Source: a bacterium (GTDB lineage: Bacteria; Verrucomicrobiota; Kiritimatiellia; RFP12; CAIWXQ01). Taken from it: a stretch of DNA of 19,717 nucleotides. Of this stretch, positions 1 to 19,717 are shown piece after piece. Positions within the stretch are counted from its first letter, which is position 1. Every line of letters begins with the position of its first letter. The DNA is taken from the NCBI GenBank assembly GCA_037144015.1, contig JBAWXQ010000030.1, forward strand, positions 1 to 19,717, written 5' to 3'. Under the pieces are notes generated by a model. The model had not been told where the DNA came from. It did not search any database and worked only from the letters and a program-made list of their open reading frames with translations. The position numbers and the translations under genes are program-made.

Positions 1-192
1 GACGCAAATGCATCGCATGTTACACCGGAACGATCTAATCCGAACGACAGAAATGAGTTCATGTACAGGCGAACGCGGCCGTGCTCCGTCGGCCGAAACC
101 GTCCCTGGCGAGGCCTGGAACGGGGTACAGTTCGACGACCTGCGAACCGCAGATTGACGAATGTCCAGTGCTGATTTTTGAAGTCAACGTGA

Positions 193-240
193 CTTCTGCC
201 TTCTGCCTTCTGCCTTCTGCCTTCTGACTTCTGTCTCCTG
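193..240. repeat. Tandem 7-bp microsatellite CTTCTGC: four perfect copies (193-220), then degenerate copies cttctga, cttctgt and a partial ctcctg
   Basis: Read directly from sequence 191-240: gaCTTCTGCCTTCTGCCTTCTGCCTTCTGCCTTCTGaCTTCTGtCTcCTG. It lies in the 3' flank of the minus-strand ORF 274..1167. Confidence 0.9.
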
Positions 241-273
241 AATACCTGAGTCGTTATCCCAAAAGACGGAATC

Positions 274-1167
274 TTAGAACGGCAATTCAGTTGCGGTTAC
301 CACCCGTACCAGGGCGCCGCCTGATTTTTCGTCGCGCTGCTGCTCAATCAAGCCGCGTTTCTCGGCCTCGTCGAGCAGGGCGGTGAAGGAGCCGAAGCCG
401 TAGTATCGCTCGGTGAAGCCGGGCTTGCGCCGGCGCAGGGCCTGCTTGACCATGGAGCCCCAGATGCGGTCGTTGTCGCCGCGTTCGCTGGAAAGTGCCT
501 CGATGGTTTCGATCAGCAGGTCGAATGCTTCCTGCTGGCGATCATCGTCCGCTTTCTCGGTCTTTCCTGCTTTTTCACCGCCCCCGCGGCGGGCAGGTGC
601 GGGCGCAGGTGCGGCGGCGCCACCGGGCACTTCTGGCGCAGGAGAACGCGGCGGTGGGCGGCGGCGGGGCGCGGCGCGCTTGCGGAGGTCGTCGCGCACC
701 AGGTCGTCATAGAAGATGAACTCGTCGCAGTTGGCGATGAGCAGCTCCGAGGTGGAGTTCTTGACGCCCACGCCGATCACGACCTTGCCGTTCTCGCGCA
801 GCTTGCTGACGAGCGGCGAGAAGTCCGAGTCGCCGCTGATGATTACGTAGGTGTCGACCTGCGCCTTGGTGTAGCCGCAGTCGAGGGCGTCCACGACCAT
901 GCGGATGTCGGCCGAGTTCTTGCCGGACTGCCGCACGTGGGGCACTTCGATCAGCTCAAACGAGGCCTCGTGCATGCCGGCCTTGAACTCCTGGTAGCGC
1001 GACCAGTCGCAGTAGGCCTTCTTGATGATGATGCTTCCCTTGAGCAGCAACCGCTCCAGCACGCGGCGGATGTCGAAGCGGTCGTAGTGCGCGTCGCGCA
1101 CGCCCAGGGCGATGTTCTCAAAGTCGCAGAACAGGGCCAGGTTGCGCATGTCGGAGGGGGTTGCCAT
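274..1167 (-). CDS. NYN-domain (PIN-like, LabA/limkain-type) protein with C-terminal OST-HTH/LOTUS domain
   Basis: The 297-aa ORF has an N-terminal NYN-like region (LALFCDFENIALG...VIISGDSDFSPLV...VIGVGV) with a conserved acidic/SGDSDF motif. A Pro/Ala/Arg-rich linker follows. The C-terminal region (FDLLIETIEAL...WGSMVKQALRRRKPGFTERYYGFGSFTALLDEAEKRGLI) resembles OST-HTH/LOTUS. Identification is by motif memory only. Confidence 0.6.
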   Translation of the reverse strand: MATPSDMRNLALFCDFENIALGVRDAHYDRFDIRRVLERLLLKGSIIIKKAYCDWSRYQEFKAGMHEASFELIEVPHVRQSGKNSADIRMVVDALDCGYTKAQVDTYVIISGDSDFSPLVSKLRENGKVVIGVGVKNSTSELLIANCDEFIFYDDLVRDDLRKRAAPRRRPPPRSPAPEVPGGAAAPAPAPARRGGGEKAGKTEKADDDRQQEAFDLLIETIEALSSERGDNDRIWGSMVKQALRRRKPGFTERYYGFGSFTALLDEAEKRGLIEQQRDEKSGGALVRVVTATELPF

Positions 1168-1260
1168 GGGGTGCTCCTGATTGGTTGCCGGAGATCATAG
1201 CGCAATCCATGGGCCGGGGGAAGAAATTGAGCCGCGACCATCGCAATCTTATGCAGGCTC

Positions 1261-1288
1261 AGGATTTTGGGACCTCAGGATTTGGGAC
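1261..1288. repeat. Direct repeat AGGATTTTGGGAC / AGGATTTGGGAC in the divergent intergenic region
   Basis: aggattttgggac (1261-1273) and aggatttgggac (1277-1288) are separated by ctc. They lie between the divergently oriented ORFs 274..1167 (-) and 1357..2445 (+). Confidence 0.7.
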
Positions 1289-1356
1289 GGAACGCCGGGA
1301 TTGCGCTCTCCGCTGCCGGGAGTGTATTGTGATTTGAAATCACGGAAGGGACAGCC

Positions 1357-2445
1357 ATGTCGATCGCCTTCACGCCGGAACGCTGGGCGCAGGTGCGCGC
1401 CAATTACGGGAAATGGTGGGCGGGTGAATCCGCTCGGCCGATGCTGCACGTGACATCCTGCCGCGAACCCGACCGCGCGCCGTCGAACCTGCCGGCACGC
1501 GGTTTCATGCCTCAGTATGGATTGGACGTCGATCCGGAGGCAATTGTCGACGCCATAGACTACCAGTTGTCCTGCACGGAGTTCCTGGCCGACGCCTTTC
1601 CCACGTTCTGGGTCAACTACGGGGCGGGCGTGCTGGCCGCTTACTGCGGCTGCGAGTTGCACGCGGACGACGCTACCGTTTGGTTCCATCCGCCACGCGA
1701 GCTTTCGGCCTGCGACCTGCACATGCGCTTCGACCCGCGCAACCGCTGGTTCCGCCAGACCTGCGACGTGGCGCGCGTGGCTGCGGCGCGCTGGCGCGGG
1801 AGCGTGATGGTCGGCATGACGGACCTCGGCGGCGCATCGGACGTGGTCTCCTCATTCCTCACGGGCGAGCGCATGCTGCTGGAACTCTACGACAACCCGG
1901 ACGAAATCAAGCGCCTGGCGTGGGAGACGCACGCGCTCTGGTGGCACACGTTCCAGGAGATCGACCGCGAGATCCGCTCCAGCAACCCCGGCTACTCCTG
2001 CTGGACGCCGCTGTTCTCGGAAACGCCATACTACATGCTGCAGTCCGATTTCTGCTACATGATCGGCCCGGCGATGTTCGACACCTTCGTCAAGCCGGAG
2101 CTGATCGCCAGCTGCCGACGGATGCCGCATGCCTTCTATCACCTCGACGGCGTCGGCGAACTGCCGCATCTCGACTCGTTGCTCTCCATCGCCGAGCTGA
2201 AGGGGATCCAGTGGGTCCAGGGTGATGGCAAGGGCGGCCCGATGCAGTGGCTCGACGTCTATCGTCGCATCCTGGATGCCGGCAAGCTGCTGCAGATCAC
2301 GGGCGGCTCATTGCAGGAGTCGCTCGCTGCCGTGGACGTGCTGGCCGGCGAGAAATGGAACGTGGGGCGCATCTTCATTGTCAGCGGCGCCGGAGATGCC
2401 ATGGCGCGGCGCGCACTAGAGGCCTTCCTGAGGCGCGCACCGTGA
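1357..2445 (+). CDS. Hypothetical enzyme-like protein (362 aa). It may be uroporphyrinogen-decarboxylase/MtaA-like, but this is unverified
   Basis: Long ORF with high-GC codon usage and an AGGGA Shine-Dalgarno-like motif 7 nt upstream of the ATG. The C-terminal segment FYHLDGVGELPHLDSLLSIAELKGIQWVQGDG loosely recalls URO-D-family C-terminal motifs. No firm family assignment is possible from sequence alone. Confidence 0.45.
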   Translation: MSIAFTPERWAQVRANYGKWWAGESARPMLHVTSCREPDRAPSNLPARGFMPQYGLDVDPEAIVDAIDYQLSCTEFLADAFPTFWVNYGAGVLAAYCGCELHADDATVWFHPPRELSACDLHMRFDPRNRWFRQTCDVARVAAARWRGSVMVGMTDLGGASDVVSSFLTGERMLLELYDNPDEIKRLAWETHALWWHTFQEIDREIRSSNPGYSCWTPLFSETPYYMLQSDFCYMIGPAMFDTFVKPELIASCRRMPHAFYHLDGVGELPHLDSLLSIAELKGIQWVQGDGKGGPMQWLDVYRRILDAGKLLQITGGSLQESLAAVDVLAGEKWNVGRIFIVSGAGDAMARRALEAFLRRAP

Positions 2446-2458
2446 AAAGGCGGCCAGT

Positions 2459-3256
2459 ATGGCAACGTTGCCGACAACAGGGAAACGTGGACGTGTGAGC
2501 AGAACGGTTGCGTTTCTGTGGATCAGTGGCGTGCTGACGATCCTGGCCACCGGGGCTTTGCTGGGCATGGCGGTCGATGCCCATGCCGGGCGTGAGAGCC
2601 GGGTCCGCGCCGCACTGCCGCTGGTGCTGTTCGCGCTGGCGATGGCCGGGACCCTGGTGATCGGATGGGGGTTGCTTCGCCGGGGCGCGGACTGGAAGCG
2701 GTTGGAGGCCAAGCGGGCACGGGAGCTGCAGGAGGGCGAGGCGAACGCGCGCGCGCTGGCCAGTGTGGCAACGGGGCTTTCGGCGCGGGTCGACCTGGGC
2801 GCTGACGTCCCCCGGGTGCTCGCAGGCGATCCGGCTCAGGTGCGCATTCTGCTGGTCGAGGACAACCCCGTCAATCAAGCCATGGCCGTGCGCCAGCTGA
2901 AAAAGCTGGGCTACCAGCAGGTCGATACCGTCGGCAACGGCCGGGAGGCGCTGGAAGCGGTGGATCGGCAGCCCTATGATCTGGTGCTCATGGATTGCCA
3001 GATGCCCGAGATGGACGGCTATGAAGCAACACGCCGGATACGCGCATGGGAGGCCGGGCGTCCGAAGGATCGGCGACCGGGAAGGTTGCCGATCCTGGCG
3101 ATGACCGCCAATGACATGAAAGGCGACCGGGAAAAATGCCTGGCTGCGGGCATGGATGACTACATCGTCAAGCCCGTGCGGATGGCGGACCTGGCGCGGG
3201 TCGTGCAGCAGGCCGTCCCGGGGCAGGACGCATTCCCGGGGCATGATAGCGGTTGA
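2459..3256 (+). CDS. Membrane-anchored orphan response-regulator receiver protein (two predicted TM helices plus CheY-like REC domain)
   Basis: The N-terminus has two hydrophobic stretches (VAFLWISGVLTILATGALLGMAV and ALPLVLFALAMAGTLVIGWGLL). The REC domain has RILLVEDNPVNQ...YDLVLMDCQMPEMDG...LPILAMTANDMKGDREKCLAAGMDDYIVKP, with a phospho-acceptor Asp in LMDCQMP and a conserved Lys in VKP. There is no output domain, and the domain resembles the C-terminal receiver of hybrid kinases. Confidence 0.7.
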   Translation: MATLPTTGKRGRVSRTVAFLWISGVLTILATGALLGMAVDAHAGRESRVRAALPLVLFALAMAGTLVIGWGLLRRGADWKRLEAKRARELQEGEANARALASVATGLSARVDLGADVPRVLAGDPAQVRILLVEDNPVNQAMAVRQLKKLGYQQVDTVGNGREALEAVDRQPYDLVLMDCQMPEMDGYEATRRIRAWEAGRPKDRRPGRLPILAMTANDMKGDREKCLAAGMDDYIVKPVRMADLARVVQQAVPGQDAFPGHDSG

Positions 3257-3369
3257 TGGCCTGCGTACGACCGGATAGTTTGATTTAAGCGAATGGGTTG
3301 CCGTGTGGCATTGCTGGATGCACCTGATGCTGGCGAGCGCACCGGCGCTTGACAGGGCTCCAGGCGGTA

Positions 3370-3386
3370 TTGCACCTTCGTGCAAT
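3370..3386. promoter_or_regulatory. Perfect palindrome TTGCAC-cttc-GTGCAA, immediately upstream of a sigma70-like promoter
   Basis: ttgcaccttcgtgcaa read at 3370-3386, 6-bp arms with a 4-bp spacer. Its centre lies about 27 bp upstream of the centre of the -35 hexamer at 3401. Confidence 0.6.
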
Positions 3387-3400
3387 CAGGCGCGAACTTG

Positions 3401-3430
3401 TTGACATCAGCAGGCGCGGCGGATTAGAAT
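3401..3430 (+). promoter_or_regulatory. Near-consensus sigma70 promoter: -35 TTGACA (3401-3406), 18-bp spacer, -10 TAGAAT (3425-3430)
   Basis: Read directly from sequence. The -35 is a perfect match and the -10 matches TATAAT at 5 of 6 positions. It is followed by an AT-richer leader to the first gene of the gvp regulatory operon at about 3524. Confidence 0.55.
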
Positions 3431-3523
3431 TATTCGTTCAATTCAGTTGTCTGCACTGCGGACACATCACTTCTCGCGCGTTTTTCAGTTCTCGTCATGA
3501 CACGCCTGGCCCGATCGCCCTGA

Positions 3524-4201
3524 TTGTCTTTCATGAAAGCCAGCACAGACCGGAAGCGCGTGAGCAACCGAACGCTGCTCTACTTTCCCATCGTCCACAG
3601 CCAGTCGGAGATGGGAAAGCTGGGTAAAACCATCCGGAAGGTGACGCAGCAAAAGCTGGGCCGACGCGTCTGGCAGCGCAAGGTTGACCTGGTTGACCGG
3701 TTCTGGGAGCACCTGGCGGAGATTGTCTTCCAGGACCTGGCCATACCTTACGCGCGAACGCGCGTTTATCAGGACGGTCTGCCGGTCTGCGACAAGGAGA
3801 TCGAGATCGTCACGGAGATTGCAAAACTGGGAAGCCCGAATCACCGGCTGCTCCTCCAGCTCCGGGAAAAGGGCGCCACGATCATGGGCACGGAATCCGC
3901 CGAACTGCTGATCAGGGAGTACCGCCTCGCCAAGGAGATCCTCAACGCCGGGGATGCCCGGGAGGCCCTGGAGCTCGAGGCGCAGCAGAAGGCGGCCGGC
4001 GAGCAGCTGCTGGAGAAGCGGGACGCGTTCATTGCGGCACGGATCGACCAGACGCTGCTGGCGGGCGAGACCGGGCTCCTGTTCCTGGGAATGCTGCACA
4101 GCCCGGTGGCCCGGTTGCCGCCGGACATCCGTGTGCTTTATCCGCTGGAGGGGCTGCTGGAAAAAGGCGGCCCCCTGGACAGCGAGGTACGCAAGCGATG
4201 A
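3524..4201 (+). CDS. Hypothetical protein, first gene of the gvp regulatory operon (start TTG at 3524, or ATG at 3533)
   Basis: 225-aa ORF with no recognisable domain and a helical, charged C-terminal half. The stop overlaps the start of the downstream NtrC-like gene (ATGA at 4198-4201), indicating translational coupling. Confidence 0.55.
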   Translation: MSFMKASTDRKRVSNRTLLYFPIVHSQSEMGKLGKTIRKVTQQKLGRRVWQRKVDLVDRFWEHLAEIVFQDLAIPYARTRVYQDGLPVCDKEIEIVTEIAKLGSPNHRLLLQLREKGATIMGTESAELLIREYRLAKEILNAGDAREALELEAQQKAAGEQLLEKRDAFIAARIDQTLLAGETGLLFLGMLHSPVARLPPDIRVLYPLEGLLEKGGPLDSEVRKR

Positions 4202-5625
4202 AAACCGCCCCCGCCCAGCCCGCCCCCGCCCAGCCCGCCCCCGCCCAGCCCGTACGCGCCCTGATCGTGGACGATGACGATGACGTGCGGAGCATGCTGA
4301 CGCTGATCCTGGAAAAGGAGGGGCTCACGGTGATGGCCGCTGCGGACGGCCAGACCGCGCTGCGCCTGCTCCAGTCGCCCCTGTCCGTCCCGGATGTCGT
4401 GCTGCTCGATGTGCGCATGCCGGGGCTCAGCGGCCTGGATGTCCTGGCGAAGATCCGCGAGATGGGAAACCAGCTTCCTGTGGTGCTGATCACGGCGTAT
4501 GCCGACGTGCGGCAGTCTGTCCAGGCGATGAAGTGCGGCGCCTATGATTACCTTACCAAGCCGTTCGACAATCGTGAGGTCGCGCGGGTCACGCTGCAGG
4601 CCTTGTCGGAAAAGCGGGTGAGCCGGCTGAATGCGGCCGGCTGCGCGCCGCTGGAGCACCTGACTCTGTTTACGAGCATGGGGGCGTCGGACGCCGTTGC
4701 CCGGATCACGTCGGATGTGCATCGCGTGGCCACGTCCGATTTTTCCGTCCTGCTCATCGGCGAAACGGGCGCGGGCAAGGATCTGGTGGCCGAGGCGATT
4801 CACCGGGGCAGCGCCCGGCGGGAGGCGCCCTTTGTCGCGGTCGACTGCGGGGCGATCCCCGAGGCGCTGCTGGAAAGCGAGCTGTTCGGGCATGAACGGG
4901 GGTCGTTTACCGGGGCGGACCGCCAGAAGGTGGGGAAGTTTGAGGAAGCCCACGGGGGCACGCTGTTTCTTGACGAGCTAGCCAATCTGCCCTTCGGGTC
5001 CCAGGCAAAACTGCTGCGCGCGATTCAGCGAAAGTCGATTTACCGGGTTGGCGGCACCAAGTTCATCGACGTCAATTTCCGGCTGATTGCCGCCTCCAAC
5101 CGGAGCCTGCGCAAGATGGTGGCCGCCGGCACGTTTCGCGAGGATCTGTATTACCGGCTGTGCGATTTCACCATCGATATTCCCGCGCTGCGGGAGCGGA
5201 AAATGGATGTGCTCTACCTTGCAAAAGTCTTTCTGGAGCAGGTGGAGGTCGAGCTGGGCAAGAAGACGGCGGGCCTTTCGGAAACGGCCGTGGAGGCGCT
5301 GGTCGCCTACGACTGGCCCGGGAACGTCCGCGAGCTCAAGGCGGTGATCCGGCGGGCCGTGCTGGTGGCTGCGGGGCCCATCACCGAGAAGGACCTCAAC
5401 ATCAGGCGCATTGCGATGCCGGCTTCGGCCGATGCGGCGGAGGATGCCCTGGCCTGGCAGGGGGGGTCGCTCCGGGAGATTGTGCAGCGGAGCGTGGTGG
5501 ATGTGGAACGGAAAGTCCTGGCCGGCGTCCTGCGGGTCACCGGCGGAAACAAGGCCAAGGCGGCGCGGCTGCTGCAGGTGGACTACAAGACCATGCACAC
5601 CAAGGTGAAGAAGTTCGGCATCTAA
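4198..5625 (+). CDS. gvrA: Sigma54-dependent response regulator (NtrC family: REC + sigma54-activation AAA+ + Fis-type HTH), GvrA-like
   Basis: REC: [17 protein letters not shown]...[17 protein letters not shown]...[10 protein letters not shown]...[11 protein letters not shown]+: [18 protein letters not shown] (Walker A), [23 protein letters not shown] (GAFTGA motif), GTLFLDEL (Walker B). C-terminal HTH: [23 protein letters not shown]. The symbol is by analogy to the Serratia gvrA regulator and is not proven. Confidence 0.85.
4206..4250 (+). repeat. Three tandem copies of a 15-bp unit (ccgcccccgcccagc) encoding (PAPAQ)3 at the N-terminus of the NtrC-like regulator
   Basis: Copies read at 4206-4220, 4221-4235 and 4236-4250. 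The repeat is in-frame, so copy-number change would alter only the N-terminal linker length. Confidence 0.85.
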
Positions 5626-5641
5626 ACGAAAGGTGGACACC

Positions 5642-6331
5642 ATGAGCAGAAACAACCCTGATCCGGACAAGCAGGCGGGAAAGCCTGCCGCCGGAGGCGG
5701 CCTCTTTAGCAGCCTGACCGACTTTCTGGAGTCGGCGGGGAAGCTGGCCGGCGCGGCCGGGCAGCGGAAGCCGTCGCACGCGGCGGGTGCCGGAGGCGGG
5801 GCAAAAGAGTCCGGCGCCGCGGGCGGTCCGGAGGCCGGCGCGGCGCGCGTGGGCGGGATCCTGAACAACCTGGCCGACCTGGCTGCGAAGCTGAAGGAAC
5901 TCTCGGAAAAAGGAGAATCCCTGTCTGAACAGGGAGAGTTCACGTTCCCGTCCAAAAAAGGCGGCATCAAGGGCGTGTATGGCTTCTCCGTGAAAACAGG
6001 GCTGGGCGAGAAGGGCGACCAGATCAAGGTCGAGCCGTTCGGCAACATCCGCAAGGACCAGAAGACCGGCGAGGCGGCGGTGCAGGAGATCAGCGAGCCG
6101 CTGGTGGATGTCTTTCCGGACACGTCCGGCACCACCCTGGTCGCCGAGATGCCGGGCATGGGCCCGGACGATATCTGCCTTGAAGTCCAGGACGACGTGC
6201 TGACGATCGCCGCGCAAAAGGGCGAGCGGAAGTACCGGAAGGAGCTGCTGCTGGGGCACCTGCTGGCGAAGGATCGCATCGCCGTGGTGTGCAACAATGG
6301 CGTCGCGACCATTCGCTGTGAGAAGCCATGA
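5642..6331 (+). CDS. gvpH: GvpH-like small heat-shock (Hsp20/alpha-crystallin) domain protein with a Gly/Ala-rich disordered N-terminal half
   Basis: The C-terminal segment VDVFPDTSGTTLVAEMPGMGPDDICLEVQDDVLTIAAQKGERKYRKELLLGHLLAKDRIAVVCNNGVATIRCEKP matches the Hsp20 fold pattern (V-D-E...L-I...G-L-I). An ATG at 5642 has an AAAGGTGG RBS at 5629-5636; the ORF table begins at GTG 5633. The position after the NtrC regulator is the same as gvpH in Serratia. The stop overlaps the next gene's start (ATGA). Confidence 0.7.
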   Translation: MSRNNPDPDKQAGKPAAGGGLFSSLTDFLESAGKLAGAAGQRKPSHAAGAGGGAKESGAAGGPEAGAARVGGILNNLADLAAKLKELSEKGESLSEQGEFTFPSKKGGIKGVYGFSVKTGLGEKGDQIKVEPFGNIRKDQKTGEAAVQEISEPLVDVFPDTSGTTLVAEMPGMGPDDICLEVQDDVLTIAAQKGERKYRKELLLGHLLAKDRIAVVCNNGVATIRCEKP

Positions 6332-8463
6332 AAACACAACCACCCGGGGCTGCCGCGCCCATCAAGCTGCGTGTGACCGAAGCCCTGACCAAGGATGTCG
6401 GGCGGGCCTTTGCCCGGATGGGCCCCGAGGATCTGGACCGGCTGCACCTCGCCGTTGGCGACACCGTGGAGGTGGAGGGAAAGCGCAAGGCCGTCTGCAA
6501 GGCGATGCCGGCCTACGCGGACCTTCGCGGACAGTCCCGCGTCCAGCTCGACGGATCCACCCGCGAGAACGCGGGCGCGGGGCTCGATGATCCGGTGAGC
6601 ATCCGCAGGATCTCCTGCCGCCCGGCGGATCGCGTGGTGCTCGCGCCGACCAACGTCGTGCCGGCGGACCGGGACCTGAAGTACATCGGGAGCCTGCTGG
6701 ACGGCCTGCCCGTTCTGGAGGGCGCCAAGATCCAGGCGGCCCTGTTCGGCAGCCGCTCCGCTTTCTTTCAGGTTGAATCCGTGATGCCCAAGGGCGCCGT
6801 GCTGATTCATTCCGGCACGACGCTCGTGATCGGCAAGGCCCAGGCAGAGGAGGGGGCGGGGGCGCTTTCCTACGAGGACATCGGCGGCCTGAAGTCGCAG
6901 CTCCAGCGCATCCGGGAGATGATCGAGCTGCCGCTGCGCTACCCCGAGGTGTTTCAGCGCCTCGGGATTGACGCGCCCAAGGGGGTGCTGCTGTACGGCC
7001 CGCCGGGATGCGGCAAGACCCTGATCGCCCGCGCCATCGCCCACGAGACCGATGCCAGCTTCTTTTCCATCAGCGGGCCGGAAATCATCCACAAGTTCTA
7101 CGGCGAAAGCGAAGCCCACCTGCGGAAGATCTTCGAGGAGGCGACAAAAAAAGGTCCCAGCATCCTGTTCATCGACGAGATCGATGCCATTGCCCCCCGG
7201 CGGGACAATGTGGTTGGCGACGTGGAGAAGCGGGTCGTTGCCCAGCTCCTCGCCCTCATGGACGGGCTGAACAAGCGGCAGAATGTGATCGTCATCGCCG
7301 CCACCAACATCCCCAATGCCCTTGACCCGGCCCTGCGGCGCCCGGGCCGGTTCGACCGGGAGATCGTGATCCCGATACCGGACCGGCGCGGCCGTCTGGA
7401 GATCCTGGAGATTCACAGCCGGGGGATGCCGCTGGCCGGTGACGTCCAGATGGAACACCTGGCGGAGATCACCCACGGCTTTGTGGGCGCGGACCTCGAG
7501 GCGCTTTGCCGGGAGGCGGCCATGGGCTGCCTCCGGCAGATCATGGGGGAGATCGACTTTAGCCAGGCGGGGATTCCGTACGAAACGCTCGCAAAGCTCG
7601 AGGTGCGCATGGAGGACTTCCTGTCCGCCCTGCGGGAGATTGAGCCGTCCGCCATCCGGGAGGTCTTTGTCGAATCGCCCAATGTACACTGGGGCGACGT
7701 CGGGGGTCTGGCCTCCTTGAAGCAGCGCCTGATCGAGGCCGTGGAGTGGCCCTTGAAGCATCCCCGGCTCTTTGAAAAAGGCGGCGTGACGCCACCCAAG
7801 GGGATTTTGCTGGTCGGCCCGCCGGGTTGCGGCAAGACCATGATGGCCAAGGCGATCGCCACCGAGAGCCAGGTCAACTTCATCTCGGTCAAGGGCCCGG
7901 CCCTGATGTCCAAGTGGGTCGGCGAATCGGAAAAGGGGATCCGCGAGATCTTCCACAAGGCCAGGCAGGCTGCGCCGTGCATCATCTTCTTTGACGAGAT
8001 TGACGCCCTGGTGGCGACGCGCAGCGCGGGCACCACCGACTCGCATGTCTCCGAGCGGATCCTGAGCCAGTTCCTGGCGGAGTTTGACGGGATCGACGAG
8101 CTCCGGGGGGTTCTTGTCCTGGGGGCCACCAATCGCCGGGACCTGCTGGATGCCGCCGTTCTCCGCCCAGGGCGGTTCGATGATATCGTCGAGATGACGT
8201 TGCCCGGCGAAGCAGACCGCGAGGCGATCTTCGCTGTGCATTTCCGCGGCAAGCCGCTGGCGAAGCAGATCAAGTGCGCGGCGCTGGCGGCAAAGACCGA
8301 CGGGTTCAGCAGCGCGGACATCGCCGCGGTTGCGCGCAAGGCCGCCATGACTGCGGTTCGCCGGGTCGTGAAGAGCCTGGAGTGTGGCGCGGCGGAAGAG
8401 CCGGAAATCCTGATCCAGCGCGAGGACGTTGACGACGCGCTGGAGGAAGTGCGCAGGCGGTAG
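6328..8463 (+). CDS. CDC48/p97/VAT-like AAA+ ATPase (N-domain plus two AAA modules, D1 and D2)
   Basis: N-terminal region KLRVTEALTKDVGRAFARM...LAVGDTVEVEGKRKAVCKA...SRVQLDGSTRENAGAGLDDPVSIR resembles the double-psi-barrel CDC48 N-domain. D1 has Walker A GPPGCGKTLIARAIAHE, Walker B ILFIDEIDAIAP and an SRH-like region VIVIAATNIPNALDPALRRPGRFDREIVI. D2 has Walker A GPPGCGKTMMAKAIATE, Walker B IIFFDEIDALV and LVLGATNRRDLLDAAVLRPGRFD. Total length is 711 aa, and the gene is translationally coupled to gvpH (ATGA). Confidence 0.85.
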   Translation: MKTQPPGAAAPIKLRVTEALTKDVGRAFARMGPEDLDRLHLAVGDTVEVEGKRKAVCKAMPAYADLRGQSRVQLDGSTRENAGAGLDDPVSIRRISCRPADRVVLAPTNVVPADRDLKYIGSLLDGLPVLEGAKIQAALFGSRSAFFQVESVMPKGAVLIHSGTTLVIGKAQAEEGAGALSYEDIGGLKSQLQRIREMIELPLRYPEVFQRLGIDAPKGVLLYGPPGCGKTLIARAIAHETDASFFSISGPEIIHKFYGESEAHLRKIFEEATKKGPSILFIDEIDAIAPRRDNVVGDVEKRVVAQLLALMDGLNKRQNVIVIAATNIPNALDPALRRPGRFDREIVIPIPDRRGRLEILEIHSRGMPLAGDVQMEHLAEITHGFVGADLEALCREAAMGCLRQIMGEIDFSQAGIPYETLAKLEVRMEDFLSALREIEPSAIREVFVESPNVHWGDVGGLASLKQRLIEAVEWPLKHPRLFEKGGVTPPKGILLVGPPGCGKTMMAKAIATESQVNFISVKGPALMSKWVGESEKGIREIFHKARQAAPCIIFFDEIDALVATRSAGTTDSHVSERILSQFLAEFDGIDELRGVLVLGATNRRDLLDAAVLRPGRFDDIVEMTLPGEADREAIFAVHFRGKPLAKQIKCAALAAKTDGFSSADIAAVARKAAMTAVRRVVKSLECGAAEEPEILIQREDVDDALEEVRRR

Positions 8464-8464
8464 G

Positions 8465-9265
8465 ATGAACCAGGGAATCTATCTGTTCTGCCTGACGCCG
8501 GAAAACGACCGGCTGGTGCTGGCGGACGCCGGAGACGATCCGGCGCAGCCGCTTGCAGCCGCGGCCGTCGCCGGAGTCACCGCCATTGTTGCTCCGGTTT
8601 CCCTGAATGACTTCTGCGGCCCGGAGTCCCGCGCGCGGCTGGCGGACCTGGCATGGGTGGGGCCGCGGGCGCAGCGTCACGAAGAGGTCATCCTGGCCGT
8701 GATGCGCCAGGCGCCGGTGCTGCCGGTGCGGTTCGGGAGCGTGTTCTCCTCCCTGGCGGCGCTGTCGGCTTCGCTGGAACGGCAGCGTGAGGCCATGGCG
8801 CAGTTTTTCCTGGACACGGCCGGCCATCAGGAGTGGACGCTCAAGGCCTTTGTGGACCGGTCGCAGGCAAGGGCGAGGGTCATGGCCACACGGCTGGCGG
8901 CGGAGAAAGAACAGCTGGATGCGCTGGCGCCGGGGAAACGCTATCTGCAGGAGCAGAAGATCAATGGCGTCGTGGACCGGGAGGTGGCGTTCGGGCTCAA
9001 AAAGATGGCCGCCGGGATCAGCCTCTTCTTTCAGGAGGTGGCCCCTGTGTCCTGTGTCGGTCGCCTGCTGCCCCGGGACGTGACGGGGCGGGATGACGAA
9101 ATGTTTTTTCATTCCGCCCTGCTGGTGCCCGACGGCGCCGTCGCGCAGCTGCAGCGACTGGCCGCTGCGTGGAATGCCCGGCATGCGTCCATGGGGATGA
9201 TTCTGGAGGCCTCGGGCCCCTGGCCTCTCTACCATTTCACACCTGTCAGCAGCGCCGCGCCATGA
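8465..9265 (+). CDS. gvpF: Gas vesicle protein GvpF/GvpL family (paralog 1)
   Basis: Starts MNQGIYLFCL (ATG 8465). The C-terminal hallmark is SGPWPLYHF (GPWPPY[N/H]F-type motif of GvpF/L). Length is about 266 aa. The ORF table begins earlier at 8429, but that ATG overlaps the upstream stop. Confidence 0.8.
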   Translation: MNQGIYLFCLTPENDRLVLADAGDDPAQPLAAAAVAGVTAIVAPVSLNDFCGPESRARLADLAWVGPRAQRHEEVILAVMRQAPVLPVRFGSVFSSLAALSASLERQREAMAQFFLDTAGHQEWTLKAFVDRSQARARVMATRLAAEKEQLDALAPGKRYLQEQKINGVVDREVAFGLKKMAAGISLFFQEVAPVSCVGRLLPRDVTGRDDEMFFHSALLVPDGAVAQLQRLAAAWNARHASMGMILEASGPWPLYHFTPVSSAAP

Positions 9266-9269
9266 GCCT

Positions 9270-9995
9270 ATGGTCTACCTGGTCTATGGAATTTTGAAAG
9301 CTTCGGCCGCCGGCAGCGGACCGCTGGCGGGCGTGCGGGGCGCGTGCGTGACCATCGTCACCGCGCATGGCCTCGCTGCGGCCATCTCGCAGCTGGATGC
9401 GGCGGTTCATGCGCCCTCCGTGGACGAGCTGCTTGTCTATGGCCGGGTGGTGGATGCGCTTTTCCGCCGGCAGGCGGTGGTCCCGTTGCGATATGGCTGT
9501 TTTTTGAACGGGCCGGCGGCGGTCGAGGCGGTTCTGGAAGCGAAAAAAGATTCTTGCGAAGCCCTGCTGGCGGAGCTGGACGGGCAGGCGGAGATGGGGA
9601 TCCGGATTCTGCTGCCCGCAGGTGCAGAGACGGTGCCGCCCGCGGCGCAGCCGGTGGATGGCAGCGCGTATCTTGCCCGGCGGAAGGCGCACTACCAGAT
9701 GCAGGAGGCCGACGCCCGGCAGCATCAGGCGCTGCTGGACCGGTACGTGCAGGCCCTGGCCGGACTGAATGGAAAGCACCGGACCGAGACAGCCACGCGC
9801 GACGGCGCGGTCGCCCTGTCGCTCGATTATTTGATTCCGAAGAGCCAGGTCAGCGCGTTTCGGGAGATCTTTCGCGGGGTGGCGGCGCAGGAAGGCACCC
9901 GGGTTCAGCTCAGCGGCCCGTGGCCGCCGTACAATTTTTCCATGCCGTCCGACCTGACGGCGCCAAGGGGCCGGTCGGATAGGAGGTTGCCGTGA
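9270..9995 (+). CDS. gvpL: Gas vesicle protein GvpF/GvpL family (paralog 2)
   Basis: Starts MVYLVYGIL and ends ...QLSGPWPPYNFSMPSDL. This is the canonical GvpF/L architecture, at 241 aa. It is tandem to the previous GvpF/L, as with gvpF2-gvpF3 of Serratia. Confidence 0.8.
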   Translation: MVYLVYGILKASAAGSGPLAGVRGACVTIVTAHGLAAAISQLDAAVHAPSVDELLVYGRVVDALFRRQAVVPLRYGCFLNGPAAVEAVLEAKKDSCEALLAELDGQAEMGIRILLPAGAETVPPAAQPVDGSAYLARRKAHYQMQEADARQHQALLDRYVQALAGLNGKHRTETATRDGAVALSLDYLIPKSQVSAFREIFRGVAAQEGTRVQLSGPWPPYNFSMPSDLTAPRGRSDRRLP

Positions 9996-11572
9996 ATGAA
10001 AACCCGGAAAATCCGGCTGTCCCGGCTGTCGCCCTGCGGTATGGAAAACTCTACGAAATGCTGCTGGAGGCGATTCCCTTCTCGGTCCTCCTGATTCTGC
10101 CAAGCCTGCGCATTCATTCGGCAAATCGCAATTTTTTGAACAAGAGCCAGAAGGCCCTGCCGGATGTCGTGGGGCACCGGATCGAGGACGTCTTTCCCGC
10201 CGTGATCTGCGAGCAGATGGCGATTACCCGGCGTATCCGCAACGTCTTCGAAACCAACCACCCGGTCGAGGGCGACCGGATGACCTACCGGGCGCCGGGC
10301 GTGCCCCTGCGCATCTATTACTACAGCCTGCTCCCGTTCATCTGGCAGGGGCGGACAGAAGGCGTGCTTCTGCTGATGAATGATATGACGGAGCAGGTGC
10401 GCCTCGGCGAAGAGGTGCGGCGGGTGGAGCAGCACCTGGCCAGCATTGTGGACAGCGCCAGCGACCTCATCCTCTCGACTGATTTGGCGGGCCGGATCCT
10501 GACGTGGAATACCACGGCAGAGCGGCTCTCGGGATATGCCGCGGCCGAGGCGCGCGGGCGGAGCTTTGCCGAATTCTGCGCCGGGGAGAGTGCGGACATC
10601 CAGGGCGTTTTCGCGCGGGACGGAGTCCAGAGCCGGGAGTGGCTCTTCAAGACGAGGCAGTCGGAGCTGCTGCTCGTCGCCTGGGGCTTCTCGCCGCTGC
10701 TGGATCACCAGGGGCAGGCCGTCGGGGTCGTGTGCGTGGGGCGGGACCTGACGGAACGGCGGAAGTTCGAGATGGAACTGGTCCAGTCCCAGAAGATGGC
10801 GGCGCTGGGTGTCATGGCCGGCGGCATTGCCCACGAGATCCGGAACCCGCTGGCCAGCTGCTCGTCGGCCGCCCAGTTCCTCGCCGACGAAAAGGTTATT
10901 TCGCCGGAGTTTCTCCGGGAGTGCGCGGAGACGATCCGGCGCGGGGTCCGGCGGGCGTCCACGATCATCGAGAATCTTCTGCGCTACGCGCATCCCGACA
11001 CGCCGATCCATCCGTCGCCTGTCAATTTGGTTGACCTGATCACTGAAACGCTGGCCCTGGTGGCGGCTCACGCCAGGCTGAACCAGGTCGAGACGGGAAC
11101 GTCGTTTGCCAGTGCCCCGGCCATGGTGCAGGGCGTGGGCACGCTGCTGCAGCAGGTTTTCATGAACCTGTTCCTGAATGCGATTCAGGCCATGCCCACC
11201 GGGGGACGACTGCAGGTGGTTTTGGACATGGAGGATGGCGGCCTCCGGGTCCGGGTGATCGACTCGGGCTGCGGCATCCGGAAGGAAAACATCCAGAAGG
11301 TCTTTGACCCATTCTATACGACGTCGACCGCCAAGGATGGCACCGGGCTTGGGCTGGCCATCTGCTACACGGTGATGAAGCAGCACGGCGGCAGCATCGC
11401 GATTGAAAGCAATGTGGGGTCTGGCTGCACGGTCACGGTCCGTTTTCCCCGCCCGGGCGCCTCACGCGCAGGATCCGAAAGCCGGCCGTCGCACGTTTCG
11501 CTGCCCGGCGGTCATGAAACGGAAGCACATGCCGTGTTTTCGGGAAGCAATTCCATAGCCTCCCGGCCATAG
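9992..11572 (+). CDS. gvrB: PAS-domain sensor histidine kinase (HisKA + HATPase_c), GvrB-like
   Basis: Starts at GTG 9992, with an AGGAGG RBS at 9981-9986. The H-box is [11 protein letters not shown], the N-box LNAIQA, G1 VIDSGCGI and G2 GTGLGLAI. Upstream PAS-like region: [24 protein letters not shown]. No obvious TM segments, so it is probably cytoplasmic. Confidence 0.85.
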
Positions 11573-11579
11573 TCTCCCG

Positions 11580-11619
11580 GCGCATGGCAGAAACATGCGC
11601 ATTGTTGGCTGTTTTTTGC
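11580..11619 (+). terminator. Hairpin GCGCATG-gcagaaa-CATGCGC followed by a T-rich tract (tgttttttg). Possible intrinsic terminator of the regulatory operon, or an enhancer-binding-protein site
   Basis: A perfect 7-bp inverted repeat at 11580-11586 / 11594-11600. A T6 run at 11612-11617 follows 11 nt after the stem. It sits between the histidine-kinase stop (11572) and the sigma54-like element at 11631. Confidence 0.45.
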
Positions 11620-11630
11620 GAATCTCTGTT

Positions 11631-11645
11631 TGGCACGATTCCCGC
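11631..11645 (+). promoter_or_regulatory. Candidate sigma54 promoter: TGGCACG-attc-CCGC, with -24 GG and -12 GC at consensus spacing
   Basis: tggcacgattcccgc read at 11631-11645. GG at 11632-33 and GC at 11644-45 are 12 nt apart, as in the TGGCACG-N4-TTGC consensus. It lies about 74 bp upstream of the gvpA ATG, and an NtrC-family activator is encoded in the same island. Confidence 0.5.
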
Positions 11646-11718
11646 GTATACCCACTTACCGCATGCATGGGTATGTGTGCGGATTCGAGTTACAGAATCA
11701 ACGCAATGGAGACGAGCA

Positions 11719-11937
11719 ATGGCAAAGATTCAGAAATCAACGGATTCCTCGAGCCTGGCCGAGGTTGTCGACCGCATCCTGGACAAGGGTATTGTCATCG
11801 ATGCGTGGGTGAAGGTGTCGCTGGTCGGCATCGAGCTGCTCTCGGTCGAAGCGCGCGTCGTGATCGCGTCTGTTGAGACGTATCTCAAGTACGCCGAGGC
11901 GATTGGTTTGACGGCCAATGCCGCCACGCCTGCCTGA
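11719..11937 (+). CDS. gvpA: Gas vesicle structural protein GvpA (major shell protein)
   Basis: [64 protein letters not shown] is the highly conserved GvpA core. Length is 72 aa. A GGAG RBS at 11708-11711 lies 7 nt before the ATG. Confidence 0.95.
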
Positions 11938-11959
11938 GTGTGAGATGCTTCGTGTCTTC

Positions 11960-11990
11960 CCGGTGGCGGGGGTCGACGATCCCCGCCACC
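11960..11990 (+). terminator. GC-rich hairpin (CGGTGGCGGGG-gtcgacgat-CCCCGCCACCG) immediately downstream of gvpA. Candidate attenuator or partial terminator
   Basis: Two 11-bp perfect inverted arms, cggtggcgggg (11960-11970) and ccccgccaccg (11980-11990), with a 9-nt loop, lie 23 bp after the gvpA stop. No U-tract follows, so read-through is likely. Confidence 0.5.
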
Positions 11991-12051
11991 GCGGTTGACC
12001 CGGAGGCTTTTCAATGCACGACAGTCGGTAGTTGCCACGAAGGGAATCATC

Positions 12052-12666
12052 ATGAAGAAGCTGGCCGAAGCAGAGAAGAAGCATTGCGCGAAACGGGTGG
12101 CCTTTCAGACCAATCTGACCGTTGAAGTGAAGTCCATGCTGACGGAATTTTCCAAGACGCGGCGCGAGCTGGCCCGCATCGCAAGTGAGGAACGCAGGGC
12201 GCTGCTGCTGGAGATCCGGAAGCAGGTCGCGGGTTTGCGCACCCTGACGAGCCAGGTGCAGGCAGGCGCACCGCGTGCCCTCGCCGTGCCGTTGGCCGTT
12301 CCGGCTCCGAAAATCAAGATTTTCGGGGCGTCGATCATCGTCCAGAAGGCGAAGACCGACAGCGGCATAGTCCCTCTGTTGCCCAGCGTCAATACGCCGA
12401 AAATGCCGGTGTTTGTGGCGCCGGTTCAGGTGAAAGTCGAACCCCCCAGGGCCGAAATGATCGCCCCCCCGGCCCTGCCGAAACCGGCACCGGTCAAGGT
12501 GGCCAAGGTGGTCGAACCGCGCATGGTTGAACCCAGGGCAAAGCCGGTCGCGCCTCCCGTGGCCAGTCGCCCACTGAAGAAGGAAGCGCATGACGGGTGG
12601 CTGGACGAAATTTTTGGCAAGAGCGCGACCAGCGCGACCAAGGCGAAGCGGAAGAAAAAGAAGTAG
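12052..12666 (+). CDS. Hypothetical coiled-coil / Pro-rich / Lys-tailed protein in the gvpC position
   Basis: The N-terminus MKKLAEAEKKH...RELARIASEERRALLLEIRKQVAGLRTL is predicted helical. The middle is Pro/Val/Lys-rich with short repeats (VEPPRAEM, VEPRMVEPRAKPVAPPVASRP). The C-terminus is KAKRKKKK. It lies immediately downstream of gvpA and the hairpin. No 33-aa GvpC repeats are visible. Confidence 0.6.
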   Translation: MKKLAEAEKKHCAKRVAFQTNLTVEVKSMLTEFSKTRRELARIASEERRALLLEIRKQVAGLRTLTSQVQAGAPRALAVPLAVPAPKIKIFGASIIVQKAKTDSGIVPLLPSVNTPKMPVFVAPVQVKVEPPRAEMIAPPALPKPAPVKVAKVVEPRMVEPRAKPVAPPVASRPLKKEAHDGWLDEIFGKSATSATKAKRKKKK

Positions 12667-12671
12667 GAAGC

Positions 12672-13046
12672 ATGACGCGGCGTAGATCAGTCAGGAGTAC
12701 GGTTGCATTCATCGAAGGGGTTTGCGCTTTTTGCCGCGGCAAAGGTGTGGACCCCTTCGCTGTCATGTCGGCGCGCTCCACGTGCTGCGTGTGCTCGGGA
12801 ACATGCAAGGTGCGGGTTCGTGCGCCGATTATTTCCTGCGCGCACTGCCGCGGCACGGGGGCTGTCAAAACCTTGACTTGTACGGTCTGTGGCGGCAAGG
12901 GCTCGGTTCACCGGCCGGCGCAGCCAACGAGGGTCTGCCCGGTTTGTCACGGCACGGGCGACGATGCCTCCGCGCCGGCCATGGACTGTTTGAAGTGCCG
13001 GGGACGCGGTTGTGTCACCGGAGTGAAGCCAACTAAGGGAGCCTGA
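12672..13046 (+). CDS. DnaJ-type zinc-finger (CxxCxGxG repeat) protein, BSD2-like stand-alone cysteine-rich domain
   Basis: Six CxxCxGxG-type motifs in 124 aa: CAFCRGKG, CCVCSGTC, CAHCRGTG, CTVCGGKG, CPVCHGTG, CLKCRGRG. AGGAAG lies 5 nt before the ATG at 12672. There is no J-domain. Confidence 0.75.
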   Translation: MTRRRSVRSTVAFIEGVCAFCRGKGVDPFAVMSARSTCCVCSGTCKVRVRAPIISCAHCRGTGAVKTLTCTVCGGKGSVHRPAQPTRVCPVCHGTGDDASAPAMDCLKCRGRGCVTGVKPTKGA

Positions 13047-13051
13047 TCGTC

Positions 13052-14029
13052 ATGAGTCGTAATTCCACCAAAGTTGAATCCCTGCCGACCGTACGCGTGC
13101 CGACGACGGCGGACGGCGTCCAGCCAGAAGCCGGCGACAGTTTCGTGTCTTCCGCTTACGTCGAGCAGGTCACCAAGCGTGCGCTGGCATACCTGATCGC
13201 CGGATACGCCGTCCATTTCTCGGGCGTGGCGGGAACGGGCAAGACGACCATGGCGTTCCATGTGGCATCCAAGCTGGGCCGGCCGGTCACGCTGGTGCAC
13301 GGGGATGACGAGTTCGGCAGCTCCGACCTGGTTGGGCGCGACGGCGGCTACAAGAAGCACAAGGTGGTCGACAACTTCATCCACTCCGTCCTGAAGACGG
13401 AAGAGGAGTCGCGGAACTTCTGGGTGGATGATCGGCTCACCACGGCATGCAAGACCGGGGAGATCTTTATTTACGACGAGTTCAACCGCTCCCGCCCGGA
13501 GGCCAACAACGCCCTGCTGAGCGTTCTTTCCGAGGGCATTCTGAACCTGCCGAAGCTCCGCCAGTCGGGGGAGGGCTACCTGACCGTGCACCCGGAGTTC
13601 CGCGCCATCTTCACCTCGAACCCCGAAGAATACGCCGGCGTCCACAAGACGCAGGATGCCCTGATGGACCGCCTGATCACCATCCACCTGGAGCACTACG
13701 ACCGGGAAACAGAGGTCATGATCGTCAAGCGGAAGTCCGGCCTGCCGCTGGAGGATGCCGAGCGGATCGTGGACATGGTGCGCGAGCTGCGCATGTTCGG
13801 GGTGAACAATCACCGCCCGACCATCCGGGCCGGCATTGCCATCGGGCGGATCCTGTTCTCCCAGAAGCGCCGCGCCCGTGCGGACGACGAGTTCTTTCTG
13901 CTGGTCTGCCGCGATGTGCTGGCCACCGACACGGCCAAGGTCACCCATGGCGGCCAGCCGCTGATGCTGGAAAAGGTGGAAGAGGTTCTTCGCCGGGTCT
14001 GCAGTCCGGGCAAGACAGGCCGGAAATAG
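13052..14029 (+). CDS. gvpN: Gas vesicle protein GvpN (AAA+ ATPase of the CbbQ/NirQ/NorQ/GvpN family)
   Basis: Walker A is FSGVAGTGKTTMAFHVA, Walker B IFIYDEFNRS. TSNPEEYAGVHKTQDALMDRL and the overall length of 325 aa match the GvpN family. Confidence 0.85.
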   Translation: MSRNSTKVESLPTVRVPTTADGVQPEAGDSFVSSAYVEQVTKRALAYLIAGYAVHFSGVAGTGKTTMAFHVASKLGRPVTLVHGDDEFGSSDLVGRDGGYKKHKVVDNFIHSVLKTEEESRNFWVDDRLTTACKTGEIFIYDEFNRSRPEANNALLSVLSEGILNLPKLRQSGEGYLTVHPEFRAIFTSNPEEYAGVHKTQDALMDRLITIHLEHYDRETEVMIVKRKSGLPLEDAERIVDMVRELRMFGVNNHRPTIRAGIAIGRILFSQKRRARADDEFFLLVCRDVLATDTAKVTHGGQPLMLEKVEEVLRRVCSPGKTGRK

Positions 14030-14040
14030 GGGAGACGGAC

Positions 14041-14367
14041 ATGCCTACGACAAAGAAAGTGCTGCGCGGGGTGCAGAACATACGGACCATGTCGGGCCGG
14101 GTGGACGACCAGGCCCTTCCGTACAAGGCGTATATGAAGATCAGCGTGCTCGAAATGGAAAAGCACCGCCGGGGCGTCGAAAAGGCCTGCGCGCTGGAGA
14201 AGGTGCGGCAGATCGACCAACGGTTTCTGGAGATCGAGGCGGAAAAGAGGAAGGCCCTGCAGTCGCTGAAGTCGCAGGGCGCGCCCCTGCCGCAAGGTCG
14301 GCGGGCGGCGGCGCATCCGGCCGCGGCGCCAATCCGGAACACGGGCTCATTTAAGATCAGGTATTAA
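14041..14367 (+). CDS. Hypothetical small protein (108 aa) immediately after gvpN, in the GvpO/GvpV position
   Basis: MPTTKKVLRGVQNIRTMSGRVDD...EKHRRGVEKACALEKVRQIDQRFLEIEAEKRKALQSLKSQG has a charged, helical character. GGAGACGG lies upstream of the ATG at 14041. It occupies the same frame-1 ORF as the ORF-table entry 13447..14367, whose upstream part overlaps gvpN in another frame. Confidence 0.5.
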   Translation: MPTTKKVLRGVQNIRTMSGRVDDQALPYKAYMKISVLEMEKHRRGVEKACALEKVRQIDQRFLEIEAEKRKALQSLKSQGAPLPQGRRAAAHPAAAPIRNTGSFKIRY

Positions 14368-14601
14368 CGGCGTGCAGGAGGTTGTAATGCTGCTCATCAG
14401 TGACTCAAGTCATATTCGTACGAACCGTCACCGCAGGGGCCCCCGGGCCTGCCGGACGCTGACGGGGTTTTTCACAGGCCGCGGCGAGGCGCAGCGCGTC
14501 TGCCATGCGCACGTGAATCTGCTGAACCGGCGGCTCCGGTTGGCCTGGCTCAGCCGCCAGTGGGTTGGGCATCAGGAAAGAATGGCATTCAGTAAGGAAC
14601 A

Positions 14602-14808
14602 ATGGACATGAAAATCAACTGTTTATCCTGTGGTCATAACATCACGCTTGAGGATGAGACGTATAACGATTACGAGGGCGCGATCAAATGCTTTGCCTGC
14701 AGCGCGATTCTGGAGGTCAAGCTGGCGGAAGGGTGCGTCAAGTCGGTGAAAATTCATGCGACACAAACCGGCCGCGCGGCCGATGGGCCGGGCAAGCACA
14801 GGGCGTAA
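14602..14808 (+). CDS. Small zinc-ribbon protein (CxxC...CxxC), with lower GC than its neighbours
   Basis: M(D)MKINCLSCGHNITLEDETYNDYEGAIKCFACSAILEVKL contains two CxxC pairs about 19 aa apart. An AAGGAA RBS precedes ATG 14602/14608. The codon usage is conspicuously AT-richer than the surrounding genes. Confidence 0.45.
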   Translation: MDMKINCLSCGHNITLEDETYNDYEGAIKCFACSAILEVKLAEGCVKSVKIHATQTGRAADGPGKHRA

Positions 14809-14829
14809 CACGCAAGGGAGAATTCGGTT

Positions 14830-15591
14830 ATGGCTGCCAAGACAACCAGCGCGGGGAAGTATCTGTATGCCGTCGTCCAGGCGTCCGGCGACCGTGACTA
14901 TGGCGAGATCGGCATTGACGGGGCGCGGGTGTATCTCATTTCGGATGAGCACGTCGCGGCGGTGGTCAGTGATTTTACCGCCGGCAAGATCCGCCCGGAG
15001 CGACGGCACATCGCGGCGCACCAGGCCGTCCTGAAGCGAGTCCTGGCAGACGAATCGCTCCTGCCGATCAGCTTCGGCATCATCGCGGAGGGGTCCAAGG
15101 AGATCCGGCGGATTCTGACGCTCAACCGGAAGCCGTTCGTGAAGCAAATCCAGCGCGTGTTCGGCAAGGTGGAGATGGGCCTGCGCGTGTCCTGGGACGT
15201 TCCCAACATCTTCGAATACTTTGTCAACACCCATGCCGAGTTGCGGGTGGCGCGCGACCAGCTGCTGGGCGGAAACGGCTCGCCGTCCCGCGAGGACCAG
15301 GTGGAGGTCGGTCGGCTGTTCGACCGGTTGCTCCAGTACGAGCGCGAAGAGCTCACGCAGAAGGTAGAGGCGTGCTTGAAAGGCTGCTGTGTTGAGATCA
15401 AGCGGAACCCTCCGCGCAACGAAAAAGATGTGATGAACCTTGCCTGCCTTGTGACACGCCAGTCCGGCGAGAAGGATTTTGAGGCGGCCATCTGCGTGGC
15501 GGCCCAGGGGTTCGACAATAACTTTTCGTTCGATTTCAACGGTCCCTGGGCGCCGCACAATTTTGTGGATGTCGAGCTGGTCCTCGAGTGA
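14830..15591 (+). CDS. gvpF: Gas vesicle protein GvpF/GvpL family (paralog 3)
   Basis: MAAKTTSAGKYLYAVVQAS...ISFGIIAEG...FNGPWAPHNFVDVELVLE has the canonical N-terminal YLYA[VI] beta-strand and the C-terminal GPWxPxNF motif. A GGGAG RBS lies upstream. Confidence 0.8.
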   Translation: MAAKTTSAGKYLYAVVQASGDRDYGEIGIDGARVYLISDEHVAAVVSDFTAGKIRPERRHIAAHQAVLKRVLADESLLPISFGIIAEGSKEIRRILTLNRKPFVKQIQRVFGKVEMGLRVSWDVPNIFEYFVNTHAELRVARDQLLGGNGSPSREDQVEVGRLFDRLLQYEREELTQKVEACLKGCCVEIKRNPPRNEKDVMNLACLVTRQSGEKDFEAAICVAAQGFDNNFSFDFNGPWAPHNFVDVELVLE

Positions 15592-15642
15592 CAGTTCCTG
15601 GACGGGCCGGAGCGGACACCCCGGCAGCTGGCGAGGTGCACG

Positions 15643-16035
15643 GTGTTCCTGGTTGATGACATCATTCTTTCGCCGATCCGCGGCCTGATCTGGGTCTTTC
15701 GCGAGATTCACAGTGCCGCCGGCAAGGATCTTGCCGCGGAACCTGCGGCCATCACCGCCCGCCTCGGCGAACTCTACATGATGCTGGAGACCGGCCAGCT
15801 GAACGAGGCCGAGTTCGACGCCCAGGAGAAAACGCTTCTGGATCGCCTGGATTTCTTGAAGTCGGCTTCCGTCGGCGACGCGGAGGATGCCGGAGACGAC
15901 AGCGAAGAGAACGAGGCTGGCGAGGAGGATGAGCCGGACGGCGACGGCGAGGCGGAGGTTGCGGACAGACCAACGGATGGCGCGATGGATCGCGTGCGCC
16001 CCGGAGAACATTCCCAAGGACGGGCAGACTCGTGA
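15643..16035 (+). CDS. gvpG: Gas vesicle protein GvpG with an extended acidic C-terminal tail
   Basis: (GTG start) MFLVDDIILSPIRGLIWVFREI...LGELYMMLETGQLNEAEFDAQEKTLLDRLDFL matches the GvpG family pattern (compare B. megaterium GvpG: LHKLVTAPINLVVKIGEKV...LMRYE). The tail DAEDAGDDSEENEAGEEDEPDGDGEAEVAD is strongly acidic. The stop overlaps the start of the downstream ArsA-like gene. Confidence 0.7.
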   Translation: MFLVDDIILSPIRGLIWVFREIHSAAGKDLAAEPAAITARLGELYMMLETGQLNEAEFDAQEKTLLDRLDFLKSASVGDAEDAGDDSEENEAGEEDEPDGDGEAEVADRPTDGAMDRVRPGEHSQGRADS

Positions 16036-18053
16036 GGGACATGCAGAAATCATCCGGGTTCCCGCCGGCCGATAACCTGCCGCTGTTGCTTTTTGGAGGA
16101 AAGGGCGGCGTCGGCAAAACGACAGCCGCCACGGCGACGGCGCTCGACCTTGCTGTTCGGAACCCGGGGCAGTCCATTCTTCTGGTTTCCACGGATCCCG
16201 CGCACTCCCTGCGAGACAGCTTTGCCGGTGACAAGCCGCCGCCGAACCTGACGGTGCTGGAGCTGGATGCCGGCGCCTGCCTGCAGGCTTTCCAGGCGGA
16301 GAACCGGCAGCGACTCCTGGAGATCGCCTCGCGGGGAACCTTTCTGGACGGCGAGGACATCGACCGGTTTCTGGCGCTATCCCTTCCGGGCATGGATGAG
16401 CTCATGGGGTTTATGGAGATCAACCGCTGGGTCCGGGATGGCACCTATGCCCGGATTGTCGTGGATACGGCGCCCACCGGGCACGCCCTGCGGCTGATGG
16501 GGATGCAGGCGCAGATGCAGAAGTGGCTGCAGGCGCTGGACGCTCTGCTGGCCAAGCACCGGTACATGAAGAAGCTTTTCCAGGGGCACTATGAGCGCGA
16601 CGACCTCGACCGCTTCATCGAGGGCCTCGCCGACTCCGTCCAGGCGACAGGCGCGCGGCTCATGGATCACCAGCAGTGCCGCTTTGTTCCGGTGATGCTG
16701 GCCGAAGCCTTGAGCGTCGAGGAGACGCTGGACCTGATCCGGGAGCTGCGCCGGCTGGGCATCGGGACGGATCATGTGGTGGTCAATCGCCTGTATCCGG
16801 AAAGCGGCTGCGATCTGTGCCGGGCCGTGCGCGGCCAGCAGCTGCAGGAACTTGCGCGGCTGGCGGATGCGGCGCTTTTTTCCGGCAAGCAGCTTTGGGG
16901 CGTCCCCATGTATCCGCTGGAAATCAAGGGGCTGGAGGGCCTGCGCGCCTTCTGGAAGGGGCTCGCGCCGATCCCGACGTCCTGCGCGGAACGTCCGTGC
17001 GCCCGGCCACGAATCGCTCCGCGCGTCGACAACCCCGCTCCGCTGCCGCCGCCGGACACGACGCTGCTGGTCTTTGCCGGCAAGGGTGGGGTTGGCAAGA
17101 CCACCCTGGCCTGTGCCACGGCCCTGCGCCTGGCCCATGAGCACCCCGGGAAGCGAGCCCTGCTTTTCTCCGCCGATCCCGCCCACTCGCTGGCCGACTG
17201 TCTGGGGCTGCCCGTGGGCCCCGTCCCGGAGCAGGTGGTGCCGGGCCTGTGGGCCATGGAAATGGACGCCCCCGCCGGGTTTGCTGCGTTGAAAGAGCAG
17301 TACCGCAAGGAGCTGGAGCAGTTTCTCGCGCGTCTGATGCCGAACCTCGACCTGACGTTCGATCGTGAAGTGATGGAGCGGATCATGGATCTGTCGCCCC
17401 CGGGGATTGATGAGCTGATGGCCCTTGCGGCGGTGATGAACCATCTGTCTCCGGAGGGGTACGACATCCTGATCCTTGACGCGGCTCCGACCGGGCACTT
17501 GATCCGGCTGCTGGAGTTGCCGGAGATCATTGAGAACTGGCTGAAGGTGGTGTTCAGCATTTTCCTCAAGTACCGGAACATCTTCCGCCTGCCGGGAATC
17601 TCGGCGCGCCTGATCGGCCTGTCCAAGGACCTGAAGCGCCTGCGGGCAGTTCTGCGCGATCCGTCCCGCGCGGGCCTCTACAGCGTCAGCATCCTCACGG
17701 AAATGTCCTTTGCGGAGACGGGGGACCTCCTGGCTGCCTGTGAGCGTCTGGCCATTCCGGTTTCCGGCTTGTTTTTGAACCTGGCAACGCCGGATTCCGC
17801 CGACGCCCTCTGCGCATCGATTTTCGCCCGTGAGTCGCAAACCCGGGCGCGCATCGCGGCGGCGTTTCCCGGCACGCCGCAGACGCTTGTGTATCGGCAA
17901 AGCGAACCGCGGGGCACGGCAAACCTGGCGGCGCTGGGAATGCAACTCTACCTGCCGCCTGGCGACGGAGCCGGGCAGGCGCGAACGGCCGTCGGCAGCA
18001 GACGCCGGACGGAGCGAAGCCGGTCGCCAACCGGTGAGGTTTTGTATGCCTGA
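16032..18053 (+). CDS. Fused tandem ArsA/GET3-family ATPase (two deviant-Walker-A P-loop NTPase halves)
   Basis: Half 1: LLLFGGKGGVGKTTAATATA, DPAHSL, and the A-loop/switch II VVDTAPTGHALRL. Half 2: LLVFAGKGGVGKTTLACATA, DPAHSL, ILDAAPTGHLIRLL. A CDLC (CxxC) lies in the first half (PESGCDLCRAV). The protein is 673 aa. Start is GTG 16032 or ATG 16041, and the stop overlaps the ATG of the next gvpA-like gene (18046). Confidence 0.85.
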   Translation: MRDMQKSSGFPPADNLPLLLFGGKGGVGKTTAATATALDLAVRNPGQSILLVSTDPAHSLRDSFAGDKPPPNLTVLELDAGACLQAFQAENRQRLLEIASRGTFLDGEDIDRFLALSLPGMDELMGFMEINRWVRDGTYARIVVDTAPTGHALRLMGMQAQMQKWLQALDALLAKHRYMKKLFQGHYERDDLDRFIEGLADSVQATGARLMDHQQCRFVPVMLAEALSVEETLDLIRELRRLGIGTDHVVVNRLYPESGCDLCRAVRGQQLQELARLADAALFSGKQLWGVPMYPLEIKGLEGLRAFWKGLAPIPTSCAERPCARPRIAPRVDNPAPLPPPDTTLLVFAGKGGVGKTTLACATALRLAHEHPGKRALLFSADPAHSLADCLGLPVGPVPEQVVPGLWAMEMDAPAGFAALKEQYRKELEQFLARLMPNLDLTFDREVMERIMDLSPPGIDELMALAAVMNHLSPEGYDILILDAAPTGHLIRLLELPEIIENWLKVVFSIFLKYRNIFRLPGISARLIGLSKDLKRLRAVLRDPSRAGLYSVSILTEMSFAETGDLLAACERLAIPVSGLFLNLATPDSADALCASIFARESQTRARIAAAFPGTPQTLVYRQSEPRGTANLAALGMQLYLPPGDGAGQARTAVGSRRRTERSRSPTGEVLYA

Positions 18054-18237
18054 CACAGATTTGCTGGAAACAGAGCATGTGAGCCTGTGCGAGGTTCTGG
18101 ACCGGGTTCTCAACAAGGGCGCCGTGGTGATCGGCGAGGTTATGATTTCCGTCGCCGATGTCGATCTGATCTACCTGAGCTTGCAAGTGGTCATATCCTC
18201 GGTGGAAACGGCGCGAAAGTCGCAGGAAATGCCATGA
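18046..18237 (+). CDS. gvpS: Small GvpA/GvpJ/GvpS-family gas vesicle protein (63 aa)
   Basis: MPDTDLLETEHVSLCEVLDRVLNKGAVVIGEVMISVADVDLIYLSLQVVISSVETARK carries the GvpA-family core (LxxVLDRxLxKGxVxxGxxxISxxxVxL...SVETA). A GGTGAGG RBS is present. The gene is translationally coupled on both sides. Confidence 0.8.
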   Translation: MPDTDLLETEHVSLCEVLDRVLNKGAVVIGEVMISVADVDLIYLSLQVVISSVETARKSQEMP

Positions 18238-18611
18238 AGCACGAGCAAACCTGCATGGATGCAGCGCCTGTCGCCGGGCCGGCGCCGGATGTCGCGGCCA
18301 TCAGCGACTTTTCCCGCGCCATGGCCTCCGGCGCAGCTTCGCGTCAGCCCCGGCGGCTGAACCTCGATGCGGAAAAGACCCGGAACGGCCTGGCGCAACT
18401 CGTGTTGACCGTGGTCAAGCTGCTGCACGAGCTTCTGGAGAAGCAGGCGCTGCGGCGAATGGAGGCCGGAGACCTTACGGATGCCGAAATTGAGCGTCTC
18501 GGGCAGACCTTGATGCGGCAGTCCGAGGAGCTCGCCCGCATCTCGCGCGAGTTCGGCCTGACGGCGGATGATTTGAATCTGGATCTGGGACCCTTGGGAA
18601 AACTTTTATAA
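18234..18611 (+). CDS. gvpK: Gas vesicle protein GvpK
   Basis: NGLAQLVLTVVKLLHELLEKQALRRMEAGDLTDAEIERLGQTLMRQSEELARISREFGLTADDLNLDLGPLGKLL matches GvpK closely (compare B. megaterium ...GLAQLVMTVIELLRQIVERHAMRRVEGGTLTDEQIENLG...DLNIDLGPLGSLL). The ATG at 18234 overlaps the upstream stop (ATGA). Confidence 0.9.
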   Translation: MKHEQTCMDAAPVAGPAPDVAAISDFSRAMASGAASRQPRRLNLDAEKTRNGLAQLVLTVVKLLHELLEKQALRRMEAGDLTDAEIERLGQTLMRQSEELARISREFGLTADDLNLDLGPLGKLL

Positions 18612-18624
18612 CAGGAGGTGTCAT

Positions 18625-18936
18625 ATGGCAGTCACACGCAGAGTTGCAACGTCCGTTGGCGGTACAAACCTGGCGGATCTTCTGGAGCGGATTCTCGACA
18701 AGGGCATCGTGATCGCCGGCGATATCCGGATCAACCTCGTGGATGTCGAGCTGCTGACGATTCAGATCCGCCTGGTGATCTGCTCGGTGGATAAGGCAAA
18801 AGAAATGGGCATGGACTGGTGGGTAAACAACCCCGCCTTGTGTTCGCGGGGCAAAGAGCAGGTGGCGCCCGGGGCAATCGAAGAGCTCGAAGGTCGTCTG
18901 GCGCGGCTTGAGACGTCGCTGGCTGCGCAGCGATGA
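18625..18936 (+). CDS. gvpJ: Gas vesicle protein GvpJ (GvpA-family minor structural protein)
   Basis: [51 protein letters not shown] is the canonical GvpJ core plus a C-terminal extension. An AGGAGGTG RBS lies at 18613-18620. Confidence 0.85.
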   Translation: MAVTRRVATSVGGTNLADLLERILDKGIVIAGDIRINLVDVELLTIQIRLVICSVDKAKEMGMDWWVNNPALCSRGKEQVAPGAIEELEGRLARLETSLAAQR

Positions 18937-18966
18937 AAAGACCGCCCACGCCGGCCGCCAGCCGCA

Positions 18967-19413
18967 TCACCCCGCGGCCGGCAGGCGGCTTCGCACCACG
19001 TTCAGCAGGATTTCGCTGGTGACGGGCTTCTGGATGAGGCAGTGATTCTGCCCTGCGGACGCCAGCGCCTTGATGCTGGGGGACGGCGCAAAGCCCGTGC
19101 AAAAGATGACGGCAGGCATTTCCCACCCTTTTACCGCGCAGGCTTCGCGGATCCTGGCAAAGGCCGTCTGGCCATCCATGATCGGCATCTTCAGGTCCAT
19201 CAGCAGAACGCCATGATGCGACTTCTGGAACGCTTGCAACGCTTCCAGCCCGTTGGCCGCCACTTCAATGGTGCACGTAGGAAAACCGGAGGCCAGGATC
19301 ATCCGGAAAATGTCACGCACAGGCGTCTCATCATCGGTGATGAGGATTCGCCGTGCGTCACACGGAATCAGTTCTGCTGCGGGTTGGCTCGTCATGTTCG
19401 TCGGGTATCCCAT
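18967..19413 (-). CDS. gvrC: Single-domain response regulator (CheY-like receiver only), GvrC-like, convergent with the gvp structural operon
   Basis: RILITDDETPVRDIFRMIL...HGVLLMDLKMPIMDGQTAFARIRE...MPAVIFCTGF...IQKP has the REC-domain acidic pocket, a phospho-acceptor Asp in LMDLKMP and a conserved Lys. No output domain is present. The symbol is by analogy to Serratia gvrC. Confidence 0.7.
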   Translation of the reverse strand: MGYPTNMTSQPAAELIPCDARRILITDDETPVRDIFRMILASGFPTCTIEVAANGLEALQAFQKSHHGVLLMDLKMPIMDGQTAFARIREACAVKGWEMPAVIFCTGFAPSPSIKALASAGQNHCLIQKPVTSEILLNVVRSRLPAAG

Positions 19414-19495
19414 CGTGCTGTGGCATCCGGGGCTGACCCGATCTCCACATACCCCGATTATCGCTCGCGGGACGGTTGTCTGTAAAGACCAATGG

Positions 19496-19594
19496 GCTAG
19501 GTAGAATACCCTAGCAGCTTGTCGGACTTAGCCTCAGCTCTTCACAAACTTTGTGCCGACAAAGCTGCTAGTTTTGGCCTGTGGCCTTTTTTCG
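19496..19594 (+). promoter_or_regulatory. AT-richer non-coding segment with nested inverted repeats and a short hairpin plus T-tract
   Basis: gctagg-tagaatac-cctagc (19496-19515). ctagcagcttgtcggac (19511-19527) is paired with gtgccgacaaagctgctag (19553-19571), with a 9-bp perfect core ctagcagct/agctgctag. ggcc-tgt-ggcc followed by TTTTTT lies at 19576-19592. The segment is upstream of the minus-strand regulator gene. Confidence 0.5.
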
Positions 19595-19621
19595 CGCCCG
19601 CACACAGACAGTCCTGGCGTT

Positions 19622-19669
19622 TTTTGATCAAAAGCACTATTACCGCAAAATCCAACCGGATTTTTGCGG
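19622..19669. repeat. Perfect 12-bp palindrome TTTTGATCAAAA (containing GATC), and a near-perfect inverted repeat CCGCAAAATCC-aacc-GGATTTTTGCGG
   Basis: The palindrome reads at 19622-19633. Inverted-repeat arms are at 19643-19653 and 19658-19669, with one extra T in the right arm. Confidence 0.7.
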
Positions 19670-19717
19670 CAAATTGAAAAAGCGACGTATGAAGATGTCG
19701 CGTCGCGTTATATCTGC

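Follow-up and report, generated by a model that had tools for sequence, protein, structure and literature searches.

Two questions are raised by the window, the whole 19,717 nt stretch of DNA analysed here: does it carry a complete island for the biogenesis of gas vesicles (buoyancy organelles), and do the ATPase, chaperone and regulator genes embedded in it belong to a known type of cluster? Twenty tightly packed genes extend along the plus strand from position 3533 to 18936 (Table 1). The core gvp genes and the regulators are all supported by family models (Pfam, NCBIfam), the catalytic motifs are intact in every ATPase and regulator of the island, and all 20 genes other than gvrC have intact reading frames, with GC3 values of 0.62-0.86. 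We are confident that this is a complete gas vesicle island of the Serratia/Desulfomonile type, consisting of two co-directional operons with a sigma54-driven gvpA operon. The gvp genes, accessory ATPases, chaperone and regulators listed in a sequence-only reading are all present and pass their family models, the Hsp20-like protein marginally. The GC content of 64% is high but not "very high", as that reading had it. The DNA comes from a metagenome assembly of an uncultured bacterium (NCBI metagenome contig SESH01017690.1), and the island is known here from its genes.

Table 1 Features of the gas vesicle island and its surroundings.
Feature	Position	Strand	Support
sigma70-like promoter, TTGACA-18-TAGAAT	3401..3430	+	11/12, consensus match only
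unk222, 222 aa, opens regulatory operon	3533..4201	+	conserved 5′ of gvrA
gvrA-like NtrC-type sigma54 enhancer-binding protein, REC-AAA+-HTH_8	4198..5625	+	Pfam
Hsp20/alpha-crystallin-like small heat-shock protein, gvpH position	5642..6331	+	Pfam HSP20
CDC48/VAT-type double-ring AAA+ ATPase, gvpZ position	6328..8463	+	TIGR01243
GvpF/L paralog, gvpF2 position	8465..9265	+	PF06386, 135 bits
GvpF/L paralog, gvpF3 position	9270..9995	+	PF06386, 148 bits
gvrB-like PAS-PAS-HisKA-HATPase histidine kinase	9992..11572	+	Pfam
remnant of canonical gvrC receiver gene	11468..11572	+	DNA alignment with relatives
sigma54 (-24/-12) promoter TGGCACGATTCCCGCG	11631..11646	+	consensus score 12/15
gvpA, major shell protein, 72 aa	11719..11937	+	PF00741, 62.8 bits
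gvpC-position protein, 204 aa	12052..12666	+	alignment of homologs
stand-alone DnaJ-type zinc-finger protein	12672..13046	+	DnaJ_CXXCXGXG
gvpN AAA+ ATPase	13052..14029	+	AAA_5, 64 bits
V108, 108 aa, gvpV position	14041..14367	+	adjoins gvpN
s74, basic, 74 aa	14387..14611	+	conserved residues in homologs
zr66 zinc-ribbon protein, 66 aa (MKINCLSCGH...C..C)	14608..14808	+	weak Zn_ribbon Pfam matches
GvpF/L paralog, gvpF1 position	14830..15591	+	PF06386, 197 bits
gvpG	15643..16035	+	PF05120, 57.7 bits
two-domain Get3/TRC40/ArsA-family ATPase, gvpW position	16032..18053	+	PF02374, 361 bits
GvpS/M/A2-like small GvpA paralog, 63 aa	18046..18237	+	PF00741, 59.6 bits
gvpK, 125 aa	18234..18611	+	PF05121, 112.7 bits
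GvpJ/A3-like GvpA paralog, 103 aa	18625..18936	+	PF00741, 63.6 bits
stand-alone receiver REC148, convergent with gvp operon	18967..19413	-	Response_reg, 59 bits
sigma70-like promoter of REC148	19486-19457	-	consensus match

Gaps between genes range from -8 to +21 nt inside the operons, apart from 114 nt 3′ of gvpA and 51 nt 3′ of gvpF1, while 146 nt separate the kinase gene from gvpA, a spacing that fits two operons. Operon 1 (3533-11572) is probably transcribed from the sigma70-like promoter about 100 nt 5′ of unk222. It encodes unk222, GvrA, the Hsp20-like GvpH and, in the GvpZ slot, the VAT/CDC48-type unfoldase; the genes for two GvpF/L proteins and for the PAS kinase GvrB complete it. Operon 2 (11719-18936), whose putative start is the sigma54 promoter 88 nt 5′ of the gvpA ATG, encodes GvpA, the GvpC-position protein, the DnaJ-type zinc finger, GvpN, the helical protein in the GvpV position and the small proteins s74 and zr66, and then GvpF1, GvpG, the Get3/ArsA-type ATPase, GvpS, GvpK and GvpJ. 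This resembles Serratia, where an experimentally defined, GvrA-dependent sigma54 promoter precedes gvpA1 and gvrA has a sigma70 promoter (Tashiro 2016, PMC4982088).

For comparison we used 83 non-redundant related loci, which span at least 10 phyla; counts given below refer to those loci that cover the respective position. The architecture of the island is common to these loci, and gvrA is present in 33 of 35. The Serratia gene order given in the sequence-only reading agrees with the published one (Pfeifer 2022). The window follows this order gene for gene, but the gvrA operon is placed first, an "inverted operon" layout that also occurs in Desulfomonile tiedjei and Psychromonas ingrahamii (Tashiro 2016, PMC4982088). 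Four relatives (L003, L005, L006 and L007) show the exact Serratia order gvrA-H-[CDC48]-F2-F3-gvrB-gvrC. E. coli expressing either the Serratia cluster or a related cluster, that of the delta-proteobacterium Desulfobacterium vacuolatum, gave ultrasound contrast (Hurt 2023). Sigma54 sites scoring at least 12/15 are found upstream of gvpA in 56 of 65 related loci, mostly at -66 to -130, versus 1 of 65 coding controls.

The shell and core assembly genes are well conserved. GvpA is 85-100% identical to GvpA of related loci, and GvpN, with Walker A motif GVAGTGKT and Walker B motif IFIYDEF, shows 77-91% identity to GvpN of related clusters and 55-63% to RefSeq proteins named "gas vesicle protein GvpN". 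The ORF of the GvpS/M-like paralog, which is an annotated gene in related locus L001, starts 8 nt before the end of the ArsA-type gene. The gvpC-position protein has no Pfam or NCBIfam match and lacks the cyanobacterial 33-residue repeats; an alignment of homologs shows a conserved N-terminal helical domain of about 65 aa, a Pro/Ala/Val-rich linker and a basic tail.

Four conserved cluster genes (unk222, V108, s74, zr66) extend the initial gene list. A homolog of unk222 precedes gvrA in all 20 loci with enough upstream sequence, and a homolog with 39% identity lies between gvpH and the CDC48 gene in Methylosinus. A single-sequence AF2 model of unk222 reaches only a pLDDT of 41, and sub-threshold TraB_PrgY_gumN matches in 9 of 15 family members (best E = 0.0067) point to a possible remote TraB/PrgY/GumN-like fold. 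V108, likened to Serratia GvpV by position alone, adjoins gvpN in 82 of 83 loci and is predicted to form one long helix (residues 23-78 in an AF2 model from 17 sequences, with pLDDT above 90 for residues 31-70). The zinc-ribbon gene zr66 occurs in 60 of 74 loci with conserved Cys pairs, and s74 in 25 of 74. ArsA is also present in 19 of 20 s74-positive loci (Fisher p = 0.003, a value confounded by the kinship of the loci).

The accessory proteins were assigned as follows. The Hsp20-like protein scores 21.3 bits with Pfam HSP20 (cutoff 20.8) and matches the NCBIfam archaeal Hsp20 model with E = 5e-29, which is below that model's cutoff. [quoted passage not shown] The ArsA/Get3-type protein reaches 366 bits with TIGR00345 (cutoff 135). 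It retains both P-loops and switch II motifs in intact form, its closest structures are ARSA1 (5zme) and an archaeal Get3-type protein (3zq6), and its CDLC motif aligns with CEFC of the latter. The zinc-finger protein, with its ORF trimmed to ATG, scores 35.9 bits with DnaJ_CXXCXGXG (cutoff 32.7); it has six conserved CxxC pairs but no J domain. Its gene is unannotated in the window's own database records. Substitutions per codon position (0.32/0.28/0.62) show a coding signature, 146 representative clusters match at E <= 1e-10, and relatives are named "DnaJ-class molecular chaperone" by JGI. The Hsp20-like protein and the VAT-like unfoldase might work together as holdase and unfoldase, and the Get3-like ATPase and the zinc finger might chaperone the proteins of the GvpA family, which are very hydrophobic.

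These genes had been called unusual, a description that did not survive the comparison. The CDC48-type gene is present in 53 of 54 related loci, ArsA in 45 of 64 and the zinc finger in 48 of 76. In RefSeq, the Methylosinus sp. C49 gvp cluster already includes a gene annotated as "CDC48 family AAA ATPase", and the Nostoc sphaeroides gvp cluster, with an "ArsA family ATPase" and an "AAA family ATPase", links both ATPase types to gvp genes there too. The CDC48-type, ArsA-type and zinc-finger genes of the window could also be unrelated passengers that serve general proteostasis or arsenic resistance, given that ArsA is missing from roughly one in three related loci, as is the zinc finger, and that gvpH, gvpZ and gvpW are dispensable for vesicle formation in the native host Serratia. 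We consider this highly improbable. The position of each gene inside the operons is constant across at least 10 phyla, and the genes overlap gvp genes at their start and stop codons. Where both were detected, the Hsp20 gene lies directly 5′ of the CDC48 gene, except in L038 (order reversed) and Methylosinus (unk222 in between). The ArsA-type protein reaches only 171 bits with the arsenical-pump equivalog (cutoff 650), and the window contains no ars genes alongside it; its link to gas vesicle clusters had already been published on the basis of co-evolution (Castillo & Saier 2010, PMC2963123). Moreover, the deletion of gvpH, gvpW or gvpZ lowered or abolished the signal in E. coli (Hurt 2023). 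The CDC48-type, ArsA and zinc-finger genes are thus standard parts of this gvp cluster family.

The CDC48-type gene occupies exactly the gvpZ slot of Serratia and the ArsA-type gene the gvpW slot, a likeness by position only. The two ATPases may be non-homologous replacements of GvpZ and GvpW, which would set the mechanism of the island apart from that of the Serratia reference. In the Serratia literature, GvpV-Z are proteins "of unknown function" and ATPase domains are not mentioned; Tashiro counts only GvpV and GvpZ, and not GvpW, among the proteins that other proteobacterial clusters conserve, so that a non-homologous protein may plausibly occupy the W slot. As a whole, replacement seems unlikely to us, because GvpZ is reported to be conserved among the clusters of beta-, gamma- and delta-proteobacteria (Tashiro 2016, PMC4982088), because Desulfomonile, one of the organisms compared there, has the CDC48 gene alone in the GvpZ slot among the loci retrieved, and because the four relatives with exact Serratia order carry CDC48 in this slot. 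It is more likely that Serratia GvpZ is itself a CDC48-type protein, since GvpZ is conserved and CDC48 alone fills its slot in Desulfomonile-type loci.

In the regulatory module, the gvrA-like protein matches Sigma54_activat (222 bits), Response_reg (106 bits) and HTH_8, with a GSFTGA loop at 235 and the phospho-Asp motif DVRMP at 71. The gvrB-like kinase has the H-box HEIRNPL at 281 and both G1 and G2 boxes. By analogy with Serratia, GvrB would sense a signal via its PAS domains and then pass phosphate to a receiver; phosphorylated GvrA would open the sigma54 promoter, leading to expression of the structural operon and assembly of the vesicle. Here, however, DNA alignment reveals that about 400 bp have been deleted from within gvrC, with the junction after position 11531. 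The final ~35 codons of the kinase gene read through the gvrC remnant, giving a protein of 526 aa versus 503-505 aa in relatives. A stand-alone receiver does exist (REC148), but it is not adjacent to the kinase. As a candidate GvrC ortholog it was rejected, because its identity to members of the gvrC family is only 22-28%, against 59-71% among those members; the true gvrC is the deletion remnant.

The island could consequently be a decaying or regulatorily crippled copy from which the organism makes no gas vesicles: loss of gvrC together with a weakened -12 element would leave the structural operon no longer inducible. An intact gvrC lies beside the kinase in all 37 relatives that have the kinase at this site, and Serratia needs each of gvrA, gvrB and gvrC (Tashiro 2016, PMC4982088), which counts against function of the island. 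The -12 box is degenerate (CCGC instead of TTGC) and weaker than that of most relatives, so that expression may be impaired. We regard a crippled copy as possible, though not probable. The 20 other genes, with intact frames and catalytic motifs and GC3 values of 0.62-0.86, do not otherwise look decayed; kinase and gvrC are both absent at this position from 19 related loci, most of them acidobacterial, indicating that the regulatory wiring is flexible; and the island adjoins a receiver gene that has a promoter of its own.

We therefore prefer to see a complete island that is an ordinary member of the widespread Serratia/Desulfomonile-type family of bacterial clusters, its sole real oddity being the deleted regulator gene gvrC. 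With this deletion, regulation must be either impaired or rewired, in the latter case perhaps through the neighbouring REC148.

The window harbors a real, complete and well-conserved gas vesicle island in a layout that has already been published. The GC content is 64%. Its 20 plus-strand genes between positions 3533 and 18936 each show one dominant coding frame by third-position GC, and the DNA matches a metagenome contig at NCBI (SESH01017690.1, GCA_005795945.1). Genes within the operons are separated by -8 to +21 nt, except that wider spacings follow gvpA (114 nt) and gvpF1 (51 nt); the gap between the kinase gene and gvpA is 146 nt. Pfam and NCBIfam confirmed all gene families that had been named in the sequence-only reading, including gvpA, the gvpS-like gene, gvpJ, gvpK, gvpG, gvpN, three GvpF/L paralogs, the regulators, the ATPases and, marginally, Hsp20; the stand-alone receiver is also present, on the minus strand. 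Three proteins match PF00741 and represent GvpA, an A2/S/M-like paralog of 63 aa and an A3/J-like paralog. GvpN (AAA_5), GvpK (PF05121), GvpG (PF05120) and the three GvpF/L proteins (PF06386) were matched as well, and GvpN is 55-63% identical to RefSeq GvpN proteins (tblastn). Scanning for Rfam families and for tRNAs gave no matches in the window.

The genes form two operons. The order is unk222-gvrA-Hsp20-CDC48-F-F-HK in the first, where unk222 codes for a 222-aa protein and HK is the kinase, and gvpA-(C-position)-ZnF-N-V108-s74-Zn ribbon-F-G-ArsA-S-K-J in the second, where ZnF is a DnaJ-type zinc-finger protein, V108 a 108-aa protein at the gvpV position and s74 a 74-aa basic protein. Two short tandem repeats were observed, one of them intergenic and the other in frame at the 5' end of gvrA.

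Features of the window and of related loci, with the number of related loci that contain the gene among those covering its position
Feature	Coordinates	Strand	Present in loci	Remarks
7-nt tandem repeat	193-241			CTTCTGC, about 6 copies, intergenic, just downstream of the NYN/LOTUS gene
NYN-domain/OST-HTH (LOTUS) protein	274-1167	minus		left flank
362-aa protein	1357-2445			left flank; no Pfam match
Membrane-anchored receiver protein	2459-3256			left flank; not conserved beside related islands
Sigma70-like promoter	3401-3430			before unk222
unk222	3533-4201	plus	20/20	222-aa protein
gvrA	4198-5625	plus	33/35	activator
15-nt tandem repeat	4205-4252			perfect, 3.2 copies, in frame; encodes (PAQPA)n before the receiver domain
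Hsp20-like protein	5642-6331	plus		gvpH position
CDC48/VAT-type ATPase	6328-8463	plus	53/54	gvpZ position
GvrB-type kinase	9992-11572	plus		after gvpF3
gvrC remnant	11468-11572			deletion junction after 11531
14-nt direct repeat	11553-11581			CCATAGCCTCCCGG / CCATAGTCTCCCGG
Sigma54 -24/-12 site	11631-11646			TGGCACGATTCCCGCG
GvpA	11719-11937	plus		PF00741
Zinc-finger protein (ZnF)	12672-13046	plus	48/76	124 aa
V108	 	plus	82/83	gvpV position
s74	14387-14611	plus	25/74	small basic protein
Zinc-ribbon protein (66 aa)	 	plus	60/74	
ArsA-type ATPase	16032-18053	plus	45/64	gvpW position
A2/S/M-like protein	18046-18237	plus		PF00741
A3/J-like protein	18625-18936	plus		PF00741
Stand-alone receiver (REC148)	18967-19413	minus		
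Zinc-finger ORF, locus L003	8640-9008			
Zinc-finger ORF, locus L006	6705-7097			
Zinc-finger ORF, locus L007	6709-7095			
GvpL/GvpF-J domain fusion, locus L003	14961-15884			just after gvpJ
unk222 homolog, locus L089	11080-11658			

The order in Serratia sp. ATCC 39006 is printed as gvpA1CNVF1GWA2KXA3Y and gvrA-gvpH-Z-F2-F3-gvrB-gvrC (Pfeifer 2022, PMC9501494, Table 1). This bears out the order given in the sequence-only reading, and both operons of the window agree with it apart from their swap. Such an inverted-operon layout is known from Desulfomonile tiedjei and Psychromonas ingrahamii (Tashiro 2016, PMC4982088), so the arrangement found here, with the same internal order and the two operons exchanged, has been described before. 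The window has in common with Serratia the gene families, their order within each operon and a GvrA of the NtrC type. In both, gvpA is preceded by a sigma54 promoter and the regulatory operon by one of the sigma70 type, the GvpA family and GvpF/L are each represented by three paralogs, and GvpH is Hsp20-like. The window differs in that the gvrA operon comes first, gvrC is deleted, the slots of gvpX (between gvpK and gvpJ) and gvpY (after gvpJ) are empty, and unk222, the zinc finger, s74 and the zinc ribbon are added.

The CDC48-type ATPase is a putative GvpZ, the ArsA-type ATPase a putative GvpW and V108 a putative GvpV, as judged by gene position and, for GvpZ, by the statement that it is conserved across clusters from beta-, gamma- and deltaproteobacteria (Tashiro 2016, PMC4982088). 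Neither gvpZ nor gvpW is given a product annotation in the supplements of three Serratia papers, and the best 80 of 531 genome matches of a GvpN alignment scan do not include the Serratia locus. Homologs of the ArsA-type ATPase, of V108 and of the Methylosinus CDC48 protein came only from deltaproteobacterial or unclassified and from alphaproteobacterial relatives, none from Serratia.

The layout is identical to that of the Desulfomonile and Psychromonas clusters and about 80 related loci from metagenome-assembled genomes, which show the order unk222-gvrA-hsp20-CDC48-F2-F3-HK-(gvrC)-gvpA-(C)-(ZnF)-gvpN-V-(small)-F1-G-(ArsA)-S-K-J. Their GvpN is 62-91% and their CDC48 protein 64-87% identical to that of the window, and the distance between the sigma54 promoter and gvpA is the same; the Desulfomonile-type loci differ in lacking ArsA. 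Plasmid pMSC49b of the cultured alphaproteobacterium Methylosinus sp. C49 (NZ_AP022334.1) also carries a sigma54 regulator, PAS kinase, response regulator, gvpA, gvpN, a V-like gene, GvpF, GvpG, GvpJ and GvpH, together with an unk222 homolog (39% identity) and a protein annotated in RefSeq as "CDC48 family AAA ATPase" (52% identity). The Hsp20-unk222-CDC48 module of this plasmid cluster is placed at its 3' end, and ArsA and the zinc finger are missing. On plasmid p4 of Nostoc sphaeroides, an "ArsA family ATPase" followed by an "AAA family ATPase" (RefSeq) lies next to gvp genes, and this double-AAA ATPase is 49% identical to the D1-D2 region of the CDC48-type protein. The cyanobacterial ArsA-bearing clusters differ from the window in their gene order, in the absence of gvrABC, in an AAA ATPase without the CDC48 N domain and in a GvpC with 33-residue repeats. 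Two-domain ArsA homologues have been reported to co-evolve with gvp genes in four phyla (Castillo & Saier 2010, PMC2963123).

We compiled 83 non-redundant related loci by exact homolog look-ups and by the GvpN alignment scan, taking one genome per species (best 80 of 531). They span Thermodesulfobacteriota, Acidobacteriota, Planctomycetota, Verrucomicrobiota, Spirochaetota, Victivallales, Methylomirabilota/Rokubacteria, Gemmatimonadota, Calditrichota, Sumerlaeota and others. The accessory genes had initially been considered unusual. This view cannot be maintained, given their frequencies among these loci (see the table) and their RefSeq annotation in the Methylosinus and Nostoc clusters: the accessory genes are the norm for the cluster family. 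Four loci (L003, L005, L006, L007) have the exact Serratia order of the right operon: a CDC48 gene fills the gvpZ slot, and the kinase is immediately followed by a receiver. In the literature searched, no discussion of a CDC48-type ATPase in bacterial gvp clusters was found.

Two initial impressions did not hold. V108 appeared lineage-restricted in a word-indexed search (18 matches), but tblastn finds it beside gvpN in nearly all loci. The co-occurrence of the zinc finger and ArsA seen in the first five loci disappeared over 60 loci (Fisher p = 0.24). A separate observation is that s74 was detected almost only alongside the ArsA-type gene (19/20, Fisher p = 0.003), a figure confounded by relatedness and by the weak detectability of this small protein.

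The CDC48-type protein consists of CDC48_N and two AAA modules, passes TIGR01243 (884.4 bits, cutoff 802.65) and has its best PDB match in VAT, an archaeal unfoldase (5g4f, E = 5e-208). [quoted passage not shown] Domain architecture, Walker motifs and pore loops agree with VAT; a C-terminus of the HbYX type, as used for proteasome docking, is absent from the protein. The two-domain ArsA-type ATPase is not assigned to arsenical pumps, as it scores 171 bits against the corresponding equivalog model TIGR04291 (cutoff 650), and none of arsB, acr3, arsR and arsD occurs within the window. It passes the GET3/TRC40/ArsA model TIGR00345 (366 bits, cutoff 135) and scores higher against the structures of ARSA1 and Get3 than against E. 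coli ArsA. The deviant Walker A motif GKGGVGKT and the switch II motif DTAPTGH occur in both halves, and CDLC aligns to the CxxC of the archaeal Get3-type protein 3zq6; these features are shared with Get3/TRC40/ARSA1. What distinguishes both ATPases from VAT/Cdc48-p97 and Get3/TRC40/ARSA1 is that they are encoded within a bacterial organelle-assembly operon.

The zinc-finger protein has six conserved CxxC pairs and, after trimming to ATG, reaches 35.9 bits for DnaJ_CXXCXGXG (threshold 32.7). It matches DnaJ/Hsp40 in the zinc-finger module alone, a J domain with HPD motif being absent. Substitutions per codon position (0.32/0.28/0.62) show a clear coding signature. In the records of the window and of L003, L006 and L007 this Cys-rich ORF (114-124 aa) is uncalled, which leaves an apparently intergenic gap of ca. 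380 bp before gvpN, and none of seven start variants was found in the protein collection. A systematic miss by gene callers is only partly right as an explanation: four of four checked loci miss the ORF, but the family has 146 representative clusters, with the JGI name "DnaJ-class molecular chaperone". In L003 a GvpL/GvpF domain is fused to a DnaJ J domain, a hint that some clusters may recruit Hsp70.

The Hsp20-like protein narrowly exceeds the Pfam gathering threshold (21.3 versus 20.8 bits), with a partial domain at residues 166-227, and stays below the NCBIfam Hsp20 cutoff (100.9 versus 140 bits). The unk222 gene precedes gvrA in all related loci covering this position; in Methylosinus it is located between gvpH and CDC48. 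Its product has the motifs IPIIHTxxDMG, YQDGLP, GSRNH, MGTES, RRDxFIAxRI and GILFLGMLH, with conserved His, Asp, Glu and Arg. A weak, sub-threshold TraB/PrgY/GumN signal in 9 of 15 members points to a hydrolase fold as a possibility; no PDB sequence was matched in a profile search, and a single-sequence AF2 model had a pLDDT of 41. V108 is predicted to be a single long helix. The protein at the gvpC position combines a helical, conserved domain at the N-terminus with a basic tail, and the 33-residue repeats of cyanobacteria are absent from it.

The promoter of Serratia gvpA1 is of the sigma54 type and depends on GvrA, and that of gvrA is a sigma70 promoter (Tashiro 2016, PMC4982088). In the window, a sigma54 -24/-12 site, TGGCACGATTCCCGCG, lies 88 nt upstream of the gvpA ATG. 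It was missed by a strict consensus (up to 2 mismatches) and was located by a weighted score and comparison with relatives; its -12 box is CCGC, weaker than the usual TTGC. Upstream of gvpA, the best match reaches at least 12 of 15 positions in 56 of 65 related loci, mostly at 66-130 nt, compared to 1 of 65 in a coding control. The sigma70-like promoter before unk222 matches 11 of 12 positions. GvrA has the domains REC-Sigma54_activat-HTH_8 with an intact GSFTGA loop; the receiver aspartates and the H-box of the kinase (PAS_4/HisKA/HATPase_c) are also intact. A 14-nt direct repeat, CCATAGCCTCCCGG / CCATAGTCTCCCGG, precedes the sigma54 promoter by about 80 nt. In relatives, the region upstream of gvpA is enriched in single CCATAG motifs, but the exact CCATAG pair occurs in only 3 of 65, where it overlaps the gvrC stop codon. 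The CCATAG direct repeat is an unproven candidate for an activator site, possibly one bound by GvrA.

The deletion of gvrC, the canonical single-domain receiver gene after gvrB, is the real peculiarity of the window. Only a remnant is found directly after gvrB: according to the DNA alignment, the first ca. 35 nt and the last ca. 30 nt of gvrC are retained and flank a gap of ca. 400 bp. The kinase ORF runs through this remnant, which extends it by some 25 unrelated residues. Where relatives have the kinase between gvpF3 and gvpA, gvrC is found beside it in 37 of 37 cases, which makes the window the sole exception among 38 loci. The gvrC-like receivers of the relatives form a tight family, with 59-71% identity to each other and 44% even to the Methylosinus protein; the stand-alone receiver REC148 has only 22-28% identity to this family. 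As gvrC is essential in Serratia (Tashiro 2016, PMC4982088), regulation in the window is either rewired or impaired.

In six Acidobacteriota loci (L036, L040, L054, L064, L068, L072), the kinase lies outside the gvpF3-gvpA interval, upstream of unk222 and on the opposite strand; for L054, L068 and L072, a gvrC-like gene was detected as well, at another place in the locus. Within the cluster family, the regulatory module is the mobile part.

As a locus, the window adds little: reference genomes contain over 500 relatives that encode GvpN, and its architecture is shared by sources that are in culture or have already been cloned (Methylosinus, Desulfobacterium vacuolatum, Serratia). What the comparison across relatives shows is more useful than the window itself. 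Near-invariant in the cluster family are the VAT/CDC48-type unfoldase, Hsp20 and the previously unremarked 222-aa protein; the Get3-like ATPase and the DnaJ-type zinc-finger protein, both candidate chaperones, are frequent optional members. One set of a possible system would be the near-universal Hsp20/unk222/VAT-type unfoldase module, and a second, variable set would consist of the Get3-like ATPase, the stand-alone DnaJ-type zinc finger and the small zinc-ribbon proteins; the window has all parts of both in one locus. We tentatively propose, while considering it somewhat doubtful, that the two sets together form a proteostasis system dedicated to the extremely hydrophobic, aggregation-prone shell proteins of the GvpA family. 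Its task would be either to keep monomers ready and pass them on while vesicles are assembled, or to extract them from collapsed vesicles for recycling.

The remaining interest lies in the under-studied Hsp20/unk222/VAT-type module, in the optional Get3-like and zinc-finger candidates and in the natural deletion of gvrC, a variant that could reveal whether bacteria other than Serratia can do without the third regulator. The mechanism of gas vesicle assembly, in which the accessory proteins are candidate players, matters for the engineering of acoustic reporter genes.

Follow-up and report, generated by a model that had tools for sequence, protein, structure and literature searches.

What does a CDC48-type protein unfoldase do in a bacterial gas-vesicle (gvp) gene cluster? 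The question is raised by a 711-amino-acid (aa) open reading frame (ORF) in the window, i.e., the whole 19,717-nucleotide (nt) stretch of DNA analyzed here, which profile and structure-library matches identified as a CDC48/VAT ATPase with the full N-D1-D2 architecture, in agreement with the original prediction (Table 1). The NCBIfam model TIGR01243 ("CDC48 family AAA ATPase") scored 884.4 bits (cutoff, 802.65), with the match spanning protein residues 12 to 708 and profile positions 2 to 710 of 733, and the top solved structure was Thermoplasma VAT (5g4f; E value, 5e-208), residues 7 to 631 of which aligned in one stretch with residues 12 to 621 of the window protein. The proposed domain check was borne out for CDC48_N (3.5e-21, residues 13 to 95) and AAA (1.3e-91), the latter found in two stretches, as was AAA_lid_3; it was not borne out for CDC48_2 (PF02933), which is recorded for most close homologs of the protein and did not appear in its own list of 25 Pfam families. 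These family scores ruled out a chance ORF of G+C-rich DNA. In addition, a 1,087-aa antisense ORF (4978 to 8241, minus strand) overlaps the CDC48 region and was taken as spurious, long ORFs being expected at ~65% G+C; the plus-strand reading, the one compared with the family libraries, matched CDC48 models at an E value of 6e-266.

The predicted catalytic elements were all found: Walker A occurs twice, as does Walker B (once as LFIDEIDA and once as IFFDEIDA), and D1 and D2 each have an SRH region with arginine fingers. The Walker A/B motifs, pore loops, and arginine fingers are intact in both rings and conserved across 81 gvp-linked sequences, with the D1 pore loop HKFYGESE invariant in 80 of them and the D2 pore loop following K[Y/W/F]VGESE. 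The D1 loop is thus aromatic, like the KYYG of two co-aligned haloarchaeal plasmid CDC48 proteins; the corresponding loop is KYYG in VAT and KLAG in p97. Judged by its sequence, the gene encodes an intact and apparently active double-ring protein unfoldase of the CDC48/VAT type. It shares with Thermoplasma acidophilum VAT (5g4f/5g4g) the N-D1-D2 architecture, the Walker A/B motifs and arginine fingers of both rings, and aromatic pore loops (KFYG in D1 and KWVG in D2 of the window protein), but differs in being bacterial, in having Cys in both Walker A motifs, in its fixed position beside a small heat shock protein (sHsp) gene in gvp clusters, and in the lack of an HbYX-type C-terminal tail. 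The window protein ends in ...EEVRRR, and across the gvp-linked clade the tails vary (RGMG, EAAA, and others) and share no conserved penultimate Tyr, so docking to a 20S proteasome appears unlikely.

Table 1. Positions of the CDC48 gene, its domains and motifs, and neighboring features in the window
Feature	Position (nt)	Strand	Basis
Sigma-70-like promoter candidate, TTGACA-18-TAGAAT (11/12)	3401-3430	+	Consensus match only
orf225, GvpY-like, predicted ChaN/TraB/erythromycin-esterase/TIKI-type fold	3524-4201	+	
GvrA-like sigma-54-dependent response regulator (REC, sigma-54 AAA+, HTH_8)	4198-5625	+	Pfam
GvpH, Hsp20/alpha-crystallin-type	5633-6331	+	Pfam HSP20, NCBIfam, homolog conservation
CDC48/VAT-type double-ring AAA+ ATPase, probable GvpZ ortholog	6328-8463	+	Profiles, structure match, motifs
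N domain (approximate), residues 12-175	6361-6852	+	
D1 (approximate), residues 179-450	6862-7677	+	
Walker A GPPGCGKT, first ring, residues 224-231	6997-7020	+	
D2 (approximate), residues 455-711	7690-8460	+	
Walker A GPPGCGKT, second ring, residues 497-504	7816-7839	+	
GvpF/L paralog, GvpF2 position	8466-9265	+	GvpL_GvpF, 5e-39
GvpF/L paralog, GvpF3 position	9270-9995	+	GvpL_GvpF, 7e-43
GvrB-like PAS histidine kinase	9992-11572	+	Pfam HATPase_c, HisKA, PAS
GvpN	13052-14029		TIGR02640, 324 bits

The gene belongs to a tightly packed operon with the order orf225-gvrA-gvpH-CDC48-gvpF2-gvpF3-gvrB, which places it between gvpH and the tandem gvpF/L genes as originally described, and its ATG overlaps the TGA of the Hsp20-like ORF (gccATGAaa), confirming the tie to gvpH. 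The other junctions are similarly close: the stop codon of orf225 overlaps the gvrA start, the likely ATG of gvpF2 lies 2 nt past the CDC48 stop (the mechanical ORF call begins at TTG 8429), and the gene for the GvrB-like kinase closes the block. A sigma-70-like promoter candidate ~95 nt upstream of orf225, one of two such sites versus 0.8 expected in the scanned 9.2-kb region, is a possible start of the orf225-to-gvrB operon. The scan for sigma-54 promoters was uninformative (two one-mismatch matches versus 1.9 expected), and that for terminators within the operon was at background (7 found versus 6.0 expected). The GvrA-like protein was recognized by Pfam Sigma54_activat (6e-66), Response_reg (2e-30), and HTH_8 (2e-9). 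The alpha-crystallin domain of GvpH scored barely over the cutoff for PF00011 HSP20 (21.3 versus 20.8 bits), and the protein matched the archaeal Hsp20 model NF041800 of NCBIfam at an E value of 5.6e-29, under the equivalog cutoff of that model; a profile of 79 GvpH homologs placed the conserved core at about residues 73 to 231, preceded by ~70 low-complexity N-terminal aa. GvpN, a gvp-cluster ATPase of the unrelated, MoxR-like AAA+ clade with a single module, is also present, as predicted. An ArsA/GET3-type ATPase is encoded in the gvp cluster of the window as well.

The co-occurrence analysis that had been suggested as a check gave a strongly positive result. In all 80 closest species-level genomes (69 to 89% identity, >10 phylum-level labels), the CDC48 gene sits in a gvp cluster with gvpF genes downstream, and GvpH is encoded directly upstream in 78 of these loci, the flank of the other two (<305 nt) being too short to show the upstream gene. 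The spacing between gvpH and the CDC48 gene is at most 31 nt in 57 of the 78, with start codons picked heuristically. A distant lineage (52% identity) on Methylosinus and Methylocella plasmids likewise occurs in gvp clusters, and the closest non-gvp relative found is just 55% identical and lies in an unrelated context. No plasmid CDC48 above 53% identity was found in the plasmid search, and the rhizobial and Methylobacterium plasmid copies have no gvp or Hsp20 neighbors. The gvp linkage is thus not a matter of chance, and the gene belongs to many bacterial gvp clusters, where it stands beside gvpH.

Could the Hsp20-CDC48 pair nevertheless be a general proteostasis cassette that hitch-hikes with gvp genes and has no vesicle-specific client? 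Two haloarchaeal replicons, one in Natrinema and the other Halobacterium pNRC200, do provide examples of such pairs without gvp genes, which supports a functional sHsp-unfoldase pairing, and deletion has little effect in Serratia (see below). A universal archaeal rule of this pairing was rejected, since it was seen in 2 of the 6 haloarchaeal plasmid loci inspected. Against a generic role, in all 80 nearest species, spread over >10 phyla, the clade of at least 69% identity occurs only within gvp clusters and in a fixed position there, and few proteins of the cluster are as well conserved as CDC48, GvpA alone being consistently higher. Such strict linkage and high conservation are hard to explain without a cluster-specific function, and we consider the generic reading improbable. 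To our knowledge, many gas-vesicle producers (cyanobacteria, Bacillus, and the haloarchaeal gvp clusters) have no cluster-encoded CDC48, indicating that shell assembly does not inherently depend on its function.

The gene has not gone unrecognized: it is very probably the already named gvpZ of Serratia ATCC 39006, as suggested by synteny and by four short primer-encoded peptides. Serratia gvpZ lies between gvpH and gvpF2, with gvrA upstream and gvrB downstream (PMC4982088), and the window gene occupies the same position in its gvrA...gvrB operon. The published gvpZ deletion primers encode the fragments MSEE..., VRWEDVG(G)LDDVR, and ...AEMFGDDA*, the second of which matches the D2-start motif PDVRWEDVGG seen in many of the 80 homologs, and the gvpY deletion primers encode peptides that fit the orf225 family, making gvpY the probable counterpart of the gene upstream of gvrA. 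The clusters differ in that orf225 shares the gvrA operon here, whereas Serratia gvpY ends another operon. Serratia GvpZ itself was neither among the top homolog matches listed nor among 150 representatives, and a motif screen of 517 proteins returned a single candidate, which was rejected as a 1,024-aa triple-AAA protein on a 4-kb contig unrelated to Serratia. GvpZ has been described as of "unknown function" and dispensable in Serratia (PMC4982088), and the searched literature agrees with the claim that no such system has been biochemically characterized; the papers retrieved on gas vesicles and CDC48 were haloarchaeal only, none tying CDC48 to gvp clusters.

What, then, do mutants of this probable ortholog reveal? 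An in-frame gvpZ deletion leaves gas vesicles intact in native Serratia (Tashiro 2016, PMC4982088; summarized in Hurt 2023, PMC10344784), as do single deletions of gvpY and gvpH (PMC4982088, PMC10344784). The original prediction had named a deletion without effect on vesicle number, morphology, or collapse-recovery kinetics as evidence against it, and this result goes part of that way, as far as vesicle formation is concerned; no report on the collapse-recovery kinetics of a gvpZ mutant was found in the literature searched. Judged by its primers, the Serratia deletion seems to span only codon 5 to the D2 start, so the mutant may have retained residual activity. In Escherichia coli, single deletions of gvpY, gvpH, and gvpZ each reduced ultrasound signal and opacity (Hurt 2023, PMC10344784), while one preprint reports that in E. 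coli BL21-AI vesicle yield rose on deletion of gvpZ, gvpH, or gvpY (bioRxiv 10.1101/2024.10.30.621148), which speaks against a chaperone that is of general benefit under overexpression. The Serratia genetics fit a dispensable helper.

Two further roles can be weighed against these data. CDC48 is not the only ATPase of the cluster, which also encodes GvpN and the ArsA/GET3-type protein, and it might act as an assembly motor that brings GvpA-family subunits to the growing shell or places them in it, with a function overlapping that of GvpN. The known activities of CDC48 machines, however, are those of unfoldases and segregases, not of insertases. Moreover, gvpZ is dispensable in Serratia, whereas GvpN is needed for growth from bicones to cylinders and gvpN mutants arrest at bicones (PMC4982088), and we regard a motor role as very improbable. 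Alternatively, CDC48 might tune expression by remodeling or destabilizing GvrA, GvrB/GvrC, or another factor, as might be expected from the operon that it shares with gvrA and gvrB in the window and in most relatives. There is a parallel in haloarchaeal GvpD, a nucleotide-binding repressor whose presence leads to GvpE degradation (Pfeifer review, PMC9501494). The rearranged layout of Methylosinus and Methylocella speaks against regulation, since the CDC48 gene there closes the structural operon, preceded by gvpJ, another gas-vesicle protein gene, gvpH, and the orf225 homolog, and lies apart from the genes for the sigma-54 regulator (gvrA) and the kinase. The neighbor that remains constant across layouts is GvpH and not a regulator, and the reports on the Serratia gvpZ mutant mention no altered vesicle production (PMC4982088, PMC10344784). 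Thus, a regulatory unfoldase seems quite unlikely.

The comparison of layouts adds a point that is new here: the GvpY-like orf225 travels with GvpH and CDC48 in both of them. The encoded proteins are short (about 205 to 225 aa) putative hydrolases with a fold predicted to be of the ChaN/TraB-PrgY/erythromycin-esterase/TIKI type; orf225 scored 14.7 bits against PF01963, far under the threshold of 26.8. ChaN, for its part, is a haem-binding protein and not an enzyme.

On balance, we lean, with somewhat better than even confidence, toward CDC48 and GvpH forming an accessory quality-control module of the GvrA-regulated ("Serratia-type") gvp cluster, with CDC48 as its ATP-driven unfoldase. The identity of the clients, any joint action with GvpH and GvpY, and quality control as such are inferred. 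The sHsp-like GvpH would hold proteins of the GvpA family (GvpA with its J/M/S-type paralogs), which are very hydrophobic and prone to aggregation, or intermediates that have misassembled, and the hexameric CDC48 ring would thread the held clients through its pore at the expense of ATP, so that they might regain an assembly-competent state or be passed on for removal. A candidate for a third member is the GvpY-like protein, which might act as a peptidase or hydrolase. Such a module would raise the yield and fidelity of vesicle assembly, and vesicles could still be built without it. Known sHsp/AAA+ bi-chaperone systems include IbpA/B with ClpB-DnaK and the sHsp20-ClpG/ClpK heat resistance loci; by analogy, an sHsp holdase gene likewise adjoins that of a double-ring AAA+ threader here, and the proposed division of labor would be the same, first holding and then unfolding, but the ATPase in those systems is of the Hsp100/Clp type, while here it is from the classical CDC48 clade.

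Dedicated quality control or remodeling, as originally suggested, is thus the most plausible reading, with the deletion result for vesicle formation counting in part against it. One of the examples given was that CDC48 pulls GvpA from collapsed or obsolete vesicles for reuse or removal. CDC48/p97 machines are known to extract subunits from stable assemblies, and both pore loops of the gvp-linked sequences are aromatic and conserved. In addition, pressurized wild-type Serratia was found to form small bicone vesicles that later grew larger (PMC4982088). These data equally fit chaperoning of unassembled subunits and favor neither process over the other. A turnover phenotype is nowhere reported, and a holdase-type GvpH would be better suited to clients that are non-native, whether soluble or aggregated, than to an ordered shell; shell recycling as such therefore appears rather unlikely. 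Somewhat less doubtful, though still tentative, is the proposal that the GvpY-like hydrolase, the GvpH holdase, and the GvpZ unfoldase make up one self-contained machine that takes GvpA-family proteins through extraction and unfolding to processing or degradation and has spread with gvp clusters across >10 bacterial phyla. If so, GvpZ would be the first CDC48 of bacteria whose organelle client is defined, and its CDC48 pathway would be independent of the proteasome, with a TIKI-fold enzyme in place of the peptidase.

We regard the locus as a sound lead toward a quality-control module for gas vesicles, and not as a new kind of system. It touches on how proteins of the GvpA family, which are extremely hydrophobic and prone to aggregation, stay soluble and are delivered and proofread while the shell is assembled, a matter that also restricts the expression of gas vesicles in heterologous hosts for ultrasound reporter genes. 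Three genes of the Serratia-type cluster once listed as nonessential and of "unknown function" can now be typed, with gvpY encoding a predicted EreA/ChaN/TIKI-fold protein, gvpH an sHsp, and gvpZ a CDC48 unfoldase, and their co-occurrence across phyla leads to the testable hypothesis of a single quality-control pathway, which would also suggest a reason for the silent single deletions and the host-dependent effects. Moreover, the gvp-linked protein is a bacterial CDC48 that lends itself to study, having a likely natural client and no proteasome. In line with the conservation of gvpZ in gvp clusters of other proteobacteria, two Desulfomonile loci carry the CDC48 homolog, followed in both by gvpF2 and gvpF3; one (L076) encodes GvpH upstream, the contig of the other (L079) holds only the 3' end of gvpH, and D. 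tiedjei DCB-1 had been named among the gvp clusters compared in the Serratia study (Tashiro 2016, PMC4982088).

The CDC48 gene of the window is an ORF of 711 codons, and its product has all the parts of a CDC48/VAT-type machine and is under strong purifying selection. An N domain followed by two AAA modules, as proposed in the original prediction, was recovered by Pfam (CDC48_N, 3.5e-21; two AAA modules, 1.3e-91; AAA_lid_3 twice) and by the curated NCBIfam model TIGR01243, "CDC48 family AAA ATPase" (884 bits versus a cutoff of 803, residues 12-708). The closest solved structure was the Thermoplasma VCP-like ATPase VAT (5g4f, E 5e-208), followed by plant CDC48A and human p97. The predicted GPPGCGKT pair, two Walker B motifs, and SRH were all located; the D1 and D2 rings each carry a Walker B motif, pore loop, and SRH with arginine fingers, and both nucleotide sites are intact. 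CDC48/VAT machines are hexameric unfoldases that thread substrate via a central pore, and the D1 pore loop is KYYG in VAT and KLAG in p97. Both loops are aromatic here, KFYG in D1 (KYYG in two haloarchaeal plasmid CDC48s of the same alignment) and K[W/Y/F]VG in D2. No HbYX-like tail was found at the C terminus in the gvp-linked alignment, and since such a proteasome-docking tail is lacking, the unfolded product must be released or handed to another factor.

All plausible genes of the window lie on the plus strand and form a single gas-vesicle (gvp) cluster. The seven-gene block from orf225, a GvpY-like gene, to the GvrB-type kinase has gaps of at most 8 nt or overlaps, and is followed by genes for GvpA, an unknown ORF, a CxxCxGxG protein, GvpN, small ORFs, GvpF, GvpG, an ArsA/GET3-type ATPase, GvpK, and a GvpJ/S-type protein. 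The claimed placement of CDC48 between gvpH and tandem gvpF/L genes and its overlap with gvpH are borne out, the start ATG sharing bases with the TGA of the Hsp20-like ORF (gccATGAaa), and GvpN is likewise encoded downstream of the CDC48 operon.

Features of the gas-vesicle cluster in the window
Feature	Position (nt)	Strand	Remark
Candidate sigma-70 promoter	3401-3430		
orf225 (GvpY-like)	3524-4201	+	
GvrA-type sigma-54 activator	4198-5625	+	
GvpH/Hsp20	5633-6331	+	
GvpH N-terminal extension	5633-5850	+	residues 1-72
CDC48	6328-8463	+	
CDC48 Walker A, D1	6997-7020	+	residues 224-231
CDC48 Walker A, D2	7816-7839	+	residues 497-504
GvpF/L paralog, first	8466-9265	+	
GvpF/L paralog, second	9270-9995	+	
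GvrB-type PAS histidine kinase	9992-11572	+	
GvpA	11584-11937	+	mechanical ORF, 117 aa; Gas_vesicle domain from residue 57
CxxCxGxG protein	12597-13046	+	probable start near 12672; directly 5' of gvpN
Small ORF, 79 aa	14372-14611	+	between gvpN and gvpF1
Small ORF, 68 aa, zinc-ribbon-like	14602-14808	+	between gvpN and gvpF1
Two-domain ArsA/GET3-type ATPase, 673 aa	16032-18053	+	between gvpG and gvpK

Relatives were collected in a GTDB scan with one genome per species, from which the best 80 (69-89% identity to the window CDC48) were kept and their loci searched with all window proteins. By label, they came from Victivallales/Lentisphaerae, Spirochaetota, many Desulfobacterota orders, Acidobacteriota, Verrucomicrobiota, Planctomycetota, Omnitrophota, Rokubacteria, Methylomirabilia, Nitrospinia, Sumerlaeota, and a Clostridia MAG, and included the cultured, gas-vacuolate Desulforhopalus vacuolatus DSM 9700. 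Every sufficiently flanked locus held a gvp cluster with the shared core orf225-GvrA-GvpH-CDC48-GvpF2-GvpF3(-GvrB). GvpH or its 3' end lay immediately 5' of CDC48 in 78 of the 80, the other two contigs having less than 305 nt upstream; the distance from GvpH stop to CDC48 start, with start codons set heuristically, was at most 31 nt in 57 of these 78, with some 4-nt overlaps as in the window. Co-occurrence in the nearest 80 species agrees with the proposed pairing of CDC48 with GvpH wherever the flank suffices. In conservation, CDC48 ranked near the top of the cluster, and GvpA alone was consistently above it. Of the 80 loci, 63 had an orf225 homolog, and the upstream flank was too short to reach it (<2.2 kb) in 14 of the remaining 17. 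As exceptions in layout, L019 and L024 (Geobacteraceae) and L036 (Desulfarculales) had no orf225 homolog in the 8-10 kb 5' of CDC48, and gvpF2/gvpF3 were absent after CDC48 in L036 and L050.

Identity fell sharply outside this clade. The nearest 50%-cluster representatives were 50-60% identical to the window CDC48, and the closest of them in a rough NJ tree (P0123, 55%) had an unrelated gene context. A plasmid search yielded no plasmid-borne CDC48 above 53% identity; its best two matches, from Methylosinus sp. C49 and Methylocella tundrae (52-53%), were also in gvp clusters and adjoined the main gvp clade in the NJ tree, which is distance based and carries no support values. Their layout differs (...gvpJ-gvp-gvpH-hypothetical-CDC48), ending the structural operon. 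Hsp20 also lay directly 5' of or overlapping CDC48, with no gvp gene nearby, on a Natrinema thermotolerans plasmid (L082, 5756-8265) and on Halobacterium salinarum pNRC200 (L086, 3564-6214), and was not so paired at four other haloarchaeal plasmid CDC48 loci. The pairing therefore exists as a module elsewhere, which suggests an older sHsp-CDC48 module. That it is a generic stress cassette hitch-hiking in the cluster is nevertheless improbable, since its placement is fixed in all 80 nearest species, which such a cassette would hardly explain.

The gene that separates gvpH from CDC48 on the two alphaproteobacterial plasmids, called "hypothetical," proved to be an orf225 homolog (41% and 37% identity, E 4e-41 and 4e-39), so that orf225, GvpH, and CDC48 occur together in two cluster layouts; orf225 homologs were placed at 8408-8989 in L081 and 8376-8933 in L083. 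The family has ~1350 members in the protein collection. Among the best 120 matches, every named one was "hypothetical" and none had a Pfam domain on record, while the window and Methylosinus proteins gave the same weak match to the C-terminal part of TraB_PrgY_gumN (E ~0.03). The AlphaFold model from 40 homologs was confident (pLDDT 89, pTM 0.82) and predicted a ChaN/TraB/EreA/TIKI-type fold, with PIVH after strand 1 (H25 invariant), a GxxH motif (GMLH) after the last core strand (H192 at ≥90%), and several invariant Glu, Asp, and His residues. We take this His-motif pattern to be that of the ChaN/TraB/EreA/TIKI-superfamily enzymes, and orf225 may accordingly be regarded as a putative hydrolase.

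The cluster was compared with that of Serratia sp. ATCC 39006 through peptides encoded by published deletion primers (Table S3) rather than full proteins. Serratia gvpZ begins with MSEE and ends with ...AEMFGDDA*, just 5' of gvpF2; its 3' deletion junction is VRWEDVG, with (G)LDDVR added by the gvpF2 5'-flank primer, and overlaps PDVRWEDVGG, the D2-start motif of many of the 80 homologs. Desulfomonile tiedjei was among the clusters compared by Tashiro et al. (PMC4982088), and CDC48 occupies the gvpZ position in the Desulfomonile loci among the 80. On these peptides and loci, the window CDC48 gene is very probably the GvpZ ortholog. At the gvpY junction, the peptides LIHFPI and QPLGKG agree with the orf225 consensus (LLYFPIVHS, RPLxK), and the orf225 family is probably that of Serratia GvpY. 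GvpV, W, X, Y, and Z are termed "unknown function" in the literature, and a full-text search for gas vesicles with CDC48 returned haloarchaeal papers only. Serratia kept its vesicles when gvpC, W, X, Y, H, or Z was deleted, which makes an assembly motor very improbable as the role of CDC48; dispensability of gvpY, gvpH, and gvpZ alike in the native host is what one accessory pathway would predict. In Escherichia coli, ultrasound signal and opacity were lowered or lost altogether once gvpH, gvpY, or gvpZ was deleted (PMC10344784), and in a later preprint single gvpW, X, Y, H, and Z deletions raised yield in BL21-AI (10.1101/2024.10.30.621148). The mechanism is uncharacterized, but the gene itself very probably has a name already, gvpZ, and deleting gvpZ has mild effects.

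The proposed quality-control or remodeling role is plausible and gains from the co-occurrence and the third partner, although the role itself is inferred. GvpA-family proteins are notoriously hydrophobic and prone to aggregation. GvpH would serve as an sHsp-type holdase and invariant partner of CDC48, the pair rescuing or clearing off-pathway GvpA/J/M-type proteins, with the GvpY-like EreA/TIKI-fold protein as a possible hydrolytic third component. Such a holdase-unfoldase pair is the simplest model because GvpH is of sHsp type and its likely clients aggregate, and under it three accessory genes classed as "unknown" come together in a single quality-control hypothesis that can be tested. A machine for shell disassembly and recycling is unlikely but keeps some weight, as the present data are common to it and the chaperone model. 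Remodeling of the cluster regulators is rather improbable: GvrA and GvrB share the block with CDC48, but the alphaproteobacterial layout detaches the orf225/GvpH/CDC48 trio from the regulators.

Several further observations were made. The Walker A Cys of both rings replaces the Thr of most compared CDC48s and, among 81 gvp-linked sequences, is kept in D1 in 79 and in the common variants of D2. Human p97 has the corresponding Cys in D2 alone (Cys522), reported to be redox sensitive, which prompts the question whether oxycline-dwelling organisms use it for redox control. A Logan contig (SRR29699976; L087, 210-3284) encodes a 1024-aa ORF with a CDC48 N domain and three AAA modules, which is a triple-AAA variant that occurs in nature or else a chimera made in assembly. 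We read the 1087-aa antisense ORF covering the CDC48 region as spurious, long ORFs of this sort being expected at ~65% G+C. GvpH begins with a Gly/Ala-rich low-complexity extension of ~70 aa that most homologs (typically 165-190 aa) do not have, conservation beginning at a helix at about residues 74-90, GGILNNLADLAAKLKEL; either the true start is further 3' or the tail was added in this lineage. The GvpA ORF is probably an over-call, with the true start at an internal Met (~11719) that yields a typical 72-aa GvpA (MAKIQKS...). The CxxCxGxG protein, mainly six repeats of the DnaJ central zinc-finger type (Pfam 32.6 bits versus a cutoff of 32.7), has homologs across many related clusters and may be a further chaperone-like component. 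The 68-aa and 79-aa ORFs, for which no curated family was found, occupy the same position in many of the 80 loci. The ArsA/GET3-type ATPase is kept in many related loci, ArsA homologs in gvp clusters having already been noted by Castillo and Saier in 2010 (PMC2963123), and the cluster encodes three different ATPases, namely, GvpN, CDC48, and the ArsA/GET3-type protein.

Follow-up and report, generated by a model that had tools for sequence, protein, structure and literature searches.

The closest described system is that of Serratia sp. ATCC 39006, in which 5'RACE placed the transcription start of gvpA1 downstream of a sigma-54 site of consensus type (Tashiro et al. 2016, PMC4982088), and in which gvpA1 expression requires GvrA, GvrB and GvrC (PMC4982088), in agreement with what the first-pass annotation of the present locus had stated for gvrA. 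According to Hill 2021, as cited in PMC11778176, a Serratia rpoN transposon mutant forms no gas vesicles and shows no transcription of the gvpA1 operon, the expression of gvrA being unchanged.

The DNA analysed here, referred to as the window, is a stretch of 19,717 nucleotides (19.7 kb) whose content is a gas-vesicle gene cluster with both gvp gene groups on the + strand (Table 1). As in Serratia, an NtrC-family activator, a histidine kinase and the gvpH, gvpZ and gvpF genes are brought together in a single regulatory operon, gvrA-gvpH-gvpZ-gvpF-gvpF-gvrB, with the gvrA-like gene in first place; its ORFs (4198-11572) are closely packed and encode the activator, an Hsp20-like protein, a CDC48-type double AAA ATPase, two GvpL/F proteins and a PAS histidine kinase, so that the co-operonic arrangement of gvrA and gvrB with gvpH, gvpZ and the gvpF genes, a Serratia-type trait, is present. 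Unlike in Serratia, the regulatory operon is situated upstream of gvpA, an inverted order which is also found in Desulfomonile tiedjei and Psychromonas ingrahamii (Tashiro et al., PMC4982088). The kinase gene ends at 11572, as stated at first pass, and is separated from gvpA by a gap of 146 bp. On the 3' side of gvpA follow, in order, a GvpN-like AAA+ ATPase, GvpF, GvpG, an ArsA-type ATPase, GvpK and a second GvpA/J-type protein. Every gvp ORF that was checked is intact and gives a full-length match to Pfam, and GvpA itself is 90-99% identical to the GvpA of relatives and is found with an identical sequence in several other contigs. An exact look-up of the 526-aa kinase sequence gave no match on record, no tRNA genes were found in the window, and no known RNA families were detected between 11000 and 12400 at E values up to 1. 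The strong hairpin just 3' of gvpA, on which the terminator scan is silent, may stabilise the 3' end of an mRNA or attenuate transcription from gvpA into the genes that follow.

Table 1. Coordinates of the genes and of the observed or predicted regulatory features of the window (position 1 is its first letter).
Feature	Position	Strand	Remarks
gvrA-like activator	4198-5625	+	Pfam Response_reg, Sigma54_activat (PF00158) E 6e-66, AAA_lid_14, HTH_8
gvrB-like PAS histidine kinase ORF, 526 aa	9992-11572	+	Pfam PAS_4, HisKA, HATPase_c; TAG stop 11570-72
Candidate enhancer (upstream activating sequence)	11519-11572	.	distal half-site, palindrome, proximal half-site
Distal half-site GGAAGCA	11521-27		22 nt upstream of left palindrome half
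18-bp palindrome TCGGGAAGCAATTCCATA	11540-57		centre 83 bp upstream of -24 GG
Proximal half-site CCATAG	11567-72		kinase stop codon within
Inverted repeat GCGCATG-N7-CATGCGC	11580-11600	+	perfect 7 bp, arms 11580-86/11594-600, 7-nt loop
T6 tract	11612-11617	+	starts 11 nt after stem; 14 nt before TGGCAC
Sigma-54 -24/-12 element TTGGCACGATTCCCGCG	11630-11646	+	GG 11632-33, GC 11644-45; core TGGCACGATTCCCGC 11631-45
Predicted transcription start	11656-11658	+	~11-13 nt after C of -12 GC; from sigma-54 promoter geometry
Predicted leader hairpin CCGCAUGCAU-GGGU-AUGUGUGCGG	11659-11682	+	-13.8 kcal/mol, z -2.95
Shine-Dalgarno GGAG	11709-11712	+	6 nt before gvpA ATG; invariant in alignment with relatives
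gvpA, major gas-vesicle structural protein, 72 aa	11719-11937	+	Pfam Gas_vesicle (PF00741) E 3e-17
GC-rich strong hairpin	11959-11994	+	just 3' of gvpA; -37.7 kcal/mol; no T-tract

Within the gap, TGGCACG-ATTC-CCGC shows the canonical GG-N10-GC spacing of a sigma-54 promoter, the C of the -12 GC being placed 74 nt before the gvpA ATG, as the first-pass annotation had described, and the element 88 nt before it. Compared with the consensus YTGGCACG-N4-TTGCW, the -24 half is perfect, whereas the -12 half reads CCGCG instead of TTGCW and matches in the GC only; in fact, CCGC is found in 0 of 44 other sites, and none of the 45 sites compared has a -12 box more degenerate than that of the window. 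Counts in the window are near or below expectation, both for TGGCAC-N7-GC (1 observed, 1.49 expected from the base composition) and for the consensus with up to two mismatches (17 observed, 25 expected), which means that the -24/-12 match taken alone does not go beyond chance.

The relatives provide a different kind of evidence. A search with the kinase gave 79 loci, in 43 of which gvpA lies downstream of the kinase, and a TGGCA[CT]-N5-TTGC-type element precedes the first gvpA ATG in 41 of these 43, at a distance of 66-101 nt in 39 and with outlying distances of 132 nt in L041 and 211 nt in L027; the element is thus conserved at the orthologous position. In L021, which has a kinase 67% identical to that of the window and is, of the two closest relatives, the one whose sequence reaches gvpA, TGGCACGCTTCCTGCT is located at 89 nt. 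With a weight matrix derived from the relatives, which is partly circular since it was trained on sites chosen by their consensus match, the window element scores highest on both strands (14.4 bits, 10.1 for the next match, with 0.16 such hits expected per random window), and matches of at least 14 bits in the relatives number 39 just upstream of gvpA and 21 elsewhere in 637 kb. Because of this circularity, an independent matrix was built from 53 published sigma-54 sites, 25 from E. coli and 28 from Desulfomicrobium (S2 Table part 1 of PMC12316311). According to this second matrix, the gvpA sites of the relatives have a median of 15.9 bits, inside the range of the published sites, and the window allele reaches 10.5 bits, the 4th percentile of the 53 sites and a score expected 2.4 times per random window, its weakness stemming from the C at -14 and the G at -11. 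Therefore, the promoter call rests on positional orthology and not on motif quality. In the weight-matrix scan that had been suggested at first pass, the element is the best in the window with the matrix of the relatives, and the caution with which the -12 box had then been treated was justified by the low rank of the window allele among published sites. A scan for sigma-70-like promoters found none between 10800 and 12600. Taken together, what precedes gvpA is probably, judged from its position and its orthologues, a weak copy of the known Serratia-type sigma-54 promoter; the earlier promoter call was right in substance and weakly founded on the sequence alone.

A sigma-54 promoter of this kind would depend on an enhancer-binding protein, and the NtrC-family, GvrA-like activator that the first-pass annotation had placed 6 kb upstream is indeed encoded there, its gene ending 6.0 kb from the promoter element. 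Besides the receiver and HTH_8 domains, the protein possesses the AAA+ sigma-54 interaction domain with Walker A (GETGAGKD), Walker B and a loop of the GAFTGA type, GSFTGA, a variant common to 11 relatives. Together with the 41 of 43 loci and the top score in the relatives' matrix, these features support the control by sigma-54 and an enhancer-binding protein that had been proposed for gvpA.

As regards the site at which such an activator would act, the window and L021 share just two conserved blocks of DNA here, namely 11532-11574 (32 of 43 positions) and the -24/-12 element (16 of 18), and the former, 43 nt long, holds the 18-bp palindrome. GGAA-N4-TTCCATAG has exactly one occurrence in the window, where the next-best palindrome match anywhere is 10 of 14, and L021, L081 and L082 all carry GGAA at the position equivalent to the distal half-site. 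Upstream of the gvpA promoter of most relatives the sequence YAKGGAA-N4-TTCCMTR is found, frequently followed after 14-20 nt by a further TTCCATAG half-site, the centre of the palindrome usually lying 101-138 nt from the -24 GG, compared with 83 nt in the window and in L021. The two half-sites of the window, CCATAG and GGAAGCA, agree with this pattern; a conserved upstream site is accordingly found within the ~80-150 bp range from the promoter, activator binding to it being putative. Moreover, the 1.09 Mb of fetched loci contain 46 strong copies of the palindrome, all of them in gas-vesicle regulatory regions (24 upstream of gvpA, 18 upstream of the activator gene, and 4 within Verrucomicrobia clusters, where they precede a second sigma-54 promoter), and the 452 kb of loci that lack a gvpA match contained none. 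The palindrome also appears to be kept in loci labelled Deltaproteobacteria/Thermodesulfobacteriota, Verrucomicrobiota and other groups, from MAGs as well as isolates, and a weaker form appears to be present in the gammaproteobacterium Zooshikella.

Among the ORFs of the cluster scanned with Pfam, none but that of the activator encodes a recognised DNA-binding domain, and we therefore infer that the palindrome is the site of the activator. The DNA-binding helix is near-invariant across the family, and in Verrucomicrobia, one clade only, an H-to-Q change in the helix accompanies the change from TTCCATA to TTCCCTA in the palindrome. The palindrome with its flanking half-sites, and not the hairpin at 11580-11600, is therefore likely to be the candidate activator site; the hairpin, offered at first pass as a possible activator site, is not conserved in L021, and the conserved candidate is situated outside the interval that had been considered there. 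No prior description of this candidate binding site was found in the searchable literature. An IHF site between enhancer and promoter was also considered and dropped, the consensus WATCAANNNNTTR not being conserved across the loci, where only L028 has a perfect match, and its best match in the window having 4 mismatches.

The perfect 7-bp inverted repeat and the T6 tract downstream of it were found as first reported, with the repeat beginning 8 nt after the kinase stop, and it has to be considered whether they constitute an intrinsic terminator that would close the gvrA-gvrB operon and shield the gvpA promoter from read-through. Like Rho-independent terminators, the junction presents a GC-rich stem-loop just past a stop codon (5 G/C pairs of 7, -11.0 kcal/mol) with T residues downstream, the stem being followed by the U-rich AUUGUU and then by T6, and no read-through takes place between the two Serratia operons (PMC4982088). 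Unlike them, however, the T run begins 11 nt past the stem instead of 0-2 nt after it, too distant for a terminator U-tract, and for this reason the terminator scan of 10800-12600 made no call; the fold in its context is no stabler than that of shuffled sequences (z -0.17), and a perfect 7-bp inverted repeat with a loop of 3-15 nt arises in 7.5% of the shuffles of the 146-nt spacer. In addition, the hairpin is not conserved, being absent from L021 in both the alignment and the BLAST comparison, no terminator-like site is found at the equivalent junctions of L021 and L082, and a location between enhancer and promoter would be unusual for a terminator. An insulating terminator at this junction is in our view quite improbable: the hairpin with its T6 tract, which the first-pass annotation had taken for an intrinsic terminator or else an activator site, is lineage-specific and not a canonical terminator. 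For the window, two points are corrected: the hairpin is probably not the regulatory element, and the candidate enhancer is situated inside the annotated kinase ORF. The T-tract as a conserved feature upstream of the -24 box was also rejected, since a run of at least four T within 25 nt upstream of TGGCA occurs in 17 of 45 loci, only a weak tendency when compared with the 8-12 of 45 in control intervals.

The position of the candidate enhancer within a coding sequence is related to a peculiarity of this cluster, which is the lack of gvrC. All the relatives examined carry, between kinase and enhancer, a gene of ~125 codons whose product, a single-domain response regulator with the motifs DDEPxxCW, DAKLPD and SGYFYxDD, is the GvrC orthologue. 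In the window, tblastn with nine GvrC orthologues found generic receiver domains only, and this member of the Serratia module is missing; the L080 junction is likewise without gvrC. A relocated gvrC was rejected, as the three receiver domains of the window are generic and only 18.5-27% identical to the GvrC orthologues, and the free-standing 148-aa receiver at 18967-19413 (minus strand) shows 21-27% identity and is without the GvrC motifs. The tblastn matches of the relatives to the kinase end at about residue 486, residues 1 to ~486 being homologous, and the last 40 codons (~11450-11572) form a non-homologous tail which crosses what was once intergenic DNA and ends at the TAG of the proximal half-site. 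The candidate enhancer came to lie inside these last 40 codons because gvrC, which separates kinase and enhancer in the relatives examined, has been lost here.

As gvrC is needed for full gvpA1 expression in Serratia, its absence means that the circuit may be impaired, and the element upstream of gvpA could be an orthologue of the sigma-54 promoter which is decaying with its circuit, gvpA being silent, weakly expressed or transcribed by read-through from the gvrA operon. This would agree with the loss of a gene present in every relative examined, with the unique CCGC and the low percentile of the window allele, to which the G at -11 contributes, and with the lack of a convincing terminator upstream of gvpA. 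It would also agree with the comparison with L080, a contig of GCA_005795945.1 that matches 8.2 kb of the window with 99.95% identity: of the four positions at which they differ, 11525 and 11646 lie in regulatory elements, the window having the non-consensus base both times, and L080, with T at 11646, reaches 17.2 bits (34th percentile) with the independent matrix. Nevertheless, the gvp ORFs checked are intact over their full length, several other contigs encode an identical GvpA, and neither the -24 box nor the enhancer palindrome is damaged. Furthermore, E. coli glnAp2 also has C at -14, and at -15 C is a common base in published sites (S2 Table, PMC12316311), and the G at -11 is shared by four relatives. 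We therefore hold such decay to be improbable, and consider it probable that the 146-bp junction is a sigma-54-dependent gvpA promoter, driven by the GvrA-like activator of the cluster via the enhancer at 11519-11572.

If the junction works as a sigma-54 promoter, a short leader should precede gvpA. In sigma-54 promoters, transcription starts ~12 nt downstream of the GC, and this geometry gives the predicted start of Table 1. The conserved GCATGC at 11662-67 falls inside the predicted leader hairpin, and 19 of 42 loci have a GCATGC whose first base lies 11-22 nt past the -12 C, compared with a background of 0.002 per interval. The same GGGU/AGGU loop is found in L021 and L081, where the stems are altered, a comparison made by eye and of low power, with four distinct sequences. 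Taken over all the loci, the fold of the predicted 5' region is slightly more stable than that of a control segment (mean z -0.64 compared with -0.03). A role of the leader hairpin as a 5'-terminal stabiliser is a reasonable, unproven reading. As a separate observation, the arms of the hairpin at 11580-11600 share a GCATG core with the conserved leader motif, and GCATG/CATGC is enriched locally, with 6 starts per 200 nt compared with 0.59 expected, some of them overlapping.

The mechanism which can be proposed on this basis links the regulatory operon with the structural genes. The analysis itself gives sequence anatomy, conservation and domain content, from which we infer binding, looping, start site and phosphorylation route. 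Sigma-54 RNA polymerase would bind the -24/-12 element, and the GvrB-like PAS kinase would presumably phosphorylate the GvrA-like activator. The phosphorylated activator would then bind the palindrome-plus-half-site enhancer, from which it would reach the polymerase through DNA looping, ATP hydrolysis opening the promoter. Transcription would begin near 11657, yielding a ~62-nt leader with a hairpin near its 5' end and GGAG before the ATG, and the hairpin at 11580-11600 and the T6 tract would simply sit in the looping spacer.

A broader reading would be that TATGGAA-N4-TTCCATA with its half-sites is the long-sought target of the GvrA family, and that the circuit functions here in a GvrC-free form with an enhancer within the translated 3' end of gvrB; we regard it as tentative and, on the whole, rather unlikely. 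Were it true, GvrC would be dispensable or replaceable, and occupation of the enhancer could interfere with translation of the kinase or with read-through transcription, and vice versa. Independently of this, control of gvpA by sigma-54 and GvrA had previously been demonstrated only in Serratia, and the same promoter architecture is found here in more than 40 mostly uncultured lineages. The breadth of conservation, the candidate activator site, the arrangement without gvrC and the degenerate -12 box are the new elements here, and with the last two the question arises whether regulation still works properly in this cluster. What is known in general of gas-vesicle regulation is unchanged.

With respect to the known sigma-54 systems, the nifH promoter of Klebsiella pneumoniae has a C-rich -12 region (CCCTGCA), forms weak closed complexes and has a strong need for an enhancer-bound activator, an IHF site being located between its enhancer and promoter. 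The window resembles it in the C-rich -12 region, where CCGC has one C more than nifH, and differs from it in having no match to the IHF consensus. The binding site of NtrC is TGCACC-N5-GGTGCA. In common with the enteric NtrC-activated glnAp2, the locus has an activator with receiver, AAA+ and Fis-type HTH domains, palindromes ~100-140 bp upstream of the start and a TGGCAC-N5-nnGC core, which in glnAp2 ends in TCGC (S2 Table, PMC12316311); unlike glnAp2, the candidate site is GGAA-N4-TTCC and the target is an organelle operon and not nitrogen assimilation. The closest likeness is with Serratia, where a -24/-12 sigma-54 site is also found upstream of the first gvpA and regulators encoded in the cluster itself are needed for the gvpA operon, a dependence that may be expected for the window as well, although gvrC is absent from it, its -12 box is non-consensus and the 3' end of its kinase ORF contains the candidate enhancer. 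Since control by sigma-54 and GvrA is already established in Serratia, the window would represent one more case of a known mechanism.

Throughout the relatives examined, gvrC, the response-regulator gene, separates the kinase gene from the gvpA promoter, and it is missing both from the window and from the near-identical contig SESH01017690.1 (L080). The junction in the window (11450-11572) was compared with those of the related loci L021 (9150-9569) and L082 (2664-3044). In the absence of gvrC, the kinase ORF of the window ends in a 40-codon non-homologous tail, which passes through the candidate enhancer. The 148-aa and 265-aa receiver-domain proteins encoded in the window were considered as possible stand-ins; neither is an orthologue of GvrC, and either might act as its replacement. 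These proteins are listed in the table, together with other genes of the cluster.

Positions of the features discussed (those without a locus name refer to the window)
Feature	Position	Strand	Remarks
NYN/OST-HTH protein	274-1167	minus	divergent, left end of window
Receiver-domain protein, 265 aa, plus two ORFs lacking a confident Pfam match	2459-3256, 3524-4201, 1357-2445		upstream of activator gene
Inverted repeat ATACCCA/TGGGTAT	11648-54/11668-74
Predicted hairpin, leader 5' end	11659-11682		contains GCATGC 11662-67
DnaJ-type CXXCXGXG zinc-finger ORF	12597-13046
Duplicated ArsA-type ATPase	16032-18053		between gvpG and gvpK
Free-standing receiver-domain protein, 148 aa	18967-19413	minus	convergent, end of cluster
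Palindrome upstream of activator gene	L006 1514/1536, L010 2072/2086, L011 1872/1886, L013 1084, L016 297, L026 480, L027 1430, L048 1319/1333		and others
Second palindrome plus sigma-54 promoter unit	L033 16442-16573, L037 13296-13426, L040 15083-15214, L043 16676-16774

The window and L080 differ at just four bases over 8.2 kb (11525, 11646, 12659 and 12662), two of which fall in regulatory elements, namely the base adjoining the distal GGAA half-site and promoter position -11, the window having a non-consensus G at both. A tandem 14-nt direct repeat, CCATAGCCTCCCGG / CCATAGTCTCCCGG, at 11553-11580 is the source of both CCATAG half-sites, and the kinase stop codon lies within its second copy. 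GCATG/CATGC pentamers are over-represented locally, with 6 starts against 0.59 expected between 11520 and 11720, and one is present in each arm of the hairpin noted in the first-pass annotation; no such enrichment upstream of the -24 element was seen in the relatives.

Downstream of the promoter, a GCATGC/GGCATGCC palindrome begins 11-22 nt past the -12 C in 19 of the 42 loci (background 0.002), and this leader palindrome or hairpin might serve as an operator or help to stabilise the mRNA. The hairpin of the first-pass annotation contains an ATG (11584) that is in frame with gvpA and opens a 117-codon ORF (11584-11937); this ATG was rejected as the gvpA start, since homologues and a GGAG at 11709-12 place the real one at 11719. 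Immediately 3' of the gvpA stop, a very stable GC-rich hairpin without a T-tract (11959-11994, -37.7 kcal/mol) may determine how abundant gvpA transcripts are relative to downstream ones.

As regards the activator gene, no palindrome of the enhancer type was found upstream of it in the window. The same palindrome does occur 50-800 nt upstream of this gene in many relatives, and in most such loci a sigma-54-like AGGTATGATTCATGCA lies a further 123-194 nt upstream of the palindrome, an arrangement of odd geometry which may point to autoregulation. Verrucomicrobia clusters contain, inside the cluster, a second unit of palindrome and sigma-54 promoter, closely similar to their gvpA promoter region.

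Follow-up and report, generated by a model that had tools for sequence, protein, structure and literature searches.

A tandem Get3/ArsA-fold ATPase of gas-vesicle gene clusters and its possible role as a chaperone of GvpA-family proteins

Two-domain ArsA homologues encoded in the gas-vesicle (gvp) operons of four phyla were described in 2010 by Castillo & Saier (PMC2963123). These proteins, exemplified by Gur2 of Geobacter uraniireducens Rf4 and an acidobacterial protein in Clusters 4 and 6, lack Cys113, Cys172 and Cys422, are unaccompanied by arsR, and were proposed in generic terms to energise a biogenic step (PMC2963123). In current models, GvpF and GvpG are proposed as chaperones of GvpA (PMC11445434). 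The gas-vesicle literature that we searched contains no Get3-like chaperoning of GvpA, and PMC2963123 is the only relevant work that it offers on a link between gas vesicles and ArsA/Get3-type ATPases; other co-mentions of ArsA that we examined were unrelated.

The structurally characterised relatives differ in organisation and clients. Get3/TRC40 (yeast 2woj/4xtr; M. thermautotrophicus 3zq6; M. jannaschii 3ug6) is a homodimer of single-domain subunits that serves membrane proteins with the partners Get1/2, Get4/5 and Sgt2. ArsA1 of C. reinhardtii (5zme/5zmf), a eukaryotic, plastid-related protein, is a Get3 homologue fused in tandem that serves tail-anchored proteins of the chloroplast; its two Get3-like halves form one pseudo-dimeric chain, and its function does not involve arsenic. 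ArsA itself (E. coli R773 1f48/1ii0; L. ferriphilum 9nbw) has a tandem A1-A2 arrangement with a DTAPTGH signal-transduction motif.

The window analysed here is the whole 19,717-nucleotide stretch of contig JBAWXQ010000030.1 (GCA_037144015.1), from a bacterium of the Kiritimatiellia. Its gvp cluster includes the following features.

5633-6331, + strand: Hsp20-like gene, co-travelling with the cluster in relatives
6328-8463, + strand: CDC48-like double AAA+ gene, co-travelling with the cluster in relatives
8429-9265 and 9270-9995, + strand: two GvpL/GvpF paralogues
11719..11937, + strand: gvpA, major shell protein, 72 aa
13052..14029, + strand: gvpN (AAA_5), the second ATPase of the cluster
14830..15591, + strand: gvpF (GvpL_GvpF family)
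15643..16035, + strand: gvpG (PF05120), with an N-terminal hydrophobic helix
16032..16035, + strand: GTGA, overlap of the gvpG stop and the ATPase start
16032..18053, + strand: tandem (pseudo-dimeric) Get3/ArsA-fold ATPase gene, 673 aa, GTG start
18046..18053, + strand: ATGCCTGA, where the ATPase stop and the small GvpA-family gene's start codon overlap
18046..18237, + strand: 63-aa GvpA-family paralogue (GvpJ/M-like; PF00741, E 3e-16), candidate client
18234..18611, + strand: gvpK, with an ATGA overlap with the preceding gene
18625..18936, + strand: GvpJ-like GvpA-family paralogue, 103 aa, with related copies in other loci by tblastn

DnaJ-type zinc-finger protein(s) are encoded in the cluster beside the Hsp20-like and CDC48-like proteins. 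The window also holds a GvpV-like gene.

As the preliminary description had noted, the ATPase gene lies between gvpG and the small GvpA-family gene and overlaps both. At the 5' junction, GTG 16032 shares bases with the gvpG stop codon TGA (16033-35) and follows AAGGA by 10 nt. At the 3' junction, ATGCCTGA, the ATG at 18046 of the 63-aa gene overlaps the ATPase stop codon TGA (18051-18053), with GGTGAGG located 8 nt before. The NCBI annotation of the same protein (P0001) uses ATG 16041, which yields 670 aa; the gap from gvpG is at most 5 nt with either start codon. We prefer GTG 16032, without regarding it as proven, because the homologue N-termini (MKD.../MRD...) line up with it in alignment A1 and because of the Shine-Dalgarno spacing. 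The stop/start overlaps indicate co-transcription and possibly translational coupling. The stoichiometric co-translation claimed earlier does not follow, as such overlaps are silent on stoichiometry and the gaps differ among relatives. Between the ATPase stop and the downstream GvpA-family start, 11 of 13 type-1 relatives have a spacing of -14 to +41 nt, and the exact overlap length is lineage-specific.

The 673-aa protein matched PF02374 (ArsA_ATPase) twice (Pfam, E 8.8e-108) and scored 366 bits on TIGR00345 (GET3_arsA_TRC40; NCBIfam) against a cutoff of 135, a family match far outside chance. Its two halves are 36% identical to each other. The ATPase is an internally duplicated SIMIBI-class protein of the TRC40/GET3/ArsA family, which agrees with the pseudo-dimeric ArsA/GET3-type architecture first ascribed to it. 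The motifs are located as follows.

16095..16124, + strand: deviant Walker A (P-loop) of half 1, GGKGGVGKTT, residues 22-31, invariant in alignment A1
16194..16211, + strand: switch I of half 1, DPAHSL, residues 55-60, conserved in alignment A1
16464..16484, + strand: switch II of half 1, DTAPTGH, residues 145-151, conserved in alignment A1
16809..16820, + strand: C260-D-L-C263, Get3-type CxxC, invariant in alignment A1
17076..17105, + strand: Walker A of half 2, AGKGGVGKTT, residues 349-358
17175..17192, + strand: switch I of half 2, DPAHSL, residues 382-387
17478..17498, + strand: switch II of half 2, DAAPTGH, residues 483-489
17802..17813, + strand: D591-A-L-C594, half-2 counterpart of the CxxC, with Asp replacing the first Cys

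Both ATP sites are strictly conserved in alignment A1, and the nucleotide sites of the two halves look intact in Walker A with its signature Lys, in the switch I Asp and in switch II. The DPAHSL of half 1 includes an Asp equivalent to Get3's catalytic Asp. The two halves had been described as carrying identical motifs; this holds for DPAHSL, whereas Walker A and switch II of half 2 each deviate by one residue, and the cores GKGGVGKT and D-x-A-P-T-G-H occur in each half. The CxxC was correctly reported as single and confined to half 1 (CDLC, 260-263). At its half-2 counterpart, D591 is at least 90% conserved and C594 is invariant (alignment A1).

A true ArsA arsenite/antimonite pump ATPase, sitting in the gvp operon by chance, would share the tandem ArsA_ATPase architecture, and the sources do label the protein an 'arsenite-transporting ATPase'. 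The arsenite-pump equivalog model TIGR04291, however, requires 650 bits, and the ATPase scored 171. True ArsA controls (L020, L022, L030, L031) scored 820-918 bits on this model, and five gvp-linked relatives together with the Lyngbya clade member L016 scored 167-265 bits. The three metalloid-binding columns, equivalent to Cys113, Cys172 and Cys422 of R773, contain Cys in 16/16 true ArsA and in none of 15 gvp-linked relatives; in the ATPase they are occupied by L114, L182 and G458. A Pfam scan of the window ORFs, in which the GvpV-like gene was entered as a longer out-of-frame ORF and 2 of the 20 listed ORFs were matchless, returned no ars family, including arsB, acr3, arsD and arsR. The preliminary description had likewise reported no arsenic-resistance partners nearby. 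In neighbour-joining (NJ) trees, the N and C halves of the gvp-linked proteins clustered together and apart from all ArsA halves in 46/60 bootstraps, and the ArsA N-halves formed a separate group in 52/60. The separation from ArsA therefore stands for the core gvp halves; the exact 37-tip clade of all gvp-type halves was recovered in 5-6/60 bootstraps and was dropped. With this moderate NJ support, a duplication independent of that in ArsA is suggested for the gvp-linked ATPases. In the relative L081, genes for an ArsP_1 permease and an ArsR-type regulator come after the cluster and are encoded on the opposite strand. We set this pair aside as a sign of an arsenic role, given its strand and its absence from the window and from L083. 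At the sequence level, the arsenite-pump reading is already refuted, and we give it next to no credence. The comparisons support the assignment of the ATPase as a Get3/ArsA-fold protein that is not an arsenite-pump subunit. Names such as 'arsenite-transporting ATPase' on many family members represent a systematic misannotation.

The genomic setting of the relatives also argues against a chance insertion of ArsA. We sampled loci by a profile search with alignment A1 over contigs of GTDB species representatives, which gave at least 80 ArsA/GET3-family loci as a sample rather than a census; a single-protein query of the same contigs gave no match. Among the 80 loci listed, 16 of the 18 best-scoring had gvpA/F/G/J/K/N in their flanks. 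The other two were L009, on a 3.2-kb contig too short to judge, and L016 (Lyngbya), without gvp genes up to 10 kb away. The 62 weaker loci all lacked gvp genes in their flanks. The gvp-linked loci cover at least seven phyla (Gemmatimonadota, Gammaproteobacteria, Chloroflexota, Acidobacteriota, Myxococcota, Rokubacteria, Planctomycetota), and close homologues (67-69% identity), one of them from a spirochaete, sit in syntenic clusters. The co-occurrence with gvp clusters that had been proposed for survey is thus found, and the ATPase belongs to a clade of gvp gene clusters, not of arsenic-resistance operons.

Three cluster architectures were distinguished; in these, the ATPase is flanked by a GvpF/L paralogue, with a GvpJ/M-like gene followed by gvpK downstream. 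A GvpF/L gene is directly upstream of the ATPase or one gene off in 18/21 mapped relatives, and directly downstream in type-2 clusters. In type-1 clusters, the small GvpJ/M-like gene comes after the ATPase. The complete order F-(G)-ATPase-...-GvpJ/M-like-K is found in about two thirds of the mapped loci. In 5/19 syntenic clusters, gvpG is followed directly by the small GvpA-family gene and the ATPase is missing from the slot. Because about a quarter of the syntenic clusters lack the gene at the same position, the ATPase is an accessory and not a core gas-vesicle component. The model gvp clusters of Halobacterium, B. megaterium and Serratia also make gas vesicles without such an ATPase, so that chaperoning of GvpA cannot generally depend on it.

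Several traits bring the ATPase closer to Get3 than to ArsA. The CDLC of half 1 aligned to the CEFC of M. thermautotrophicus TRC40 (3zq6), as expected from its earlier reading as the Get3 zinc motif, and pairs in the alignment with the D-x-x-C of half 2. The half-1 CxxC is present in 11/15 gvp-linked relatives and in 0/16 true ArsA, and the aligned half-2 columns contain Cys in 12/15 and 11/15 relatives (true ArsA, 0/16); four more distant gvp-linked relatives have no CxxC at all. In the close family, Met makes up 4.8-5.4% of the helical subdomains; the corresponding values are 1.4-2.0% for true ArsA, 6.1% for archaeal CxxC single-domain homologues and only ~3% for the more distant gvp-linked relatives. 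From switch II to Asn, the two halves of the ATPase span 101 and 94 residues, those of ArsA 87 and 75, and CxxC single-domain proteins 108, so that the helical segment exceeds that of ArsA by 14-19 residues. These values support helical subdomains that are Get3-like in Met content and length. The AF2 model (pLDDT 74.8, pTM 0.72) has low confidence precisely in these subdomains. In Foldseek searches, the full-length matches were ArsA (the best, TM ~0.6-0.7) and C. reinhardtii ArsA1, while each half matched Get3 (TM 0.65-0.76, target-normalised), including Get3 structures with a bound transmembrane domain.

Get3/TRC40 thus shares with the ATPase the fold, deviant Walker A, switch I/II, CxxC position and a Met-rich helical subdomain of like length. 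It differs in being a homodimer, whereas the ATPase is a fused chain with DxxC in half 2, and no Get1/2 or Get4/5-Sgt2 family was found among the Pfam matches in the window. ArsA1 of C. reinhardtii resembles the ATPase in its single-chain arrangement and is the best PDB sequence match (150 bits), but has no CxxC in the region aligned to CDLC, and its nucleotide-free form superposes poorly (rmsd ~16 Å). ArsA shares the tandem arrangement and the DTAPTGH motif, and is set apart by its metalloid cysteines, its ArsB, Acr3 and ArsD partners, its shorter and Met-poorer helical subdomains and the separate grouping of its halves.

On these grounds, our best explanation, held tentatively, is that the ATPase may be an accessory proteostasis factor, a Get3-like chaperone for hydrophobic segments of GvpA-family or other Gvp proteins. 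Each step of the model is drawn by analogy. The two halves would be the covalently linked equivalent of a Get3 dimer. ATP binding would shut the pseudo-dimer around a zinc hinge of Cys260, Cys263, Asp591 and Cys594, forming a hydrophobic, Met-lined groove that could hold a hydrophobic, aggregation-prone stretch of a Gvp protein. The likeliest client would be the small GvpJ/M-like paralogue encoded directly downstream, or GvpA itself, and the N-terminal helix of GvpG might be an alternative. The groove would then open, either on ATP hydrolysis or when the ATPase docks on the GvpF/G/L/K assembly machinery, and the subunit would be handed over at a nucleation or growth site. The cluster's Hsp20-like, CDC48-like and DnaJ-zinc-finger proteins would work alongside the ATPase, which would not be universally required. 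Get3-like chaperoning of hydrophobic GvpA-family subunits is plausible on this analogy, and binding of GvpA-family clients is something we infer. Gvp proteins are not tail-anchored membrane proteins, which counts against the analogy; the presumed clients would be shell proteins of a protein-bounded gas organelle, where those of Get3 are membrane proteins. The fully specified version, in which a fused single-chain Get3-type ATPase delivers GvpA-family subunits, likely the minor nucleating GvpJ/M-like ones, to the vesicle as it grows, in a Met-lined groove closed by ATP over a Cys3-Asp/Cys4 zinc hinge, is doubtful.

The conserved ATP sites and neighbouring genes could also be read in other ways. 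SIMIBI ATPases often serve as nucleotide-dependent dimer switches, and the ATPase might accordingly gate nucleation or recycle factors of the soluble assembly machinery (GvpF/L, GvpG, GvpK) without holding shell subunits in a groove. The GvpF/L paralogue, the most constant neighbour in the mapped relatives, would fit such a switch or remodeller, as would the general role proposed in 2010 (PMC2963123). This reading leaves unexplained the longer, Met-rich helical subdomains and the tight junction with the small downstream GvpA paralogue, and we consider it rather unlikely.

Yeast Get3 has an established holdase mode, in which the zinc site opens under stress. A redox- or stress-activated, ATP-independent holdase that prevents Gvp aggregation in the same way would agree with the conserved Get3-type CxxC and with the other stress-chaperone genes of the cluster (Hsp20-like, DnaJ zinc finger, CDC48-like). 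The strict conservation of both ATP sites argues instead for a nucleotide-driven function, and the CxxC is absent from the four distant relatives. Moreover, most of the close homologues that carry a source name come from Syntrophales, Desulfobaccales and Syntrophobacterales; since these orders are known chiefly for anaerobes, oxidative activation seems unlikely. We regard the holdase as a whole as improbable. Related SIMIBI ATPases position carboxysomes and other cargo, and a ParA/MinD-like ATPase that spaces, clusters or partitions gas vesicles might be suspected from the deviant Walker A and from weak CbiA, ParA and AAA_31 matches around the P-loops. The ParA match (PF10609) is confined to residues 344-370, at the P-loop, and Get3/ArsA is the family matched over the full length; MinD models gave 21-27 bits, with cutoffs above 200. 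The ATPase is a fused pseudo-dimer, its helical subdomains have no counterpart in ParA and MinD, and no adaptor-like partner is evident. We consider such a positioning role very improbable. Get3-like chaperoning is the reading that we tentatively retain.

If the ATPase does deliver GvpA-family subunits in the fully specified way, that would extend Get3 client shuttling from lipid membranes to a protein-shelled, gas-filled organelle, and would be the first function assigned to a bacterial tandem Get3 homologue. Gas-vesicle assembly has to keep the extremely hydrophobic GvpA-family proteins in solution until they enter the growing shell; a widespread but optional ATPase encoded between gvpG and a minor GvpA paralogue is a concrete candidate for an ATP-driven holdase or loader. 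The ATPase could affect the yields of such clusters used as acoustic reporter genes. For comparison, nature already supplies clusters that have the gene in this slot and clusters that lack it.

The earlier suggestion that the ATPase would be a new component of gas-vesicle biogenesis is not supported, since such ArsA homologues in gvp operons were published in 2010 (PMC2963123). Like those ~640-aa tandem proteins, encoded in gvp operons with gvpF/G/J/K/L/M/N and Hsp20, the ATPase has two ArsA domains and a length within ~600-700 aa, has lost all three cysteines, and has no arsR beside it. The residues of Cluster 6 match those at the first and third lost Cys here (L and G; the second is L here). 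The 2010 study mentions neither the paired Get3-type CxxC motifs nor the abundance of Met in the helical subdomains, nor that the gene is present in some clusters and absent from others (PMC2963123). In comparison with the homologues described there, the DxxC of half 2 is a feature of the lineage studied here.

The open reading frame at 16032–18053 on the plus strand was confirmed as a real gene, whose 673-aa product is a tandem Get3/ArsA-like protein (hereafter, the ATPase). The HMM search suggested in the preliminary description detected two ArsA_ATPase domains (Pfam, E 8.8e-108), and the protein matched the TRC40/GET3/ArsA subfamily model of NCBIfam with 366 bits (cutoff 135). The two halves are 36% identical, and both nucleotide sites are intact. 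The motifs reported previously were correct overall, with one residue wrong in each of two half-2 motifs (AGKGGVGKTT and DAAPTGH).

Motifs in the two halves of the ATPase (residue numbers)
Walker A: half 1, GGKGGVGKTT, 22–31; half 2, AGKGGVGKTT, 349–358
Switch I: half 1, DPAHSL, 55–60; half 2, DPAHSL, 382–387
Switch II: half 1, DTAPTGH, 145–151; half 2, DAAPTGH, 483–489
CxxC position: half 1, CDLC, 260–263; half 2, DALC, 591–594

The AF2 model has the expected two-lobed fold (pLDDT 74.8, pTM 0.72), with the helical subdomains as its low-confidence part. In Foldseek searches, the full-length model matched ArsA and ArsA1, while each half matched Get3, client-bound Get3 structures among them.

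Essentially the whole window is one large gas-vesicle locus. No ars gene was identified among the window ORFs scanned with Pfam, in agreement with the earlier statement that arsenic-resistance partners are not nearby.

Genes of the gas-vesicle locus
4198–5625, sigma-54 activator
5633–6331, Hsp20-like protein
6328–8463, CDC48-like double AAA+ protein (CDC48_N plus two AAA domains)
8429–9265 and 9270–9995, two GvpL/F paralogues
9992–11572, PAS histidine kinase
11719–11937, gvpA
11995–12666, Lys/Pro/Ala-rich ORF of 223 aa, directly 3' of gvpA, in the position of gvpC
~12672–13046, small Cys-rich DnaJ-type CXXCXGXG zinc-finger protein, between the gvpA region and gvpN
13052–14029, gvpN
14041–14367, GvpV-like ORF
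14602–14808, zinc ribbon of 68 aa (CxxC...CxxC), just 5' of gvpF
14830–15591, gvpF
15643–16035, gvpG
16032–18053, plus strand, the ATPase
18046–18237, small GvpA paralogue
18234–18611, gvpK
18625–18936, GvpJ-like paralogue

Both overlaps described beforehand at the ends of the ATPase gene were found. Its stop codon overlaps the ATG of the small GvpA paralogue, a 63-aa Gas_vesicle-family gene (ATGCCTGA, 18046–18053) preceded by the Shine-Dalgarno sequence GGTGAGG, and its GTG start overlaps the gvpG stop (GTGA, 16032–16035), with AAGGA 10 nt 5' of the GTG. In the NCBI entry for this protein (P0001), translation begins at ATG 16041 and gives 670 aa. We prefer the GTG start, because the homologue N-termini (MKD...) align with the MRD... 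translated from it; gvpG and the ATPase gene are nearly contiguous with either start. In 11 of 13 loci with the window's cluster architecture (type 1), the gap between the ATPase gene and the small GvpA paralogue lies between −14 and +41 nt; it is −8 in the window. The C-terminal tails (residues ~646–673 of the window's protein) are variable across an alignment of close homologues (A1) and are predicted to be disordered (pLDDT below 30). Many of them end in V-Q-H-A, V-Q-H-V, or V-L-Y-A, a pattern that fits conservation of an ATGnnTGA-type overlap with the next gene's start codon better than it fits protein-level selection.

The ATPase is not an arsenite pump subunit. It scored 171 bits against the ArsA equivalog model TIGR04291, versus a cutoff of 650. 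Four true ArsA proteins (arsenite-pump ATPases) from the same locus sample scored 820–918 bits, and five gvp-linked relatives, together with the Lyngbya member of the clade (L016), scored 167–265 bits. The ATPase was also aligned with 16 presumed true ArsA proteins, of which four had been checked with TIGR04291. Three columns, at query positions 114, 182, and 458, were Cys in all 16, and the alignment is consistent with their correspondence to Cys113, Cys172, and Cys422 of R773. The loss of As(III)-binding cysteines, raised earlier as a point to check, is complete: the ATPase has L114, L182, and G458, and none of 15 gvp-linked relatives has Cys at these columns. The locus L081, from the genome encoding the close homologue P0097, contains an ArsP_1 permease gene and an ArsR-type HTH regulator gene (12928–14497, minus strand) right after its gvp cluster. 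Neither the window nor L083, a Rectinemataceae spirochaete MAG locus, has this pair, and the adjacency is probably coincidental. ArsP has been tied to ArsA homologues by Castillo & Saier (PMC2963123).

Several features of the ATPase are closer to Get3 than to ArsA. The best solved relatives by sequence were C. reinhardtii ArsA1, M. thermautotrophicus TRC40, L. ferriphilum ArsA, and human ASNA1; E. coli ArsA was a weaker match (122 bits). The zinc motif of archaeal TRC40, CEFC, aligns with the half-1 CDLC. A half-1 CxxC occurs in 11/15 gvp-linked relatives, and the aligned half-2 columns are Cys in 12/15 and 11/15, whereas none of the 16 true ArsA proteins has CxxC in either half. Within the subfamily of the query itself, half 2 carries D591-x-x-C594, with D591 at least 90% conserved and C594 invariant in A1. 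This arrangement points to a putative intramolecular Cys3-Asp zinc hinge. The helical subdomains contain 4.8–5.4% Met in the close family and about 3% in distant gvp-linked proteins; the values for true ArsA and for archaeal CxxC single-domain homologues are 1.4–2.0% and 6.1%, respectively. Between switch II and the conserved Asn, the N and C halves have segments of 101 and 94 residues; the corresponding lengths are 87 and 75 in ArsA, and CxxC single-domain proteins have 108. The phylogenetic check proposed earlier was made with NJ trees built on the separated halves: in 46 of 60 bootstraps, the gvp-type N and C halves formed one group that excluded every ArsA half, and in 52 of 60 the ArsA N-halves were monophyletic. 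With moderate support, the trees suggest that the gvp-type fusion was an event separate from the duplication in ArsA.

Relatives number in the thousands in the protein database, and the best 120 are 67–75% identical to the ATPase. Those bearing a source name among these 120 come mostly from Desulfobacterota MAGs, and many have been given the erroneous label "arsenite-transporting ATPase". From GTDB species-representative genomes, a pattern scan yielded a sample of at least 80 ArsA/GET3-family loci, whose flanks were probed by tblastn with the window's Gvp proteins. The co-occurrence anticipated in the preliminary description was evident: of the 18 top-scoring loci of the 80, 16 had gvp genes in their flanks (L001–L008, L010–L015, L017, and L027), and of the other 62, none did. 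The two exceptions were L009, a 3.2-kb contig, and L016. The ATPase thus belongs to a gvp-linked clade, with hosts in Gemmatimonadota, Gammaproteobacteria (Thiohalocapsa), Chloroflexota, Acidobacteriota, Myxococcota, Rokubacteria, and Planctomycetota. Synteny with the window was seen in the clusters of two close homologues, P0097 and P0087, of which P0087 is from a spirochaete. Three architectures were recognized among the loci mapped; in all three, the ATPase gene is flanked by a GvpF/L paralogue, which mostly lies 5', and has a GvpJ/M-like gene, then gvpK, on its 3' side.

The ATPase is an accessory gene of gvp clusters. In a sample of metagenome contigs seeded on GvpA, considering type-1 clusters with gvpG and its successor visible, it lies immediately 3' of gvpG in 13 and elsewhere in the cluster in one (L111), while in five (L107, L117, L126, L137, and L154) gvpG is followed by the small GvpA paralogue with no ATPase gene between. 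The intensively studied gvp clusters of Halobacterium, B. megaterium, and Serratia are not known to include such a gene.

A dedicated ATPase had been put forward as a new mechanistic component of gas vesicle biogenesis. However, two-domain ArsA homologues in gvp operons were first reported by Castillo & Saier in 2010 (PMC2963123), in Polaribacter, Pelodictyon, Geobacter uraniireducens, Anabaena/Nostoc, and an acidobacterium, so the ATPase joins a known, bioinformatically defined kind. Those authors noted the lack of Cys113/172/422 and of arsR, and proposed that the homologues energise a biogenic step. We found no later paper taking up these homologues, and none connecting gas vesicles with Get3. 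The present work contributes the CxxC/DxxC pair, helical subdomains that are longer and rich in Met, a separation from ArsA, a far broader phyletic spread, and the polymorphism by which a single operon slot either has or lacks the gene.

Get3-like handling of Gvp clients is a reasonable, unproven role for the ATPase. On the Get3 model, the chain would act as a covalent dimer, in which ATP would close the pseudo-dimer and shield a hydrophobic segment. A GvpA-family subunit could serve as client, with the co-expressed GvpJ/M-like protein as the most economical choice, and so could the N-terminal helix of GvpG; the client would then be released at the GvpF/G/L/K machinery. Such a mechanism fits the conclusion of Iburg et al. 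2024 (PMC11445434) that GvpA requires chaperoning by GvpF and GvpG, and the Hsp20-like, CDC48-like, and DnaJ-zinc-finger genes of the same cluster. That the ATPase is instead a remodeller of, or switch for, assembly factors is a lesser possibility; a redox holdase seems improbable, and a positioning ATPase still more so.

The Hsp20-like and CDC48-like genes (5633–8463) travel with the gvp locus in relatives of several phyla (CDC48 51–87% identical). The DnaJ-type zinc-finger protein is also encoded in related clusters (L003, L015, L081–83, L094, L107, L110, L117, and L157) and may represent a further accessory factor of the chaperone type; the 68-aa zinc-ribbon ORF is kept at the same site in many type-1 clusters (34–66% identity). 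The 223-aa ORF (11995–12666) has no Pfam match, and its conservation in close relatives is restricted to the N-terminal part; it may be a non-homologous GvpC analogue. Upstream of the locus regulators lie an NYN-domain/OST-HTH protein gene (274–1167, minus strand) and two plus-strand ORFs with no Pfam match (1357–2445 and 3524–4201; 362 and 225 aa).

L083 and the window share 99% identity in GvpA, 86% in CDC48, 81% in GvpN, and 68% in the ATPase, and further close matches bear the labels Thermoleophilia and Patescibacteria. It appears that horizontal transfer carries the entire cluster across phyla, unless there is contamination in some of the bins. The L016 member (Lyngbya sp., 8230–12082) lacks CxxC, has a low-complexity insert, and has a CDC48-like AAA+ gene as its opposite-strand neighbour, with no gvp gene within 10 kb. 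This pairing hints at a functional ATPase pair independent of gvp genes.
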